Positions 1 through 62,041 are shown, numbered from the stretch's first letter. The stretch is 62,041 nt of DNA from a virus (IMGVR_UViG_3300032270_000816:1-62041), one strand, 5' to 3'. Made by a program: numbers and translations. The notes: a model not told the origin generated them from the sequence alone.

Positions 1-1
1 A

Positions 2-139
2 GATCATAATATTGTTGTTAATGTTTATAATGTTACAAGAGATAAGTTTAGTTATAGGATAAATAGAGGAGATGCTTTACCAGTATCTGCTTTAAGCGGT
101 CACTGTTATTTAAATTGGCAAGCAATAGGTCCAAAATAA
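2..139 (+). CDS. 3' end of a tail-associated protein (partial, runs off the left edge)
   Basis: Open frame ending ...CYLNWQAIGPK*. A terminal W-x-A-I-G is typical of tail-fibre C-terminal domains, and it precedes tail genes. Confidence 0.5.
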   Translation, partial: DHNIVVNVYNVTRDKFSYRINRGDALPVSALSGHCYLNWQAIGPK

Positions 140-152
140 TTAAGGCGCTACA

Positions 153-3100
153 GTGAAATCAAAATATCAAAGTAGCAAATCTGTTGCAAAGAATCCAACA
201 GTCCCAATCAGTGCAGATGATCCAAGAGTTGCTTGGGATAAAATAAATCAAACAAAATCACGTCAAGGTGCAGAAATTGATATTGTTGGTCTTGATGGAA
301 AATCTTTAGTTGCTGGCGGAACAACTCCAGGAAATCAATCAGGATCAAATGTAAGTAAGAGTAAAGATAATACAAAAGATACATACCTTCCACCAATTAA
401 CGGAATGCCAGAATCTATTTATCCTGGACAAGGCCCAGTAGTAATTATTCCAACAGATCCAACTAATGTAACCGCTAGTTGGGTTGGAGAAGATTTAGTT
501 GTACAGTTTAATTGGGACTACAACAACAAACTTAATAGCACAGTTTCTCAATTTATTCTTGAATTAACGGCAGATGGCATTACAAAACGTACAGCTCTTA
601 ATACATTCCCTGCAAATAAAACACAAACTGCACAATCAATAACACTAACCAAAGCACTTAATGTTCAAACCTTTGGAATTTTAAGAACAACAATTACAAG
701 CGTTTGTGTTCTTGTTGCTGACCCATTAAACAATATTAGTGATACTATTTGTGCAGCAACAGCCCCAACATACACTTTAGATTTGAGTGCTCCAACAATT
801 ACGGTAACTGCCATTAATAGTGGGTATAGTGTTGCATATACAACTCCTACACAAAGCTCATATAATTCAATTGAAATTGTTGAGTATGAATCATCAAGCT
901 CAACTGCACCAACAGGGGTAACATACTTAAGAACATATCTAGGAACAATTAATCCAGCAAACATCATTGTTCATAATTTTAATAAGCGCTGGGTAAAAGC
1001 AAGATTTACTTCAGATAGCGGATTGACAACTGCATACTCTACAGCATATGCGGTAACCCCAACAAGCTCTGTGGCTATTGATAACACCGCACCAAATGAA
1101 GTCACAGCAGTTACGGGTTCATGGTCAACTGATGACATTTCAATAGCCTATACACTTCCATCAACAGATCCAGCAGTTAGAATTCAAATACAACTAACTG
1201 CACCCAATAATTTAGTTGGATATTTTTATCGTTTTCCAACTGGAGGCGGAACAAGTCAAACAACACTTATAACTAAAAAAGATTTATTTGATCAGTTTGG
1301 AGCCCATTATAGTTCATTCTCAGGACTGCTAAAAAGTATTGATGCAAATGATAATAGAAGCTCTGGTGTGTCGTTTACTGTTGCAGCAAGAACAAATCCA
1401 CTTACAGGAATAACGCCAACTTTTACAACCGTGCCTTTATCAAATGCTTATTCAGTTAATTTTACATTACCAACAGGAGCAGTTTTTGCAGAAGTTTATG
1501 CTAAACATACATCCTGGTCTGGTAATCCAACAGACGATACTTATGTTGTTTACTCAGGATTAAGTCCTGCAGTAATTACAGATACAGACTATACAACTGT
1601 TTACATTAAGATTCGCTACTATGATGACTTTGATAATACTTCAAGCTATTCTGCAGAAGGAACTGTAACTCCTATTGATCCAGGCGCAATTACTTCAATT
1701 GAAAACCCAATTAGCTTTGGAGCAAATGCTGTAATCTATGCTGGAGGTAGTGCAACATCAGGCAAAAGAACAGTATTTAAAACAGACGGAATATTTGCAT
1801 ACGATGCAACAGATACATCTCCATCAACACAAATTGTGGCAGACGCTTCAGCAGGATCACCAACTTTTATTACAACACAAGCACAAATCGCTGACTGGAA
1901 CATAACAGATACAAAAATTGAAAACACATTATCTGGAGTTCCAACTAAATATACTGGATTATCTGCAACTGGAACATATTCTTTTTGGGCAGGTAGCGCA
2001 ACTACAGGGGGAGACGCATCTGCAAAATTTACAGTAACTCCGACTGGAGAAGTAACAGCAAGAGAAATAACAATTATTGGAAATGGCAGTGGAGCTAGCA
2101 ACCTTATTAGTGCTGGAGGATTATTTGCAGTTAAAAATGATGGAACACTAACAGCAACGGGAGCAACACTTACAGGAACATTATACGCAACTGGTGGAGA
2201 ATTTACTGGAAATGTTAAACTAAATGGTGGAGCATTATATGCACTCGGTGCAGGAGGATCAACAAGTACTGGAATAAGAACCATCTTTAACTCTTCAGGA
2301 GTAGCAGCATATAACGCTTCAGGTGGCTATGCAGCCATGCTAACGGCTCCATTGGCTAATGGGGCTGTATTTACTACAACAGCTGCTGATATAGGCGGTT
2401 GGACCGTTGACACAAATAGAATTTACAAAACTTCAATTTCTGGTAAAGGTAATATAGAGATTGACTCAACAAATGGATATATTGCAGTATCTCACTCTTC
2501 TGTCTCAGACTCAAAAGCTGGAATTAATAGTCCAACAAACTCATTGACAGATAACGTATTTTGGGCAGGTACTTATGGACCAACCTCCACATCAAACCCA
2601 TTTAGAGTAACATTAGGTGGAGCACTATATGCAACTAATGCAACTATAACTGGAACAGTATCAAGCGTTGGCGCATTAGGAACAATGAGTATGAATGGTG
2701 AACATGGCTACATGTCTCTATCTACTGCAGGAAATAACAATATTTCTTATTTGGTTCCACGAAATGGAAACATTTATTTAACAGCCCCAAGCACAACAGC
2801 TCCTTGGTCAACTGGAAAAGAAATTGCATCATCTGGTCCAACAAATGCTCCCTATCTTTCTGCTGGAGCAGGGTTTAAAGATAGATATAATGCAACTGTT
2901 AGTGGCGTGGGTATTTATACTGGAACTTATACTGGATCAGGAACAAAACCTTTCTTGTCTGCAACAACAACAGGAATTCAGATTAAAGCATCTGAAAGTG
3001 TTGCAATTAGTTTAGAGCCAACTACAGGAACTAATCCAGGAATTATTATTACTTCAGGGCCAGATGGTACAGAAGGTGCAATTACAGTAAACAATAATCT

Positions 3101-3452
3101 TATTACTTTACAGGCATCAAGTTATTCAGATGGAACAGACTCTCCATATGATGCTGCATCTACAATTGTTCTATCTGGAAGCGGTGTACAAATCTATGGA
3201 CTTAATGCTCAAGGTGATGCAGACATTGTATATAGAAAAAATGCATCAACTAACTATAGAGAAGGTTCTGCAGGGCAAGACTTATCACCTTTAGGTCCGT
3301 ATGGAAGACAAAGAACAATTATTCAAAGCGAATATACTGGAGAACTTTTAAGAGGTATGGCAGTTTATTATGGAAGAACTACTGATCCTATCGGAACTGG
3401 AACACCAACCGTAAATACAGGTGTTATTGGGGATTTATTTGTGGTGTACTAA
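153..3452 (+). CDS. Large tail fibre / minor tail protein
   Basis: 1099 aa, Thr/Ser/Gly-rich. FN3/Ig-like beta repeats N-terminally, a duplicated module (TTQAQIADWNI...FWAG...FTVT / TTAADIGGWTV...FWAG...FRVT) and a C-terminal GDLFVVY. Confidence 0.75.
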   Translation: MKSKYQSSKSVAKNPTVPISADDPRVAWDKINQTKSRQGAEIDIVGLDGKSLVAGGTTPGNQSGSNVSKSKDNTKDTYLPPINGMPESIYPGQGPVVIIPTDPTNVTASWVGEDLVVQFNWDYNNKLNSTVSQFILELTADGITKRTALNTFPANKTQTAQSITLTKALNVQTFGILRTTITSVCVLVADPLNNISDTICAATAPTYTLDLSAPTITVTAINSGYSVAYTTPTQSSYNSIEIVEYESSSSTAPTGVTYLRTYLGTINPANIIVHNFNKRWVKARFTSDSGLTTAYSTAYAVTPTSSVAIDNTAPNEVTAVTGSWSTDDISIAYTLPSTDPAVRIQIQLTAPNNLVGYFYRFPTGGGTSQTTLITKKDLFDQFGAHYSSFSGLLKSIDANDNRSSGVSFTVAARTNPLTGITPTFTTVPLSNAYSVNFTLPTGAVFAEVYAKHTSWSGNPTDDTYVVYSGLSPAVITDTDYTTVYIKIRYYDDFDNTSSYSAEGTVTPIDPGAITSIENPISFGANAVIYAGGSATSGKRTVFKTDGIFAYDATDTSPSTQIVADASAGSPTFITTQAQIADWNITDTKIENTLSGVPTKYTGLSATGTYSFWAGSATTGGDASAKFTVTPTGEVTAREITIIGNGSGASNLISAGGLFAVKNDGTLTATGATLTGTLYATGGEFTGNVKLNGGALYALGAGGSTSTGIRTIFNSSGVAAYNASGGYAAMLTAPLANGAVFTTTAADIGGWTVDTNRIYKTSISGKGNIEIDSTNGYIAVSHSSVSDSKAGINSPTNSLTDNVFWAGTYGPTSTSNPFRVTLGGALYATNATITGTVSSVGALGTMSMNGEHGYMSLSTAGNNNISYLVPRNGNIYLTAPSTTAPWSTGKEIASSGPTNAPYLSAGAGFKDRYNATVSGVGIYTGTYTGSGTKPFLSATTTGIQIKASESVAISLEPTTGTNPGIIITSGPDGTEGAITVNNNLITLQASSYSDGTDSPYDAASTIVLSGSGVQIYGLNAQGDADIVYRKNASTNYREGSAGQDLSPLGPYGRQRTIIQSEYTGELLRGMAVYYGRTTDPIGTGTPTVNTGVIGDLFVVY

Positions 3453-5519
3453 ATGGGGTATTTTGTAAAGGGAGCAAGTGGTTCTTGGAGTAAGGTTTCC
3501 AAGTTTTTTATTAAGGGCAGTGATGATTCTTGGCACCCAGTAACAAAAGCATTTGTAAAGGGAAGTTCTGGATGGAGAGCTTTTTGGCCAAAAGCTGGGG
3601 GTTCAGGACCAACCATTAACACATTGCCAACCATCAGTGCAAGCTCTTGGGCAACAGTTTCTGGTGCTGAAAGACTTATATTAACTGGAACAAATGGCTC
3701 TTGGACTTACTCTGGTGGTGGAACAATTAGTCAAACTTATATTTTTCAATTATCAACTGATGGAGTAGAATGGACTGACATTGGATCTTCTGCATCTATA
3801 TTAAATAGTCAAACTAAAACATTAACCATTTATCAATCAGATTTTTCAACTACAACACAATATTATAGATTTTCTGTTACGGCAACAGCAAATGTTGATG
3901 GTGAATATACAACAGAAACTAGTGATGGAGTAGCAGTTAGCATCGGAGCTCCTTCAGATTTAACTGGCGCTTTTGTTAGCGCTATATCCTCTGGAACTGG
4001 ACAACGGTCTCCAGACGTAGGGTCTCATTCTTCTTCAGCAACCGCAGGAAGTTTTACTTTAGCTTGGTCAAACCTTACAAATGTTTCTTCTATTATAATT
4101 TCTTGGCTGCTTGAAGCAAATGGTAATACATTAAATTATACAACTTCTCCAACATCACCGCAAACTTATACAAGTGCTGGATCAGTTACTGCAGACATAG
4201 ATTATTCAAGTACTGTTTATGTAACTGGTCATGCCAGTGTTTATGGTTATGCTGGCACTGGCGGGTCATTTTCTGCTGGATGGAATGCTTCAACAAATGC
4301 AAATCGGTATAATATTAGTTATTCTGTTAATGGTGGATCAACTCAAAGTACAACAACTACAGGAACTTCTATATCTTTAGGATCAGGAAATTCTGGGGAC
4401 TCAATAAGCGTAACAATTACACCATACAACACAACAACTGGCTTATCTGGAGGATCTCAAACTGTATCTGGAACAATACCATCACAAACAGTTCCTTCTT
4501 ATTCTTTTGATTTTGATACAGTAGGAGTTACTCCAATTAGTTATCTTCGTCCATATACAAATGGTACTAAGGAAGAAATTACAAACTCTGGAGGAACATT
4601 AACAGCATCTGCAGGCTCATGGGGAAACTCTCCAACTCAGTATCGCTATATATGGGAGCTAACAAGAGGGGGTGCTCGTGTAAGTGGAGTAACACATACA
4701 ACATCTTCAACAACTGATACCTGGGCACCAAGTTATAGTGCAGGAGATATAGCTACATGCAATATTACTGCTTCCAATTCCTATGGATTTTCAGCTACAT
4801 CATATGCTGATGACTATGAATATACTCCACCGTCTGTTCCTATTCTTAATGCAACTCTTAGCGGTACAGGTGCATCAGGAACAGCAATTACCTTAACTGC
4901 TACCGAACAGTTTGGAAATCCTGTAACTACGTACGATCTTTCTATTTATGCTGGAACAACAATGGGAACTTATACTGTTTTAAAGGCAATAAGCTCAACC
5001 TCATCAAATACTCTTTCTTATACAGTTACAGTAAATGATGCAACTCCACCACCATATATTTTTATTGGTTATGCAACAGGAACTAATGGAAATGGTTCAG
5101 GAGGTCAGTATTCATCAAATACCATAACTTCTTCTCTTACGGCTACCCCACCAACATTCCAATCTACCCCACCAACATTCCAATCTCCTTACTTCCCTTA
5201 CTTTGTACCTCCAACATTTACATCAAATCCAAATCCATGCCCAGGAACAATTACAAACCCAACATCTGCAACATGTGCAGAGCTTGGACTCACACGCCTT
5301 GGGGGATCTGACATATATACTGATGTTCCAAGCGGATGGTCTTGCTGTGGAGCAGCAGTTGGTCCATTCTTCCCATTCTTCCCACCTTATTTCCCTTACT
5401 TTGTACCTCCTTACTTCCCTTACTTTGTACCTCCTTACTTCCCTTACTTTGTACCTCCAGACTTTACTGTTACACCTCCTTACTTTGTACCTCCTTACTT
5501 CACAGATCCAAGAAAGTAA
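3453..5519 (+). CDS. Tail fibre/adhesin-like protein with Ig-like domains and Pro/aromatic-rich C-terminal repeats
   Basis: N-terminal YFVKGASGSW...W..V.KAFVK...W fibre-attachment motif, Ser/Thr-rich Ig-like repeats (GSWGNSPTQYRYIW) and C-terminal PPYFPYFV repeats. Confidence 0.7.
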   Translation: MGYFVKGASGSWSKVSKFFIKGSDDSWHPVTKAFVKGSSGWRAFWPKAGGSGPTINTLPTISASSWATVSGAERLILTGTNGSWTYSGGGTISQTYIFQLSTDGVEWTDIGSSASILNSQTKTLTIYQSDFSTTTQYYRFSVTATANVDGEYTTETSDGVAVSIGAPSDLTGAFVSAISSGTGQRSPDVGSHSSSATAGSFTLAWSNLTNVSSIIISWLLEANGNTLNYTTSPTSPQTYTSAGSVTADIDYSSTVYVTGHASVYGYAGTGGSFSAGWNASTNANRYNISYSVNGGSTQSTTTTGTSISLGSGNSGDSISVTITPYNTTTGLSGGSQTVSGTIPSQTVPSYSFDFDTVGVTPISYLRPYTNGTKEEITNSGGTLTASAGSWGNSPTQYRYIWELTRGGARVSGVTHTTSSTTDTWAPSYSAGDIATCNITASNSYGFSATSYADDYEYTPPSVPILNATLSGTGASGTAITLTATEQFGNPVTTYDLSIYAGTTMGTYTVLKAISSTSSNTLSYTVTVNDATPPPYIFIGYATGTNGNGSGGQYSSNTITSSLTATPPTFQSTPPTFQSPYFPYFVPPTFTSNPNPCPGTITNPTSATCAELGLTRLGGSDIYTDVPSGWSCCGAAVGPFFPFFPPYFPYFVPPYFPYFVPPYFPYFVPPDFTVTPPYFVPPYFTDPRK
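5382..5501 (+). repeat. 24-bp coding tandem repeat (CCTCCTTACTTCCCTTACTTTGTA = PPYFPYFV), 3 full copies plus partial copies
   Basis: Units at 5382-5405, 5406-5429 and 5430-5453, with partial units to 5501. A related copy lies near 5187-5213, and a 21-bp TPPTFQS duplication at about 5146-5186. Confidence 0.9.
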
Positions 5520-5569
5520 TACAAATTGTTTTATGATAGAATATATAGAGCAGCATTAAGGGGTAATTT

Positions 5570-5773
5570 ATGGAAAATAATAGTGTAAAGCCATGGGATA
5601 TATTAAACCCTAATACTCAGTATGCCACACAAGAAGTTTCAGAAAAAAGATATAACATATGTGAGTCTTGCCCAGAGTTTATTAGTTTAAGTAAACAGTG
5701 CAAGAAATGTGGTTGTTTTATGTTTATTAAAACAAAGTTAAATAATGCACAATGTCCTATAGGTAAGTGGTAA
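5570..5773 (+). CDS. Small Cys-rich protein
   Basis: CESC...CKKCGC...CPIGKW motif, with a GGGG SD upstream. Confidence 0.7.
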   Translation: MENNSVKPWDILNPNTQYATQEVSEKRYNICESCPEFISLSKQCKKCGCFMFIKTKLNNAQCPIGKW

Positions 5774-5800
5774 TCATGATATACTTAATAAGGAGAACCT

Positions 5801-6031
5801 ATGGCATATGAGTTAACAAATGAAGAAAAAATATCAATTATTAATCAGCATTTAAAAAATTTAGAGTATAGCAAATATAACCTAAGAATTTCTTTATTGG
5901 AGATGGGGTCAGGAAACGTGACAAAGCCAAACAATATAAAGGATGTTGAGGGTGAAATAGAATCTATAAATGATAAACAAAATGTACTTAATAAAGAGAT
6001 TGATCTTTTGACTGGAGAATATAATGGATAA
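5801..6031 (+). CDS. Hypothetical coiled-coil protein (possible tail chaperone)
   Basis: AAGGAG SD, TGATATACT extended -10 upstream and a heptad pattern. Confidence 0.6.
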   Translation: MAYELTNEEKISIINQHLKNLEYSKYNLRISLLEMGSGNVTKPNNIKDVEGEIESINDKQNVLNKEIDLLTGEYNG

Positions 6032-6197
6032 AGCAGAATTAGTAATAACAGCGTTGCAGCAGAGAATAGGCGAAATTGTTTCTAACTATGAAACTCAAAT
6101 TGCTATTCTTAGAGCAGATCTTACTCAGCTATCACAAGAAAAAGAAGAAAAAGAAAAAGCAATAGCAGAATACTCTGAAACAATTAAAAAGAAATAA
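6024..6197 (+). CDS. Hypothetical coiled-coil protein, 57 aa (not in ORF track)
   Basis: GGAG SD. Reads MDKAELVITALQQRIGEIVSNYETQIAILRADL...KKK*. Confidence 0.65.
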   Translation: MDKAELVITALQQRIGEIVSNYETQIAILRADLTQLSQEKEEKEKAIAEYSETIKKK

Positions 6198-6213
6198 ATA
6201 GAGATTTTAAATA

Positions 6214-6405
6214 ATGTTAACTTGCAAACGATGCACTGGTAGGATTTTTATTGATAGACAGTATACTTCTCAAATGCATATTGAAACCTACTGTGTACGT
6301 TGTGGGGAGAGAAAGTTTTACCATCCTCCGCAAGAAAGTAGGGAGGGCAGATGGCTACTGCTAAACGAAAAATACAGAGCGAAGAATACAATAACGAGTC
6401 TGTAA
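6214..6405 (+). CDS. Small zinc-ribbon protein
   Basis: CKRC...CVRC. Confidence 0.55.
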   Translation: MLTCKRCTGRIFIDRQYTSQMHIETYCVRCGERKFYHPPQESREGRWLLLNEKYRAKNTITSL

Positions 6406-6893
6406 TAAAAGGAAATCAAAAGATCTGGTTTCTTAATGGTGATTTAGTTAGAATACATCACAACTCTAGATCAACTGGAATGACTTCTTTTTATAACATC
6501 ACAAGGGATAGACTTGAAACTTGTTTGCGTACTGACTTTAGACGCAATAGAGAAAGAGCCTATACTATAACAGAAACTGCTATTCTTGTCAATAGGCACA
6601 GAAAGTATATACCAAGATTAATTAAAGCAGGAACTATTCCTGGACCAACAGGCTCAAGAAAAGGCGGGGAACCAGGATGGCAAGTAAGAGCATACTATTC
6701 AGAATCACAAGTAAAAGAGATACGTGCTATACTTGCAAGTATACATATTGGTCAACCAAGAAAAGACAAATTAATAACAAATAACATGACTCCTACTACG
6801 CAAGAATTGACAAGGCGTATGGGAGATGGTATTCTTACATATACAAAGACAGAAGATGGAAGATTTATTCCAACTTGGTCAGAGAGCATTTAA
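6351..6893 (+). CDS. MerR-like helix-turn-helix DNA-binding protein
   Basis: YTITETAILVNRHRKYIPRLIKAG...RAYYSESQV matches the MerR/excisionase-type wHTH pattern. GGGAGGG SD. Confidence 0.6.
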   Translation: MATAKRKIQSEEYNNESVIKGNQKIWFLNGDLVRIHHNSRSTGMTSFYNITRDRLETCLRTDFRRNRERAYTITETAILVNRHRKYIPRLIKAGTIPGPTGSRKGGEPGWQVRAYYSESQVKEIRAILASIHIGQPRKDKLITNNMTPTTQELTRRMGDGILTYTKTEDGRFIPTWSESI

Positions 6894-6911
6894 AATAGGA
6901 ATGGGTGGGTA

Positions 6912-7121
6912 ATGGAAAACGATTCAACAAAGGTAAACGTAACACTTGGATATACTCTTAACCTGGGAAATTTCCAGTCACTAAGACTTGATCTTGGCGT
7001 TATTGACAGCAAGCGTGATGGTGAAACAACAGAGCAGGCTTTTGATCGTGTCTATAAGTTTGTAGAAGATAAACTTACAGATAAGATTAAGGAAGCACAA
7101 GAAGAGGCTTCCGAAGGATAA
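6912..7121 (+). CDS. Conserved phage hypothetical protein
   Basis: TLNLGNFQSLRLD motif, common in phage replication modules. Confidence 0.6.
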   Translation: MENDSTKVNVTLGYTLNLGNFQSLRLDLGVIDSKRDGETTEQAFDRVYKFVEDKLTDKIKEAQEEASEG

Positions 7122-7429
7122 TGGCTGACCGCAAAGACCGCATGGCTTTGCTCAGTAGGTTCAACAAATTTTATACACAACGCTTTGAGCGTAAGTCTAA
7201 TATGAACTTAAATGTTGAACAGTGGGCAGCAGATGCTCTCGTAGAGTCATATGGCATTTCCCAATGTTATGATTTATTGGAATATTACTTTAGTGTTGCA
7301 CAAGATCCCACATGGAATTATTTTGCTTACAATGCAGAAAAAATTCTTAATGGTAAACTAGAAGTAGAAGAAGATATTAAACAAAGAGCAGAACTAAGAA
7401 TGAAAGCAAAGGAGTGGCTGAGTGAATAA
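7121..7429 (+). CDS. Hypothetical protein (possible helicase loader)
   Basis: Translationally coupled directly upstream of DnaB. The function is a positional inference. Confidence 0.5.
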   Translation: MADRKDRMALLSRFNKFYTQRFERKSNMNLNVEQWAADALVESYGISQCYDLLEYYFSVAQDPTWNYFAYNAEKILNGKLEVEEDIKQRAELRMKAKEWLSE

Positions 7430-8645
7430 TACAGAGGCAAAAGTAATCTCCGCAGTCCTAGCAGATAAGCAACTTCATGTTTTGCTACAAGCAAATGTAG
7501 AAACATTGCTTCGTACACACAATGACGTATGGAATTTTATTAGACTGTATGCAGAAAATAATGGTACAGTTCCACCAACATCTTTAGTCGTTGAAAAGTT
7601 TAGAGACTTCCAACCAGTTCAGGGCATTGGTGCAACAAAGCATCACCTAGAAGAATTACAAACAGAATACTTAAATGATAGTCTTAAAGATATTCTAAGA
7701 TCAGCAGCAGGTGAAGTTCAAAATGGCCAAGGATCAATGGCACTTGAAGATCTTATTGCAAAGACTTCACAACTTAAAAAGAATACATCCGCAATTCGTG
7801 ATATTGATGCAACAGATATTGATTCTGCCATTGCATACTTTGAACAAGTAAAAGAACAACAGGCATTGGGCCACAGAGGAATTAAAACAGGTTTGCCAGG
7901 GTTTGATAACTATCTTCCATCTGGAATCATGCCAGGTCAGCTAGGAGTCTTTCTAGCATACCCAGGTATAGGAAAGTCATGGATGGCTCTATACTTCGCT
8001 GTACAGGCCTGGAAACAGGGTAAGACACCCCTTATTATCTCCCTTGAGATGAGCGAGACAGAAGTTCGTAACCGTGCATTTACAATTATGGGAGAAGGCC
8101 TTTGGTCTCATCGCAAACTATCAAACGGTGAGATTGAACTTGATATGATGAAGAAGTGGCATACAGATAAAATTGAGGGTCGTCCACCTTTTCACATTAT
8201 TTCTAATGACTCTGGTGGAGAAGTAACCCCTTCAGTTATCCGTGGAAAACTAGATCAGTACAAGCCTGACTTTGTTGTTGTTGATTATCTACAGTTGATG
8301 AATCCAAATCAAAAGGCTGATAATGAAACGGTAAAGATGAAGAACCTTTCACGAGAACTTAAACTAATGGCTATTAGTGAAGAAGTCCCTATCATTGCTA
8401 TCTCATCTGCTACTCCAGATGACGTTAAAGATCTTTCTACAGTTCCTACGCTTGCACAAACCGCATGGTCAAGACAGATTGCATATGATGCTGACTGGGT
8501 ACTAGCCATGGGTCGTGCAACGAATAGTGATATTATTGAATGTGCATTTAGAAAGAATAGAAATGGTTTTATGGGTGACTTCTTAGTTCAGTGTGACTTT
8601 GATAAAGGTTACTACAGATATAAGGATTTTGAAGATGGCAAGTAA
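7422..8645 (+). CDS. dnaB: DnaB-like replicative helicase
   Basis: Walker A AYPGIGKS, SLEM, VVVDYLQLM, LKLMA, DAD and KNRNG motifs. Confidence 0.93.
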   Translation: MNNTEAKVISAVLADKQLHVLLQANVETLLRTHNDVWNFIRLYAENNGTVPPTSLVVEKFRDFQPVQGIGATKHHLEELQTEYLNDSLKDILRSAAGEVQNGQGSMALEDLIAKTSQLKKNTSAIRDIDATDIDSAIAYFEQVKEQQALGHRGIKTGLPGFDNYLPSGIMPGQLGVFLAYPGIGKSWMALYFAVQAWKQGKTPLIISLEMSETEVRNRAFTIMGEGLWSHRKLSNGEIELDMMKKWHTDKIEGRPPFHIISNDSGGEVTPSVIRGKLDQYKPDFVVVDYLQLMNPNQKADNETVKMKNLSRELKLMAISEEVPIIAISSATPDDVKDLSTVPTLAQTAWSRQIAYDADWVLAMGRATNSDIIECAFRKNRNGFMGDFLVQCDFDKGYYRYKDFEDGK

Positions 8646-9561
8646 AGATATATATACAGAGGATCAGATTCGTCGTGTTCTTAACGGAGCAGGTATTGAT
8701 ATTGAGGCAGAGTTTGGTTCCGACTTTATTATCTTTTGTCCTTATCACAATAACAACAGAACACCTGCTGGAGAAGTATCTAAAGAGTCGGGGTTATTCT
8801 TTTGTTTTGGCTGTCAAGTGACCAAGAACCTAACTGAACTAATTATGTTTATGTCAAACAGAACATACTTTGAGGCAGTTCGCTACATCAAAAGCAAAGA
8901 GCAAGAGTCAAACCTTTCTTCTATAATTGATAAAGCCCTCTACGCTCCTGCAGACTTTGTTCAGTATGATGAACTACTAATTAAAAGACTTAACAACCAA
9001 GCTATTGAATCACCAAGAGCAATGAGATATTTTGAAGGTCGCAGCATCACAAAAGAATCTGTGATAAAATTTAATCTAGGGTTTTCAGAAAAGCAAGACT
9101 CAGTAACTATACCTATGGCAACTCCTGATGGAATGTGTATTGGTTTTGTTGCTAGAACTATTGAGGGTAAAGACTTTAAAAATACCCCAGGTCTACCAAA
9201 GAGTAAGATTTTGTTTAACTTACACAGAGTTAAAACATCAACAACGGTCTATGTAGTTGAATCATCATTTGATGCTATTAGGCTTGATCAAGTAGGTTTC
9301 CCAGCAGTTGCAACACTGGGGGCTAATGTTTCTGCATCGCAGATTAAACTATTAGCAAAGTACTTCAATAATGTTGTGCTTGTTGCAGACAACGATGAGG
9401 CTGGCTCTATCATGAAAGATAAACTAGTTGAGAAACTAGGTCACCTTATTACAGTAATACAGTTAGATAAAAAATACAAAGACATAGGCGATATGGATGA
9501 TGAGGCAATTAAAAAGTTGGAGTTCCAATTTGACAATTCAATCATCGCCATGCTAAAATAA
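8635..9561 (+). CDS. dnaG: DNA primase (CHC2 zinc finger + TOPRIM); start moved to ATG 8635
   Basis: CPYH...CFGC zinc finger, VVESSFDA and ADNDEAG TOPRIM motifs. Confidence 0.9.
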   Translation: MASKDIYTEDQIRRVLNGAGIDIEAEFGSDFIIFCPYHNNNRTPAGEVSKESGLFFCFGCQVTKNLTELIMFMSNRTYFEAVRYIKSKEQESNLSSIIDKALYAPADFVQYDELLIKRLNNQAIESPRAMRYFEGRSITKESVIKFNLGFSEKQDSVTIPMATPDGMCIGFVARTIEGKDFKNTPGLPKSKILFNLHRVKTSTTVYVVESSFDAIRLDQVGFPAVATLGANVSASQIKLLAKYFNNVVLVADNDEAGSIMKDKLVEKLGHLITVIQLDKKYKDIGDMDDEAIKKLEFQFDNSIIAMLK

Positions 9562-9592
9562 AAACATAACAAACATATAGGAGAAAAATAAA

Positions 9593-10246
9593 ATGGCTAT
9601 TGTAAAGGGACTAAAAAATATCAACGCATTGGTAGACAAGCCCAAGTATGAAGGCACAGGCACAAAGGTTCGTTGGCTCAAGTTGGCTGATGGACAATCA
9701 GTAAAGATCCGCTTCATTGAAGAGCTTGATGAAGATTCAGCAAATTATAATGAGGCTCGTGGTCTTGCACTCGTTGTTTCAGAACACACAAACCCAAAGG
9801 ACTATAAGCGTAAGGCTGTAGATACAATGGACACAGAAGGTCGTGACTGGGCAGAAGAGATGCACCGCAAGGATATGAAGGCAGGCTGGAGAGCACGTCT
9901 TCGCTTCTACTGCAACGTACTTGTAGATGACGGCATTGAAGCGCCATATGTGGCTATTTGGTCAATGGGTGTTAGCAAGCAATCTGCATTTAATACTATT
10001 CGTGAATACGCACTGGAGACAGGCAGTATTTCAAATCTTACTTGGAAGGTGAAGCGTAATGGTCAGGGAACTGAAACATCATACACACTTATTCCAGGTG
10101 GTCCAGATAAGGAACCATTTGAATGGGCAGAAGTTGAACCCTTCCCACTAGAGAAGGCACTCAACAAGATTCCTTATGCTGAACAGGAAGCCTTTTATCT
10201 AGGCTTTGATACACCAGGTACTGCATCCACAAACATGGACTGGTAA
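9593..10246 (+). CDS. Single-stranded DNA-binding protein (gp32-like)
   Basis: WLKLADGQSVKIRF...KVKRNGQGTETSY, an acidic/aromatic tail (NMDW) and a position between primase and polymerase. Confidence 0.7.
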   Translation: MAIVKGLKNINALVDKPKYEGTGTKVRWLKLADGQSVKIRFIEELDEDSANYNEARGLALVVSEHTNPKDYKRKAVDTMDTEGRDWAEEMHRKDMKAGWRARLRFYCNVLVDDGIEAPYVAIWSMGVSKQSAFNTIREYALETGSISNLTWKVKRNGQGTETSYTLIPGGPDKEPFEWAEVEPFPLEKALNKIPYAEQEAFYLGFDTPGTASTNMDW

Positions 10247-10254
10247 TACACTAG

Positions 10255-13200
10255 GTGAATTACGTAGGTTTGCATGTTCATACACACTATTCCTTGATGG
10301 ATGGTGTTGCTACTCCAGAAGAATACATTGACCGTGCAGTTGAGTTAGGAATGACAGCAATTGCCATTACTGACCACGGGACTTTATCTGGGCATAGGGA
10401 ACTGCACCGTATTGCAAAAGCAAAGGGCATCAAACCAATTCTTGGCATAGAAGGCTATTTGGCATTAGATAGACATGATAAAAGGGATAAGTCCGAAAGG
10501 GTAGGTCCACTTGATGTTAATTTTTTCCATATAGTTCTTCTTGCTAAGAATCAAAAAGGTTTAGAAAACCTCAATAAGTTAAATGAAATTGCATGGACAG
10601 ATGGTTTTTATCGTAAGCCACGAATTGACTTTGATGTATTAGATCAATATGGCGATGGACTTATTGTTCTATCTGCTTGTCAAGGTGGACTAATTGCAAA
10701 AGCTATTGAGAATGAAGAGTATGCTTTTGCAAAAGAAAAAGTTCAGTGGTTTAAGAATCGTTTTAAAGATGACTTCTACATTGAACTAATGCCACACAAT
10801 CCAAAGAATATCAACGATGAGCTTGTTGAATTAGCAAAAGCATTTGATGTTAAGGTTGTTGTTACTCCCGACTGTCATCATGCTGACACAAGTCAAAAAG
10901 AAATTCAGGAGATGATGCTCCTGCTAAATACCCACGGTAAAGTATTAAAAGAATCAACATTTGAAAAATCAAAGAAGATTGACAATATGATGGAACGTAT
11001 AGACTATCTATATGGTGAAGATCGTCAAATGTCATTTAGAAATTTTGACATTCATCTTCTTTCATATGAAGAAATGAAGTCTGCAATGGCAGAGCAAGGC
11101 CATACAGATAAAGAAATGTTTACAAGTTCTTTAGAAATTGCAGATAAGATTGAAGAATATGACATTAAGTCTGGACTTGACTTGCTTCCAGTTCAATATA
11201 AAAACCCAGACAAAGAACTAAAAGACCTTGCACTTGAAGGTTTGAAAGAACGTAAAGTAGATTCTCAAGAATACCTTGATCGTCTTGATGAAGAACTTAC
11301 AATTATTAAAGATAAAAAGTTTGGTCCTTACTTTCTAGTTGTTCGCAATATGCTTAACTGGGCAAAGAAGGAAGGAATCATGGTTGGTCCAGGTCGTGGC
11401 TCTGCAGCAGGGTCACTTCTTTGTTATGCTCTTGGCATTACTGACATTGATCCAATTAAACATGGACTTTTGTTCTTCCGTTTTATTAACCCAGAACGTA
11501 ATGACTTTCCAGATATTGATTCTGATATCCAAGACAATCGTCGTGATGAAGTAAAAGATTATCTAGTTAGACAGTATCGCCATGTTGCTTCCATTGCAAC
11601 ATTCATGCAGTTTAAAGATAAGAATATTGTTAAAGATGTGTCTCGTGTTCTAAATATTCCGCTTGCCGATGCAAACAAAGTAAACAAGCAAATTGATACT
11701 TGGGATGAATATTGCACCTCAAAGTCAGCAGCATGGTTTCGTGAAAAGTATCCAGACGTTGAGATTTATGGAGAACAACTTCGTGGTCGTATTAAGGGCA
11801 CAGGCATTCACGCAGCAGGCGTTGTAACATCTAAGGATCCAATCTTTAGATATGCTCCAATGGAAACAAGATCAGTTGCTGGCCAAGATGAGCGCATTCC
11901 TGTTGTTGCTGTTGACATGGGAGAAGCTGAAAATATTGGATTGATTAAGATTGATGCGTTGGGTCTAAAAACTTTGACGGTACTTAAAGACTGTATTGAT
12001 ATTATTAAAGATCGTGAAGGAACAAAAATTGATCTATTAAAGATTAATACGGATGATGCTAATGTATACACAATGCTATCAGATGGATACACAAAGGGTG
12101 TATTCCAGTGTGAAGCAGCACCATACACAAACCTTTTAATAAAGATGCGTGTAAAGAATCTTGAAGAACTTGCTGCATCAAATGCTCTTGTTCGCCCTGG
12201 TGCTATGAATACTATTGGTAAAGACTATATTGCCATTAAGCATGGTCGTCAAAATCCAGACTACAAGCATCAAATTCTTAAATCATTTACGGAGGAAACC
12301 TATGGCTGTATTCTTTACCAGGAACAAGTTATGCAAGCATGCGTACACCTTGGCGGTATGTCCATGTCGGAAGCAGATAAAGTTAGAAAGATCATTGGAA
12401 AGAAAAAAGATGCTAAAGAGTTTGATGAGTTTAAGGATAGGTTTGTATCTGGTGCGTCTGCTTACATCTCGCCAAACCAAGCCTTAGACTTATGGCATGA
12501 TTTTGAGGCTCACGCAGGGTATTCATTTAACAAGTCCCACGCAGTAGCATATTCAACACTCTCATATTGGACAGCATGGTTAAAGTACCACTATCCATTA
12601 GAGTTTATGTATTCACTATTAAAGAATGAAAAGGATAAAGATGCACGTACTGAGTACCTTATTGAAGCAAAAAGAATGGGAATTAACGTCAAGTTACCTC
12701 ACATTAACGAGTCAGATATTGATTTTAAGATTGAAGGTAAGGGTATACGCTTTGGTTTGTCGGGCATTAAGTTTATCTCAGACAAGATTGCTGAGAGATA
12801 CATGGCTGCTAGACCTTTTAAGTCATACGCTGAACTTGAGGAGTTTACGTTTACTAAAGGAAACGGAGTTAACTCTCGTGCTCTTCAAGCATTACGAATC
12901 ATCGGTGCAGCAACATTTGAAGACAGCCCACGTAATGATCAAGAGATTAAAGAAAATCTCTACGAGTATCTAAACCTCCCTGAGTTTAATATGCAAGTAC
13001 CTCAACACTACTATGCCTACATTCAAGAATCAGAAGACTACGAAGAGACTGGATCATTTGTTATGCTTGGAATGATTAAGTCAGTTAAGCGTGGTAAGGG
13101 TTGGTCAAGAGTTGAATTTCTTGATAAGACTGGTAGTGTCGGAATCTTTGATGATGAGAACACAACAATTGAAACTGGTAAAACTTATTTAATTCTTGTT

Positions 13201-13527
13201 AGTGATAACAGAATTGTAAATGCAATTCCTGCTGACAGCATTAAAGAATCAAAAGATGCTTTAGTAAAGTTTTTAAATTATAAGCAGTTGCCGTATAAAG
13301 GTGAAGAGCAGTTTGTGGTTTCTTTTAAGCCAAGAATGACTAAGGCTGGAAAAAAGATGGCAAACCTTGTTGTAGCCGATGCTGGCAGAGAACTTCACTC
13401 AGTTCTTGTATTTCCTACAGCATTTTCTAAAGCTTACATGACTATTGAAGAAGGAAATGTTTACAAGGTTTCTTTGGGTAAAACTAAAGATGGAACAGTT
13501 ATATTAGAGGATGTAGTAAATGTTTGA
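10255..13527 (+). CDS. dnaE: DNA polymerase III alpha subunit
   Basis: PHP motifs HVHTHYSLMDG and TDHG; GPGRGSAAGS, FPDIDSD, HAAGVV, KIDALGL and YSFNKSHA. Confidence 0.96.
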   Translation: MNYVGLHVHTHYSLMDGVATPEEYIDRAVELGMTAIAITDHGTLSGHRELHRIAKAKGIKPILGIEGYLALDRHDKRDKSERVGPLDVNFFHIVLLAKNQKGLENLNKLNEIAWTDGFYRKPRIDFDVLDQYGDGLIVLSACQGGLIAKAIENEEYAFAKEKVQWFKNRFKDDFYIELMPHNPKNINDELVELAKAFDVKVVVTPDCHHADTSQKEIQEMMLLLNTHGKVLKESTFEKSKKIDNMMERIDYLYGEDRQMSFRNFDIHLLSYEEMKSAMAEQGHTDKEMFTSSLEIADKIEEYDIKSGLDLLPVQYKNPDKELKDLALEGLKERKVDSQEYLDRLDEELTIIKDKKFGPYFLVVRNMLNWAKKEGIMVGPGRGSAAGSLLCYALGITDIDPIKHGLLFFRFINPERNDFPDIDSDIQDNRRDEVKDYLVRQYRHVASIATFMQFKDKNIVKDVSRVLNIPLADANKVNKQIDTWDEYCTSKSAAWFREKYPDVEIYGEQLRGRIKGTGIHAAGVVTSKDPIFRYAPMETRSVAGQDERIPVVAVDMGEAENIGLIKIDALGLKTLTVLKDCIDIIKDREGTKIDLLKINTDDANVYTMLSDGYTKGVFQCEAAPYTNLLIKMRVKNLEELAASNALVRPGAMNTIGKDYIAIKHGRQNPDYKHQILKSFTEETYGCILYQEQVMQACVHLGGMSMSEADKVRKIIGKKKDAKEFDEFKDRFVSGASAYISPNQALDLWHDFEAHAGYSFNKSHAVAYSTLSYWTAWLKYHYPLEFMYSLLKNEKDKDARTEYLIEAKRMGINVKLPHINESDIDFKIEGKGIRFGLSGIKFISDKIAERYMAARPFKSYAELEEFTFTKGNGVNSRALQALRIIGAATFEDSPRNDQEIKENLYEYLNLPEFNMQVPQHYYAYIQESEDYEETGSFVMLGMIKSVKRGKGWSRVEFLDKTGSVGIFDDENTTIETGKTYLILVSDNRIVNAIPADSIKESKDALVKFLNYKQLPYKGEEQFVVSFKPRMTKAGKKMANLVVADAGRELHSVLVFPTAFSKAYMTIEEGNVYKVSLGKTKDGTVILEDVVNV

Positions 13528-13837
13528 TCAGTTAGCAATTGATTTGCACAAGGTAGCAGTTGAAAAAGGCTTTTGGCCAGAAGATGTTGATGATATTTTT
13601 GTTGCTAAACAACTAATGATGATTGTATCTGAGGTTGTTGAAGTAATGGAAGCAGTTCGCAAAGATAAAGGCGAACATGAAATTTCCAAAGAGTTTGCAG
13701 ATATTATTATTCGCACACTAGACCTTTATGCAGGAATGGTTGAAGCAGGGTATACTAGAGATTCACTTGATCATATTCTTAAAGAAAAAACGGAATTTAA
13801 CAAGACTAGACCAGAGAAGCATGGGGTACGATTTTAA
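13520..13837 (+). CDS. MazG-like NTP pyrophosphohydrolase
   Basis: SEVVEVMEA...KEFADIIIR...K..FN..R motif. Confidence 0.8.
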   Translation: MFDQLAIDLHKVAVEKGFWPEDVDDIFVAKQLMMIVSEVVEVMEAVRKDKGEHEISKEFADIIIRTLDLYAGMVEAGYTRDSLDHILKEKTEFNKTRPEKHGVRF

Positions 13838-14850
13838 TGTCAGTAACAATGGAAGAAGTATTAGCACAACTAGATCCACGCATTCGTAAGCGCCTTGGAG
13901 ATGCTACAGATCAAAAGGTTGAGTATGCAGGAACACCTAGCTTTGGCATTAACAGGGCACTAAAGGGTGGCTTGCCTTATGGTCGTCAGGTTCTTATCTG
14001 GGGATCTAAATCTTCTGCTAAGTCTTCTTTGTGCCTTCAAATGATTGGTCAAGCACAAAAAGAAGGTAAGGTTTGTGCATGGATTGATGCAGAAATGTCT
14101 TATGACTCCGCATGGGCTGAAAAACTTGGGGTAGATTCAAAAAATCTTATTTACTCACAAGCAAGAACTATCAATGAGATGGTAGATGTAGGAACCAACC
14201 TAATGAACGCAGGAGTTGATATAATTGTCATAGATAGTATTACCTCACTGCTACCTGCCATTTATTTTGAGAAGGATACAGATGAACTTAAACAGCTTGA
14301 GAACACAAAACAAATCGGCGCTGAGTCTAGAGACTTTAGTAATGCGTGGAAAATGCTTAACTATGCAAACAATAAAGTTAAGCCAACTCTGCTTGTTCTT
14401 ATCTCTCAGTCTCGCAACAATATTAGTGCTATGTATACTAGCCAGCAGCCTTCTGGCGGTCAGGCTACTAAGTTTTATTCCTCAACTGTTATTAAACTTT
14501 TTTCTTCCGAATCTGACAATCAAGCAATTAAGGGCAAGATTCAGGTAGGGGATAAATTAATTGAAGAAAAAATTGGTCGCAAAGTTAAGTGGGAATTACA
14601 ATTTTCTAAAACATCTGCTGGTTTCCAAAGTGGTGAATACGATTTTTATTTTAGAGGCGACAACGTTGGCATTGATGGTATCGGTGATCTTGTTGACACT
14701 GCTGAACTTGCTGGGCTTGTAGAGCGCACAGGTGCATGGTATAAACTTGAAGATGGAACAAAAGTTCAAGGCCGAGAAGGTTTTATCAATCGTGTCAGAG
14801 AAGATCTTGATCTACAAGAGTCTCTTAGAAGCAAGTTGTTGAATGTCTAA
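13837..14850 (+). CDS. recA: RecA-like recombinase
   Basis: GGLPYGR, Walker A variant GSKSSAKS, WIDAE, IVIDSI, SGG.A.KFYSS and GAWY. Confidence 0.92.
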   Translation: MSVTMEEVLAQLDPRIRKRLGDATDQKVEYAGTPSFGINRALKGGLPYGRQVLIWGSKSSAKSSLCLQMIGQAQKEGKVCAWIDAEMSYDSAWAEKLGVDSKNLIYSQARTINEMVDVGTNLMNAGVDIIVIDSITSLLPAIYFEKDTDELKQLENTKQIGAESRDFSNAWKMLNYANNKVKPTLLVLISQSRNNISAMYTSQQPSGGQATKFYSSTVIKLFSSESDNQAIKGKIQVGDKLIEEKIGRKVKWELQFSKTSAGFQSGEYDFYFRGDNVGIDGIGDLVDTAELAGLVERTGAWYKLEDGTKVQGREGFINRVREDLDLQESLRSKLLNV

Positions 14851-15022
14851 CGAAAAGTTTAAAGTTTTTAACGGTAAGTTTAATTGTCAATCGTGTAAAG
14901 AAGAAGTTAGGTCACTTCGCCTTTGGATTGAAACTGCTGACCTTACTTGGATGTGCTCACAAAAACATATATCAAGGGTTCCACTAATTTTAACAAAGAA
15001 GGACTATGAGCGAAAGAAGTGA
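14843..15022 (+). CDS. Small zinc-binding protein, 59 aa (not in ORF track)
   Basis: MSNEKF...CQSC...WMCSQKH, overlapping both neighbours. Confidence 0.6.
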   Translation: MSNEKFKVFNGKFNCQSCKEEVRSLRLWIETADLTWMCSQKHISRVPLILTKKDYERKK

Positions 15023-15287
15023 GTCAAAAAGACTTGGAGCTAAACAGCACAAGAACTCTGGACGTGGCACACATAAAGGTGATGCAACTTGGAGAAACTT
15101 TACTGTAGACTTTAAGGAGTATCCAAAGGGTATAACGATAAATAAAGATATCTGGGCTAAAGCAGTTACAGATGCTATTAAAAATCATAACGATCCAGCA
15201 ATTTTTATTATTTTAGGCGAGGGTAATGCCAAGGTAAGATTAGCAGTAATTGAAGTAGAACTATTAGAGCAACTAACAGAGGGGTAA
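15006..15287 (+). CDS. PD-(D/E)XK Holliday-junction-resolvase-like nuclease
   Basis: E...NSG...KGD...VDFK pattern. Confidence 0.65.
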   Translation: MSERSESKRLGAKQHKNSGRGTHKGDATWRNFTVDFKEYPKGITINKDIWAKAVTDAIKNHNDPAIFIILGEGNAKVRLAVIEVELLEQLTEG

Positions 15288-15291
15288 CAAA

Positions 15292-15606
15292 ATGACTGAA
15301 ATAGGACCACAGCAAACAACACTAGATATGGTAAATGGTTTGACAGAGATTGCAGATTATATGCAAGACGAAGAGCTAACTGCTGCCCTAATATTTATTG
15401 CAAAGGTAATTATTAAGCCAGATATTCCAAGCCAAGTAGCAAGTATTGAGATTGTTAGACTACAGGCCATTGCAGCAAAGATGGCTTTTAAGGCTACTTG
15501 GATGGCTAATGTAGATAAGAATGATCGTGCAAAGAAGAACATTTATTACACAGCAGCGGAATCTATCAATAACTTGGTGTCAGCACTCAAGTATATAATG
15601 CGCTAA
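15292..15606 (+). CDS. Hypothetical helical protein
   Basis: GAGGGG SD, within the recombination operon. Confidence 0.6.
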   Translation: MTEIGPQQTTLDMVNGLTEIADYMQDEELTAALIFIAKVIIKPDIPSQVASIEIVRLQAIAAKMAFKATWMANVDKNDRAKKNIYYTAAESINNLVSALKYIMR

Positions 15607-15641
15607 CCTGCTATACTTATATAAACAAGGGGAATAAAAAA

Positions 15642-16475
15642 ATGACAAAAAGTTTACTAAAGCAGGTTATGTTAAAAGAAGCAGAAAAGAAAGAAGCAAT
15701 CACTAAGCAAAATACAATCTTCAATGCTGAGGATATGATAGCTAAGATTAATTCTGGATATACAGTTAGTCGTGGTCCAAAGATGACCACAAAGAAAACA
15801 TTTGCTCCATCAACAATTGCATATCAGCATGGCCAGTGTCCACGATACTGGTATCTTGCATTTAATGGTAATGTTTTTGATGATTACACAGACGCATATG
15901 GTGTTGCTAATATGAGTTCTGGAACAATGGGACACGATAGAATTCAAGGAGCAATGCTTGCTTCTGGTGTTGCTGTTCCATATGTAAATGATAAGGGCGA
16001 GAAGACAACAGAGTTCAAGGTTATTGCAAATGATCCACCAATCTTTGGTTACGGTGACGTAATGCTTAATTGGGAGGGTGAAGAAATCATTGGAGAAATT
16101 AAGACAATGATGAGTGAAGCTTTTGAGTATCGCAAGAAAACAAATAAGCCAAAGGCAGGACACCTAATTCAATTGCTTATTTATATGAAGATTCTTGGCA
16201 AGCAAAAGGGTGCACTTATTTATGAGAATAAGAATAACCATGACTTGATGATTATTCCAATAGAAGTAAATGATGGTTATCGCCAGTGGGTTGACTATGC
16301 TTTTAATTGGATGAGAGAAGTTCGCAAGGCATGGAATGATCAAACCATCCCAACAAAGAACTATCGTGGTAATTCAAAGATTTGTAAAACATGTCCAGTA
16401 AAGGCAGCATGTGCTGAAGCTGGAGATGGAACTATTAAGATTGCTTCTCTGGAGGAATTGAGTGAAACTTTGTAG
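15642..16475 (+). CDS. Cas4-like / PD-(D/E)XK exonuclease with Fe-S cysteines
   Basis: PS...CPR, G..D...EIKT, QL.IY and C-terminal CKTCPVKAAC. Confidence 0.85.
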   Translation: MTKSLLKQVMLKEAEKKEAITKQNTIFNAEDMIAKINSGYTVSRGPKMTTKKTFAPSTIAYQHGQCPRYWYLAFNGNVFDDYTDAYGVANMSSGTMGHDRIQGAMLASGVAVPYVNDKGEKTTEFKVIANDPPIFGYGDVMLNWEGEEIIGEIKTMMSEAFEYRKKTNKPKAGHLIQLLIYMKILGKQKGALIYENKNNHDLMIIPIEVNDGYRQWVDYAFNWMREVRKAWNDQTIPTKNYRGNSKICKTCPVKAACAEAGDGTIKIASLEELSETL

Positions 16476-16752
16476 CAGGTGTGATAATTATTTCACACCA
16501 AAAGTTTCTTACCAGATTTACTGCAGTGAATCTTGTAGAGACGAGGCTACAAAAGAAAAGATAGCAGAGCGCTATCAAGCAACTCGTAGACAAAAGAGAA
16601 TAGGCAAGATCAGAAAATGCTTGGGTGGTTGTGGAGTTGATCTTTCAATCTACAACGACTCAGGCTTTTGTTCTAATTGTAATATTAGTAAAAAAGCAGT
16701 TGATAAAATGTTAAAAGATTTAAAAGGATTTATTGAGTATGAACAAGACTAA
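16462..16752 (+). CDS. Cys-rich zinc-finger protein
   Basis: CSRC...YCSESC...CLGGC...CSNC. Confidence 0.65.
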   Translation: MKLCSRCDNYFTPKVSYQIYCSESCRDEATKEKIAERYQATRRQKRIGKIRKCLGGCGVDLSIYNDSGFCSNCNISKKAVDKMLKDLKGFIEYEQD

Positions 16753-17329
16753 ATGGGGTGGGCCAGTGCAACCAAATAATATTTGTGCCATAGATGCTAG
16801 CACTAATAGTCTTGCATTTGCTTTTTATTCGTTTAAAAACCTTGGAACTATTGGAAAGATTAACTTTACTGGTGGAGATATTTACGAAAAAGTAGCAGAC
16901 GCTTGCAAAAAAAGCAAAGGTTTGTTCGCCCAGTTTAATATGGTTGATGCAATTGTTATTGAACATACTGTTTTTATGAATAGTCCTAAGACTGCTGCTG
17001 ATCTTGCACTAGTTCAAGGTGCATTGCTAGGTGCAGCAGGTCTTTCTGGTATTAACACTTTTGGAAAGGTTTCTCCTATTACTTGGCAAAATTATATTGG
17101 TAATAAGAAGATATCAAAAGATGAGCAACTTTATATCCGTGCAAAGCATCCTGGAAAATCTGTTTCTTGGTATAAGACATATGAGCGTAACCTTCGTAAA
17201 GAAAGAACAATTAAGTTTATAAACACTATTTATGATAAAACAATTACTGATAATGATGTGGCAGATGCCTGCGGTATTGGTCATTGGGCTATTAATAACT
17301 GGGGCAAGGCAATTGGAGTTGACAAATAA
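16733..17329 (+). CDS. RuvC-like resolvase
   Basis: AIDAS, IVIE, P.TW and DNDVADACGI RNase H-fold motifs. Confidence 0.8.
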   Translation: MSMNKTKWGGPVQPNNICAIDASTNSLAFAFYSFKNLGTIGKINFTGGDIYEKVADACKKSKGLFAQFNMVDAIVIEHTVFMNSPKTAADLALVQGALLGAAGLSGINTFGKVSPITWQNYIGNKKISKDEQLYIRAKHPGKSVSWYKTYERNLRKERTIKFINTIYDKTITDNDVADACGIGHWAINNWGKAIGVDK

Positions 17330-17333
17330 CATT

Positions 17334-17489
17334 ATGGCTGCTAAACTATATACTAGTGAGACTTGGCTTCGTAAGAGATTCCTTATGGACAAAAAGTCAC
17401 CACAAGATATTGCAAAAGAGTGCGGAGCAAGCGTAGAAACTATCTATGTTTACCTTGCTAAATTTGGATTAAGGAAGTCAAAGAGATGA
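17334..17489 (+). CDS. Small HTH protein (start ATG 17334)
   Basis: WLRKRF...SPQDIAKECGASVETIYVYLAKFGL. Confidence 0.65.
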   Translation: MAAKLYTSETWLRKRFLMDKKSPQDIAKECGASVETIYVYLAKFGLRKSKR

Positions 17490-17605
17490 ATAGGTTTCAT
17501 AAGTTTGTAACATTTATTGCAGTTGTATGTACTGTTGGACTTACTTATGCAGTTTTTACATTAAAAGGAATGCCCGAAGCCTTTGATTGGGAAGATGATG
17601 AGTGA
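17486..17605 (+). CDS. Small membrane protein, 39 aa (not in ORF track)
   Basis: MNRFHKFVTFIAVVCTVGLTYAVFTLKG...*, with ATGA overlap to the upstream gene. Confidence 0.5.
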   Translation: MNRFHKFVTFIAVVCTVGLTYAVFTLKGMPEAFDWEDDE

Positions 17606-17840
17606 TAATTTAAACATCACGGTTGATCAAGTTAATCATCCACAACACTATACAACAGATCCTTCTGGAGTTGAGTGTATTCAGATTACTCGTCATCGTA
17701 ACTTTAATATTGGTAATGCATTTAAGTACTTGTGGAGAGCAGGACTTAAAGATGAATCAAAAACTATTCAAGATCTTGAAAAGGCAATATTTTATATCAA
17801 GGATGAAATTAATAGACTAGAGGGAAAGTATGTCAACTGA
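17598..17840 (+). CDS. DUF3310 / T7 gp1.7-like nucleotide kinase-family protein
   Basis: VNHPQHY...ECI...GNAFKYLWRAGLK...DLEKA. Confidence 0.8.
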   Translation: MSDNLNITVDQVNHPQHYTTDPSGVECIQITRHRNFNIGNAFKYLWRAGLKDESKTIQDLEKAIFYIKDEINRLEGKYVN

Positions 17841-18366
17841 AGAAGATCTAGTTAAACACCTTGATCAGGTAAACCAAGTTGTTGCAGAGTATCTTAAGGG
17901 TACTGACCCAACAAGAATTTCAAAAGAATTAGCAATCCCACGCACCCGTGTTGTAGAACTTATTAATGAGTGGAAGGTTATGGCTTCTGCTAATGATGCT
18001 ATTCGTGCCCGTGCAAAAGAAGCACTTGCTGCAATGGATGCACACTACAGCAAGCTTATTACAAAATCTTATGAGGTTATTGATGAGGCATCAATGACTA
18101 ATAATCTTAGCGCAAAGACTCAAGCAATTAAGCTTGTTGTTGATATTGAAAAAGCAAGAATTGATATGCTTCAAAAGGCAGGACTTCTTGAGAACAAAGA
18201 ACTTGCAGAAGAAATGGTTGAGATTGAAAAGCGTCAAGAAACTCTTGTCGCTATCCTTAGAGACATTGCTTCAACTCACCCAGATATTCGTGACTTAATC
18301 ATGTACAGACTTTCTTCTGTTGCAAAAGATGGGGAAGTGATTACAGTTGTCCACGATGTTCAATGA
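17830..18366 (+). CDS. Probable terminase small subunit
   Basis: N-terminal HTH plus helical oligomerisation region, overlapping the large terminase. Confidence 0.65.
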   Translation: MSTEEDLVKHLDQVNQVVAEYLKGTDPTRISKELAIPRTRVVELINEWKVMASANDAIRARAKEALAAMDAHYSKLITKSYEVIDEASMTNNLSAKTQAIKLVVDIEKARIDMLQKAGLLENKELAEEMVEIEKRQETLVAILRDIASTHPDIRDLIMYRLSSVAKDGEVITVVHDVQ

Positions 18367-20134
18367 TTTTTTTGAGGCACTTAAAAATAATAATTTTGAG
18401 GAAATGCCAGTAGATGCAAAGACATTTGTTGAAGGTGAAGCATACCTAAACCAACCACCACTATCTGATATTCAGTATGACATTGTTGAAGCAATGAGCC
18501 AAATCTACAGAGAAGAAGACCTTGTAGATATTTTGGGACCAGAAGAAGGTCATCGTTACTACAAGAAGTATACAAAGAACGAAGTAATCTTGCAACTTGG
18601 CAAGGGATCTGGAAAAGACTTTACATCAACCGTAGCATGTGCATACATAGTATATAAACTACTATGCCTTAAAGACCCAGCAAGGTATTTTGGTAAGCCT
18701 GCAGGAGATGCTATTGATATTATTAACGTAGCTATTAACGCTCAGCAGGCTAAGAATGTTTTCTTTAAAGGTTTTAAAACCAAAATTGAGAAATCTGAAT
18801 GGTTTGCAGGAAAGTATAACGCTAAGGCTGAAAGCATTGAGTTTGATAAAGCAATCACAGTTTACTCTGGTCACTCAGAAAGAGAATCACACGAAGGCTT
18901 GAACCTTATCCTTGCAGTCCTTGATGAAATTTCTGGGTTTGCACAAGAAGTTGGAACAGGAAATGATCAAGGTAAGACTGCTGATAATATCTATAAGGCT
19001 TTCCGTGCATCTGTTGATTCTCGTTTCCCTGATTTAGGTAAGGTTGCATTGCTTTCCTTCCCCCGTTTTCCTGGAGACTTTATCTCTCAAAAGTATGAAG
19101 ACTCAATTATGGAAAAAGAAACAATTACTTATACTCACCGTTTTATTATGAATCCAGATTTTCCAGATGACCTTGAAGGAAACTATTTAGATATTGCTTG
19201 GGATGAAGATCAGATTGTTGCATATAAATATCCTGGGGTATTTGCATTAAAAAGACCAACATGGGTAGTAAACCCAACAAGAAAGATTGATGATTTTAAA
19301 CTAGCGTTCTTTACAGACATGGGTGATGCCATGCAACGCTTTGCTTGCGTACCAACGTTTGCATCAGATGCTTTCTTTAAGCAAAAAGATAAACTTGAAA
19401 AGTGTATGACACTAAGAAATCCTATTGATAATAATAAAAGGTTTGATGAGTCATTTGTTCCAGACCCAAATAAGGTTTATTATGTTCATGCTGACCTTGC
19501 ACAAAAGCACGATAAGTGTGCAGTGGCAATTGCTCATGTTGATAAATGGGTAAACCTACAAGTAGTTAAAGACTATGAGCAAGTTGCTCCAATTATTATT
19601 GTTGATGCTGTAGTTTGGTGGGAACCAAAAGTAGAAGGCCCAGTCAATTTATCTGAAGTAAAACAATGGATTCAAAACCTTCGCAGACAAGGCTTTAATC
19701 TTGGAATGGTTACATTTGACCGCTGGCAATCATTTGATATTCAACAGGAACTTCAAGCAGTGGGAATAAGAACTGATACTGTTTCTGTTGGTAAGAAACA
19801 TTATGAAGACCTTGCAATGATGATTTATGAAGAGCGTGTTGCTATGCCACACATTCCATTATTGCTTGATGAAATGTCTGAGCTCAAGATTATTAATGAT
19901 AAAAAAGTAGATCACCCACGTAAAAAGTCAAAGGACTTATCGGATGCCGTAACTGGTGCGGTATTTGGTGCTCTATCTCATACACCAAAGAATACTAATA
20001 TAGAGATTGATATTCATACTTGGTCACGCTCATCGCAACGACTTGCAGAGCAAGAACAACGTATGGTAGAATTGGATACTAAGGAAATTCCTGAAGATGT
20101 TAGGGATTACCTTGGAAATTTCAATTTATTATAA
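18347..20134 (+). CDS. terL: Terminase large subunit
   Basis: Walker A GKGSGKD, Walker B AVLDE, nuclease motifs HADLAQKHD, TFDRWQS and DHP..SKDLSDA. Confidence 0.9.
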   Translation: MSTMFNDFFEALKNNNFEEMPVDAKTFVEGEAYLNQPPLSDIQYDIVEAMSQIYREEDLVDILGPEEGHRYYKKYTKNEVILQLGKGSGKDFTSTVACAYIVYKLLCLKDPARYFGKPAGDAIDIINVAINAQQAKNVFFKGFKTKIEKSEWFAGKYNAKAESIEFDKAITVYSGHSERESHEGLNLILAVLDEISGFAQEVGTGNDQGKTADNIYKAFRASVDSRFPDLGKVALLSFPRFPGDFISQKYEDSIMEKETITYTHRFIMNPDFPDDLEGNYLDIAWDEDQIVAYKYPGVFALKRPTWVVNPTRKIDDFKLAFFTDMGDAMQRFACVPTFASDAFFKQKDKLEKCMTLRNPIDNNKRFDESFVPDPNKVYYVHADLAQKHDKCAVAIAHVDKWVNLQVVKDYEQVAPIIIVDAVVWWEPKVEGPVNLSEVKQWIQNLRRQGFNLGMVTFDRWQSFDIQQELQAVGIRTDTVSVGKKHYEDLAMMIYEERVAMPHIPLLLDEMSELKIINDKKVDHPRKKSKDLSDAVTGAVFGALSHTPKNTNIEIDIHTWSRSSQRLAEQEQRMVELDTKEIPEDVRDYLGNFNLL

Positions 20135-20154
20135 AAATACTAACAAGGAGAAAA

Positions 20155-21867
20155 ATGAATTCATTTAAGAAAATTGCCCTAGGTCTTGCTGCAGCGATGA
20201 CTTTTGGCGTTATGTCAGCACTTCCGACAAGTGCTGCTGTAATCGGACCTTCTCTAGCTATTGATTCTGCTACAAGCACAATCATTGCTGGTGAAACCGC
20301 AACTGCAGTAGTAACTTTGTCGTTCATTTCAGAAACAGCAGCAGATACAGCAACAGTGCTTTCTGCTATGTTCTCACAACCAACAGGTGCATCAAAGAAT
20401 GCAACACTTACATTGCTTGAAACAAGAACTGCTACAGTTGCAGTTGCAGCAGGAAATCTTTCTGCTGATGTTAACTCAACAGTTGGAACACCAGGATATG
20501 TAACTGCAAAGTTTACAGTTTCATTGGTTGCTCCATCAGTTGCAGGTACATACGAAGCAAGAATTATTACTACTCGCCCATCAACTGGTCCATCAGTTGC
20601 ATGGACAGTAACAGTTAAGGCAGCAGATATTACACCTTCTGCAGCAACAACAACTTCAATCCTAAACGCTGGTGAAGTCACAACTGCAACAGCAGATGCT
20701 TCAGTATATGCACCAAAGGCAACATCAACAGATGCAGCAGCGGTTATCGTTGTTACACCTAAGAATGCTGCAGGTGGAAACGCAACTGAGTCAATTCTTG
20801 CAACAGTTTCAGGAACAGGTTTGATCGGTTATGGCACAAATGCTACAACTATCTCTGCTCTTGGTCGTGCACTAGTAATCCCATCAGGCAACTACATTGG
20901 CGTATTTGCTGACGGTACAGCAGGAGTTGGAACAATTACACTTACAACACTTACAGGTACAGTGCTTGCAACAGAGCAGGTAACATTCTATGGTGATATC
21001 GCTACAATCGTAGCAACTCCAGTTAAGTCTGTTATCGCAGTTGGTGCAAACACAACTACAGTTAAGGCAGTTGCAAAGGATGCTTCTGGCGTAACAGTCG
21101 GAGCAGGAACACTTTATGCCAATTCATCTGATGTAGCAACAGTATCTGATTCAGGTACAGCAGCAACTATCGTTGATGGTGTAGCAACATTTACTCTTAC
21201 TGGCGTTAAGGCTGGTGGAGTTGCTATTACAGTTAGAAATGCAGCAGGCACAATCGTATCTGCTCCAGTTGCTACTCGTGTAGAAGCAGCAGCAGCATCA
21301 GTAAAGCTTACATTTGATAAGGCTGAATATCTTCCAGGTGAAGCAGCAACTATCAAGGTTCAGGTTGTTGATGCAGCAGGTCTTCCAGTTTCAGGTAAGA
21401 CACACTCTGCACTATTTGCTACAGGTGGAATTACTTCTACTTATGCATTTGGTTCAGGATCAGATGTTCTTACAGCAACATCAATTACAACTGATACAGA
21501 TACAGTAAAGACATATAAGGTATTTATGCCTTTGACTGAAAACACTGTAATAATCTCTGCAACAGGTGGTGCATCACTTCCTGCTGCAGGTCAGGTTGTA
21601 GTAAATGCAACTGCAAAGGTAGTTAACACACCAGTTAACGATGCAAGAGATGCTGCAAATGATGCAACAGATGCAGCCAACGCAGCCACAGATGCAGCAC
21701 TTGCTGCTGCAGATGCTGCAGATGCTGCTACAGCAGCAGCTCAGGAAGCATCTGATGCGGTAGCCAAGCTATCTGCAAGTGTTTCTGCAATGATTGCTTC
21801 ACTTAAGAAGCAGATCACAGCACTTACCGCTCTAGTCGTAAAGATTCAGAAGAAGGTAAACGCTTAA
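20155..21867 (+). CDS. Secreted Ig-like, S-layer-like surface protein of host (actinobacterial) type
   Basis: Sec signal peptide MNSFKKIALGLAAAMTFG...SAA, Ala/Thr/Val beta-rich repeats, a DAA coiled coil and basic C-terminus SLKKQITALTALVVKIQKKVNA. AAGGAG SD. Confidence 0.7.
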   Translation: MNSFKKIALGLAAAMTFGVMSALPTSAAVIGPSLAIDSATSTIIAGETATAVVTLSFISETAADTATVLSAMFSQPTGASKNATLTLLETRTATVAVAAGNLSADVNSTVGTPGYVTAKFTVSLVAPSVAGTYEARIITTRPSTGPSVAWTVTVKAADITPSAATTTSILNAGEVTTATADASVYAPKATSTDAAAVIVVTPKNAAGGNATESILATVSGTGLIGYGTNATTISALGRALVIPSGNYIGVFADGTAGVGTITLTTLTGTVLATEQVTFYGDIATIVATPVKSVIAVGANTTTVKAVAKDASGVTVGAGTLYANSSDVATVSDSGTAATIVDGVATFTLTGVKAGGVAITVRNAAGTIVSAPVATRVEAAAASVKLTFDKAEYLPGEAATIKVQVVDAAGLPVSGKTHSALFATGGITSTYAFGSGSDVLTATSITTDTDTVKTYKVFMPLTENTVIISATGGASLPAAGQVVVNATAKVVNTPVNDARDAANDATDAANAATDAALAAADAADAATAAAQEASDAVAKLSASVSAMIASLKKQITALTALVVKIQKKVNA

Positions 21868-21881
21868 CAAGCCAACAATTA

Positions 21882-21913
21882 AGGGGGTTAGCCAAGTGCT
21901 AGCCCTCTTTTTT
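21882..21913 (+). terminator. Intrinsic terminator
   Basis: AGGGGGTTAGC-caagt-GCTAGCCCTCT hairpin followed by a T run. Confidence 0.8.
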
Positions 21914-21968
21914 GTACCATAAAATGATATAATAGGGTTATCAAACATCTTGGAAAGGATGGCCCTCT

Positions 21969-24425
21969 ATCAGAAATTTCCTACTAAAAAGTGGGTTGGT
22001 GGCTTTTTTGGTGGGATTATGGTTCATTCTATGTCCAAGTGATCACGCACATGCGGAAGAAGTATTAAGCGCTCAAGTCACCCCTTCTGATTCAGCAACG
22101 GTAGTTATAGATTCATCATCAACATTAATAGTCCACACATCAACAGAAAGTGCCACAGCCATAATTGAGGTAGCAAATGCTACAATTTCTCAGGCTGAAA
22201 CTACCACGGCACAGGTAACAAGTAACGCAACAGCCATTACAAGCCCTACAGAGACCATTACAGCCACTATCACACAGGCTGGTACCTCAATTGCTCAGGC
22301 TCAGACAGTAGTAGATAGTGCTACTGTGGCTGTCAATAATGTTATTTCTATTCAAAATTCCCTGACACAGGCTCAAGAAACACAAACCGCTATGGCACAA
22401 ATAGTAACAACAGAGTCAGCAACAGTTACTTCACTTAATGACAGTATGACTGTTTTAAATAGTCAGATTGATAGCCAGACAGCAACAGTAAATACAGATA
22501 GTGCTACAGTTGTTGCTCGTCAAGGAGATGTGACATTGGTTCAAAATCAAATCCGACTAGAAAATGCTGGCAATCCACAGACAACAAATCTTCCTAAAGA
22601 TGATGATCAAGCATTTAGAATTAATCTTCCTTATGCCCTAAAACTTGGAGACCAAACCTATACAGATGTTTATGTTGCTACAAATGGTTTGATATCTTTT
22701 GGTACACCTCAAGGTTGGGGTGGTAATGCTCCAGCAGTTTATATTAATTTTCGTGACTGGTGGAATGTTGACTCAGATACATATGTTAGATATTCAACAA
22801 CCATCAATAGCCTTTTAGTTGAATGGAGTGTTGTTCCATATGCAACAAGATCATGGAATACTTCAAAAACATATATGACATTTGATGCTGATGTGAATCC
22901 ATTAGATGGTTCTTGGAAAGCAGATATTTCTTCTGTTGGAATGAACGGTAACAATTACAACAATCCAGTACAGGTGGTTGAGTATGTAAATAATCAACTT
23001 CAAAGCATACCAGTACCATTAACAAGCGGAACAAACTCTACTAATTTTACAGCACATGTTGATAGAACTGGATATACGCCTTATACCCCAGCACCAGCAA
23101 ATACAAATCTTGCAGAGGCTCTTACTACTGCACAAAATAATTTAACCACTGCACAGCAAACTTTGACTGCAGCCCAAGCAGTCTTATCTGGTTTACAATC
23201 AAATAAGAATGCATTGCAGTCAGAAATTAATGCAGCGCAACAAGCCTTGCAAACCGCTCAGGCTAATTTAAATACAGCCAACCAGCAAGTAGTTTACTGG
23301 CAAGGACAGGTTGAAACAGCAAAGTCTCAACTGGATTCAGCAATTATCCTTGTTACACAATCAATTGAAGCAATGGGATCATCAATTTCTGCAGCAGATT
23401 CACTGGTTGATGCAACACTTGCTGCAGAAGAATCAGTTAGACAAGCAGCAGCCAGAGCAGAAGCAGAAAGACAAGCAGCAGAAGCATCAGAAAATGCAAG
23501 AGCAGCAGAAGATGCTGCAGTGCAAGCCGAAGCAGCAGCAGATGCAGCACAGGCAGCAGCAGAAAAAGCAGAGGCTGATAGAGTAGCAGCAGAAGAGGCT
23601 GCAGCACAAGCAGAAGCAGAGGCACAGCAAGCAGAAGAAGATAGAATTGCTGCAGAAGCAGCAGCAGCAGAAGCCCAGGCAGAGGCTGAGGCTCAACAAG
23701 AAGCAGAAGCAAAAGCGGAAGCAGACAGACTAGAAGCAGAGGCCGAGCAAGCAAGACAAGCAGAAGAAGATGCAAAGGCTGAAGCAGCAGCACTTGAAGC
23801 AGAAGCAGAGGATGCTAGACAAGCAGAAGAAGATGCAAAGGCTGAAGCGGAAGCAAAAGCACAAGAGGCAGAAGATGCCAAGGCAGAGGCTGAAGCAGCA
23901 CAAGAAGAAAAAGAATTAAAAGAAATAATTGCAGATGCAAAAAATGGTAAAGAATTAACCGAAGAACAAAAAGATGTTGTAGTCGCAGCATTAGTAGCAG
24001 ACTTAAAACCAGGTGAATCAATTTCTGCAGCAGAGATAAAGGCATCTGGAGTTTCATACGCAGACCTTCCACCAGAAACACCAGTAGCAGTTAGAACTTC
24101 TGAGTCTGGAGAGGTATTAGTTATTACTGCAGAAGTAGCAGCAAATGTAGAACTTGTTCAAAACCCAGGGGCATTGTTGCAAGCAGCATTCACAGACCCA
24201 GGAGCAGCACTTGCAGCCCTAGGAAGTATTGGAGCAGACATGACTCCAGGTGAAAGAGAAGAAGCAACCAATATGGTTGTAGCCACAGTCATTGCTGGAG
24301 GCGCTGCAATTAATGCAGCAGCCGTTGCAGCAGGTGGAGCATCAGGAGGCTCTAGTGGTGGAGGAAGTTCTGGTGGTGGCTCAGGCGCCAACTCACCAGG
24401 TTCAAGAGGAGGAAGAAGATGGTAA
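21969..24425 (+). CDS. Large membrane-anchored stalked surface protein (start ATC 21969 or TTG 21996)
   Basis: Signal peptide, coiled coil, inserted globular domain, second coiled coil, AE-rich helix, C-terminal hydrophobic anchor and Gly-rich tail. Confidence 0.65.
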   Translation: MRNFLLKSGLVAFLVGLWFILCPSDHAHAEEVLSAQVTPSDSATVVIDSSSTLIVHTSTESATAIIEVANATISQAETTTAQVTSNATAITSPTETITATITQAGTSIAQAQTVVDSATVAVNNVISIQNSLTQAQETQTAMAQIVTTESATVTSLNDSMTVLNSQIDSQTATVNTDSATVVARQGDVTLVQNQIRLENAGNPQTTNLPKDDDQAFRINLPYALKLGDQTYTDVYVATNGLISFGTPQGWGGNAPAVYINFRDWWNVDSDTYVRYSTTINSLLVEWSVVPYATRSWNTSKTYMTFDADVNPLDGSWKADISSVGMNGNNYNNPVQVVEYVNNQLQSIPVPLTSGTNSTNFTAHVDRTGYTPYTPAPANTNLAEALTTAQNNLTTAQQTLTAAQAVLSGLQSNKNALQSEINAAQQALQTAQANLNTANQQVVYWQGQVETAKSQLDSAIILVTQSIEAMGSSISAADSLVDATLAAEESVRQAAARAEAERQAAEASENARAAEDAAVQAEAAADAAQAAAEKAEADRVAAEEAAAQAEAEAQQAEEDRIAAEAAAAEAQAEAEAQQEAEAKAEADRLEAEAEQARQAEEDAKAEAAALEAEAEDARQAEEDAKAEAEAKAQEAEDAKAEAEAAQEEKELKEIIADAKNGKELTEEQKDVVVAALVADLKPGESISAAEIKASGVSYADLPPETPVAVRTSESGEVLVITAEVAANVELVQNPGALLQAAFTDPGAALAALGSIGADMTPGEREEATNMVVATVIAGGAAINAAAVAAGGASGGSSGGGSSGGGSGANSPGSRGGRRW

Positions 24426-24601
24426 GAATAATAAAGAATATCCTTAAGGATATGGTAGATCAGGCATGGACTCTTCTTGGAATGTTTATTGCCTGGGTTG
24501 TTTTGGACGGTAGTGCAAAGACAATTGTTGGATATGGAATTGTAGCCACAACATTGTTATGGGTATTAACTAGTCCAATTAGAAATAGAGAGGAAGACTG
24601 A
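24419..24601 (+). CDS. Small 2-TM membrane protein
   Basis: Two hydrophobic segments, translationally coupled. Confidence 0.65.
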   Translation: MVRIIKNILKDMVDQAWTLLGMFIAWVVLDGSAKTIVGYGIVATTLLWVLTSPIRNREED

Positions 24602-24828
24602 TGAAAGATAAAACTATGTATCTGCTTGCTATGATGGTAGGCGCAGCAATTCTTGCAGCAATTGTAGGAGACTATGTTGTAGCAGGAATTGAAACACAAA
24701 CCACAGGTGAGGCAGTAGAAGTTTCTTCAGATGTTATGACATTAGTACAAACAGCCCTTGGCGGTGTCATAGGTATCCTTGGTGGTTATTTTGGATCAAA
24801 GGGCAATAACAAGGATAAGGAGGAATAA
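24601..24828 (+). CDS. Small 2-TM membrane protein
   Basis: Two hydrophobic segments and a GGYFGS tail. Confidence 0.65.
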   Translation: MKDKTMYLLAMMVGAAILAAIVGDYVVAGIETQTTGEAVEVSSDVMTLVQTALGGVIGILGGYFGSKGNNKDKEE

Positions 24829-24829
24829 G

Positions 24830-25126
24830 ATGAACAGTATCACAAATATTTGGAATATTCTCATGCGTATTGTTGCAGTATTTGCAGCAAATGCATTAGC
24901 AGTAATCGGTGCAGGTGCAATCGCAGGCATCTCAGTAGCAAAAGCTATGACAGTTGCAGGCCTTAGTGCAGTAGCAGTTGTAGTGGAGAAGTTGGCTCGT
25001 GCATTTATGGACGACGGTAAACTTACAAGAGATGAGATTAATGCAGCATTTTCTACCACAGATAAAAATGCAGTAACAGTACAAGATGAAGTAGTTGAAA
25101 AGCGCAGACGCTCAAACAAGGCTTAA
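24830..25126 (+). CDS. Membrane protein with EF-hand-like DDGKLTRDEIN motif (start ATG 24830)
   Basis: AGGAGG SD and a hydrophobic N-terminal half. Confidence 0.65.
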   Translation: MNSITNIWNILMRIVAVFAANALAVIGAGAIAGISVAKAMTVAGLSAVAVVVEKLARAFMDDGKLTRDEINAAFSTTDKNAVTVQDEVVEKRRRSNKA

Positions 25127-25137
25127 TTAGAACCTAT

Positions 25138-25166
25138 TTGACAGCCCCCCCAGGCAATGGTATACT
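25138..25166 (+). promoter_or_regulatory. Consensus SigA/sigma70 promoter
   Basis: TTGACA (25138-43), 17 bp spacer, TATACT (25161-66) with extended TG. Confidence 0.8.
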
Positions 25167-25196
25167 TAAAAGGTATTCACTGGGAGGGGTTTCTGC

Positions 25197-25727
25197 ATGA
25201 CTTGTATTGCAGTAGTTCGTGATGAAATAAATAATAAGATCTTTATGGCAGGAGATCGTGGTGCATCTGATGATGGTACCATTCTAGCATTGTCTAGTCC
25301 AAAGGTTTGGAAACTAGGCCCATACCTAATTGGATATGCTGGCTCAATGGATGGTGAGCGAATTCGCTACAACTTTAACCCCTATGTTCCTGACATTAAA
25401 GATACAGATAAGTTTATGCAAACCAAGTTTATTAAACAACTTCGTTCATTCTATAATGATTTCTGGGTAGATACTTCAAAAGAAGGTGACCTTGGTTTAA
25501 TTATTGCTGTACGTGGAAATATCTATGAACACAGCTCTGCAGATATGTCTTTGTCTAAATATACACTTCCTTATCTTGCTATGGGTTCAGGGGCAGAATA
25601 TGCTTATGGCTATATGAATGCCACCGAAAAAACAAGAGATGCAAGAAAGCGTGTAGTAGGAGCAGTAAACTCAGCAATTAAATTTAGTCCATCATGTATG
25701 GGCCCAGTTGACGTAGTTAGCGTTTAG
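25197..25727 (+). CDS. Ntn-hydrolase, HslV/proteasome-beta-like protease
   Basis: N-terminal M-T-C-I, AGD, K at about residue 36, IGYAGS and AMGSG. Confidence 0.8.
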   Translation: MTCIAVVRDEINNKIFMAGDRGASDDGTILALSSPKVWKLGPYLIGYAGSMDGERIRYNFNPYVPDIKDTDKFMQTKFIKQLRSFYNDFWVDTSKEGDLGLIIAVRGNIYEHSSADMSLSKYTLPYLAMGSGAEYAYGYMNATEKTRDARKRVVGAVNSAIKFSPSCMGPVDVVSV

Positions 25728-25742
25728 GAGTACACTTATAAT

Positions 25743-25934
25743 ATGCACGAAGAAGATAGCACAGAAGATGCAGAGTTTGGCATCTGGTTAAGAAACGGTA
25801 TTGAACGGGGATGGATTTCAGATCCGTACTGCAATACTCATGATGGTGGGTATGAGTATATGGGTGAAGATGAGTTGCAAGAATGGGATGAAGGTGGCGA
25901 TCCCTGTTGTCATGTAGTTCGCCTTATGATATAA
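25743..25934 (+). CDS. Hypothetical protein (leaderless)
   Basis: CNTHDG...GGDPCCHVVR. TACACT -10 lies 6 nt before the ATG. Confidence 0.65.
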   Translation: MHEEDSTEDAEFGIWLRNGIERGWISDPYCNTHDGGYEYMGEDELQEWDEGGDPCCHVVRLMI

Positions 25935-25937
25935 TAA

Positions 25938-25988
25938 TATTGTACTGCCTACGGGGGTACAATAACTTATTCGCTTGAAAGGGGAATA
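25938..25988 (+). promoter_or_regulatory. ROSE-like two-hairpin 5'UTR (candidate RNA thermometer)
   Basis: Hairpin 1 has a cUACGg loop. Hairpin 2, UUAUUC-G-CUU-GAAA-GGG-GAAUAA, sequesters the SD with a bulged G. TG-a-TATAAT at 25927-35. Confidence 0.55.
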
Positions 25989-25991
25989 AAA

Positions 25992-26417
25992 ATGGTAAGC
26001 ATGTCAACAAACCTTGCGATGGATCTATTTAATGATCCATTTTTTATTGGATTCAACAGAGAGTTGGGTCGCTTAAATAATGCACATAAAATCAATTCAC
26101 AATCATATCCTCCATATGATCTTCTTAAGCTAGACGAAGATACATACAGAATATCAATTGCTCTTGCGGGATTTACAAAAGATAATATTGATATTTCAGT
26201 AGATGGTGGCGCTCTTATTATTAATGGCGAGATTGTAGAAGTCACAGATGCAGAGGTAATTCATAAGGGTATTGCTGGTCGTAAATTTACACGATCATTT
26301 GCTCTTGGAGAATATATGGAAGTATCAAATGCAACTCTTACTGATGGAATGTTACACATTAATGTTGTAAGAAACACGCCAGAAGAGAAGAAGCCAAAGG
26401 TCATTAAGATCAAATAA
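25992..26417 (+). CDS. Small heat-shock protein (Hsp20/IbpA family)
   Basis: YPPYDL, ALAGF, HKGIAGRKFTRSF and A.L.DGML. Confidence 0.93.
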   Translation: MVSMSTNLAMDLFNDPFFIGFNRELGRLNNAHKINSQSYPPYDLLKLDEDTYRISIALAGFTKDNIDISVDGGALIINGEIVEVTDAEVIHKGIAGRKFTRSFALGEYMEVSNATLTDGMLHINVVRNTPEEKKPKVIKIK

Positions 26418-26438
26418 ATTTCAGGACGCTACCTGGGA

Positions 26439-26466
26439 CAACCTGAGCAAGTTGCAAAAAGGCTCA
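26439..26466 (+). ncRNA. CUGAGCA pseudoknot element, copy A
   Basis: CAAC-CTGAGCAA-GTTG-CAAAAAG-GCTCA, just downstream of the hsp20 stop. Confidence 0.65.
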
Positions 26467-26508
26467 TTCTTTGATATACTTGTAATACAAAACTTTAGGA
26501 GGTTTTAA

Positions 26509-27294
26509 GTGGCGGTTAAGGGTTCACTAGAAGCAATCATTGAGGTTGCTAAAGCAGAAATTGGGACTATTGAAGGTCCAAAAGACAACGAAACAAAGTA
26601 TGGTAAATGGACAGGTGCAAACTTCCTTCCATGGTGCCAGTCATTTGTTTCTTGGTGTGCATACACAGCAGGAGTAAAAGATTTTCCAAAGACAGCAGCG
26701 ACAGTCGTAGCGTCTGATTGGTTTAAAAAGAAAGCTCGTTGGGCGGATGCTCGTAATGATGATCCAACTCCAGGAGACTGGATTTATTTTGATTTCCCAG
26801 ATGATGGCGTAAATCGTATTTCACATGTTGGTATTTGTATTAAGAATAACGGAAATGGAACTATTCAAGTTATTGAAGGAAATACTTCAGGAACTGCAAA
26901 AGGAGATCAAAGAAATGGCGGTATGTGCGTAGAAAAAACTCGTGCATACGTAAAGAATAATAAGCCTAAGCTAATGAATGCCATTGTAGGTTGGGGTCGT
27001 CCAGTTTATGCTGGCGAAGAAGATCTTCCATTGCTTTCCAAAGTCGGTTCTTCTGACTCAGCAGTTAAACAAACAGCACCAGCAGCACCTGTCGCTGCAA
27101 AAGTTTTTAATCCACTTAAGGTTGGCTCAAAGGGCACTGGAGTTAAGAATGTTCAAAAACTTCTTAAGTTAAAGGCAGATGGCTCATTCGGTCCAGGTAC
27201 CGAAAAGGCTGTTAAAGACTTTCAGACAAAAAATAAGTTGCCAGCAACTGGTATTGTTGATCAGGCTACACTTAAAGCACTTAAGAGTAACTAA
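26509..27294 (+). CDS. Endolysin: CHAP amidase + peptidoglycan-binding domain
   Basis: PWCQSFVSW, SHVGI and IEGNT. C-terminal LKVGSKG..V..VQ...DGSFGPGTEKAVKDFQ...GIVD. Confidence 0.9.
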   Translation: MAVKGSLEAIIEVAKAEIGTIEGPKDNETKYGKWTGANFLPWCQSFVSWCAYTAGVKDFPKTAATVVASDWFKKKARWADARNDDPTPGDWIYFDFPDDGVNRISHVGICIKNNGNGTIQVIEGNTSGTAKGDQRNGGMCVEKTRAYVKNNKPKLMNAIVGWGRPVYAGEEDLPLLSKVGSSDSAVKQTAPAAPVAAKVFNPLKVGSKGTGVKNVQKLLKLKADGSFGPGTEKAVKDFQTKNKLPATGIVDQATLKALKSN

Positions 27295-27494
27295 TGGAGT
27301 CAACCAAAAGAACATATATTAAAACATTTAGCTGGGAAACTTTTCATTTTCTAGTGCTTGCTGTAATAATTTATTTGTTTACTGGTGATTGGGAATACTC
27401 AGGACTTGGAGCAATTTTCTATATTGGAATTGAATCCCTTGGATATTTTGTTCATGAAAGAGCATGGGCAAGGTTTGGACATAAGGTAAAGTAA
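27294..27494 (+). CDS. DUF2061-like small membrane protein
   Basis: ES.KR..IKT.SW...YFVHERAW. Confidence 0.7.
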   Translation: MESTKRTYIKTFSWETFHFLVLAVIIYLFTGDWEYSGLGAIFYIGIESLGYFVHERAWARFGHKVK

Positions 27495-27670
27495 TGCCTG
27501 TATATGATTATAAATGCACAATGTGCTCTTCTACTGTTGAATACAAAAGAGATTTTGGAGATAGTACAGAGCCATTATGCTGTAATGAAACAATGCAACG
27601 GCAATGGCAATCGCCAGGTGTGCTTTTTAACGGTACGGGATTTTATTCCACAGATAATAGAAAGCGGTAG
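27494..27670 (+). CDS. FmdB-family zinc-ribbon protein, 58 aa (not in ORF track)
   Basis: MPVYDYKCTMC...CC...M.R...FNGTGFYSTD. Confidence 0.8.
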   Translation: MPVYDYKCTMCSSTVEYKRDFGDSTEPLCCNETMQRQWQSPGVLFNGTGFYSTDNRKR

Positions 27671-27676
27671 TACAAT

Positions 27677-27907
27677 ATGAATACAATGATTGAGCAAGAA
27701 GAGCAAGTATGGCTTATGGATGCAACAGATCGTTGCGATAGATGTGCTGCTCAAGCATATGTAAAGGTAATAGGACATTCTGGAGAACTTCTTTTTTGTT
27801 CTCATCACTATAATAAGGTAGTTGATGATGCAGTTGGGTATGACAAAATTATGAAATTTATGGTTGAAATTATTGATGAAAGAGAGAGACTTGCAGATGG
27901 GAAGTAG
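27677..27907 (+). CDS. Small actinobacterial-type zinc-binding protein
   Basis: DRCDRCAAQAYV...ELLFCSHH...IDERERL, resembling conserved small actinobacterial proteins. Confidence 0.7.
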   Translation: MNTMIEQEEQVWLMDATDRCDRCAAQAYVKVIGHSGELLFCSHHYNKVVDDAVGYDKIMKFMVEIIDERERLADGK

Positions 27908-28046
27908 TAAGCATCCATTTAATGCTACACAGATTAAAGATGGAAGAATTGTAAAGCTAAGAAAAGATGGTCGTATTAAAGCAGATCTGGGACCTTATTT
28001 TGTTAATCACAATAAGCCAATTACTATAAAAAAGGAATCAAATTAA
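27897..28046 (+). CDS. Small basic hypothetical protein
   Basis: MGSSKHPFNATQIKDGRIVKLRKDG..., coupled to both neighbours. Confidence 0.5.
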   Translation: MGSSKHPFNATQIKDGRIVKLRKDGRIKADLGPYFVNHNKPITIKKESN

Positions 28047-28684
28047 TGAAAAAATTTTTACTATTTATAACATTGGCATTAGTATCAGGAATAGTTCCAG
28101 CACAAGCAGCAGACACATCTTTTACAACAGTATCAAAAGCGATTGAATCACTTAAGGTTGCTGATGAATCTCGTACAGGTTACGTACGAACAAAGTTTAA
28201 GCACTGGACAGGAGCAGGAAATGGTTGTGACTCTCGCAAGGCAGTCATTATTTCTGAGGCAGTTAAGAAACCAGTAGTTGAAAAAGGATGCGTAATTAAG
28301 GGTGGAGAATGGCTAAGTATCTATGACAATGTTATAGTTACAGAAGCAGGTAAACTTGATGTAGACCATTTTGTTCCATTGGCAGAAGCTTGGGATTCTG
28401 GAGCATCAGCATGGGATCCTGCAAAGCGAGAGATGTATGCAAATGATCAAACAGACCCACGTCATTTAATTGCAGTTACTGGAGCATCAAATAGATCTAA
28501 GAGTGATCGTGATCCAGCAGAATGGATGCCAACAAATAAAGCGTATACATGTTCATACATTGCAAACTGGGTATCCGTTAAAGTCAGATGGGCCCTAACA
28601 GTTGATACCAAAGAAAAGGAAGCACTTATTGCAAACAACAAAAGCTGCAAAGCAACCAAATTAACAGTTAGTTTAGTTAAGTGA
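28046..28684 (+). CDS. Secreted HNH-type nuclease (DUF1524-like)
   Basis: Signal peptide, GY.R..F.HW, LDVDHFVPLAEAWDSGA and NRSKSDRDPAEWMP. Confidence 0.8.
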   Translation: MKKFLLFITLALVSGIVPAQAADTSFTTVSKAIESLKVADESRTGYVRTKFKHWTGAGNGCDSRKAVIISEAVKKPVVEKGCVIKGGEWLSIYDNVIVTEAGKLDVDHFVPLAEAWDSGASAWDPAKREMYANDQTDPRHLIAVTGASNRSKSDRDPAEWMPTNKAYTCSYIANWVSVKVRWALTVDTKEKEALIANNKSCKATKLTVSLVK

Positions 28685-28938
28685 GACACATACTTTATTT
28701 TACAGCAGAATGGTGTAATCCATGCAAACGAGTTCGCCCTATAGCAGAAGAATTGGACAGAGATAATGTCATTAAGTTTCAATTTATTGATGCTGACGAC
28801 AACGGTGATTTATGTCGTAAGTTTGAAATCAAAGCAATTCCAACCTTTATTCTTATTGAAGAGGGCAAAGAAGTCCGCCGTATCAATGGAGCAAAGACTA
28901 GAGAGCAACTTGAGGCATTCATCAATGGATCCGATTGA
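28681..28938 (+). CDS. Thioredoxin
   Basis: FTAEWCNPCK and the cis-Pro motif IPTF. Confidence 0.9.
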   Translation: MRHILYFTAEWCNPCKRVRPIAEELDRDNVIKFQFIDADDNGDLCRKFEIKAIPTFILIEEGKEVRRINGAKTREQLEAFINGSD

Positions 28939-29251
28939 CGAAACTATTGAGGCATTAATAATAACTGGTGCCATTGAAATTGCGGGGATTGATAAAAAAA
29001 CAGGTCAACCTTTGTATAGGTTTAATCAGTCAATACAGAACATAATGCCAGAGCTATATAAAGAACACCTTAACGAGATTAATCGTGACATTATGGGTCT
29101 TTGGGAAAAAGGGTTTTTAAATGTAGACTTTCTAGAAGAAGATCCTGCTGTTACGCTTACGGACAAGGCGTTTGACGATACCGAAATTGAAAAAATTTCA
29201 AGGGAAGCACAAATTTCCCTGATAGAAATTAAGAGGCTTCTTCTAAAGTAA
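28925..29251 (+). CDS. Hypothetical protein (start ATG 28925)
   Basis: MDPIDETIEALIITGAIE...LWEKGF. Confidence 0.6.
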   Translation: MDPIDETIEALIITGAIEIAGIDKKTGQPLYRFNQSIQNIMPELYKEHLNEINRDIMGLWEKGFLNVDFLEEDPAVTLTDKAFDDTEIEKISREAQISLIEIKRLLLK

Positions 29252-29285
29252 TCTGCTATAATCATAGTATAGATTCAGGAGAACT

Positions 29286-29822
29286 ATGCCATACCATATT
29301 GAACGATCAGGCTCACAGTACGCCGTTGTAGATGACAAGGGTAAGACTGTAGGCACACACCCTACCAAGGGTAAGGCAGCATCACAGGTAAGGGCTTTAT
29401 ACGCCAATGTCCCAGATGCTACCAAAGATGATGTTATTCGTTATGGAAGACGTAGAAGTGGTATTGGTGATTCACATTCAGGAATAAATACAGGAGGAGA
29501 AAGTATGTCAGCAGCAGATCAGATTAAAGAATTAGCAGCAGTAGTTAAACAAATTATTGAAGAAATTCCTGGCGGAACTCCTCAAGAGCAAGAAGTAACA
29601 TCATCAGGATACAAAGACTGTGGATGTGAAACATGCAAGGCAATGAATTGTGATTGTCCAGACTGTCCTGCATGCTCACCAAATAATGTCGGTGATGGTA
29701 ATGATGCGGAGTTTGAAGCAACAAAACCAAATACAGACGCATATGACAATTCAATTGGAAAGTCACAGCATCATACAATCTGGGGCGGATCAGTACTTGA
29801 TCTAAGCCCATTTTATAAGTAA
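29286..29822 (+). CDS. Hypothetical, possibly head-associated protein with Cys cluster
   Basis: MPYHI...GTHPTKGKA..Q.RALYAN motif and CGCETC..CDCPDCPAC. AGGAG SD. Confidence 0.55.
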   Translation: MPYHIERSGSQYAVVDDKGKTVGTHPTKGKAASQVRALYANVPDATKDDVIRYGRRRSGIGDSHSGINTGGESMSAADQIKELAAVVKQIIEEIPGGTPQEQEVTSSGYKDCGCETCKAMNCDCPDCPACSPNNVGDGNDAEFEATKPNTDAYDNSIGKSQHHTIWGGSVLDLSPFYK

Positions 29823-29843
29823 TATTAGTTAAAGGGGTAAACT

Positions 29844-30002
29844 ATGAATGAACTAACTCTTGATGAGTTAAAACAACTTGTTGTTTTTTATAAAACAAAG
29901 GTTTCAGATCTTGAGTATGAGGTTTTAAAAGGACAACTCATTATGAGTAGAGTTCCAGCACCTCAAGATGAGCCTGTTGTAAAAAATAAAAAGTCTGAAT
30001 AA
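29844..30002 (+). CDS. Small hypothetical protein, 52 aa (not in ORF track)
   Basis: AGGGG SD. Reads MNELTLDELKQLVVFYKTKVSDLEY.... Confidence 0.6.
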   Translation: MNELTLDELKQLVVFYKTKVSDLEYEVLKGQLIMSRVPAPQDEPVVKNKKSE

Positions 30003-30007
30003 AAAAT

Positions 30008-30433
30008 ATGAAGGCACAACATTTTATTGCCATAGGCTTGACATTGTGCCTTACTTCATATATACTTTATAAAGGAAGAAAAACTAGATCATTTCCTGGT
30101 ATTGCATACACTCAAAGTAGCATACATTTAATGATCAAAGATTTTATTCCAAAAACTTTATATGAAAGACCAAGACGGCAATCTCAATCATTAAAACATG
30201 TTGAGAAAAATACCATTAAGGTTATTTTTATAGAGGACAAGGCTTATTGGGTAAACAATAATATATTTTATTGTGCAGAAGCAATCGGCGGTAACGTTAA
30301 TGCAGACACTACAGAGCCAATAGACACAGCAAATATGTCAAAAAAAGATATTGATAAGATGTTATTCATTTTGGATAACCTTAAGAATGGAAGTAATGAT
30401 GATAGTAGCAGTACAGGGAACGAAAGACTTTGA
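30008..30433 (+). CDS. Hypothetical protein with N-terminal TM
   Basis: Hydrophobic N-terminus and AYWV.NN.FY.A motif. Confidence 0.55.
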   Translation: MKAQHFIAIGLTLCLTSYILYKGRKTRSFPGIAYTQSSIHLMIKDFIPKTLYERPRRQSQSLKHVEKNTIKVIFIEDKAYWVNNNIFYCAEAIGGNVNADTTEPIDTANMSKKDIDKMLFILDNLKNGSNDDSSSTGNERL

Positions 30434-30749
30434 TGATTATCAGGTCTTTCTTCGTGCTATGGGTGTTGCAATGTCTGCAATGCAAGACGAAGATAAAGAA
30501 CTGTTAGTCTACTCAGCAGGTCCAGTCAGGATTAACTCAATGGTTTCTGAGTTTTGTAATCTTTCTGAAAGAGGAATGAAAGCTAGAGGAAAAAAGCTTA
30601 AGTTCTTTAAGGTGCCAGCATCATATATTGAAGAAAATTTAGAGCATGTAAACTATCTGGCATTTCTTAGCAAACCAAAAGAAGCAGTTTCAAGATTAGT
30701 TGCAGAAGCCGAACTCAAAAATATTGAAGTCGGAATTTTTAGATACTAA
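30396..30749 (+). CDS. SLOG/YspA-like protein
   Basis: MIVAVQGTKDFDDY Rossmann-like start. Confidence 0.5.
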   Translation: MMIVAVQGTKDFDDYQVFLRAMGVAMSAMQDEDKELLVYSAGPVRINSMVSEFCNLSERGMKARGKKLKFFKVPASYIEENLEHVNYLAFLSKPKEAVSRLVAEAELKNIEVGIFRY

Positions 30750-30758
30750 AGGATAAAA

Positions 30759-30968
30759 ATGATTGTAAACAAGTTAGAAGTAATGGAATCACTCGTAAAG
30801 AAGAATCGTAATCTTCGCTGGGATGGATGGAATGTCATTGACATAAAGAAGTCTGACGTTGGTCGTACATCTCCACAGGGTATCAGGATAAATGGTGAAT
30901 GGTACCTACATAAGGTTTATACAGTTGATCGCAACGGCTGGGATATTCCAAATAAGTATAAGGAGTAA
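30759..30968 (+). CDS. Hypothetical protein
   Basis: AAGGA SD and L.WDGWNV motif. Confidence 0.6.
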   Translation: MIVNKLEVMESLVKKNRNLRWDGWNVIDIKKSDVGRTSPQGIRINGEWYLHKVYTVDRNGWDIPNKYKE

Positions 30969-30971
30969 TCC

Positions 30972-31259
30972 TTGAAGCAGCATTTGTGGAAAGATAAGGC
31001 TAAGTGTCTTGGGCTAGATACTAATTTATATTTTGATAAATATGAAGAGGATGTTGAGCTAAGATCTAATATAGATAATTTTTGTGCTTCGTGTCCCGTT
31101 GCAAAAACATGTTTTGCTAATGGGGTTTCTGGAAAAGAATGGGGTGTTTGGGGTGGTGTATACTTGGAAAGTGGAGAAATTTCAAGGGAATTTAACAAAC
31201 ACAAGAGCAAAGAACAATGGGGTGAGGTATGGCAATCTCTGACGACGGAAATGAATTAA
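30972..31259 (+). CDS. whiB: WhiB-family Fe-S transcription factor
   Basis: W...AKC...FF-like, CASCPVAKTC and WGVWGG. AAGGAG SD with TTG start. Confidence 0.9.
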   Translation: MKQHLWKDKAKCLGLDTNLYFDKYEEDVELRSNIDNFCASCPVAKTCFANGVSGKEWGVWGGVYLESGEISREFNKHKSKEQWGEVWQSLTTEMN

Positions 31260-31528
31260 CATCTTTTGAGGATGTTTGTTCAATCCTTGCTGAATTATGG
31301 ATAAACCATAAAGAAGAAAAAACTTTTGAAGACTTTATTTCTTATAACGATCTTGGTCTTCCTCTTGCATTTGCAATTGATTCTGAGTTGGTAATACCAA
31401 CAGACATTGCCAAGAAGTATATTGAAGAGACATGGCTTATTCTCTTAAAGTCATTAGATGTTAATGAGGATATTGGGTTTACGTGTCTTGAAGATCTTTT
31501 TAACTATACAAGCGATGGAGAAGTTTGA
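31229..31528 (+). CDS. Hypothetical protein
   Basis: C.IL.ELW...YNDLGLPLA motif. Confidence 0.6.
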   Translation: MAISDDGNELTSFEDVCSILAELWINHKEEKTFEDFISYNDLGLPLAFAIDSELVIPTDIAKKYIEETWLILLKSLDVNEDIGFTCLEDLFNYTSDGEV

Positions 31529-31761
31529 TGTATACAGATGAAATGCGTAGAGCCGTTCATTCAATAGCTACTCCTAAAAACTTTGGAGTAAACATAATTG
31601 ATAATGATAGTTTTTTAACAATTAAGCTTAATGAAAAAGACTTTATACCAATGCTACATGATGAAAAGATAGAAGCAGTTCAATATGTTGCAAAGATCAA
31701 AGATGCGCTGGAACAAAATGGTGCAATTGTTTTAGTTACAAGAGAGGCATTAGAAGTATGA
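31528..31761 (+). CDS. Hypothetical protein
   Basis: Coupled ORF with GGAG SD. Confidence 0.6.
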   Translation: MYTDEMRRAVHSIATPKNFGVNIIDNDSFLTIKLNEKDFIPMLHDEKIEAVQYVAKIKDALEQNGAIVLVTREALEV

Positions 31762-32177
31762 GTACTCCTTTAATTGTTGTGTCAGCATGTTTATTTTCTG
31801 TTAGCGTAGCATATCTAAGCCTTATGTATAATTTTAATAAGATTCGTGTTCAATATCAAAAGTTGTTTATTGACATGATGCTTCTTGAAAAATTAATTAA
31901 TGACATTGAAGAGTCTAAAATTAAAACAGATGAAAGTGTTCACAAAGAAAACTTTATTAAGTTTCTTTCTGATTCTCGTGATTGGGCATACCAGTATATT
32001 GAAGATGTTCAGGCTGGGTTAACTGCTTTTATTGATCAAACAGAGCCAGAAATTAATTACTTTAAGGAGTATGGCGATGTAATGGGTATGGCGCCAAACT
32101 ATTATTCTATGAAAAAAATAGCAGAAGAGTATGGAAAATTGAAGGCTCTACTGCCCAAAGAAGAGGAAGTAAAATGA
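31758..32177 (+). CDS. Membrane-anchored hypothetical protein
   Basis: N-terminal TM and FIKFLSDSRDWAY.YIE. Confidence 0.6.
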   Translation: MSTPLIVVSACLFSVSVAYLSLMYNFNKIRVQYQKLFIDMMLLEKLINDIEESKIKTDESVHKENFIKFLSDSRDWAYQYIEDVQAGLTAFIDQTEPEINYFKEYGDVMGMAPNYYSMKKIAEEYGKLKALLPKEEEVK

Positions 32178-32332
32178 AAGACATTATCATGTCAGTAATC
32201 ACAGGTTTTGGATGTGGCGTAGCATTCGCAGCATTCAAATTGCCAGTTCCAGCACCACCAGTTTTTGCGGGAGTCGCAGGAATTATTGGTCTATGGATTG
32301 GCTTTACGGTTATAACTAATGCAATATCCTAG
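32174..32332 (+). CDS. XapX-like (DUF1427) small membrane protein, 52 aa (not in ORF track)
   Basis: G..F...KLPVPAPP..AGVAGIIG..IG. Confidence 0.7.
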   Translation: MKDIIMSVITGFGCGVAFAAFKLPVPAPPVFAGVAGIIGLWIGFTVITNAIS

Positions 32333-32342
32333 GAGGAAAAAT

Positions 32343-32612
32343 ATGAACGAACAACTAAAGAAGGCGCTTGCCTCATACGGAAGATCAGCAATTGGTGCAG
32401 GTACAGCAATGTACGCTGCTGGAATTACTGATCCACAGACACTTGCATACTCATTGCTTGGTGCTATTGTCCCCGTGCTAATGAGAGCAATCAATCCAGC
32501 AGACGCTGCATTTGGTCGTCTACCAGATGCAAAGGCTGTAGACAAGGCTCTTAAGGCCGCAAAGGTAGTCAAGAAGTCTCCTGTTAAGCGAGCAGCAGCA
32601 AAGAAGAAGTAA
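32343..32612 (+). CDS. Holin-like membrane protein (start ATG 32343)
   Basis: AGGAGG SD, SYGRS, two TMs, RAINP.D.AFG and a basic tail. Confidence 0.55.
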   Translation: MNEQLKKALASYGRSAIGAGTAMYAAGITDPQTLAYSLLGAIVPVLMRAINPADAAFGRLPDAKAVDKALKAAKVVKKSPVKRAAAKKK

Positions 32613-32618
32613 TTCTTT

Positions 32619-32659
32619 AGGGAGGGATATGTCTATCTGGCCTATCCCTCTCTTTCTTT
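32619..32659 (+). terminator. Probable intrinsic terminator
   Basis: AGGGAGGGATA...TATCCCTCTCT hairpin followed by TTCTTT. Confidence 0.6.
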
Positions 32660-32665
32660 GACACT

Positions 32666-33373
32666 ATGACATACATACATGAAGATCAGGTTAAGCCAAA
32701 ATCTAAGACAGCATTAATTTTATGCACATACATTAGATTAACAAACATGCCAAAACTGTTACAAAAGTTGCATGCACAAACCAATAAAGATTTTGATCTT
32801 TATATTTCAAATAATTCCTACAATAGTGACAACAAACTAATTGGTTATTTTAGAAAATATGGTATTGATCTTAACATAAATGTATTTATTAAAAACTATG
32901 AAAACAAATATAAACAATTTTCAAGATTTTATATGGCAAGAGATCTTGCAAAAGAAGGCTATGAAAAGATAATATTTATTGATGATGATGAGGTTTTGCC
33001 TTCAAGCTTTATGCAAGACTGCTATGACCAATACAATGAAAATGAAATAAAATCTTTTTATGCTCACTCTTTTAAAGAAGATTACTGGGCAAAGGTTAGG
33101 CTAAAGCCAGGAGAGTTTGGTAATTATGCTGGTACTGGTGGCCTTATGTGTTCTGCCAAAATATTTTTAGATGAAAGAATATTTGAATGTCCAGAAGAAT
33201 ACCACATAATTGATGATCTTTGGTTTTCTTATTTTATATTAAAGTTTACTAATTATAAAATAACTTTATTAGATACTGATATTCAGTTTATAAAAGATGA
33301 TAAAGCAACATTTGTTAATCTAATTGATATAAAAAGAAAATTTTCAACTGCATATATTATTAATAACATCTAG
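32666..33373 (+). CDS. GT-A (GT2-like) glycosyltransferase
   Basis: LILCTY.R, IFIDDD (DxD) and IDDLW. Confidence 0.75.
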   Translation: MTYIHEDQVKPKSKTALILCTYIRLTNMPKLLQKLHAQTNKDFDLYISNNSYNSDNKLIGYFRKYGIDLNINVFIKNYENKYKQFSRFYMARDLAKEGYEKIIFIDDDEVLPSSFMQDCYDQYNENEIKSFYAHSFKEDYWAKVRLKPGEFGNYAGTGGLMCSAKIFLDERIFECPEEYHIIDDLWFSYFILKFTNYKITLLDTDIQFIKDDKATFVNLIDIKRKFSTAYIINNI

Positions 33374-34390
33374 GTATTGTTGCCTTAACAAATTAATATC
33401 AAAATTGTTTAATGCTATTTCTATTGCCTTGTTCTTTGATTTTTGCTTATCTTTTAGTTTTACGTATTCATCTATTCGTGTTGCAAGAATTTTTGGATCA
33501 GCAGCATAAACATCAAGGGTCATTCTTGTTAAAAGTTTATCAATTTTGTTAGACTCAACAACCCATTCTGATGGAAGAACCGCATTATTTGGTGATATGT
33601 CAGTCATAAAAACTGGCAGACCGCTCATCAAAGACTCATTCATTGGTAAACAAAGACCAGCGTATCTTCTTGGAAGAACCATTGCGTCAAACCCACTATA
33701 AAGATTAGCGTTATTTTCTGTATTAGATGTATCAATAACTAAACGTGGATCACGACAGTCGGTTTCAACTGGTGTCTGACTTTTTATAACTAACTCATAA
33801 TCTTCTTTTGAATACTTAAGCATTTCAATAACAGTGCTAGTGCCATTTCTATCTTTAGCAGCAAATTTGCCTGCAATGTGAAGTATTCTGTTATGTGTTT
33901 TAGATATATTGGTTTCCCTTTGTGCAGCAAACGAATCTGGATCAATCGGTGGTGGAAGATATGCAATCTTTGTTATGTCTCCTAAAACTTCTTTGACGTG
34001 ATCAATCTTCCATAGGCTTGGTGATAAAAGTAAGTCAGGGGTTCTTTGATTTGGGTTAATAATTAAATCAAGAAATTCATAGTTATATTGAAGAATTGTT
34101 TTTACTTTTCTTTTTTGTGCAAGACTTAAAAACATTTCACTATAAAAAGACTCACAAGTTAAAACAACATCAACGCCTTCAAGAAACTGTACTATTTCTT
34201 CTCTTCTTGCAAACCCATCTCTTGTTGTTATGCATTCATATTCGCTGTACCACTCAGGATGCTGTTGATTTTGATTAAATGGCCTAGAGTCAATTAAAAG
34301 AATTTTTGTTGGCTTAAGCATGTTTACAAGACTTCTTGTTTGGTTGCCTAATCCTGTATTATCAGACCTTGCAATGATGCCTAATCTCAT
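33344..34390 (-). CDS. GT-B (GT4-like) glycosyltransferase (start ATG 34390)
   Basis: DNTGLG and D.MVLP...GLCLPMNESL.SGLPV..TD. Confidence 0.8.
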   Translation of the reverse strand: MRLGIIARSDNTGLGNQTRSLVNMLKPTKILLIDSRPFNQNQQHPEWYSEYECITTRDGFARREEIVQFLEGVDVVLTCESFYSEMFLSLAQKRKVKTILQYNYEFLDLIINPNQRTPDLLLSPSLWKIDHVKEVLGDITKIAYLPPPIDPDSFAAQRETNISKTHNRILHIAGKFAAKDRNGTSTVIEMLKYSKEDYELVIKSQTPVETDCRDPRLVIDTSNTENNANLYSGFDAMVLPRRYAGLCLPMNESLMSGLPVFMTDISPNNAVLPSEWVVESNKIDKLLTRMTLDVYAADPKILATRIDEYVKLKDKQKSKNKAIEIALNNFDINLLRQQYLDVINNICS

Positions 34391-35118
34391 TCTGTATAGC
34401 CCCAAGCATTATCATCTACTGTAAATTTTTGTGTTCCCCGACGACCATCTAAATGATATGAACGTTTAATACTTCCTTCTGGATGGTATATCCAAAGCTT
34501 GTGTTGATCCCATCCATCATCTTGAACTTTTCCATGAAACCTATCTTCAATAAAAGTCTTTTCTTCAGAAAATGGCAGCACAGTATCACGATAATATTTG
34601 ACGGTACTTAAATGAGGACGCTGACTCCACTGTGTAGTTCTCATAAAACCATCCTCAAGTCCAAACATTAAATAGCCATGTTCTTCTGGAATTACTGACT
34701 CAAAGTGAAAACGAATAGTATTAGCTTTATTATACTCAAGCATATCTAAACATTTTTGCCAATCAATTTCACAGTCTGGAGTTATTGGAGCATCGCCTTC
34801 AACATAAAGCATTGCTGCAGTATCAATAAGATCAATTGTTCTTTTCATCATTGTGGTTTGGTGACAATGCTCATCAAAAATTATGGGTAAAATATTTTTC
34901 CACTCATGCATACACTTCCAAAGAACCTTACTCTTATACTCATCATAGTCTGCTTTACGAGCCAATCGCTCTTCACGCAAACCATCCATCTGTAAAATAA
35001 TTTCATTGTCGGGAAAATGTGATCTAATTGCAGAAATAGTTTCATCAATAATATCTGTGTCTGGGTGGCTTGGCAATACAGATGTAGCAACAACTATTGT
35101 TATGTCATTCTTGTTCAT
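34387..35118 (-). CDS. Putative GT-A glycosyltransferase
   Basis: ITIVVAT, IIL..DG, LYVEGD and YHLDGR, within the glycan operon. Confidence 0.6.
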   Translation of the reverse strand: MNKNDITIVVATSVLPSHPDTDIIDETISAIRSHFPDNEIILQMDGLREERLARKADYDEYKSKVLWKCMHEWKNILPIIFDEHCHQTTMMKRTIDLIDTAAMLYVEGDAPITPDCEIDWQKCLDMLEYNKANTIRFHFESVIPEEHGYLMFGLEDGFMRTTQWSQRPHLSTVKYYRDTVLPFSEEKTFIEDRFHGKVQDDGWDQHKLWIYHPEGSIKRSYHLDGRRGTQKFTVDDNAWGYTE

Positions 35119-35959
35119 AAATATCCCTCATTATTTTTAAAGAAAAATCTCTTTTATACTTTAACCACCAGCATATCACCTGATGCATATTGTTGGGATA
35201 GTTTTTAATAAGTTCTGGCAGAAGTTCTTTTAGTTTATTCCAATCGTTAACCTTTGCAATTGGTATTTCTGCAGGGTAAACATAATTAAAATAATCAATC
35301 ATTTCACCCTTTGAGTCAATAAGATCACCAATAGGTAAAGCAAGCATTTCTATTGCCTCAAAGAATCTAAAGGTATCTATAACTTGGGCACCAGCAGGTG
35401 CTGGAACAACTCTAGCCTTTGATAGAGTGCGGTAGTAGTCTTTGGGCTGTTCTCCCTGGGCAAAGCCTTCTGTGGGCTTATAAAGGGCATTTGGCAGGGT
35501 TGGCATGATTTCTGCTAACTGTTGTCTACGCTGATGGGTTATTTGTCCACCAAAATAAATATCATATTCTTTAACAGGATAATCAGGCAAGTTAGACTTC
35601 AAGTGCTGCGGCGTACCAATAAAAAATCTATTGTATTGTTCATGTTTTTGATGTGGGTATTGAACCCAAATAGAAATATTAGAGTGACTAATTTTTTCTA
35701 CATTAAATTGAGCGCTTTCATCGCCAGTTATAAACAAGACAACTCTATCAAGGTTTTTTAATTGGTTTGATATTTCTTTTTCTTTACCAGCATTTCCATG
35801 TCCAGGAATAACAACAAAGCCACGATCTGCTTTTGGTATTTCTTTTACAACTACCTGATCAACATTATTTCTTTCAAATGTTTCTTTAAGCAATCCGTAA
35901 TCCCATTTGCCATCTGCAGCATCAAGGGGATCAATAGAATAAATATATGCAGTAATCAA
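35105..35959 (-). CDS. Putative glycosyltransferase (exostosin/GT-B-like)
   Basis: YDIYFGG, YYRTLS.AR..P.P.G...DTFRFFEA. Confidence 0.65.
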   Translation of the reverse strand: MITAYIYSIDPLDAADGKWDYGLLKETFERNNVDQVVVKEIPKADRGFVVIPGHGNAGKEKEISNQLKNLDRVVLFITGDESAQFNVEKISHSNISIWVQYPHQKHEQYNRFFIGTPQHLKSNLPDYPVKEYDIYFGGQITHQRRQQLAEIMPTLPNALYKPTEGFAQGEQPKDYYRTLSKARVVPAPAGAQVIDTFRFFEAIEMLALPIGDLIDSKGEMIDYFNYVYPAEIPIAKVNDWNKLKELLPELIKNYPNNMHQVICWWLKYKRDFSLKIMRDIYEQE

Positions 35960-36576
35960 TTAAGCACTCGCCAAAGTTTTTCTTCTGTAATTAATTTTCC
36001 AATAAGATCTTCATCTATGTATGACCGATTAGATGCTAACGTAATTTGTGAGTTGTAGGTATGAATTGCATCAACTTTATGTTTAGTAAAATTAACTGAA
36101 ACATTTTCTAAATTATGAACAGATTTAAATTTATCTAGTCTTTGTTTATATAGTTCTGGATATGCTAACCTGTATGGAAGTTCTGCATAAATAAAATATG
36201 TTTTGTTATAATCTTTTATTAAAGTAAATAATGTTTCAGATAATAATACATGGTCTGGATGATGTATTCCTAATGGAATGTAAATATTTTCATAATTATT
36301 AATTATATTTTTTATCCAATTATTTAGATCATCTTCATTTTGTTTTCCATAAACATCATCTAAAAGATCGCTATTGATAACTTTTGCACCAATCATTGAG
36401 CAAGCAACATCATGTTCTTTTCTTAGTAGTGTGTGCTTTTTATATCCAACATCATCTGTTGGAATACCAGAAAACGCTGAAGCAATTGTAAAATTATTAT
36501 CATTATTATCAATAATGTAATCACCTAAAGAAAAAATTGCGTCATCCGCATGAGGACAAAAGATAATACTACTCAT
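35956..36576 (-). CDS. PIG-L/LmbE-family N-deacetylase (start ATG 36576)
   Basis: PHADD, R.E, HPDH, YAELPY and K..A...Y.SQ. Confidence 0.85.
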   Translation of the reverse strand: MSSIIFCPHADDAIFSLGDYIIDNNDNNFTIASAFSGIPTDDVGYKKHTLLRKEHDVACSMIGAKVINSDLLDDVYGKQNEDDLNNWIKNIINNYENIYIPLGIHHPDHVLLSETLFTLIKDYNKTYFIYAELPYRLAYPELYKQRLDKFKSVHNLENVSVNFTKHKVDAIHTYNSQITLASNRSYIDEDLIGKLITEEKLWRVLN

Positions 36577-37276
36577 AAAACAAATGAACCTCATGCTGAT
36601 AATCAATTAATGTTTCGGTATACCCAATATCTTTAATAAAATTTCTTAGGTCATACAAGTATTCATTCCATTGTTGAATCATAAACTCAGGATGACCAGA
36701 TAGCCAAATTTTAGGTTTGTATTCTCTTAGCACTTTTTCAGCACCACCAAGAACTCTCCACTCGCTACCCTCTACATCCAAAGAAATTGCGGTAGGTGGC
36801 TTAATCCCATGATCATAAACACAAGAATCTATAGTAATTTGTCCGTAACTCTCACCTTCAAGATATAGTTCTTTAAATCCATGCGCTGCTTCAATTACGT
36901 TATTAACTTCTGGAGGCCATTCATTATAATAAATTCTTGAAAGATTATTAATTTTATCAGATGCAAATCCAGGAATGCATGCCAACGGAAGTTCTAAATT
37001 ATTTGCAGTCCAGGTTGCAGGAAAGTGTGACCATACTTTAGGGTTTGGTTCAAATAAAACTACCTCTGCACCCCACATTTGACATAGCGCTGGAAACTCT
37101 CCTTCTTCTGCACCAACGTAATAAACAACATCTCCTTTATTAATATGTTCATGCATTGACTTTAGTCTAGGTTTTTCCCAACCATGTGGCTGGTACCAGT
37201 CTGGTCTGTCTGCACGATGCTTTGGCAGTATCATTTCAAACTCTCCGTTTAAAACTGCTTTAACCATTTCTGTCAT
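36569..37276 (-). CDS. FkbM-family methyltransferase (start ATG 37276)
   Basis: VGAEEG, FEPNP and LDVEGSEWRVLGGA. Confidence 0.85.
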   Translation of the reverse strand: MTEMVKAVLNGEFEMILPKHRADRPDWYQPHGWEKPRLKSMHEHINKGDVVYYVGAEEGEFPALCQMWGAEVVLFEPNPKVWSHFPATWTANNLELPLACIPGFASDKINNLSRIYYNEWPPEVNNVIEAAHGFKELYLEGESYGQITIDSCVYDHGIKPPTAISLDVEGSEWRVLGGAEKVLREYKPKIWLSGHPEFMIQQWNEYLYDLRNFIKDIGYTETLIDYQHEVHLFYE

Positions 37277-38154
37277 TTGTTTATCCATTCTTCTAGCGAT
37301 ATTTTTGGTTTCCATCCTGTCAAAGCATTAAACTTTGCGTATGATGCAAGGGTCTCTTTTGCTTCCCCAACTCTCGCTGGTATAAAAATAAGATCACCAG
37401 ATATCATATTTGCAACATCAAGAATAGAATAATTTTTTCCAAAACCAATATTGTAAACTTCTCCAAAACCATCATTAACCTGTGCTGCAATAATATTTGC
37501 TTCAACAACATCGGATACATGCGTAAAATCTCTTCTTTGATTACCATCACCAACAATGGTTAGTGGTTGTCCATCTTTAAACTGTTTATCAAAAAGACCT
37601 ATAACTGGGGCAAACTCACCCTTTAATGGTTGCCTTTCTCCATAAACATTAAAGTATCTAAAAATAATAGTTTCAACTCCAAATAATTTTGTATACATGG
37701 AGCAAAGTTTTTCTCCATTTACTTTTGAAACTGAGTATGGATTTAAACAATCTTCTGGTTGAGCTTCATGGTTTGGAACAGGGTTTTTACCATAGGCAGA
37801 AGATGTTGATGAGTATATAACTCTTTTAACTCCTGCCTCTCTTGAACATTCTAATACTGTTGCAGTTCCAACAGAGTTTATGCTGATTGATTCAACAGGG
37901 TTTTGTATTGCTGGCTGAATTCTTGATTCTGCAGCAACATGAAAAACACAATCAATTCCTTCGTATAGTTTTCTTGTATTTTTATAATCACGTATATCTA
38001 GTTTATAGTTTTGTGCTTTTTTGTTCCAGTAAAATTGATCATGAACCTTAGAGTATTCGTTGTCTATTACTGTTACGCTATGACCAAGCTCAATTAGTTT
38101 ATCAACTAAATTTGAGCCGATGAAGCCTGCTCCACCCGTAACTAAATAGTTCAT
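37273..38154 (-). CDS. NAD-dependent nucleotide-sugar epimerase/dehydratase (start ATG 38154)
   Basis: VTGGAGFIGS, SSTSSAYG, YSVSK, RYFNVYG and GDGNQRRDF. Confidence 0.93.
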   Translation of the reverse strand: MNYLVTGGAGFIGSNLVDKLIELGHSVTVIDNEYSKVHDQFYWNKKAQNYKLDIRDYKNTRKLYEGIDCVFHVAAESRIQPAIQNPVESISINSVGTATVLECSREAGVKRVIYSSTSSAYGKNPVPNHEAQPEDCLNPYSVSKVNGEKLCSMYTKLFGVETIIFRYFNVYGERQPLKGEFAPVIGLFDKQFKDGQPLTIVGDGNQRRDFTHVSDVVEANIIAAQVNDGFGEVYNIGFGKNYSILDVANMISGDLIFIPARVGEAKETLASYAKFNALTGWKPKISLEEWINK

Positions 38155-39110
38155 TTTATTCCAAGCTCTGACAATATTGTTGACCATCTATTAACATATG
38201 TATGTTCATTTTTTGTTCTTTCATGACCATTTAACCTGATACGTTCTCTGTCAATGCTATCTTCAAGATACTTATCTATCTTAGTTTTTAGATCTTCAAG
38301 ATTACCATGCTCATAAAAAACAATTTCATTTCCATCTTCAAAGTAATCTTCAAGCCCCTTAATGCGAGGGTAGATAGTAAAACCACCACGACCAGTGCTT
38401 TCAAATAATCTATCGCTAGTATAGTAAGGATAGTTAAAGTTAATGTTAAGGCTATCTCCTACGGCTATTTTACTTTGTGCGTATATCTTATTGAGGGCAT
38501 CACCACGGATTGTACCAGTGTCACCATCTCCACCAACATGAAGAAATTTTTTTCCATAAGTGCTTCTTAAAAAGTCTATTAGCTCTGGGCGATACCTATG
38601 TTCATGATGATAACCTTTGCTACCAACAAAAATAACATCATATTTAAAATCATATGGATTGTATTGTTTATGAATGTAACACTCTTTATCGTATACTCCA
38701 GCAGGTAGAAAGTGTCCTTTCACTTCTGTATTTTTGTTAAACCAGTCAGTCATTAGTTTATCTGTAGCAAAGAAGTGTCCTATAGTTTTATAGAATGTAT
38801 CTTCTTCTAAATCTTTTTGTCGTTCAATACCAAACCACAAATCAAGATGGTAGGTCATTGTGGGGATGTTTGCCTCTTTTAGTTTGATCAGAACGTCTTC
38901 CATGCCAATATTTCCTGAAGTATGCCAGCCGTGTGTGTGAACCCAGATAAATAGATCGCTTTTTAAGGACTCCACAAGGATGCGCTGGCTTCTTGCCTCA
39001 CGTTCCTGCATTTTAATGACAGTATGACCAAGGGACTCAAGAGATTTTACGTGATGATTCTCACTACTATAATCCACACCAAAGTTACCTAAAAAAACAA
39101 TTCTAGCCAA
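38151..39110 (-). CDS. CgeB-like glycosyltransferase (Glyco_trans_1_2)
   Basis: YDVIFVG, Y.SDRLFE..G.GGF, RERI..NG......HTY..R. TTG start with AAGGGG SD. Confidence 0.8.
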   Translation of the reverse strand: MARIVFLGNFGVDYSSENHHVKSLESLGHTVIKMQEREARSQRILVESLKSDLFIWVHTHGWHTSGNIGMEDVLIKLKEANIPTMTYHLDLWFGIERQKDLEEDTFYKTIGHFFATDKLMTDWFNKNTEVKGHFLPAGVYDKECYIHKQYNPYDFKYDVIFVGSKGYHHEHRYRPELIDFLRSTYGKKFLHVGGDGDTGTIRGDALNKIYAQSKIAVGDSLNINFNYPYYTSDRLFESTGRGGFTIYPRIKGLEDYFEDGNEIVFYEHGNLEDLKTKIDKYLEDSIDRERIRLNGHERTKNEHTYVNRWSTILSELGIK

Positions 39111-39130
39111 GATTTACCCCTTTAAAAAAT

Positions 39131-39625
39131 TTATGCTTGAATAGCAGGTTCTGCTTCAGCAGTTTCTTCTACTTGAGACTCCATTATTTCTTCTTTAACT
39201 ACTGCAGATAGTTGCCAATGCCACTTAGAGTGCATGTCAATTCTTTCTGCAAGGAAATTAGCAACACCTTGTTCACGTGCTGCGGAGGCAACATCAAATG
39301 CATCTTTTAGCTTGGCAAGAACTGCATCATTTGATCTTAAAAGGTCTAGTGCCATATCTTCAAACTCTGATGTAACATCTGTTTCTGATACAGTTGAAAG
39401 AGATGTTAAACGGGATAGTTTAAAAGGAGCATATGTGTCTAATCTACGAAGGTTTTCAGCAAATTCATCTGTTGCCTCTTCATAGTCGTTATAAATCATC
39501 TCAAAAAATGTATGTGCTTGTGGAAAATCATCACCCTCAACGTTCCAGTGATAGCCATGGGCTTTAAATTTAAGTGCCACTGTGTCTGCAAGAAGTTCTT
39601 TTAGGGCTGCAATTAGTTGTTCCAT
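39131..39625 (-). CDS. dps: Dps ferritin-like DNA-protection protein
   Basis: HGYHWNVEG..F...H..FE...D..AE and H.K..W.L. Leaderless start. Confidence 0.92.
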   Translation of the reverse strand: MEQLIAALKELLADTVALKFKAHGYHWNVEGDDFPQAHTFFEMIYNDYEEATDEFAENLRRLDTYAPFKLSRLTSLSTVSETDVTSEFEDMALDLLRSNDAVLAKLKDAFDVASAAREQGVANFLAERIDMHSKWHWQLSAVVKEEIMESQVEETAEAEPAIQA

Positions 39626-39663
39626 CTAATCATTGTACCACAATCTATGATAAAATAGATGTT

Positions 39664-40143
39664 ATGGCTGATACATATACCCCGAACGCTGGCATGAAGT
39701 CTGCTGCTAGACGAGCATTAAAATGGAAAGAAGATGGCAAGGCAACAGGCGCAGGAACTCCTGTAGGTTGGGGTAGAGCAACAGATATTGTTAATGGCTC
39801 TGCAATGTCTCTTGATACTGTTAAGCGCATGTACTCATTTTTTTCAAGGCATGAAGTAGATAAAAAAGGAAAAGACTTTAACAACACCTCTAACCCATCT
39901 AATGGTCGTATCATGTGGGATGCTTGGGGTGGAGATGCTGGCTTCTCATGGTCAAGAAAAATAGTTGCAGCACAAAAAGATTTTGATCCATTTGAGGGAA
40001 TCTTTAGTTTTGCTAAGCAAGGACCGTGCTGGGATGGTTATGTTCAAAGAGGAATGAAGCCAGGCAAGAATGGTAAGCCAGTTCCTAATTGTGTTCCAGC
40101 GTCCAAGATGGATAAACTATTTAAAGACTGCTGCCCTGAATAA
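39664..40143 (+). CDS. Hypothetical phage protein (head-maturation-associated-like domain; start ATG 39664)
   Basis: GTPVGWGRA...DTVKRMYSFFSRH...WDAWGGDAG plus CWDGY...GMK...VPNCVP. Confidence 0.6.
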   Translation: MADTYTPNAGMKSAARRALKWKEDGKATGAGTPVGWGRATDIVNGSAMSLDTVKRMYSFFSRHEVDKKGKDFNNTSNPSNGRIMWDAWGGDAGFSWSRKIVAAQKDFDPFEGIFSFAKQGPCWDGYVQRGMKPGKNGKPVPNCVPASKMDKLFKDCCPE

Positions 40144-41554
40144 TCTTAAAGTTATATTCTTTTTCCCATTCAGCAATGTCTTGCTTATCATTTAGTAATG
40201 GCTGACCTTTTATATTTAAGCTTGTATTTAGTAATACGGGTACGCCAGTCTTCAGATAAAACTTATTCAGTACCATCCAAAGACCTCTATGCTGTTCTTT
40301 GTTAACTGTTTGAACTCTTGAAGTACCATCTTCATGAACAACAGAAGGTATCTTTTCTGGCTGCAAACATTTGACTGTATATTGCATATAAGGAGAAGCA
40401 AAGTCCATATCAAACCACTTAGATGCATGCTCTTCCATTACTACTGGAGCAAATGGTCTAAACATTTCTCTTTGTTTAATTAAATTAACCTTATCTTTAA
40501 TGCTTGGATCTCTTGGATCAGCAAGGATACTTCTATTTCCTAATGCTCTTGGACCATACTCTGCTCTTCCGCTTGCAACAGCAACTATTTTATCTTTTAA
40601 TATGCCGTCAACAATTTCTTGAACTGGATATTTACCACCTAAATCATGTCCTAAGTATGGTGTTTTCCATTCAATATGTTTTCCGTACAAGGCTGCAGCA
40701 GCACCTAGCGAACTACCAGCATCACCTGGATTAGGCATGATCCATACTGAATCATATAGTTTCCACAGGTTTGTATTGGCAGAAGAGTTTAGTGCACAAC
40801 CACCCATAAATATCAAATTTTTTTTACCAGTGATCAGCTTTGCCATTCTCATAAACTCCATTAGTCTGGTAGTGTAGACTGCTTGGACTGCTGCTGCTAT
40901 ATCAAACTTATCTTCTTCTGTGATCCATCCCCAGTCATTTATTCCTTTATGAAAGTTATATTTCTGAGTATGATAGTTAGAAAAATATGAATCTACTTTA
41001 TTATAATATTTTTTCCAATCACCGTAAGCAGCCATGCCCATCATAATATATTCTTCTTGGTTTGGCATAAGTCCTATTAATTGGGTAAATGCAGAATAGA
41101 ATAGTCCAAAACTAAAAGGATAGTTTTCTTTATGTTTTAACTTAATCTTATCCCCTTGGCCCACCCAAATTGTGGAGGTATTGTATTCGCCAATAGCATC
41201 AAGAACTACAATAACAGCGTCATTAAAACTACTTGTATAGTAGCCTGCACAAGCATGAGAATAGTGGTGTCCAAAGGACTTCCATGGGGTAGATCCTATC
41301 CTAACTCTTGGCTTCCAGTCCCCAGAGCCACCCTTTAAAAGTAGCCTAGAGGCCTTTAGAAGGGGCTTCTCGTAGTATCCTATACGATCTGGGTAGCCAT
41401 ATTGTAAAGCATCATTAATTAAACTATCATTGATATACCAGTCATTTTTTTGCTTACTATATCTTTCAGAATGTCCTGCAAATAATATTTCCCCATCTTT
41501 AATTAAAGATACAGATGCATCATGTGAGGTTTCGTTAATTCCCAAAATTAACAC
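40121..41554 (-). CDS. Carbamoyltransferase (NodU/CmcH family)
   Basis: HDAS, ERYS..K, HHYSHA, EYIMMGMAAYG, GGCALN, GDAG, EYGPRALGNRS, FRPFAP and LNTSLN. Confidence 0.93.
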   Translation of the reverse strand: MLILGINETSHDASVSLIKDGEILFAGHSERYSKQKNDWYINDSLINDALQYGYPDRIGYYEKPLLKASRLLLKGGSGDWKPRVRIGSTPWKSFGHHYSHACAGYYTSSFNDAVIVVLDAIGEYNTSTIWVGQGDKIKLKHKENYPFSFGLFYSAFTQLIGLMPNQEEYIMMGMAAYGDWKKYYNKVDSYFSNYHTQKYNFHKGINDWGWITEEDKFDIAAAVQAVYTTRLMEFMRMAKLITGKKNLIFMGGCALNSSANTNLWKLYDSVWIMPNPGDAGSSLGAAAALYGKHIEWKTPYLGHDLGGKYPVQEIVDGILKDKIVAVASGRAEYGPRALGNRSILADPRDPSIKDKVNLIKQREMFRPFAPVVMEEHASKWFDMDFASPYMQYTVKCLQPEKIPSVVHEDGTSRVQTVNKEQHRGLWMVLNKFYLKTGVPVLLNTSLNIKGQPLLNDKQDIAEWEKEYNFKIIQGSSL

Positions 41555-41559
41555 TATAG

Positions 41560-42519
41560 TTAATTATCCTTTATTTCATTATATCTTTGCAAAAAATGTT
41601 CAGCAATATGTTGATTTAAGTGAATTCCCCAGTGTCCGTTTCCAATGCCAGGATTGTAATCAGCTGCACGATAGAATAAAAGATGATCTTTTAGTTCTTG
41701 ATGACATTCTGGAATAATGTACCCATTTTCTACCGACTCATGCTTAATATATTCTACTCCGTCTTGACTATCAAACATAAACTCTCTAAAATTAATATAC
41801 AAATAATCTTTTAATGCTTCTGGAACATTTGTTTTTACGTAATCATAAAAGAACTCATCATCCCACATATTCCATATCAGCTTTATGTTATTGGATTTAC
41901 AGTATTGTTGTAACATTTGAATAAAAGTAAAACTATAAAAAAATGCAACTTCTATTGGTAAAACTTCTTCAGGGCTGTGTGGAGATTTTGAAAATTTTTC
42001 TATTTGATTCTCAATAAAAATTTGCTGCATTTGTAATTCATCTTTAAATGCGTTTTCATATAAAAAAAGTTTGCTAACATTTTTTTTAGGAATGTATGGC
42101 ATTTCAAGTCTAGTTGATGGGAATGAAGCTACAATTATTTCAGGGTGACCAAACTCTTCAAAGTATTTAAATGCTTTATAAACTTGAGCTTGAGCGCTGT
42201 CACCAGGTTGAGCTAAGTTTGCGTAAGACTTTCCTGTGCCATCAGCAAAAATTTTAGCCCATGTAAATTTTTGCGGAATTCCTTGTCCAAATGTTTGTGA
42301 GCATCCAAGAACAAGTATTTCTTGATTCAAACCAAATTCATCTGATCTATAGCCGTGAGAGTTTATTTGATATAATATTTTCATTCTTATATCAGATTCT
42401 GGCCAGATGACAGATCTGCCAATGATGCGTGTCTTTTTTATTAAGCTATTCCTTAAGTCTCTATAAAATAAGTCTTTAAATAAAGTTGGTGATTGTACAT
42501 CATAGTCAAAAAATTTCAT
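41560..42519 (-). CDS. SGNH/GDSL-like hydrolase-fold protein
   Basis: INSHGYRS.EF, LGCSQTFG.G, NLAQPG.S and GHWG...N. Confidence 0.6.
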   Translation of the reverse strand: MKFFDYDVQSPTLFKDLFYRDLRNSLIKKTRIIGRSVIWPESDIRMKILYQINSHGYRSDEFGLNQEILVLGCSQTFGQGIPQKFTWAKIFADGTGKSYANLAQPGDSAQAQVYKAFKYFEEFGHPEIIVASFPSTRLEMPYIPKKNVSKLFLYENAFKDELQMQQIFIENQIEKFSKSPHSPEEVLPIEVAFFYSFTFIQMLQQYCKSNNIKLIWNMWDDEFFYDYVKTNVPEALKDYLYINFREFMFDSQDGVEYIKHESVENGYIIPECHQELKDHLLFYRAADYNPGIGNGHWGIHLNQHIAEHFLQRYNEIKDN

Positions 42520-42605
42520 TAATATATAAACCTATCTTTATCTTTTTTTTTAAAAATATTTTTTATTGCATAATAAATTTTATATAAATAATACATAGTT
42601 CTCAT
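42519..42605 (-). CDS. Leaderless 28-aa peptide
   Basis: TATAAT-6nt-ATG. Its stop overlaps the next start. Confidence 0.5.
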   Translation of the reverse strand: MRTMYYLYKIYYAIKNIFKKKDKDRFIY

Positions 42606-42624
42606 AATTCTATTATACCTTAAG

Positions 42625-42696
42625 TGCCCCCGACAGGATTTGAACCTGTGGCCTTCACCTTAGAAGGGTGCTGCTCTTCCGCTGAGCTACGAAGGC
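42625..42696 (-). tRNA. tRNA-Arg(UCU)
   Basis: Cloverleaf, anticodon loop CTTCTAA and GGTTCAAATCC T-arm. No encoded CCA. Confidence 0.92.
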
Positions 42697-42699
42697 TTG

Positions 42700-42772
42700 C
42701 TGGTCTGGCAGGTCACGATCCTGCGACATTCGCATTAACAGTGCGACGCTCTACCAACTGAGCTACAGACCA
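42700..42772 (-). tRNA. tRNA-Asn(GUU)
   Basis: Cloverleaf, loop CTGTTAA, with atypical T-loop ATCGTGA. Confidence 0.88.
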
Positions 42773-42796
42773 ATGTTTGTTATTTAGTTATTTCAG

Positions 42797-42870
42797 TGCA
42801 GCAAGTAGGACTTGAACCTACGATTACCGAATTATGAGTTCGGGGCTTTAACCAACTAAGCTATTGCTGC
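42797..42870 (-). tRNA. tRNA with CAU anticodon (Ile2 or elongator Met)
   Basis: Cloverleaf with loop CTCATAA. G1-C72 is paired, so it is not an initiator. Confidence 0.88.
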
Positions 42871-42894
42871 ATTATAGATTGACTATAATTTTTG

Positions 42895-42965
42895 AGCGGA
42901 TAGCGAGAATTGAACTCGCACATTAACCTTGGCAAGGTTACGCACTACCACTATGCAATATCCGC
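42895..42965 (-). tRNA. tRNA-Gly(GCC)
   Basis: GCGGATA/TATCCGC acceptor, U73 and loop TTGCCAA. Confidence 0.9.
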
Positions 42966-42967
42966 AT

Positions 42968-43372
42968 TTAGTTAATAGAGTTATTATTTTTAATATAATA
43001 ACTTTTCTTATTAATAGACCAGGCAAAATTTAAATTATTTAATTTTGCATAATTAATACACCAAGACAATACCTCCGCAGTATAAGGTATTGTAGATTCA
43101 GTTAATCTTAAATATTTTATTTTGTTTTCTTCTTTGTAATCTAAAATGCAATTTGAATTTTCAGGTTTCATAAAGTCTGGAATATTTTCGTCAGAAATCC
43201 ATGCACACTCATATCTTTTGCATGGCTCCTGTGGCCTTTTTTCATAAATATTACATCCTTTTCCTATTGTAAGATAATAACATGGTTTGCCAAACCCCAT
43301 TTCGTGTCCATTAATATTTCCAGCTAATGTTCCATCACAACATTTTGTGCATGTTCCACATTGTCTAGCCAT
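42968..43372 (-). CDS. YkgJ-like CxxCxxCC metal-cluster protein
   Basis: CGTCTKCC...C..L....C.IYEKRP..C..Y.C.W. Confidence 0.75.
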   Translation of the reverse strand: MARQCGTCTKCCDGTLAGNINGHEMGFGKPCYYLTIGKGCNIYEKRPQEPCKRYECAWISDENIPDFMKPENSNCILDYKEENKIKYLRLTESTIPYTAEVLSWCINYAKLNNLNFAWSINKKSYYIKNNNSIN

Positions 43373-43454
43373 TTATGTCCATTCTTTATCTTTAATATCA
43401 GTATACACCTAAGTGCCTTAGTTGTCAAACTGATCTTTATGATATAATTAAAAA

Positions 43455-44006
43455 ATGAGCATACAAGCAAAATTAGATGATTTAAGAAAAATCTTAGACA
43501 GGGTTATTACTGATAAAGATGATCCACACAACTATATAGCAACCTATGAAGAAGAGATGACTAAAACCAAAGATGTTTCAATTCTTGAAATTGGTGTAGC
43601 ATATGGAGGCTCACTTCTTCTCTGGGACTCTTATTTTGAAAATGCAACTGTGTGCGGAGTTGACCTTTACCCTAAATTTAATGGCATTGTTCCAGATGGA
43701 ATAGAATACCCAGTGCACGTGATTGATTCTATTGACAAAGAGGCATGCGATGCAACCTTTAAAGATGAAACTTTTGATTATATAATTGATGATGGACTTC
43801 ATACAGTTGAAGCTCAGTTAAAAACTTTTGATAATTATTTTTCAAAGTTGAAGTCAGGTGGCAAATACTTCATTGAAGATATTGAATTACCTGAAAATGT
43901 AGTAAAGATAAAAAGGCATTTACTTAAATATGATTATCAGTTTTATGATTTTACATCAATTAGTCAGACACCTGACGATATGATGTTTGTAATTACCAAA
44001 CCTTAA
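43455..44006 (+). CDS. Class I SAM methyltransferase (sugar O-methyltransferase-like)
   Basis: ILEIGVAYGGS, GVD, FDYIIDDGLH and LK.GG.Y.IED. Confidence 0.85.
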   Translation: MSIQAKLDDLRKILDRVITDKDDPHNYIATYEEEMTKTKDVSILEIGVAYGGSLLLWDSYFENATVCGVDLYPKFNGIVPDGIEYPVHVIDSIDKEACDATFKDETFDYIIDDGLHTVEAQLKTFDNYFSKLKSGGKYFIEDIELPENVVKIKRHLLKYDYQFYDFTSISQTPDDMMFVITKP

Positions 44007-44233
44007 TCTTCTGTTTTATCAAATACTTCATTTTTACCTTGAACAATTGCACGACAAGCATCAAATGCTTTACGTGTTCTGCGACTTTTTAGAAATCCTT
44101 TACGTTCCCAAATTTGCTGGGTAAATAAAATATCTTGATCTATTTGAGTTCTAATTTCTTTAACCGTAGTAACAATAAGGTCCATAATGTTATTCTTTTG
44201 TTCATCAGTTAATTCTTCAGTCCAGTCAGCCAT
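44003..44233 (-). CDS. Hypothetical protein (start ATG 44233)
   Basis: GGAG SD. Reads MADWTEEL.... Confidence 0.55.
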   Translation of the reverse strand: MADWTEELTDEQKNNIMDLIVTTVKEIRTQIDQDILFTQQIWERKGFLKSRRTRKAFDACRAIVQGKNEVFDKTED

Positions 44234-44435
44234 CTTTTCTCCAATGCATAAATGATTTAATATATACTGCTGCATATGCTAATGCCATAGCAATAAACCC
44301 ATATTGTTCTGTAGAAAGGGCATAGGCTATCCATAGGCATTCGTTAACGCATAGGATTAGCCACCCCCATATTGTTTTACGCCCTACAAGGAAAATACCT
44401 GTAACGCCAATTGATGCTAAAATCCAAGACCACAT
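44226..44435 (-). CDS. Small PnuC-like membrane protein
   Basis: Three short TMs and GRK..WGW...W..Y...W. Confidence 0.6.
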   Translation of the reverse strand: MWSWILASIGVTGIFLVGRKTIWGWLILCVNECLWIAYALSTEQYGFIAMALAYAAVYIKSFMHWRKDG

Positions 44436-44517
44436 TAGTCTACCTTATATGTCATTGCAATATAGCAAGCAACATAGCCCATTATAAAAGCGGGAATTAA
44501 AAACAAAGCATGTACCA

Positions 44518-44724
44518 TTAGTATCCTCCTAGACACAAATTACGAGTATGATAAAGCCTTGATTTTAAGATTTCTTTTTTACTTGGAGCAAACAGTGTTT
44601 CTTTACAGGCCCCACACTCATGAGACCATTCACCAGAAAAGAAGTCATACTTTGATCCCTTTTGATTTTTATACTTTTTGAGTACAAATGTATCAAATGG
44701 GTCTGGTATTTGAAGGTTTAGCAT
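44518..44724 (-). CDS. Leaderless zinc-binding hypothetical protein
   Basis: CGAC...HTR..C. TATACT-6nt-ATG. Confidence 0.6.
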   Translation of the reverse strand: MLNLQIPDPFDTFVLKKYKNQKGSKYDFFSGEWSHECGACKETLFAPSKKEILKSRLYHTRNLCLGGY

Positions 44725-44792
44725 ATAATCAGTATATCAAACAAACTGCCCCTGGTCAATATGTATATTAAGCTTGATGGTATAATGGATTT

Positions 44793-45449
44793 ATGACTAA
44801 TTTTAATAAAGTGCAGCTACACGAAGATATCTGGTACATTGATGATTTTCTTACACAAGAGGAACTTGCTTGGTTTAAGGTTTGGTGCGACGATCCAAAT
44901 GACTGGTACACAACAATGCGTTCCCCATACAAGAATATATTAAATAAGTTTATTAATGTTGAGCCAAGGTATGATGAAAATGGAAACGTAATGATTCCAG
45001 ACGCTGAATCAGTGACATTGCATTTCCCTATCTTTAATGAAATATGGGATAGACTAGCTTCAGTGCTTCCAAAGACATACAGATCACACGGTACACTGCA
45101 AACTTTTAAGTATATGACAGATGAAGAGATAGAGGCAAGCCTGCAGCCTGGCCTAGACTTTGAAAAGCCACTTAATTTTGCTATGCAGATACATGAAGAT
45201 CCAACAGAAAACGTGAATGCATCATTTAGTCTTTATTTGAATGATGATTTTGAAGGTGGAGAACTAGAGTTTATAGATGTACCCGTTAAGATTGAGCCAA
45301 AAGCTGGCAGATTAGTCGTAATTATTACTAAGTCTAAATTACAGCACAGAGTCAACAAGATTAAGTCTGGAAACTCTAGACACACACTTTATGGAAATTG
45401 CTGGAATGACTCAGATAATATTCCAATGAGTACAGCAGAAGATTGCTAA
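44793..45449 (+). CDS. 2OG-Fe(II) oxygenase (prolyl-4-hydroxylase-like) 1
   Basis: HED, YLNDDFEGGEL.F, HRV and R. Confidence 0.85.
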   Translation: MTNFNKVQLHEDIWYIDDFLTQEELAWFKVWCDDPNDWYTTMRSPYKNILNKFINVEPRYDENGNVMIPDAESVTLHFPIFNEIWDRLASVLPKTYRSHGTLQTFKYMTDEEIEASLQPGLDFEKPLNFAMQIHEDPTENVNASFSLYLNDDFEGGELEFIDVPVKIEPKAGRLVVIITKSKLQHRVNKIKSGNSRHTLYGNCWNDSDNIPMSTAEDC

Positions 45450-45453
45450 TTTT

Positions 45454-46239
45454 TTATGCTGTTAAAGCATAAGAATTTATAATTGACTTTTCGCCAGCAA
45501 TCAATGATTCAATATGACCTGTAATAACAGCATATTCTTCTTCAAAGATTTCAGGTGTTCTAGCCTTATTCAATGTAGCAAAAATTCCTTGAGAAGCAAG
45601 ATCTTCCTTGTATGTACGCTCTACGTCATAGTTTAATGTTGTACAAGCATAATGCTTAACAACAAAACCATCTTTATCAATAAGATACTTTTCAAAGTTG
45701 CAGCACATAAGCGTACCACCATCATGCTCATTAAGCCACTCTGAAATATAATCTTTTTTATCTTCTAGACCAAGCTCTGCTCTTTTTTGACGAACAAGCA
45801 TTGTCTGAGAACAAACTTCTTTATACAAATCATGTGGTGGCTCAAAGTCTTGACCAAGACCATTTTTACCATGACCAACACCATTCCAAGGTGATTCTTT
45901 TGGAACCTCCATTGGGTTTGATGCAATCATTTCTGAGAATGGGAATGTAACACCATAAACTTCTTCGCCATACTTCTTTGAGTCTAGACCACAAGAAATT
46001 CCTTCTGCCCACTTACCCTTGGTAATTTCAGGACCACAGTAGTCATTAGTTGGAATAGCAACAACTGAAAAATCTTCGCCAGCGTACTTCTCTTGGATCC
46101 ACTGAATTGGCTCCATCTGGCCAGCATTTCCACAACCGACTGTTGTGTTAATTAGTAGTACTGCCTTGCCTTTAAACTGCTGAAGGAAGTTAGGTGTTTC
46201 TTCGGCAGAATTCATTTCTATGTCATATATTGATCTCAT
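45454..46239 (-). CDS. Glutathione/thioredoxin peroxidase-family protein (divergent)
   Basis: KGK.VL.IN....CG, IPTN and NFEKYLIDKDG. Confidence 0.75.
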   Translation of the reverse strand: MRSIYDIEMNSAEETPNFLQQFKGKAVLLINTTVGCGNAGQMEPIQWIQEKYAGEDFSVVAIPTNDYCGPEITKGKWAEGISCGLDSKKYGEEVYGVTFPFSEMIASNPMEVPKESPWNGVGHGKNGLGQDFEPPHDLYKEVCSQTMLVRQKRAELGLEDKKDYISEWLNEHDGGTLMCCNFEKYLIDKDGFVVKHYACTTLNYDVERTYKEDLASQGIFATLNKARTPEIFEEEYAVITGHIESLIAGEKSIINSYALTA

Positions 46240-46270
46240 GTTGTTATTATAGCACTAATTTATATTAAAA

Positions 46271-46381
46271 CTATTTATCTTTACTATCTTGCTGTGGTAC
46301 CCAGCTTAATTTGCCATCTTTATATACTGGCCAGTACCCTAGTGAGCGCCAATCCATCTTTGTAATTTTTGGTTCTTTCAT
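46271..46381 (-). CDS. Leaderless 36-aa peptide
   Basis: TGATAGACT-6nt-ATG. Reads MKEPKITKMDWRSLGYWP.... Confidence 0.55.
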   Translation of the reverse strand: MKEPKITKMDWRSLGYWPVYKDGKLSWVPQQDSKDK

Positions 46382-46525
46382 ATATTAAGTCTATCAAAGC
46401 CTCATGGTTTTGTCAACGCTGACGTGGAATATAGTACTTTTCATAACAATCACGGCAATAGACACCAGTCTTAGTTGCCTGAGAACCTTCTGGTTGACCG
46501 CATATAGAACAATTAATACCCGTCA

Positions 46526-46783
46526 TCACTCCTCTTTTCTTTTTACTGGTTCAAGTCTGTCCCAATAACCCTTTTTGCTACCTTGATATGTTTGACCAGT
46601 TTCCCTATCAACTAACATCCATTTTTCAGGAGACCTAGTAACAACCTTTAATTCAACATCGCTATCAACTACATCATAAGTAAAAGCATTGCGTTCTTTA
46701 GGAACACAGTCATTGCAAAGTGTAGCATTCTGCCATATTACTGGATTATCAACATGTTTACGACAAATAGCACACTTACTCAT
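46526..46783 (-). CDS. Hypothetical zinc-finger protein
   Basis: CAIC...CNDC and T.SP.KW.LVD.ETG..Y.G. Confidence 0.6.
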   Translation of the reverse strand: MSKCAICRKHVDNPVIWQNATLCNDCVPKERNAFTYDVVDSDVELKVVTRSPEKWMLVDRETGQTYQGSKKGYWDRLEPVKRKEE

Positions 46784-46827
46784 CTTACTCCCAATCTATA
46801 CTATTAACACTAAGCCAATCAAGATAA

Positions 46828-47058
46828 TTAATGATCATAGCCACAGTTTGCTATGTAAAATGTTCCCCACCTCATGTAAGGTTTGTATAGCCAATTAGAT
46901 AAAATTGCATGGTACTTATACTTAAACCCATAATCATCATGATCACTATGATGCAAAGCCATCATAAGGTTATAAGAGGCAGGCTTTTCACAGAAGTTTG
47001 CAAACCACCTAAGAGGAATAATCTTGGTTTTATGCTGAGGCTCACCAAACTTAATCAC
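46828..47058 (-). CDS. Hypothetical protein
   Basis: ORF in a same-strand mini-gene run, with PLRW.AN...PY..WGT.Y. Confidence 0.5.
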   Translation of the reverse strand: MIKFGEPQHKTKIIPLRWFANFCEKPASYNLMMALHHSDHDDYGFKYKYHAILSNWLYKPYMRWGTFYIANCGYDH

Positions 47059-47122
47059 TTTTTGCGGAACCTAATTAAAACACCAGCAATAACTACTGGT
47101 ATCAAACAAAACAAACACTCCA

Positions 47123-47314
47123 TTACTTACACCAACCACAGTACATAGGCTGTCTAAGGTTTTTGTAATCAACTAAAAGTGGTTTTGAGCAATGAGCACA
47201 TCTAACTTTAGCAAGACCATTATCGTACAGGAATACTTTATACCTGTCAGTGTAATACATCATTGTTATTAGCCACGTTACCGTGCAAAAAAATACTACT
47301 AGCCCCAGTGTCAT
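47123..47314 (-). CDS. Membrane-anchored zinc-ribbon protein
   Basis: GAGGAG SD, TM segment and CAHC...CGWC. Confidence 0.55.
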   Translation of the reverse strand: MTLGLVVFFCTVTWLITMMYYTDRYKVFLYDNGLAKVRCAHCSKPLLVDYKNLRQPMYCGWCK

Positions 47315-47316
47315 TT

Positions 47317-47451
47317 TTACTCCTCAAAACTTATCTGTGATTCCCAAAAATCAAGCTTAAGCTTATTATTGGCATCGTCAACAACATGCTTGCAGATAGT
47401 GCATGCAACTAAACCATCAAGGTCAAGTTCATATATATGTTCACAGTTCAT
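47317..47451 (-). CDS. Leaderless small zinc-binding protein (start ATG 47451)
   Basis: TGGTATACT-6nt-ATG, with CEH...CTIC. Confidence 0.55.
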   Translation of the reverse strand: MNCEHIYELDLDGLVACTICKHVVDDANNKLKLDFWESQISFEE

Positions 47452-47582
47452 TATTCCAGTATACCAAACTCTGGGCAAAAAGTCAAACCTTGCACTTTGG
47501 GCACTGCTTGGTAGGCTCTGCGGTATCGTAATCAACGTCAAAACTGCAACCACAATCAAAACATAATACTTTAGGCATTTTC

Positions 47583-48173
47583 TTATCCACCACTTATTTT
47601 AAATTTTATGCCAATTTTATCTGCAACCCAAGTATTTGACATATATCTTGTTTGATCACCTAAAACTTTTTTTACTCCATGTCTATACTTTGTTGTTCCA
47701 GGATGCATTACTAAGTCACCAGATTTTGGCTTATATTCAATGCCCAACTCTGGATAAAATAACTCTCCACCATCAAACTCATTGTGATAGACTGCAGCAT
47801 TAAATAAAACATAGTCTTCTTTAACATTATCTATTTCTGCAAAATCTGCATGCACAAACATTTCTTCTCCTGGAAGCATTCTGTGTATAGATCCAGGACC
47901 TCCAAAACTGTATTCTTTGGCATACTCAAAAAGTTTTGCAAATCTATCAGATATTTTAAATGAAGTTTGAATCACAGGCATGTCTTGTATTGATAAAAAT
48001 TTTCCTTTATACCAACCATTATTTTCTTTCCACCATTCTTCTTCTTTAGCGGTTTCTGCTACCTGGGTATATTCTTTGCATTCATTCTCAAGTAAAAAAT
48101 TATGAATGACCCAAATGTTTTCTTCTATTTTTTCAAAATTAGGATGATTAAAAATTAATGTTGTATCTTTCAA
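47583..48173 (-). CDS. 2OG-Fe(II) oxygenase 2
   Basis: HAD, GGELFYP, PKSGDLV, HGV and RY. Confidence 0.85.
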   Translation of the reverse strand: MKDTTLIFNHPNFEKIEENIWVIHNFLLENECKEYTQVAETAKEEEWWKENNGWYKGKFLSIQDMPVIQTSFKISDRFAKLFEYAKEYSFGGPGSIHRMLPGEEMFVHADFAEIDNVKEDYVLFNAAVYHNEFDGGELFYPELGIEYKPKSGDLVMHPGTTKYRHGVKKVLGDQTRYMSNTWVADKIGIKFKISGG

Positions 48174-48946
48174 TTTATTAGCCTTGGGGGAAGTTTCATT
48201 ACTTCTTTCGGATCATTCTTAACTTTTGAAGGCTCAATATCTATGTATTCTCCTGTCTCAAGATCTTCAAATACATATTTGGCTTCTTTTAGAGTTTTTA
48301 CTCTTTGATCATAGCCAAAACCAGTAGTGATATATCTATTTGGTCCTTCCCCTAAAGGTCTTACTCCATGATCATATTTTTTCCCAGTACCAGGAAATAT
48401 AACTAAATCACCAGGTTCTCCATGATATTCTAAGCCAAGTTCTGGAAAGTATAGGTTTCCTTCATTAAAATCATTAAGGTAAAGAACCATTGCTAATATG
48501 CAATAATTGTTATGTCCACCAGTTGTACCAACTTGGTTTTTATTCTCATCATACAATGGTCTTTTTTCTGTTGGATTGTCTGTATGAATAAACATTCCTT
48601 GGCCAGGAGTTAATCTGTGAATAGATCCAAAAGCACCAAGGTAAACATCATCATTTAGTAAAACTTTAACTTTATTAACAACTTCAGATGAGGTAAAAAA
48701 TATTGAAGAGTTTGCATCTATGCTAATATATTTTCCAACCCACCAATCTTTATTTTGTTTCCACCACTCTTCTTCATCAAGAGAATTAGCATACTCTACA
48801 TACTCATTAAGTATTTCATTTGATACAAAGTTTTTAATTACCCAAATATTTTCTTCTATTTTTGTTACATTTTTTAATAAATCAACTCTTAATAGTTTAT
48901 CAAGAGGAGTGTGCTCCGTCATTTTGTCCCAAAGCTCTTTATCCAT
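48170..48946 (-). CDS. 2OG-Fe(II) oxygenase 3 (tandem paralogue of 2)
   Basis: HTD, YLNDF.EG.LYFP, HGV and RY. Shares KIEENIWVI.NF and EEWWK with oxygenase 2. Confidence 0.85.
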   Translation of the reverse strand: MDKELWDKMTEHTPLDKLLRVDLLKNVTKIEENIWVIKNFVSNEILNEYVEYANSLDEEEWWKQNKDWWVGKYISIDANSSIFFTSSEVVNKVKVLLNDDVYLGAFGSIHRLTPGQGMFIHTDNPTEKRPLYDENKNQVGTTGGHNNYCILAMVLYLNDFNEGNLYFPELGLEYHGEPGDLVIFPGTGKKYDHGVRPLGEGPNRYITTGFGYDQRVKTLKEAKYVFEDLETGEYIDIEPSKVKNDPKEVMKLPPRLIN

Positions 48947-49043
48947 TTTGATCCTCCATCATGTAGTCAAATACTTTATTAATAACCACATTTATTTGTT
49001 CTGGGTATTTAGACTCTAGCCTACACACTCTGCAATCACACAT
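48939..49043 (-). CDS. Leaderless 34-aa Cys peptide
   Basis: TGATATACT-6nt-ATG. Reads MCDCRVC..., overlapping the next start. Confidence 0.5.
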   Translation of the reverse strand: MCDCRVCRLESKYPEQINVVINKVFDYMMEDQNG

Positions 49044-49065
49044 ATATTAAGTATATCAAACAATC

Positions 49066-50175
49066 TTAAATTTGGGAATTCAGATATGGGGCTGCAGTGT
49101 CTCTTAGCCAAGAATCGTAATCTTGGCCAAAAGTAGACTGAAATCCAGTTTTATAGTCACTGCCGTTTTTGATTGCGACCATCCAATCATGGATTTTCCT
49201 GAAGTCGTATTGATTGTAGAGAGACTCCAAAATTAATTCACCAATAGAATAACCTAATTCATTAGAAAAAGTATAGCCACTATCTGAATCTATTTTTTTC
49301 AGCCATTCAGCCCACTCTGTATCATTATATTTATCAGCATTAACTATAGAAAAAACTCTAAGAATCTGTGCATTGCGTTGCGTTTTGCTATCAATAAAAC
49401 GATTTGAAAAAGTAAAGCCTAAATAGTTGGCCTGACCTTCAGCAAACCAAAAAGGAAGAGCGCTCATGCGGTTCCCCATTAGCCCAAGTTGATAGACATG
49501 TATTGATTCATGGTAGGCAATTGTGTAATTTTTTTCTGTCCAGTTCATCTCTGAACCAAGTACTTGCCCAAAATGAAAAGTTCCATCTGCGCTGGGTGCT
49601 GATCCATATCCACATTGGACTCTTCTGGTTATGTAGCAATGACCTTTTTCCCACCAGTCTGAGGCCATAGTGGAAGATAAATCATTAAGCCTTAAAACCC
49701 ACCAATCTTTGTCATTTTCGTTCATTACCAAGAATGTAACTTTTGCTGGATTTACATAAAGATTAGAGAGATAAGTAATAGGTTCTTGGTATGATTCTTG
49801 AAGTTGTTTAGCCAAGACCTTGTCTGCATTGGGACTAAGGACGAAGTTGAGTTCTTGAATACTTGCTGGCTTAAGTTGTTTGAATTGAGCAAGGATTTTA
49901 AATTGAGTCTCTTGCCATAAGCCAACAGGTACTTGCGCTGGAGTAGGGGTAGGTGTAGGAGTTGCAACAATAACTGGTACTGATATTAAAATACCTTTAT
50001 TCCATACCAGCTTTTTACCTGATTTAATACACTTGTATTTTTTTCCTTGAGAAACTTTACTCTGATTTTGAACGGTACACTTAGATCCAGCCTGAATTGA
50101 TGCATAAGCAGGAGTCAATGTAGATAATAGAGCAAAGGCAAAAACTATAGCAATGGATTTTTTGGTTTTAGTCAT
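49066..50175 (-). CDS. Secreted zincin-like (HExxH) protein with host-type N-terminal module
   Basis: Signal peptide, AGSKC...KYKCIKSGKKLVWNKG, PT linker and HESIH..Q...WFAEGQA. Confidence 0.7.
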   Translation of the reverse strand: MTKTKKSIAIVFAFALLSTLTPAYASIQAGSKCTVQNQSKVSQGKKYKCIKSGKKLVWNKGILISVPVIVATPTPTPTPAQVPVGLWQETQFKILAQFKQLKPASIQELNFVLSPNADKVLAKQLQESYQEPITYLSNLYVNPAKVTFLVMNENDKDWWVLRLNDLSSTMASDWWEKGHCYITRRVQCGYGSAPSADGTFHFGQVLGSEMNWTEKNYTIAYHESIHVYQLGLMGNRMSALPFWFAEGQANYLGFTFSNRFIDSKTQRNAQILRVFSIVNADKYNDTEWAEWLKKIDSDSGYTFSNELGYSIGELILESLYNQYDFRKIHDWMVAIKNGSDYKTGFQSTFGQDYDSWLRDTAAPYLNSQI

Positions 50176-50213
50176 ATATATATTATATTGCTTTTAGGCT
50201 TAAAAGTCAAGAT

Positions 50214-50345
50214 TTAGACGGATAGACCCATAAGTAGGTGAGATTTGCATACCCCTGAAACAGTATAGGTAGACTCACCTACAGTTACGACTTGATCGTA
50301 TTCTGCTTGCTTATCGCAAAAATGACAGGTTTCTTTTTTAGGCAT
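50214..50345 (-). CDS. Leaderless 43-aa zinc-finger peptide
   Basis: TGCTATAAT-6nt-ATG, with CHFC...VC..H. Confidence 0.55.
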   Translation of the reverse strand: MPKKETCHFCDKQAEYDQVVTVGESTYTVSGVCKSHLLMGLSV

Positions 50346-50363
50346 ATAAAGATTATAGCATAT

Positions 50364-50954
50364 CTAGCTTCTGTAGAAGTTAGTCATTGCATATCTAATA
50401 CCTTTAGTAATCATTCTTACTCCATGGGTATAGTCTAGGTTATTGGAGCAATGAACTATCATAGAATTAGCAACTGGCTTATGAATAATTCCTTTATTGA
50501 CGTATTCAATCTCTCCACCTTGAAAGTCATCATTTATGTAGAAGACTAAACCTTTTTGAATATTTGCTGTGACATAAAAATCTGGATCATTGTCTTGATG
50601 TGGATGCATAGCCCATTTATCTGATCCATGGTCTCCATAGCCTTCTGCAAAGCTTTGAATATATCGGCTAATCGTAGTTAAATTTAACTCTGGCTCGGCT
50701 GCTGCAAAAAAATCATTATGGGCTTTTTCAAAAATTTCATAAATATCGTTAGTTATAAATTTCATTCTATTGCTGGAACTACCAAGAGCTATTTCTTGAC
50801 CTTTAGGTTTAGAGTTGCTTGTATCTAGATAGCTATCTTTGCCATCTATCCAACCATTTTCTTCTTCTACAAAAGCCTTAACTATAGCTAAGTCTTCAGG
50901 AGATAGGACATTTTGAACGTAGTATATTTCTGGGTCTATATAAACTTTATTCAT
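50364..50954 (-). CDS. 2OG-Fe(II) oxygenase 4
   Basis: HQD, YINDDFQGGEI, HGV and RY. Confidence 0.85.
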   Translation of the reverse strand: MNKVYIDPEIYYVQNVLSPEDLAIVKAFVEEENGWIDGKDSYLDTSNSKPKGQEIALGSSSNRMKFITNDIYEIFEKAHNDFFAAAEPELNLTTISRYIQSFAEGYGDHGSDKWAMHPHQDNDPDFYVTANIQKGLVFYINDDFQGGEIEYVNKGIIHKPVANSMIVHCSNNLDYTHGVRMITKGIRYAMTNFYRS

Positions 50955-50976
50955 TCAAATATTATATCAGAGTATG

Positions 50977-51123
50977 TTATTTAGAAAGTTTTAGAAGCTT
51001 CTTAATCTTATTAATGATAGACTCTTTCTCATGTGAGTGATCTTCATGAGAGTCTGTATGTTGACTAAAGGTTTGGCCTACAAAGTAAGGGCCACCCTTT
51101 TTGGAGAAATAATTTCTAGTCAT
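50977..51123 (-). CDS. Leaderless 48-aa peptide
   Basis: TATAAT-6nt-ATG and a His-rich middle. Confidence 0.5.
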   Translation of the reverse strand: MTRNYFSKKGGPYFVGQTFSQHTDSHEDHSHEKESIINKIKKLLKLSK

Positions 51124-51149
51124 ACCAAGATTATACACCCGATTATTTT

Positions 51150-51779
51150 TTAAGGTTCAAAAACAAAAAGGGGATCAATCAAACCTGAGCGATTAAGTAG
51201 TTCCCAATAGTCTCTAGCATAAACAAATCCAGAAAATACATATCTATCGTTTCCAGATACTTTCTTTACTGCATGGCTATATTCTTCGGTTGCGGGAAAA
51301 ACCATAAGGCTTCCTTTTTTAGGCTTGATCTCAACAGGCTTATGTTGGAAGACCAACTCTCCGCCTTCGTAATCATCGTTGAAGTATAGGACAACTCCCC
51401 ATCTGATCCATTTTGATTCATAGTCACAACCAGGATGGTTTTCGTAATGCCAAGATAGGTCATGTCCTTGACAGCCACAACCTTCACCCAAACACTTATC
51501 TTGATCTGGTACATACTTTGTAAGTAAGCTGGTTGACCTTAGCTTTTGGTTCTCATTGTCAACTACTAATCTAATCTTATCTTCAACTTCATTTTTGAAG
51601 TATTGTCTTTGATCTCCATTGGGCACTCTGCTATTTAAGATATTTTGATGGAAGTCATTGCGAATAAGAGTCCAGTCTAGGTTCATAGACATAATGGCAT
51701 CTATTTCTTTATCTGACATAAAGTTTTCTACGCAGTATATATTTTCTTCAAAATAGATTTTTTTAAAGTCGTCGCTCAT
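51150..51779 (-). CDS. 2OG-Fe(II) oxygenase 5 (HxE variant)
   Basis: HYE, YFNDDYEGGELVF, PKKGSL..FP, HAV and RY. Confidence 0.85.
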   Translation of the reverse strand: MSDDFKKIYFEENIYCVENFMSDKEIDAIMSMNLDWTLIRNDFHQNILNSRVPNGDQRQYFKNEVEDKIRLVVDNENQKLRSTSLLTKYVPDQDKCLGEGCGCQGHDLSWHYENHPGCDYESKWIRWGVVLYFNDDYEGGELVFQHKPVEIKPKKGSLMVFPATEEYSHAVKKVSGNDRYVFSGFVYARDYWELLNRSGLIDPLFVFEP

Positions 51780-51921
51780 GATTTTAGTATACCATGCTAT
51801 AAAGTCAAGCCGAAAAATGGTTTTTAAGTTCGGCGCCGTATAGAGGTTACAAACCTTCCAATGCCCTAAAAGGGCTATATCGGTTAATATACTGGGTATC
51901 CGTGCTATACTGAAAATACAG

Positions 51922-51992
51922 TTCAGGTTCGTCTAATGGTCGGACAATCGCTTCCGAAGCGAGAAACATAGGTCCGACTCCTATACCTGAAG
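51922..51992 (+). tRNA. Atypical tRNA with CCG anticodon (nominal Arg)
   Basis: TTCAGGT/ACCTGAA acceptor, loop TTCCGAA and T-arm ATAGG-TCCGACT-CCTAT. Own TGCTATACT promoter at 51903-11. Confidence 0.7.
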
Positions 51993-52005
51993 CCTAAATA
52001 AGAAA

Positions 52006-52449
52006 TCAAGTATTGTTATATTTATTAAGATTACATAGCCCGTGTGAAGGCCTTACATTTTCTAAAACATCTGGCCCACCTTTAGATACTGGCACTAAGT
52101 GATCAATATGCAAACCAATCTCCCAACCAGGATTACCACATTTTCGGGGAGCCATAAAATCAATAGCCAAACCACAAATATAGCAATTAGCTCCATATGT
52201 AGCAATAACCTGTAATTCATTATATGGAGTAGAGTCAACAGCCCTACGCCTTCTGTTCTTGGCTCTCTCCCTAGCCCTAACCTTGTCTAGGTTATTAGCC
52301 CTAGACTTGGCTTGACGAGCAACACCATCTTTCTGGTATCGTATTTTAGAGTAGACTCTATTTGCAATCAAACATTCAAGACAAGGTTTAGTCTTCTGGT
52401 TATGATGTTTGCGATATCCAGCATATGTGCCACAGTTAGGATAAATCAT
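52006..52449 (-). CDS. HNH endonuclease
   Basis: N-terminal CGT..GY..H....PC..C, then CYICG...HIDHLVPVSKGG....N....H..CN. Confidence 0.88.
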   Translation of the reverse strand: MIYPNCGTYAGYRKHHNQKTKPCLECLIANRVYSKIRYQKDGVARQAKSRANNLDKVRARERAKNRRRRAVDSTPYNELQVIATYGANCYICGLAIDFMAPRKCGNPGWEIGLHIDHLVPVSKGGPDVLENVRPSHGLCNLNKYNNT

Positions 52450-52615
52450 TATTCATCTCAACTACACCACTGGTATCCAAGCACAGTTTGCATATTTGAA
52501 AAAACATTGTCCCAGATGGGTCTATCCTATAATCGTAATCACATTCATGAGGGGTCTTTCTCATCTCATTGAAACGCTTCCAAGGATCTTTCATAAAATT
52601 ATCAATATCGCTCAT
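52436..52615 (-). CDS. Leaderless 59-aa hypothetical protein
   Basis: TGATATGCT-6nt-ATG, with HEC...CKLC. Confidence 0.55.
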   Translation of the reverse strand: MSDIDNFMKDPWKRFNEMRKTPHECDYDYRIDPSGTMFFQICKLCLDTSGVVEMNNDLS

Positions 52616-52684
52616 AACTCAAGCATATCAAAAAATTCGGGGGAAGTCAAGATGGCTTCGTAATCCCTAGTATAAGATATAACC

Positions 52685-52804
52685 CTAGTCAGTAGTATGT
52701 GGGTTTTGGGTTTGTAGTTCCAGGTCGTAGTCTTCCCAATATGCCTGAAAGTCTGAAGTATCTTCAAGTTCAAAAGCAGCCTCAAAGTTATCTAATATGC
52801 CCAT
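52685..52804 (-). CDS. Leaderless 39-aa acidic peptide
   Basis: TATACT-6nt-ATG. Reads MGILDNFEAA.... Confidence 0.5.
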   Translation of the reverse strand: MGILDNFEAAFELEDTSDFQAYWEDYDLELQTQNPHTTD

Positions 52805-52818
52805 AGCCCAAGTATATC

Positions 52819-52974
52819 CTATTTATCCCCTGGATTTTTTATCAAATCTAGGATCTGGTTTGTGTATTTTTCATAGTCTATTTCAATGATCAGGTTATCT
52901 TCTGTAAACTTATGTATTTTTATATCTCTGCCTATGCTAAAGATTATATCTTTGATGCCTTGTTCTAGGCTCAT
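52819..52974 (-). CDS. Small hypothetical protein (start ATG 52974)
   Basis: ATGA coupling to the upstream leaderless TM peptide at 52971-53075. Confidence 0.5.
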   Translation of the reverse strand: MSLEQGIKDIIFSIGRDIKIHKFTEDNLIIEIDYEKYTNQILDLIKNPGDK

Positions 52975-53112
52975 TGGCTTGGCCAGATCATTTCCTTGAT
53001 CCCCCAAATAATACCAACAACAGACAAACCAAGCATTGCGTATATCCAGTAAATGTATAAAAGTCCTATGTCCATATCTAGATTATACCCCTATATGTAG
53101 GTCCGAATTGAG

Positions 53113-53854
53113 AGGTTTGAGAGGTTTGATACAATATTAAATGTTACTGATATTTTTTAGATGTATCAGACAATAGGTATGAGGTTTGTCTACCATGTTA
53201 TTGAGCATTTAGACAGATGGGCTCGTAATGTCTAACGGGCCAAACCTCCTATCACAAAACCTTCCAATTGTCAAACCTTATATCGGAGATAGCGGATTAT
53301 ACCCCAAACCTTCCTATTTGTCAAACCTTTTATGGACAAATATGGTGTACAAAATGTACAAAAATGTCCAATAAAATAATAAAAAACCAGCAAAAAGAAT
53401 TAAAAGGTTTGGAAAATATTTAAAAAACCAGGAAAAAGGTTTGAAGGTTTGTTATGTATTATACTAGGGGGATTTGTAATGATCTTCGTAATCCCCCGCC
53501 AAAAGCGGGGCGCCCCAACGGGGCGGTATTGTATCAGGCACCACTGACAAGCTGCGAAAGTCCAGGGAATTTAAAGAGTCTTCGTAATCCCCAGTAGTAT
53601 ATATAATAGAAAAACCTTATCTTCTGGTTTGAAGGTTTGTCCGATATGAGGTTTGACAATATAAGGTTTGTATGATAAAAGGTTTGTCAAAAAAGTTCCA
53701 GCGATTTTTAAAAGCTCTTCGTAATGTCTTTTAGAGAAAATGTGGTTTGGGTGGTTTGTACGTAATGTCCGTTTTGATATGATTTACTCGGGGGGCCCCG
53801 CAGGGCTGAGTGATCACTTGACAACTGCAGTCACCAAATGATACACTCAAACCT
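53113..53854. repeat. Non-coding repeat array: 15 exact AGGTTTG/CAAACCT heptamers, CGTAAT repeats, A-rich core and two GC hairpins; candidate replication origin
   Basis: Heptamers start at 53113, 53122, 53182, 53241, 53272, 53305, 53322, 53405, 53437, 53445, 53633, 53649, 53664, 53680 and 53848. No ORF is called in the track. Confidence 0.7.
53296..53324 (-). promoter_or_regulatory. Perfect-consensus promoter inside the repeat array
   Basis: TTGACA-17-TATAAT on the minus strand. Confidence 0.75.
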
Positions 53855-53855
53855 T

Positions 53856-54089
53856 TTAAAACAATGTGTCTGCGTAGTACTTGCCCACTTCACGATACTC
53901 TGCAACGCTCTTATTAAATTCCGCTGACTCCAGCACTTCTAATGTTCTTGAATAAATGATATGCGGATTTGCTGTTGCTAAATATTTTCCAATCGCTTCA
54001 AGGTCAAGAGTAAAATCAGAAAGAAGTTTGCCAATGGTGAGGGCAATCTTTTCTTCCTTGCTTGCTCTAAGTCGTTGCGCTCTAGTCAT
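53856..54089 (-). CDS. Hypothetical early protein (start ATG 54089)
   Basis: MTRAQRLRASKEEK.A..I...LSDFTLDLEAIG.YL. Confidence 0.55.
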   Translation of the reverse strand: MTRAQRLRASKEEKIALTIGKLLSDFTLDLEAIGKYLATANPHIIYSRTLEVLESAEFNKSVAEYREVGKYYADTLF

Positions 54090-54171
54090 AGTATTCCATT
54101 CTATCAAAAATTGGGAGACGGGGCAAGCCCACCACAAACCTACCCCGTCTCATTATATGGACAGGGTGACC

Positions 54172-54540
54172 CTACCCTATCACTTGCTCAGCGAAAAGCT
54201 TTGGCCCATAGGCTGCAATGAATTCCATCCACTCAACGGAATGAATATCAGTAACAGTCTTATTAACAAAATCAATTACCACGGTCTGCTCACCTAGGTC
54301 GTAGGACCCATTGCCATCAATAGCATAAATACCAAACCCTGTTTCGTCCAGGATGTTATGCTGAATAAGATAACTAATAATCATACGGGTGCCATATGAG
54401 GCGTCATCCCATCTAGGACGTGCATGCTGTAGAGCCTCTGCCAGGTCAGGCTGCCATGAATCCTGGCCCCAGTGTGAATACAATACTACGCTAGGGCCCT
54501 CTAGATGGTCTTTGAATACAAAATTAATACGTGCTCCCAT
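54172..54540 (-). CDS. Conserved phage early protein
   Basis: MGAR.N...LYSHWG...RW.D.SY..R. Confidence 0.7.
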   Translation of the reverse strand: MGARINFVFKDHLEGPSVVLYSHWGQDSWQPDLAEALQHARPRWDDASYGTRMIISYLIQHNILDETGFGIYAIDGNGSYDLGEQTVVIDFVNKTVTDIHSVEWMEFIAAYGPKLFAEQVIG

Positions 54541-54708
54541 TACTTCTTTACCTCCACATCATATCCAAACAATTGACCGCCAATTGCCCCTGCAGCAAAT
54601 ACCACTGAAAATATTACACCAAAAACTATAAACCCTAACTCTTGCATTCTTGCTCCTGTTCTTTGTGGTTGATTACAATGATATCAAATAACGTTAACTG
54701 TGTCCAGT

Positions 54709-54999
54709 TCATTCTTCCTCCGATGAGTCATGGATCCATTCATTGTCTAACATCCATTCAAGCACATCATCTTGATGTACATCAGCGCCATACTCCAGTG
54801 TAAACGTTCTACCGCTCTCTACAGCCTTTGTTAGGTGGTCCCACATGTCATCTAGGGTTACCTTTGCATTCCATGATTCATCCTGCAGAATGTTGTCAAT
54901 TGAACTCCAAGTCCACAACCAAACCATAGATAGGCCAAGGTCCGTGGTGTCAAGAATCTCCAGACATTTATTTAGTTTATCTTTGTCATCTGGCTTCAT
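54709..54999 (-). CDS. Hypothetical acidic early protein
   Basis: Coupled ORF with AAGG SD. Confidence 0.6.
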   Translation of the reverse strand: MKPDDKDKLNKCLEILDTTDLGLSMVWLWTWSSIDNILQDESWNAKVTLDDMWDHLTKAVESGRTFTLEYGADVHQDDVLEWMLDNEWIHDSSEEE

Positions 55000-55718
55000 T
55001 ATGTTACCTTTCTGTATTCAGGAACTTTAGTATCCAAGTATATCTTGTGGTCTTCGCATTCTGCAACTGCCTCTAGGTCAGCCTCGCCAAGCCAATGGCA
55101 TACAGAGCAAATCTCACCACAGTCATTCTCACAGTACTCCATGCAATCTGTTGAATCACAGTCACGGCATTGAGAATCATACTCAGACTCAGAAATGATT
55201 TCTCCACGCAGGATTTCCATTTCCCCACCCCAGCCAGTTTCTTCCTGATATGAGTGAGTAAATAATAATTCAGGGTACTGTTCAGATAACTTAAACAGTG
55301 CAGGTAGTGGCCTAGACCAAGCGGTATTGAAGTTGTAATGAACTACATGATTCTCGCCATTAGGAGAATCTTCCATAGATGTATCACTATACTGTTCGTT
55401 CTCATGGATAGCCACATCCCACTTAGTACCCCAGTTACGGATATTCCAATCATACCAATGGTCTGAATCAAAAGTGATTGGGCCTGCCTCACGCTTTGCT
55501 GGTTCAGCCCAATATGCCTCCATGTCTGTTGGTTTAATTATGTTCCAGAAAGCAAACACAGGGTTAGGATAAGTAGTTAGTTTCTTTTCCTGTTGCATGG
55601 TTTCCATGTTCCAGTTGTCATGAACCATTTTGAATGGTTGATTAAGTTGTTTGATGAGAGCCTTGACTGATTCAGGCTTGCCCTCAATGGTCAAACCGTT
55701 ATATACCCAATTTGGCAT
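54999..55718 (-). CDS. DUF1281/YubB ferredoxin-like family protein
   Basis: MPNW..N.L...WYDWN..NWGTKWD...F.TAWS.P...LS..YP.L.F...Y.E. Confidence 0.8.
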   Translation of the reverse strand: MPNWVYNGLTIEGKPESVKALIKQLNQPFKMVHDNWNMETMQQEKKLTTYPNPVFAFWNIIKPTDMEAYWAEPAKREAGPITFDSDHWYDWNIRNWGTKWDVAIHENEQYSDTSMEDSPNGENHVVHYNFNTAWSRPLPALFKLSEQYPELLFTHSYQEETGWGGEMEILRGEIISESEYDSQCRDCDSTDCMEYCENDCGEICSVCHWLGEADLEAVAECEDHKIYLDTKVPEYRKVT

Positions 55719-55749
55719 GGTGATTACTTTCTACTAGGTGGTTTATATA

Positions 55750-55778
55750 ATTGTAGCAAAAATGCAGGGTACTGTCAA
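55750..55778 (-). promoter_or_regulatory. Early SigA-type promoter
   Basis: TTGACA-17-TACAAT with extended TG. Confidence 0.7.
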
Positions 55779-56041
55779 GACTTAACCTTATCCTTAGCAA
55801 ACGCTATAGCATAAGTTAAACTATATAGTTCTCCATAGGCTTCGTATACACCTTCCCAGTATCTACGTTCCATAGAGTCCATTGCTTCTTCTGATTCATC
55901 CTCTGCTTCTTGAGCAAGAGTTAGTTGTTGTTCAGCCTCTACCATGAGAGTTTTAAGATGACCGTGCATTATATCTGCACCGTCCATGCCTGCGTCTACC
56001 ATGCGTTGTAGGTATGGGTCTAGTGTGATTGATTCATTCAT
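55775..56041 (-). CDS. Hypothetical early protein
   Basis: EAMDSMERRYWEG motif. Confidence 0.6.
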   Translation of the reverse strand: MNESITLDPYLQRMVDAGMDGADIMHGHLKTLMVEAEQQLTLAQEAEDESEEAMDSMERRYWEGVYEAYGELYSLTYAIAFAKDKVKS

Positions 56042-56247
56042 GAGTTAACCATATCGTATGCCACTGACAAGAGGTGGCGGGTAGCCCTAAGTTCGCCAGT
56101 ATTAACAATGTCTTCAATTTCTAGTTCTCTATATTCATCTGAATCTAAATCACCACCTGGAAATTCATCCATGAGCTTTTGAAGTTTTTCTGCGTCTTGA
56201 CATAAACTAATCTCATGTAACTGCATATACTCAATCAGTGGATTCAT
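56038..56247 (-). CDS. Hypothetical early protein
   Basis: MNPLIEYM.LH.ISL.QD...G...ATRHLLSVA. Confidence 0.55.
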   Translation of the reverse strand: MNPLIEYMQLHEISLCQDAEKLQKLMDEFPGGDLDSDEYRELEIEDIVNTGELRATRHLLSVAYDMVNS

Positions 56248-56422
56248 CTTCATCCTCATCATATTCCTCACCTACAGGTTGCTCTTCTACTTCAATAGAA
56301 TAGACTTCACCAGAGAACGGATAATCCTCATAGTGCCAGCCTTGCTCTTCAGCCTCAACCTCATTGTCTGCTTCTACTTCATAGTTATATTCTACGATTA
56401 CTGTTACATCATATGTTGGCAT
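56231..56422 (-). CDS. Small acidic early protein
   Basis: AAGGAG SD and VEADNE.EA motif. Confidence 0.65.
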   Translation of the reverse strand: MPTYDVTVIVEYNYEVEADNEVEAEEQGWHYEDYPFSGEVYSIEVEEQPVGEEYDEDEDESTD

Positions 56423-56642
56423 TTGTTTTCTCCTTTATACCAGTATAGGGGTTGGTGTTGATTTTTACAACATTTGCTGGTGTGATATCAGTCACAATAG
56501 GGGCAAAGGCAGGAGATGAAGTAATATTAATAATCATTCCATTTCCACATAGACAATCTGGATCTATGGCAGGGTATACAGAAGCGGTAATCTCAATCAA
56601 AGCATCACAGTTAGTACATACATAGTCATACTTAGTCCACAT
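56409..56642 (-). CDS. Zinc-ribbon early protein
   Basis: GAGGAG SD and Y.CTNCD...C.CG. Confidence 0.55.
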   Translation of the reverse strand: MWTKYDYVCTNCDALIEITASVYPAIDPDCLCGNGMIINITSSPAFAPIVTDITPANVVKINTNPYTGIKEKTNANI

Positions 56643-56751
56643 TATTGCTCCTCTATTTGTTCTGTTTCAGGATTCCAATATCCAAACCCACAATTAAATG
56701 TACAGGTATATACCCCTGGTACATCTGAAGATAGCCAATGATGTTTATGCA

Positions 56752-56904
56752 TTAGTCAAAGTACCCTTCTGCCCATAGACCATCAAAGAATGAGTTAGCC
56801 ATTTCTAATCCATCACAAAGGTCTTGTGGTATGCCATCAGCCTTGCTAAGTAAACTAAGACACTCTTGTATTTTGTTAATATCTTCTATGGTATAACCTA
56901 GCAT
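56752..56904 (-). CDS. Small early protein, 50 aa
   Basis: GGGAG SD. Reads MLGYT.ED...GLWAEGYFD*. Confidence 0.55.
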   Translation of the reverse strand: MLGYTIEDINKIQECLSLLSKADGIPQDLCDGLEMANSFFDGLWAEGYFD

Positions 56905-57065
56905 TATTCTCCCCAATACTTGACAATTAGAGTCATGGCAGAGTGTAGATTACAATCGCAATCCCCACCGTTCATATTATCCATGAAATCAAAGTGAGAA
57001 AAGTTGTCCTCATAGATTTCTTCTACTAGTTCGCTTATGGTGTATGGTTTATATGTTGTGGTCAT
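56904..57065 (-). CDS. Leaderless early protein, 53 aa
   Basis: TTGACT-17-AATAAT-6nt-ATG, with DCDC..H. Confidence 0.55.
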   Translation of the reverse strand: MTTTYKPYTISELVEEIYEDNFSHFDFMDNMNGGDCDCNLHSAMTLIVKYWGE

Positions 57066-57185
57066 GTATTAATTATTGCAAATTTCAGGGAAAAAGTCAA
57101 GTCTCTCTTAATAAGGTTTTTATATTAATACAATTAGTTATATGTCCCAAATGTCCAAATTTACTCGGGGCCCCATTTACGCTTG

Positions 57186-57259
57186 CGATCTGTATGGGAC
57201 TTGAACCCACGACCTCTACCGTGACAGGGTAGCGCTCTAACCAACTGAGCTAACAGACC
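57186..57259 (-). tRNA. tRNA-Asp(GUC)
   Basis: Canonical cloverleaf, loop CTGTCAC and G73. Confidence 0.93.
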
Positions 57260-57262
57260 AGA

Positions 57263-57290
57263 GAGCAGTTTTATTTCATGCTCAGGAAAT
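57263..57290 (-). ncRNA. CUGAGCA pseudoknot element, copy C
   Basis: ATTTC-CTGAGCAT-GAAAT-AAAAC-TGCTC, between the DUF932 stop and tRNA-Asp. Confidence 0.65.
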
Positions 57291-57294
57291 TGTA

Positions 57295-58317
57295 TCATGC
57301 TAGTTGCATAACATTCTGTACAACTTTTAGCAAACGATTTTTCTCTGCGTTAATTGCAGGGTCAAATCCGCTTGCACTTGCAAGGATAGATTCGTTAGAA
57401 CCACCTCTTGCTGTGCGGTACCAATCAAGGCGTTCTGTAAGAGCGTTAAACGCACCCCACGCATTACCAGCAATCATGCCGTTAAATTCACCTGTGTAAA
57501 TATCATTTACCATGTCAATTTTATTTTCCCACTTCTTGATTGCACCCTTAGCGTCTTTTTCTGGCTTAGGATAAGCAGCGAGAATAATATCATTGAAAGA
57601 CTTAGCATTGACTTCTTTCTCAAACATAGCCTTAGCCATGATGTCAAATTCGTCCATGTAAGCATTAGCAAGACCAAGAGTCTCACGTGCAATCTGTACT
57701 TTACCATTAGCGGTCTGTGTATGGCGAATCTTGAAAGATTGCTTGATACCCTTGTTCTTCTTGCGACCTACGCCACCAAGAGCAAGGTTAAGAGTGTTAG
57801 CGCATACAACACGAACAGGTGTGATACTTGCTTGAATAGCGATTGAGCCATCGTGTGATGTGTTGATGAGCAAATAAGTCTTTACCTTATCTGCAACACC
57901 GCTAGGGTCTAGGACTGTTTCACGCTCTAGTGCTAATGCACCGAACACAACACGTCCACCCTTGATTGAGCCAGCGGTTTCCCAACGTCCACCACCGTCA
58001 AGAATATTGTCACCGAATGAGAATAAATCTTCATTCTGCATTACGTGATAACGCTCACCAACGACACCAAGAATGTCTGTCTGTGAATTATCTGTAGGGT
58101 TAGTACGCAACACGTACTGATACGCCTTATCTGTAGTTAAGTGTGATGGAATTGGCATATCTTCAAGACGAACATTCCAGCCGTTAAGGTTAGCAGCCTC
58201 TAACATTTCCGCTGTTGTTTTTTCTTCTGTAAAGACAGTACCCAATCCATGCCATGCAGGTTCACGGAAAGAAGCAAAAGATGTCTTACCGTTTTGTATT
58301 TCTAGGTCATGTGCCAT
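57295..58317 (-). CDS. DUF932-family phage protein
   Basis: MAH...REPAWHGLG, LGVVG.RY...QN, WETAGS..GG..VF, SHDGS, TPVRVVCANT, IRHT and WGAFNA.TE..D. Confidence 0.88.
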   Translation of the reverse strand: MAHDLEIQNGKTSFASFREPAWHGLGTVFTEEKTTAEMLEAANLNGWNVRLEDMPIPSHLTTDKAYQYVLRTNPTDNSQTDILGVVGERYHVMQNEDLFSFGDNILDGGGRWETAGSIKGGRVVFGALALERETVLDPSGVADKVKTYLLINTSHDGSIAIQASITPVRVVCANTLNLALGGVGRKKNKGIKQSFKIRHTQTANGKVQIARETLGLANAYMDEFDIMAKAMFEKEVNAKSFNDIILAAYPKPEKDAKGAIKKWENKIDMVNDIYTGEFNGMIAGNAWGAFNALTERLDWYRTARGGSNESILASASGFDPAINAEKNRLLKVVQNVMQLA

Positions 58318-58347
58318 GAGTTTTCTCCTTTTTGTTGTTGAAATTTA

Positions 58348-58431
58348 AGTATAGCAGGACGGGGTGACATATGCAAATCAGGATAGTTAGATGTGTACAA
58401 ATTGGACATTTTTCCTGTGATCTTAAACACC
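58348..58431 (-). promoter_or_regulatory. Early promoter module with TGTCAC box and CRP-like site
   Basis: TTGCAT-17-TATACT, with TGTGA-N6-ACACC at 58416-31. Confidence 0.65.
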
Positions 58432-58485
58432 CTTCTTAAACTTGACAAATGAAAGTTTTGCCCCCCGAGATTTTTGCAATAAAAA

Positions 58486-58610
58486 GTGAACAGTTTAAAT
58501 TCATGTTCAGGAACGGATGCCTCGCTATAGCACTGGCATTACCTCTAGTGGAGCAGTTTACGTGGCCGTGCTCAGGGCCCTTATCCAGTTTAAAGACATG
58601 TGACAGGTCT
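58486..58610 (-). ncRNA. Tandem array of three pseudoknot elements (G 58582-58610, F 58551-58579, E 58486-58513) plus a hairpin
   Basis: AGAC-CTGTCACAT-GTCT..AAACTGGATA; GGCC-CTGAGCAC-GGCC..AAACTGCTC; TTC-CTGAACAT-GAA..AAACTGTTC followed by a T run. Confidence 0.65.
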
Positions 58611-58624
58611 ATGTTCATAGCCCC

Positions 58625-59065
58625 CTATGAAATATTATCCTCCGCATTCAGTGTGCGTGTGTCAACGTTGTAGTCATCAATTGAATAATCAAATGAATCA
58701 ACACTGAATTCAAGAGTGTTAGCAACATCATCAGCGTCAACATCAAACGGTACTTCAATCTCAACTTCAAACTCTACAACTGCATTAACGGTAACTGTCT
58801 TAGTTAATTCAAAATCACAAATCTGTGCAAGGGCTTCTGCAATGTCATGAGACATTGAGTTGTCACCAAGAGATTCAAGAACATATTGTTTTACTGCGTC
58901 CTTGGTGCTTTGGTGTGAACGCTGTTCTGCATATAACTTTTGTGAGTTATCTGATGAACGGTCCTGCAATGAAAGAATCATCGCATCCTTCTTCTCAAGC
59001 GCTTCCTGCAATGCACTAATCTGTGCACTAAGAAACTCTGTTGTTGCTATCTGTACTGCGTCCAT
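58625..59065 (-). CDS. Hypothetical acidic early protein
   Basis: Coiled-coil N-terminus, acidic beta-rich C-terminus and its own promoter. Confidence 0.65.
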   Translation of the reverse strand: MDAVQIATTEFLSAQISALQEALEKKDAMILSLQDRSSDNSQKLYAEQRSHQSTKDAVKQYVLESLGDNSMSHDIAEALAQICDFELTKTVTVNAVVEFEVEIEVPFDVDADDVANTLEFSVDSFDYSIDDYNVDTRTLNAEDNIS

Positions 59066-59100
59066 ATGGGGCCTGCTTCCTGTTGTTTGTTATTAATATA

Positions 59101-59185
59101 AGTCTAGCAGCGGGCCCTGACAAGTGCAACACGTAAACCCAGGAATCTTAAATAATGAGACTTAATGCATGTGAGAAAAATCACA
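59101..59185 (-). promoter_or_regulatory. Early promoter module with TGTCAG box and perfect CRP-like site
   Basis: TTGCAC-17-TAGACT; TCTTA-N5-TGAGA at 59146-60; TGTGA-gaaaaa-TCACA at 59170-85. Confidence 0.7.
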
Positions 59186-59229
59186 CAGCTCGGGGCGCAT
59201 ATTTATGCAGTCACTTGAATAAATATTGG

Positions 59230-59356
59230 TGAGCAGTTTTGGCTCATGCTCAGGAGGTCTGCTTCTTTAGGTCTGCAGTAACCTTGCTCTATAGTATTTC
59301 TATGATCGCCCTAATCAGCCTGGCGAATTGGAGTGGGGCTTTTACACCCCACCCAA
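59230..59356 (-). ncRNA. Structured 3' RNA array: hairpins, a ToxI-like pseudoknot (59259-84) and CUGAGCA copy D (59230-56)
   Basis: GTGGGG/CCCCAC and TCGCC/GGCGA hairpins; AGGT-TACTGCAG-ACCT-AAAGAA-GCAG; CTC-CTGAGCAT-GAG-CCAAAAC-TGCTCA. Confidence 0.6.
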
Positions 59357-59362
59357 CCTCAT

Positions 59363-59785
59363 TTAGAGATAACGAGCAACCGCTTGATAAGTTGATGTAG
59401 AAACTACTTCTTCATCTGTCATCTTTAGGATACGAATTGCGTTTGACATTTCTTCCTTCTGATTACGATATTCGTGGTCGTGCATTGTTACGAAATCACG
59501 CTCAGGTTCAACAGGAAGTGAATCCTTTGATACTGTGAGGTCAAAGTCAATGTTCAATAGATTATTCCATGAACGATAAGAAGTGCGGAAGTTTTCTGCC
59601 TTAGAGATATTCTTGACAGCATAAGCAATAAGTTCCTTCTTATACTTATCATACGACTTTGTGTATTTTGCTTCGTTTGCTTCCTTCTCTGCATAGTCTT
59701 TTTCTAACTTTGCAAGTGCATCTTCTAGTGCCTTGATTACCTTTGGTGTTGCGATTTTAACTGAGATTGCTTTGCTTCTTGACAT
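59363..59785 (-). CDS. Hypothetical early protein
   Basis: AAGGAA SD, own promoter and NAIRILKMTDEEVVSTSTY motif. Confidence 0.7.
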   Translation of the reverse strand: MSRSKAISVKIATPKVIKALEDALAKLEKDYAEKEANEAKYTKSYDKYKKELIAYAVKNISKAENFRTSYRSWNNLLNIDFDLTVSKDSLPVEPERDFVTMHDHEYRNQKEEMSNAIRILKMTDEEVVSTSTYQAVARYL

Positions 59786-59845
59786 GGTGTTCCTTTTCTT
59801 TTGTGGGTTATATTTCTAGTATAGGGGGTGGTACTGACATTAAAG

Positions 59846-59873
59846 TGAGCCTTTTTGTATCTTGCTCAGGATA
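59846..59873 (-). ncRNA. CUGAGCA pseudoknot element, copy B
   Basis: TATC-CTGAGCAA-GATA-CAAAAAG-GCTCA, preceded by an AGTCGC/GCGACT hairpin. Confidence 0.65.
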
Positions 59874-59922
59874 GTTCCTGCCACTTATTTAGAGTCGCTG
59901 TACATTGGCGACTATGAAAGGC

Positions 59923-60084
59923 TTACGCCTTCCAAGTTGTCCAGCGTGGTGTGCCATTGACATCTAACTTAACACGAACTGTGTTCTTGTCTGTTGGCTT
60001 GATTTCCATGATTGTTCCTGTGACCTTTGACTTCTGTGTTGTAAAGAGGTCGCCGACCTTGTATGTTGCTGTTGCTACTGTCAT
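59923..60084 (-). CDS. Small SH3/KOW-like early protein (start ATG 60084)
   Basis: YKVGD..TT..S.VTG.I.EI...VRV.L...RWTT. AAGGAA SD. Confidence 0.65.
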   Translation of the reverse strand: MTVATATYKVGDLFTTQKSKVTGTIMEIKPTDKNTVRVKLDVNGTPRWTTWKA

Positions 60085-60117
60085 TTTGTTTCCTTTTCTG
60101 TAGTTGTTGATATTTCT

Positions 60118-60202
60118 AGTATATCTGAAAAATCTCAGAAATACAAATCGCTCTGCAAATAATCTCATATTTTGAGACATTTTCTGTGTGATATACATCA
60201 CT
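60118..60202 (-). promoter_or_regulatory. Early promoter module with CRP-like site
   Basis: TTGTAT-17-TATACT; TCTCA-N5-TGAGA at 60163-77; TGTGA-tataca-TCACT at 60187-202. Confidence 0.7.
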
Positions 60203-60280
60203 TGTGCCCTAGCCCTGCCCCTAATAGGATAAAGAATAGGATAGTTACTGATAGGATAATTAGGCTAATCATAGTTCCCC

Positions 60281-61003
60281 TCACTTTTTGGTTGCGCTAA
60301 ACACTATATCAGATTTCTCATAAATACACAACTTGCAACTAGCGCAGGCAGACCCTTGCTGTGAGATAAGTGGAATAGCCTTTTTATTCTCAGGGCATTT
60401 AGCCCCAGGCTTTCCTATAAGCTCTTTCATGTCTGCTTGTCCTATTGCAAAATTTTTGGCAAGGTATGCAAGGGATACTCCATGATCTTTTTTAAGTGCA
60501 ATGCCCTCATCTTTATTTTCGCTATCTGTAGAATAATATAAAGATAGATTAGCAATGTCCTTAAGAATAAGTACTGCAGACTTAACACGGGTATATACCC
60601 AGAATTGAATATCTGGATTAAGTGTGATTACGGCTTTCCATGCATAGGCATAAGTGTCGCTAAAGAAATCGCCATCCCAGTGAATGCGGAATAGCATTTT
60701 AGCATTACGCTTTTCGCAATCTTTTCTAAAGTCTGAAATCATTTCATCCAGTAGATTAGCCATGGTTTCTAAATCTGCATTACGCAATAGTTCCCAGTTA
60801 TGAAGTAGATTAACTTTTACAGTTGGGAATACTTTTTCAAGCTTGCCAGCATAGCAAACACTTTCGCATACGCTAGTCGCTCCAGGACATGAGTAAGCCT
60901 TGCCTGCTGGTAATCCAAAGGTGTTGGCGATACTTGCTTGCTTTCCATTAGGTGTGACGGCATTAGCAACTTTCCTATCTTTTGAACGAAGTAATTTTGA
61001 CAT
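60281..61003 (-). CDS. GP88-family (radical-SAM-like) phage protein
   Basis: FGLPAG..SCPGAT..C...CYA, FRIHWDGDFFS, FWVYTR, NLSLY.S.D and C..C..C. Confidence 0.8.
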   Translation of the reverse strand: MSKLLRSKDRKVANAVTPNGKQASIANTFGLPAGKAYSCPGATSVCESVCYAGKLEKVFPTVKVNLLHNWELLRNADLETMANLLDEMISDFRKDCEKRNAKMLFRIHWDGDFFSDTYAYAWKAVITLNPDIQFWVYTRVKSAVLILKDIANLSLYYSTDSENKDEGIALKKDHGVSLAYLAKNFAIGQADMKELIGKPGAKCPENKKAIPLISQQGSACASCKLCIYEKSDIVFSATKK

Positions 61004-61009
61004 GGTGGG

Positions 61010-61150
61010 CTACTCACTTTCTTTCTTTAATTGTAGCAATAGGGACTGACATTTTTTCCTATTGTACTTTTTCTTATTAGGTACTGAAGAGGCAGCATTA
61101 GAACGGCGTAGTTCCATAAGCCTACGCAATTCTTCAGGTGTCTTTTTCAT
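61010..61150 (-). CDS. Leaderless basic 46-aa peptide (ELRRSNAA motif)
   Basis: TTGCAT-17-TAAAAT-6nt-ATG. Confidence 0.6.
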   Translation of the reverse strand: MKKTPEELRRLMELRRSNAASSVPNKKKYNRKKCQSLLLQLKKESE

Positions 61151-61231
61151 ATAATAATTTTAGCAAAAATGTGGGAAAAATGCAAGCTCATCTTAATTGG
61201 TCAATTCGGACATTTTGCCCCGAGCCGTTTT

Positions 61232-61474
61232 TTATTCTTCTGGGTCTATGTATACATATAAATCAATATAAACATCATGTGCAATTGTTATTGTGTCACG
61301 CTCACCATATACATCAACGCAATCAATAAAATAATTATCACCTGTTGAATCAGAATCAATGCTAAGTATTTCATACAACTCACCATCAACCTTGATTAGA
61401 TCATCAACCATCAACGACCCTGGTGTTAATTTATCAGCCCATACTAGTTCCATGGTTTTTATTGTAGCAGGCAT
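61232..61474 (-). CDS. Hypothetical acidic early protein
   Basis: GAGGAG SD, with an SH3-like beta pattern. Confidence 0.6.
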   Translation of the reverse strand: MPATIKTMELVWADKLTPGSLMVDDLIKVDGELYEILSIDSDSTGDNYFIDCVDVYGERDTITIAHDVYIDLYVYIDPEE

Positions 61475-61477
61475 TTA

Positions 61478-61813
61478 TTACTCCTCATCATATTCTAATG
61501 AGAGTGGAAAGTCATCTGAACCATCTTGCCAGTCATCTACAGGTTCAATGAAAGTGTGAAGGTGGTGTTGCTCTACAACTGCGTGTGCAGGTGCCCAAGT
61601 TTGACCCTTGTAGAGAATCTGAAAATCTCCAACCTTTGGCATACCAATCATGCGGTCAAAATCTTCTTCATAGTATGCGTCAATAGCGTCAATGCAAGGC
61701 TTCACCATTTCTGCGGGGACAGGTGGATAGTGATTACCTTTAAGGTGATAGAGAATCTGAGTCTCCAAGTCAAGTACCATTTCTTTAATTCCCAATGCTG
61801 TAACTGAACCCAT
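61478..61813 (-). CDS. Conserved phage early protein
   Basis: HL..NHYPPVP..MV..CIDAIDA...APA.A.VEQHHL..F. GAGGAG SD. Confidence 0.7.
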   Translation of the reverse strand: MGSVTALGIKEMVLDLETQILYHLKGNHYPPVPAEMVKPCIDAIDAYYEEDFDRMIGMPKVGDFQILYKGQTWAPAHAVVEQHHLHTFIEPVDDWQDGSDDFPLSLEYDEE

Positions 61814-61814
61814 A

Positions 61815-61955
61815 TTATTTCTCCTCTATATCTGCGACATATACATCGCTGCGGTTAATATTTCCATATTTTAAGTTATTGTCAAACGCTTCTATTGCTG
61901 AGTCATAGTCTTTAGCCTTTATATCTATGAAAGTGGTAAATTGAAATACTGGCAT
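61815..61955 (-). CDS. Small early protein, 46 aa
   Basis: AGGGGG SD. Reads MPVFQFTTFIDIKAKDYDSA.... Confidence 0.5.
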   Translation of the reverse strand: MPVFQFTTFIDIKAKDYDSAIEAFDNNLKYGNINRSDVYVADIEEK

Positions 61956-62041
61956 TACTTACCCCCTACATTTCCGTTGCGATAAAAGATTTTGGTGTGC
62001 ATTTTGCCATTAGGCTCTGAGAAATTGATAGTTGCATATTC

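What the first reader, a model, noticed from the sequence alone, without database searches (positions are those of the whole stretch)
26439..59873. Dispersed family of seven covarying H-type pseudoknot RNAs downstream of genes
Seen in sequence: seven non-coding elements share stem1-C(U)GAGCAN-stem1'-A-rich linker-(U)GCUC. They are A 26439-66 (+), C 57263-90, E 58486-513, F 58551-79, G 58582-610, D 59230-56 and B 59846-73 (all -). Stem 1 differs in every copy yet always pairs: CAAC/GUUG, AUUUC/GAAAU, UUC/GAA, GGCC/GGCC, AGAC/GUCU, CUC/GAG and UAUC/GAUA. The loop-to-tail stem also covaries: GAGCA/UGCUC, GAACA/UGUUC and UGUC(A)CA/UGGAUA. In A and B the last loop base (A) changes together with the tail (AAAG-GCUC instead of AAAC-UGCUC), which hints at a tertiary contact. 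All copies are on the sense strand downstream of a stop codon. Inference: these are functional compact RNA folds. They could be exonuclease-blocking 3' caps, processing or termination signals, or released small RNAs that bind a host protein. I cannot assign them to a named family.
Basis: partly seen in the sequence, partly recalled or inferred. Interest (0 to 1): 0.88.

Follow-up and report, generated by a model that had tools for sequence, protein, structure and literature searches.

The report
Widespread phage pseudoknot RNA behind genes
The seven elements are real copies of an uncatalogued 28-nucleotide knotted RNA fold that many phages place a few bases behind a gene's stop codon or flush against tRNA genes, most likely to mark and protect the ends of their RNAs.

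Summary
All seven copies lie at the stated coordinates, and a covariance model finds exactly these seven in the window. The motif is P1 (variable, closed by C-G), loop CU, P2 GAGCA/UGCUC, a one-base junction, and linker nnAAAC. It is rare in 596 Gb of cellular genomes. Both helices covary. No Rfam 15 family matches, and my paper searches found no description.

New facts:
- P1 starts 4-10 nt after a stop codon in 57 of 122 copies, with the peak at 5-6 nt.
- Copies abut tRNA genes.
- NCCA is enriched directly behind P2.
- There is no link to terminators or recoding.
- Two cultured phages carry it: Synechococcus phage S-CRM01 and Methylophilales phage Melnitz-3.

Function is inferred, not shown. 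My best reading (0.4) is a tRNA-end-like 3' guard or punctuation element. Rivals are an RNase P/Z-processed mimic, a released decoy RNA, a ribozyme and a terminator. Earlier scan notes describe other phage pseudoknots ending in CCA on other DNA. Those are larger motifs, and a sequence look-up found no match.

The parts
26439..26466 (+). Copy A. P1 CAAC/GUUG, loop CU, P2 GAGC/GCUC (AAAAGGCUC subtype). The conserved core starts 24 nt after the Hsp20 stop and the motif lies 43 nt before the endolysin start.
   Evidence: 21.8 bits, E 5.7e-5
59846..59873 (-). Copy B. P1 UAUC/GAUA, AAAAGGCUC subtype. It lies behind the 92-aa ORF at 59923-60201.
   Evidence: 23.8 bits
59230..59256 (-). Copy D. P1 CUC/GAG, P2 GAGCA/UGCUC, followed by ACCA. 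It lies behind the 140-aa ORF at 59363-59785.
   Evidence: 40.5 bits
58582..58610 (-). Copy G, the first of a tandem trio. It is divergent: 9-nt loop and a bulged P2. It starts 14 nt after the stop of the 146-aa ORF at 58625-59065.
   Evidence: 12.8 bits, E 0.041
58551..58579 (-). Copy F. P1 GGCC/GGCC, with a linker 2 nt longer than usual. This slot is kept in close relatives.
58486..58513 (-). Copy E, the last of the trio. P2 GAACA/UGUUC is a compensated change. It is followed by a U-rich run.
   Evidence: 37.8 bits
57263..57290 (-). Copy C. P1 AUUUC/GAAAU. It lies 4 nt behind the stop of the DUF945/phrog_1221 gene and 3 nt before tRNA-Asp.
   Evidence: 45.7 bits; the slot is kept in close relatives (73 of 80 by strict scan)
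57185..57259 (-). tRNA-Asp (GTC), which copy C abuts.
57295..58317 (-). DUF945/phrog_1221 gene whose 3' flank carries copy C.
25992..26417 (+). Hsp20 gene whose 3' flank carries copy A. The Hsp20-motif arrangement recurs in 17 of 105 upstream genes.
58348..58377 (-). Sigma-70-like promoter match (TTTGCA-18-TATACT, TG-extended) about 110 nt downstream of copy E and ahead of the DUF945 gene. It suggests that the trio ends a transcription unit.
   Evidence: consensus match only

Best explanation
The element is a cis-acting RNA that guards and punctuates ends in phage polycistronic transcripts. It folds into a compact H-type pseudoknot: P1 of 4-5 bp stacked on P2 of 5 bp, a 2-nt loop CU across P2, and an A-rich linker nnAAAC along P1. 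It sits directly 3' of a functional unit. That unit is either an ORF, with the spacer just long enough for a ribosome on the stop codon not to unwind the fold, or a tRNA.

Host nucleases make RNA ends nearby. RNase P cuts at a downstream tRNA, and endonucleases cut in the G-poor stretch that follows. 3'-to-5' exonucleases then trim back to the knot and stop there. The upstream unit keeps a short structured 3' end that resembles the acceptor end of a tRNA: a G-C first pair, usually an unpaired A, and sometimes CCA.

Shown here: the fold, its spread, its strand, and its position rules. Inferred: the nuclease block and the resulting stabilisation.
For: Structure:
- P1 and P2 both covary. 95-96% of cells are paired against 78-81% in shuffles, with 0 of 500 shuffles as high; slid controls give 23-46%.
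- A scan that did not require P2 found variants such as GGGUA/UACCC, GGACA/UGUCC and AGACA/UGUCU.
- The geometry is fixed: P1b plus linker is 10 nt in 170 of 215 copies.

Anchoring to the upstream unit:
- The motif is on the same strand as the upstream gene in 122 of 130 cases.
- The spacer from stop codon to P1 is 4-10 nt in 57 of 122 copies, peaks at 5-6 nt, and only one copy is below 4 nt.
- The distance to the next start codon is broad, with a median of 73 nt.
- In S-CRM01 copies begin 1-2 nt after a tRNA. In Melnitz-3 the copy begins 5 nt after a stop.

Ends are made next to it:
- 16 of 129 copies lie 3-33 nt (15 of them 3-14 nt) upstream of a tRNA 5' end.
- This slot is kept in close relatives: 73 of 80 by strict scan. 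By eye the listing shows a motif-like element in the rest, with a variant tail or one mismatch.

tRNA-like 3' flank:
- Position +1 is A in 100 of 139 copies, and G is nearly absent at +2 and +3 (2 and 3 of 139).
- NCCA occurs in that exact register in 40 of 453 copies, against 4-15 at other offsets.

Other points:
- Tandem copies end a unit ahead of a promoter-like site.
- No canonical terminator accompanies the motif that could do the protecting instead.
Against: No experiment or read data show RNA ends at the element. The RNA-run contigs I laid were uninformative.

The helices are short and AU-rich. Nested folds give only -2.2 to -7.0 kcal/mol, and the second P1 pair is almost always A-U or U-A. 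Stability is therefore not maximised, as a pure roadblock would predict.

A plain hairpin would block exonucleases. The strong conservation of CU, GAGCA/UGCUC and AAAC therefore points to a specific partner or an exact tertiary fold that this reading does not name.

Between two tRNAs (S-CRM01) there is no mRNA to protect.

Only 9-10% of copies carry CCA.

Copies are not independent, because many come from related phages. Gene calls are my own longest-ORF heuristic.
Confidence: 0.4

Rival explanations
1. The pseudoknot is a tRNA acceptor-arm mimic that the tRNA-maturation machinery itself cuts. RNase P cleaves between the loop U and the first G of P2, or RNase Z cleaves after the +1 A. It would then act as a tRNA-free punctuation mark that splits polycistronic RNA.
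For: The conserved U before a G-C first pair, the unpaired A and the C/U-rich, G-poor next two bases match what bacterial RNase P prefers (the preferences are from Kosek et al. 2025, PMC12710915, Introduction and Results sections read). That paper shows that a synthetic H-type pseudoknot with a 3' GCCAC tail is cut by RNase P in loop 1, that U at -1 is fastest, and that the T2/T4 gene 32 pseudoknot followed by ACCA has been reported as a substrate. NCCA is enriched in register. In S-CRM01 the element sits in tRNA arrays like a tRNA unit, 1 nt after one tRNA and 3-5 nt before the next.
Against: Only 40 of 453 copies have NCCA, and the synthetic substrate needed it. tRNAs in the same loci have C at position 74 in 81 of 87 cases, against about 42% at the matching place of the motif. 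A cut in loop 1 would leave the upstream mRNA with a naked end about 12 nt after its stop codon. A processing site 3 nt from a tRNA that RNase P cuts anyway is redundant. The motif is anchored to the upstream unit, not the downstream one.
Confidence: 0.22
2. The knot is the product. It is an abundant small RNA of about 30-40 nt, excised by the flanking tRNA-processing cuts or other nucleases. It binds and titrates a conserved host or phage factor, for example a tRNA-directed nuclease, the CCA-adding enzyme or a single-strand-binding protein.
For: The paired P2 and the loops are conserved in sequence while P1 varies freely, which is what a binding surface on a scaffold would look like. There are many copies per genome: 7 in 62 kb here, and 10 matches at E <= 0.1 in S-CRM01, 8 of them at E <= 0.01. 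Tandem arrays occur (window E-F-G; L103). Placement between two tRNAs would release it exactly. One S-CRM01 copy lies 25 nt upstream of gene 32, where T4 has its protein-binding pseudoknot.
Against: Most copies follow an ORF with no evident cut site on their 5' side. Of 80 gp32 loci of related cyanophages, 0 carry the motif. No partner has been identified, and no small-RNA data are at hand.
Confidence: 0.15
3. It is a very small self-cleaving ribozyme that cuts at or near its own edge to free tRNAs and mRNAs, as HDV-like theta ribozymes are proposed to do behind phage tRNAs.
For: It lies flush behind tRNAs (1-2 nt), in the slot where theta ribozymes are described (PMC10879173, passages read). 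The order of its strands is that of the two outer helices of the HDV fold. Conserved unpaired C and A residues sit at the junction. Two copies carry an extra hairpin at the junction.
Against: It has 28 nt and no equivalent of the inner helices that build the HDV active site. No ribozyme family of Rfam matches even at E <= 10. There is no conserved unpaired G. A cut at its 5' edge would leave mRNAs ending 5-6 nt after the stop codon.
Confidence: 0.07
4. It is a transcription termination or pause signal in which the knot replaces the terminator hairpin.
For: It stands where terminators are expected, between small genes and the next promoter-like site. A run of at least four T within 14 nt follows 31 of 139 copies, against 6.8% background.
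Against: 78% of copies have no T-run. Many are followed within 3-30 nt by a co-oriented tRNA or a ribosome-binding site that must be transcribed. There is no enrichment of canonical terminators nearby.
Confidence: 0.07
5. It is a ligand-sensing riboswitch or a recoding (frameshift or read-through) stimulator.
For: The architecture resembles preQ1-I aptamers and luteovirus frameshift pseudoknots (recalled). The 5-6 nt spacing equals that of frameshift sites.
Against: The junction is a single variable base, so there is no ligand pocket of the preQ1 kind. The motif has no fixed relation to start codons. A slippery heptamer occurs in 2 of 60 copies. The other frames close after a median of 4-11.5 codons, and tRNAs follow within 3 nt.
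Confidence: 0.03

Closest known systems
Autoregulatory pseudoknot in the gene 32 mRNA leader of phages T2/T4/T6
   Same: It is a compact H-type pseudoknot in a phage intergenic region, followed by ACCA and a G-poor, A/U-rich unstructured stretch (T4 sequence read). It has been reported as an RNase P substrate in vitro (PMC12710915, concluding remarks). One S-CRM01 copy of the present motif occupies the gene 32 leader.
   Different: The T4 element does not match the model and has other helix lengths. It is a single-copy operator for one gene. The present motif is dispersed, anchored to the upstream unit, and absent from 80 of 80 gp32 loci of related cyanophages.
Pseudoknotted acceptor arm of plant-virus tRNA-like structures (TYMV type) and synthetic pseudoknot substrates of RNase P
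   Same: The topology is the same: the 3' strand pairs with a hairpin loop, leaving a single-stranded N(CCA) tail. A pyrimidine precedes a G-C first pair. Cleavage in loop 1 has been shown for a synthetic case (PMC12710915).
   Different: Those elements sit at a genome's 3' end as part of a whole tRNA mimic and always end in CCA. Here only 9-10% carry CCA, there is no anticodon or T-loop part, the element is internal to DNA-phage transcripts, and no cleavage has been shown.
Luteovirus-type -1 frameshift pseudoknots
   Same: The size (about 28 nt) and layout are alike: a 2-nt first loop starting with C, a one-base junction and an A-rich last loop (recalled, not tested here). The 5-6 nt spacing from the decoded codon is also alike.
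   Different: There is no slippery heptamer (2 of 60) and no extended frame. The element follows a stop codon and often abuts a tRNA.
preQ1-I riboswitch aptamer
   Same: It is a small H-type pseudoknot with an A-rich tail lying along P1 (recalled).
   Different: Rfam gives no match. The junction loop is one variable base instead of a ligand-binding loop. The motif is not tied to 5' UTRs or queuosine genes.
HDV-like theta ribozymes behind phage tRNAs
   Same: They occupy the same slot directly 3' of phage tRNAs and have a pseudoknotted fold (PMC10879173, passages).
   Different: The motif is far smaller and lacks the inner helices. Rfam gives no match, and self-cleavage is untested.
Anonymous candidate structured RNAs of IMG/VR (Fremin et al. 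2023, PMC10690425)
   Same: They come from the same data source. That catalogue of 8495 candidates of 29-151 nt (passages read) may hold this motif without a name.
   Different: The main text does not describe it.

Membership tests
Any Rfam 15 family | A covariance-model match at or near the gathering score | tested here: not met
   Only tRNAs reach the gathering score in the window. At E <= 10 nothing overlaps the elements in 57100-60000. In 57255-57300 the only row is a 7.8-bit chance match to an archaeal snoRNA model (E 2, gathering score 45) over 13 bases at copy C's 5' edge. In 58475-58620 nothing overlaps the elements on their own strand; the one row is a 9.5-bit (E 6.8) opposite-strand match at 58522-58555 that touches F's end.
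H-type pseudoknot RNA (structural class) | Two helices, the second pairing the hairpin loop with downstream bases, both kept by compensatory change | tested here: met
   P1 is 95-98% paired, with all four pairs varying on both sides except the closing C-G pair in A2. P2 is 99.3-99.7% paired, with both-side changes in 4 of 5 pairs in A3 and A4 and 1 of 5 in A2. Shuffles reach the score in 0 of 500 cases. An independent scan agrees.
T-even gene 32 operator pseudoknot | Located in the leader of the ssDNA-binding protein gene | tested here: not met
   One S-CRM01 copy is there, but 0 of 80 gp32 loci have the motif. The seven window copies follow other genes.
T-even gene 32 operator pseudoknot | Sequence or profile similarity to the T4 element | tested here: not met
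   The model scores nothing at the T4 gene 32 leader; the best hit in that locus is 11.2 bits elsewhere.
tRNA-like acceptor pseudoknot / RNase P pseudoknot substrate | A single-stranded RCCA directly 3' of the second helix | tested here: inconclusive
   NCCA occurs in register in 40 of 453 copies, against 4-15 at other offsets. ACCA occurs in 14 of 139. It is enriched but a minority.
tRNA-like acceptor pseudoknot / RNase P pseudoknot substrate | Cleavage by RNase P in loop 1 | not testable with these tools
   This needs an enzyme assay or 5'-end mapping.
-1 frameshift / read-through stimulator | A slippery heptamer 5-9 nt upstream and an extended alternative frame | tested here: not met
   A heptamer occurs in 2 of 60 copies. 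The median extension is 4-11.5 codons.
Intrinsic terminator | A G+C-rich hairpin immediately followed by a U tract | tested here: not met
   A T-run follows 31 of 139 copies only. Terminator-like sites lie within 100 nt in 5 of 144 cases, against a background of 4.8%.
preQ1-I riboswitch | A multi-base junction loop with the ligand-pairing C, located in the 5' UTR of queuosine-related genes | tested here: not met
   The junction is one variable base. The upstream and downstream genes are diverse. Rfam gives no hit.
HDV-like / theta ribozyme | A nested double pseudoknot with inner helices, and self-cleavage at the 5' edge | tested here: not met
   Only two helices fit in 28 nt, and no Rfam ribozyme model matches. 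Self-cleavage itself is not testable here.
Type III antitoxin RNA (ToxI-like repeats) | Tandem near-identical repeats next to an endoribonuclease toxin gene | not tested
   The tandem copies E, F and G differ in P1 and spacing. I made no search for a toxin gene.

The most novel reading that the evidence does not exclude
Phages scatter a minimal imitation of the tRNA acceptor end through their transcripts. The host's own tRNA-maturation enzymes (RNase P, RNase Z, CCA-adding enzyme) would then cut, trim and cap phage RNAs at these marks. Where the element is excised between tRNAs, the cell would fill with a 30-40-nt decoy that occupies a tRNA-directed host factor such as a defence nuclease. This would be a natural in-vivo pseudoknot substrate of RNase P, which the literature still calls an open question, and a new class of phage RNA mimic.
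Probability: 0.2. Interest if true: 0.9.

Novelty: new variant of a known kind. Interest (0 to 1): 0.75.

Why it matters
If this holds, it is a common, very small and sharply defined RNA family of phages that is missing from Rfam. Its position rules are precise: 5-6 nt behind stop codons and flush with tRNAs. It would show how phages with few canonical terminators define and protect the ends of their messages. It would also give a natural test case for whether the tRNA-processing machinery acts on pseudoknots in vivo. At 28 nt it could serve as a compact, portable part for controlling mRNA ends in synthetic constructs. Two cultured phage-host pairs now make it testable at the bench.

Tried and rejected
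- RNA evidence: four metatranscriptome runs, held only as contigs, were laid on 57100-60100. They cover relatives' versions of the genes but cannot show ends, strand or level. Nothing was concluded from them.
- Rfam at permissive thresholds on small stretches gave only chance rows.
- Paper searches found no description of the motif. The searches were: pseudoknot/bacteriophage/tRNA/RNA motif/metagenome; RNase P/pseudoknot/tRNA-like; the loop sequence as RNA letters with 'pseudoknot' (0 papers); stability/intercistronic terms; CMfinder/phage/R-scape/virome; S-CRM01/tRNA. The Minerva preprint and the S-CREM1 paper were checked by term search and do not mention it.
- gp32-operator idea: prompted by the S-CRM01 copy, rejected as a general rule (0 of 80 loci).
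- Recoding: rejected.
- Terminator association: rejected.
- boxA-like reading of UGCUC: dropped, because P2 variants lose that sequence yet keep pairing.
- DNA-level motif (promoter or protein site): rejected because both helices covary with G-U pairs on the sense strand.
- Convergent-unit check: inconclusive, because my ORF calls there are unreliable.
- Cultured phages without the motif at E <= 0.01: Jay2Jay, AG-345-P14, AG-345-E02 (weak, E 0.018), S-TIM5, S-RIM8, P-RSM6, DSL-LC03, ZPAH1 and Astolliot.
- Earlier-findings look-ups by sequence and by place returned nothing.

Full report
WHAT IS THERE

The window is a 62,041-base linear IMG/VR virus record, estimated 57% complete, with 37% G+C. 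It encodes a DnaB-like helicase, a Pol III alpha subunit, Hsp20, an endolysin, glycosyltransferases and six tRNAs.

Their common plan has these parts:
- P1: 3-5 bp of variable sequence, closed by C-G.
- First loop: CU.
- P2 5' strand: GAGCA.
- Junction: one variable base.
- P1 3' strand.
- Linker: nnAAAC.
- P2 3' strand: UGCUC, usually followed by A.

A strict pattern matches 4 times against 0.03 expected. A looser pattern matches 6 times, with 0 for the reversed control. A covariance model with only P1 as modelled structure (A1/R1) finds the seven copies and nothing else in the window below E = 0.19. Copy G is a degenerate member.

IS IT MORE THAN CHANCE, AND IS THE FOLD REAL?

I scanned viral contigs with a pattern that fixes only the loop and the tail. 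The pattern did not ask for P1, yet P1 pairs over at least 3 bp in 132 of 146 matches, with highly diverse sequences. Several of the other 14 simply have a longer loop.

The same kind of pattern in 596 Gb of bacterial and archaeal genomes gave 74 matches. Only 12 of these have P1 of at least 4 bp, and most are coincidences inside G+C-rich coding sequence. This serves as a negative control and shows that the motif is essentially viral.

A scan that required P1, the CU loop start and AAAC, but not P2, returned 145 candidates, of which 130 have all five P2 pairs. Among the 40 whose loop or tail differs from the consensus, 25 are fully paired through compensating changes such as GGGUA/UACCC, GGCCA/UGGCC, GGACA/UGUCC, AGACA/UGUCU, AAAUA/UAUUU and GAGUA/UACUC. 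The remaining 15 have 0-4 pairs and look like chance hits.

The model found 191 copies in the 120 loci plus the window. Counting pairs on those three alignments gives:
- 95.3-95.9% of cells are paired, against 77.6-80.9% in shuffles (0 of 500 as high) and 23-46% when the partner is slid.
- P2, which is not part of the model's structure, is 99.3-99.7% paired. Changes on both sides occur in 4 of 5 pairs in two alignments and 1 of 5 in the third.
- The only unpaired P2 cells are an A opposite G in a recurrent subtype.

Further details:
- G-U pairs occur in P2 and A-C pairs do not, so the sense strand is the one that folds.
- The closing C-G pair flips to G-C in three copies.
- The loop U and the following +1 A do not covary (69-80% U-A, the rest unpaired). 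The +1 A is better seen as a conserved unpaired base.
- The distance from junction to P2 is fixed: P1b plus linker is 10 nt in 170 of 215 copies.
- Two copies carry a whole extra hairpin at the junction.
- Among 80 close relatives of this phage (90-98% identity in the neighbouring protein), the orthologous copies show compensating changes in both helices.

THE AAAAG-GCUC SUBTYPE

Copies A and B belong to a recurrent subtype with 34 distinct copies. The junction base in that subtype is A in 19 and U in 13.

CONTEXT

The motif lies on the same strand as the upstream gene in 122 of 130 cases and as the downstream feature in 115 of 129. These gene calls come from my own longest-ORF heuristic.

It is anchored to what lies upstream. 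The spacer between the stop codon and the first P1 base is 4-10 nt in 57 of 122 copies. It peaks at 5-6 nt and is below 4 nt in only one copy. TAA is the stop in 63 of 83 cases, against half in the background. Five to six bases is about the length of mRNA that a ribosome with a stop codon in its A site still covers (textbook knowledge). The knot therefore stands as close to the ORF as it can without being unwound. The distance to the next start codon is broad, with a median of 73 nt.

Sixteen copies lie upstream of a tRNA gene, 15 of them 3-14 nt before it and one at 33 nt. The slot between the DUF945/phrog_1221 gene and tRNA-Asp, which is copy C here, is filled in close relatives. A strict scan finds 73 of 80, and the listing shows variant tails or one mismatch in the rest.

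Upstream genes are diverse, but Hsp20 (17 of 105) and phrog_1221 (16 of 105) recur. Half of the 120 loci share a protein with this phage and half do not.

Behind P2:
- The first base is A in 100 of 139 copies.
- G is almost absent at the next two positions (2 and 3 of 139).
- ACCA is the commonest tetramer, at 14 of 139.
- In a wider, looser set, NCCA stands in exactly that register in 40 of 453 copies, against 4-15 at other offsets.
- For comparison, 13 of 87 tRNAs in the same loci encode CCA.

Canonical terminators are not enriched near the motif (5 of 144 within 100 nt, background 4.8%). Runs of T follow 31 of 139 copies, against 6.8% background.

Six of the seven window copies lie in a 2.7-kb stretch of small ORFs. 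Sigma-70-like promoter matches follow copies D and E. Close relatives mostly have one copy where the window has the E-F-G trio.

CULTURED PHAGES

I searched eleven GenBank phage records with the model. Synechococcus phage S-CRM01 has ten matches at E <= 0.1, eight of them at E <= 0.01. Methylophilales phage Melnitz-3 has one strong match. Eight records have none at E <= 0.1 and one has a weak hit at E 0.018.

In S-CRM01 the copies sit inside the tRNA arrays. One lies 2 nt after tRNA-Tyr. One lies 1 nt after a tRNA that the record does not annotate and 5 nt before tRNA-Met. One lies 1 nt after tRNA-Met and 3 nt before tRNA-Leu. One lies 5 nt before tRNA-Asp. Another lies 5 nt after a stop codon. 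A further copy lies 25 nt upstream of gene 32.

In Melnitz-3 the copy starts 5 nt after a stop codon and ends 13 nt before the next gene.

WHAT IT MOST LIKELY DOES

The fold, its spread, its strand and its position rules are shown. The function is inferred.

The tight coupling is always to the unit on the 5' side, whether that is an ORF or a tRNA. What follows on the 3' side varies. Ends are certainly made right behind many copies, because RNase P must cut at the adjoining tRNA. The 3' flank imitates a tRNA end. My best reading is therefore a 3' guard: exonucleases trim back to the knot and stop, leaving the upstream unit with a short, structured, tRNA-like end. I put this at 0.4.

Several points count against it:
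- The helices are weak when folded alone (-2.2 to -7.0 kcal/mol).
- The second P1 pair is almost always A-U or U-A, which argues against selection for stability.
- The strong sequence conservation calls for a specific partner or an exact tertiary core.
- Copies between two tRNAs have no mRNA to protect.

The main rival (0.22) is that the knot is itself handled as a tRNA stand-in. Kosek et al. 2025 (PMC12710915; Introduction, the first Results section and term hits read) showed several things. RNase P cuts a synthetic H-type pseudoknot in loop 1 when a 3' GCCAC tail is added. U before the cut is fastest. Whether RNase P targets pseudoknots in vivo is open. The T2/T4 gene 32 pseudoknot followed by ACCA is a candidate substrate. 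The invariant loop U, the G-C first pair of P2 and the A-pyrimidine-pyrimidine flank fit this picture. The low share of CCA and the redundancy next to tRNAs do not.

Other readings are a released small decoy RNA (0.15), a tiny ribozyme in the slot where theta ribozymes sit (0.07; PMC10879173, passages read), a terminator (0.07), and a riboswitch or recoding signal (0.03, with recoding tested and not met).

COMPARISON WITH WHAT IS KNOWN

No Rfam 15 family matches.

The nearest natural relative in kind is the T-even gene 32 pseudoknot. The T4 leader, read, shows a knot followed by ACCA and an A/U-rich stretch. It does not match the model, and 0 of 80 gp32 loci of cyanophage relatives carry the motif. 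The present motif is therefore not a member of that family, and gene 32 control is not its general role.

The layout resembles luteovirus frameshift knots and preQ1-I aptamers. Those resemblances are recalled, not tested, and the defining features of both families were tested here and not met.

The IMG/VR catalogue of Fremin et al. 2023 (PMC10690425; passages read) may list the motif as an unnamed candidate. Its tables are in supplements that I could not open.

Earlier notes of this scan (e1-5960828 and e1-5943965, part of the latter later fell) describe larger phage pseudoknots of 41-45 nt ending in (A)CCA on other genomes and read them as tRNA-end mimics. They gave me the lead to test the CCA register. 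They are not independent evidence, and a look-up by sequence found no match.

VERDICT

This is a real, abundant, sharply defined and apparently undescribed phage RNA family. The mechanism remains open, but it is now bounded by clear position rules and can be tested in two cultured phages.

Noticed in passing
L295 (S-CRM01 HQ615693.1), about record 149330-149413: ARAGORN calls a tRNA-Ser-like gene that the GenBank record does not annotate. A pseudoknot copy starts 1 nt after it.
   Followed up: partly
L302 (S-CRM01), record 73025-73057, minus strand: A copy of the motif lies 25 nt upstream of the gp32 start codon, the place of the T4 autoregulatory pseudoknot. Its P2 has only 3 good pairs. The arrangement is not kept in 80 related gp32 loci.
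   Followed up: yes
L057:6626-6673 and L066:3081-3143: Two copies carry an inserted hairpin at the one-base junction between P2 and P1, turning the knot into a three-helix element.
   Followed up: no
window 51922-51994 (+): tRNA-Arg (CCG) lies on the plus strand inside a block of minus-strand genes, and it scores lower (48.9 bits) than the other five tRNAs.
   Followed up: no
window 42624-42965 (-): A cluster of four tRNAs (Arg-TCT, Asn, Met, Gly) with 2-23 nt spacers. No pseudoknot copy adjoins it.
   Followed up: partly
window 33344-42519 (-): A run of glycosyltransferase-like genes plus a carbamoyltransferase (40121-41554), which suggests a sugar-modification module in this phage.
   Followed up: no
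window 57295-58317 (-): The closest cultured homologues of the DUF945/phrog_1221 protein (about 52% identity) are in Streptomyces and other actinobacteriophages, where the gene lies in the terminal repeat. Streptomyces phage Jay2Jay has no copy of the motif.
   Followed up: partly
L129, L135, L122, L142, L161 (genome contigs): Well-formed copies occur on contigs binned to Methanobrevibacter and Saccharibacteria MAGs. These may be prophages or mis-binned phage contigs. If genuine, the motif reaches viruses of archaea and CPR bacteria.
   Followed up: no
window 58436-58618 (-): The 60-aa ORF listed here is made up almost wholly of copies E, F and G and is most likely not a gene.
   Followed up: partly
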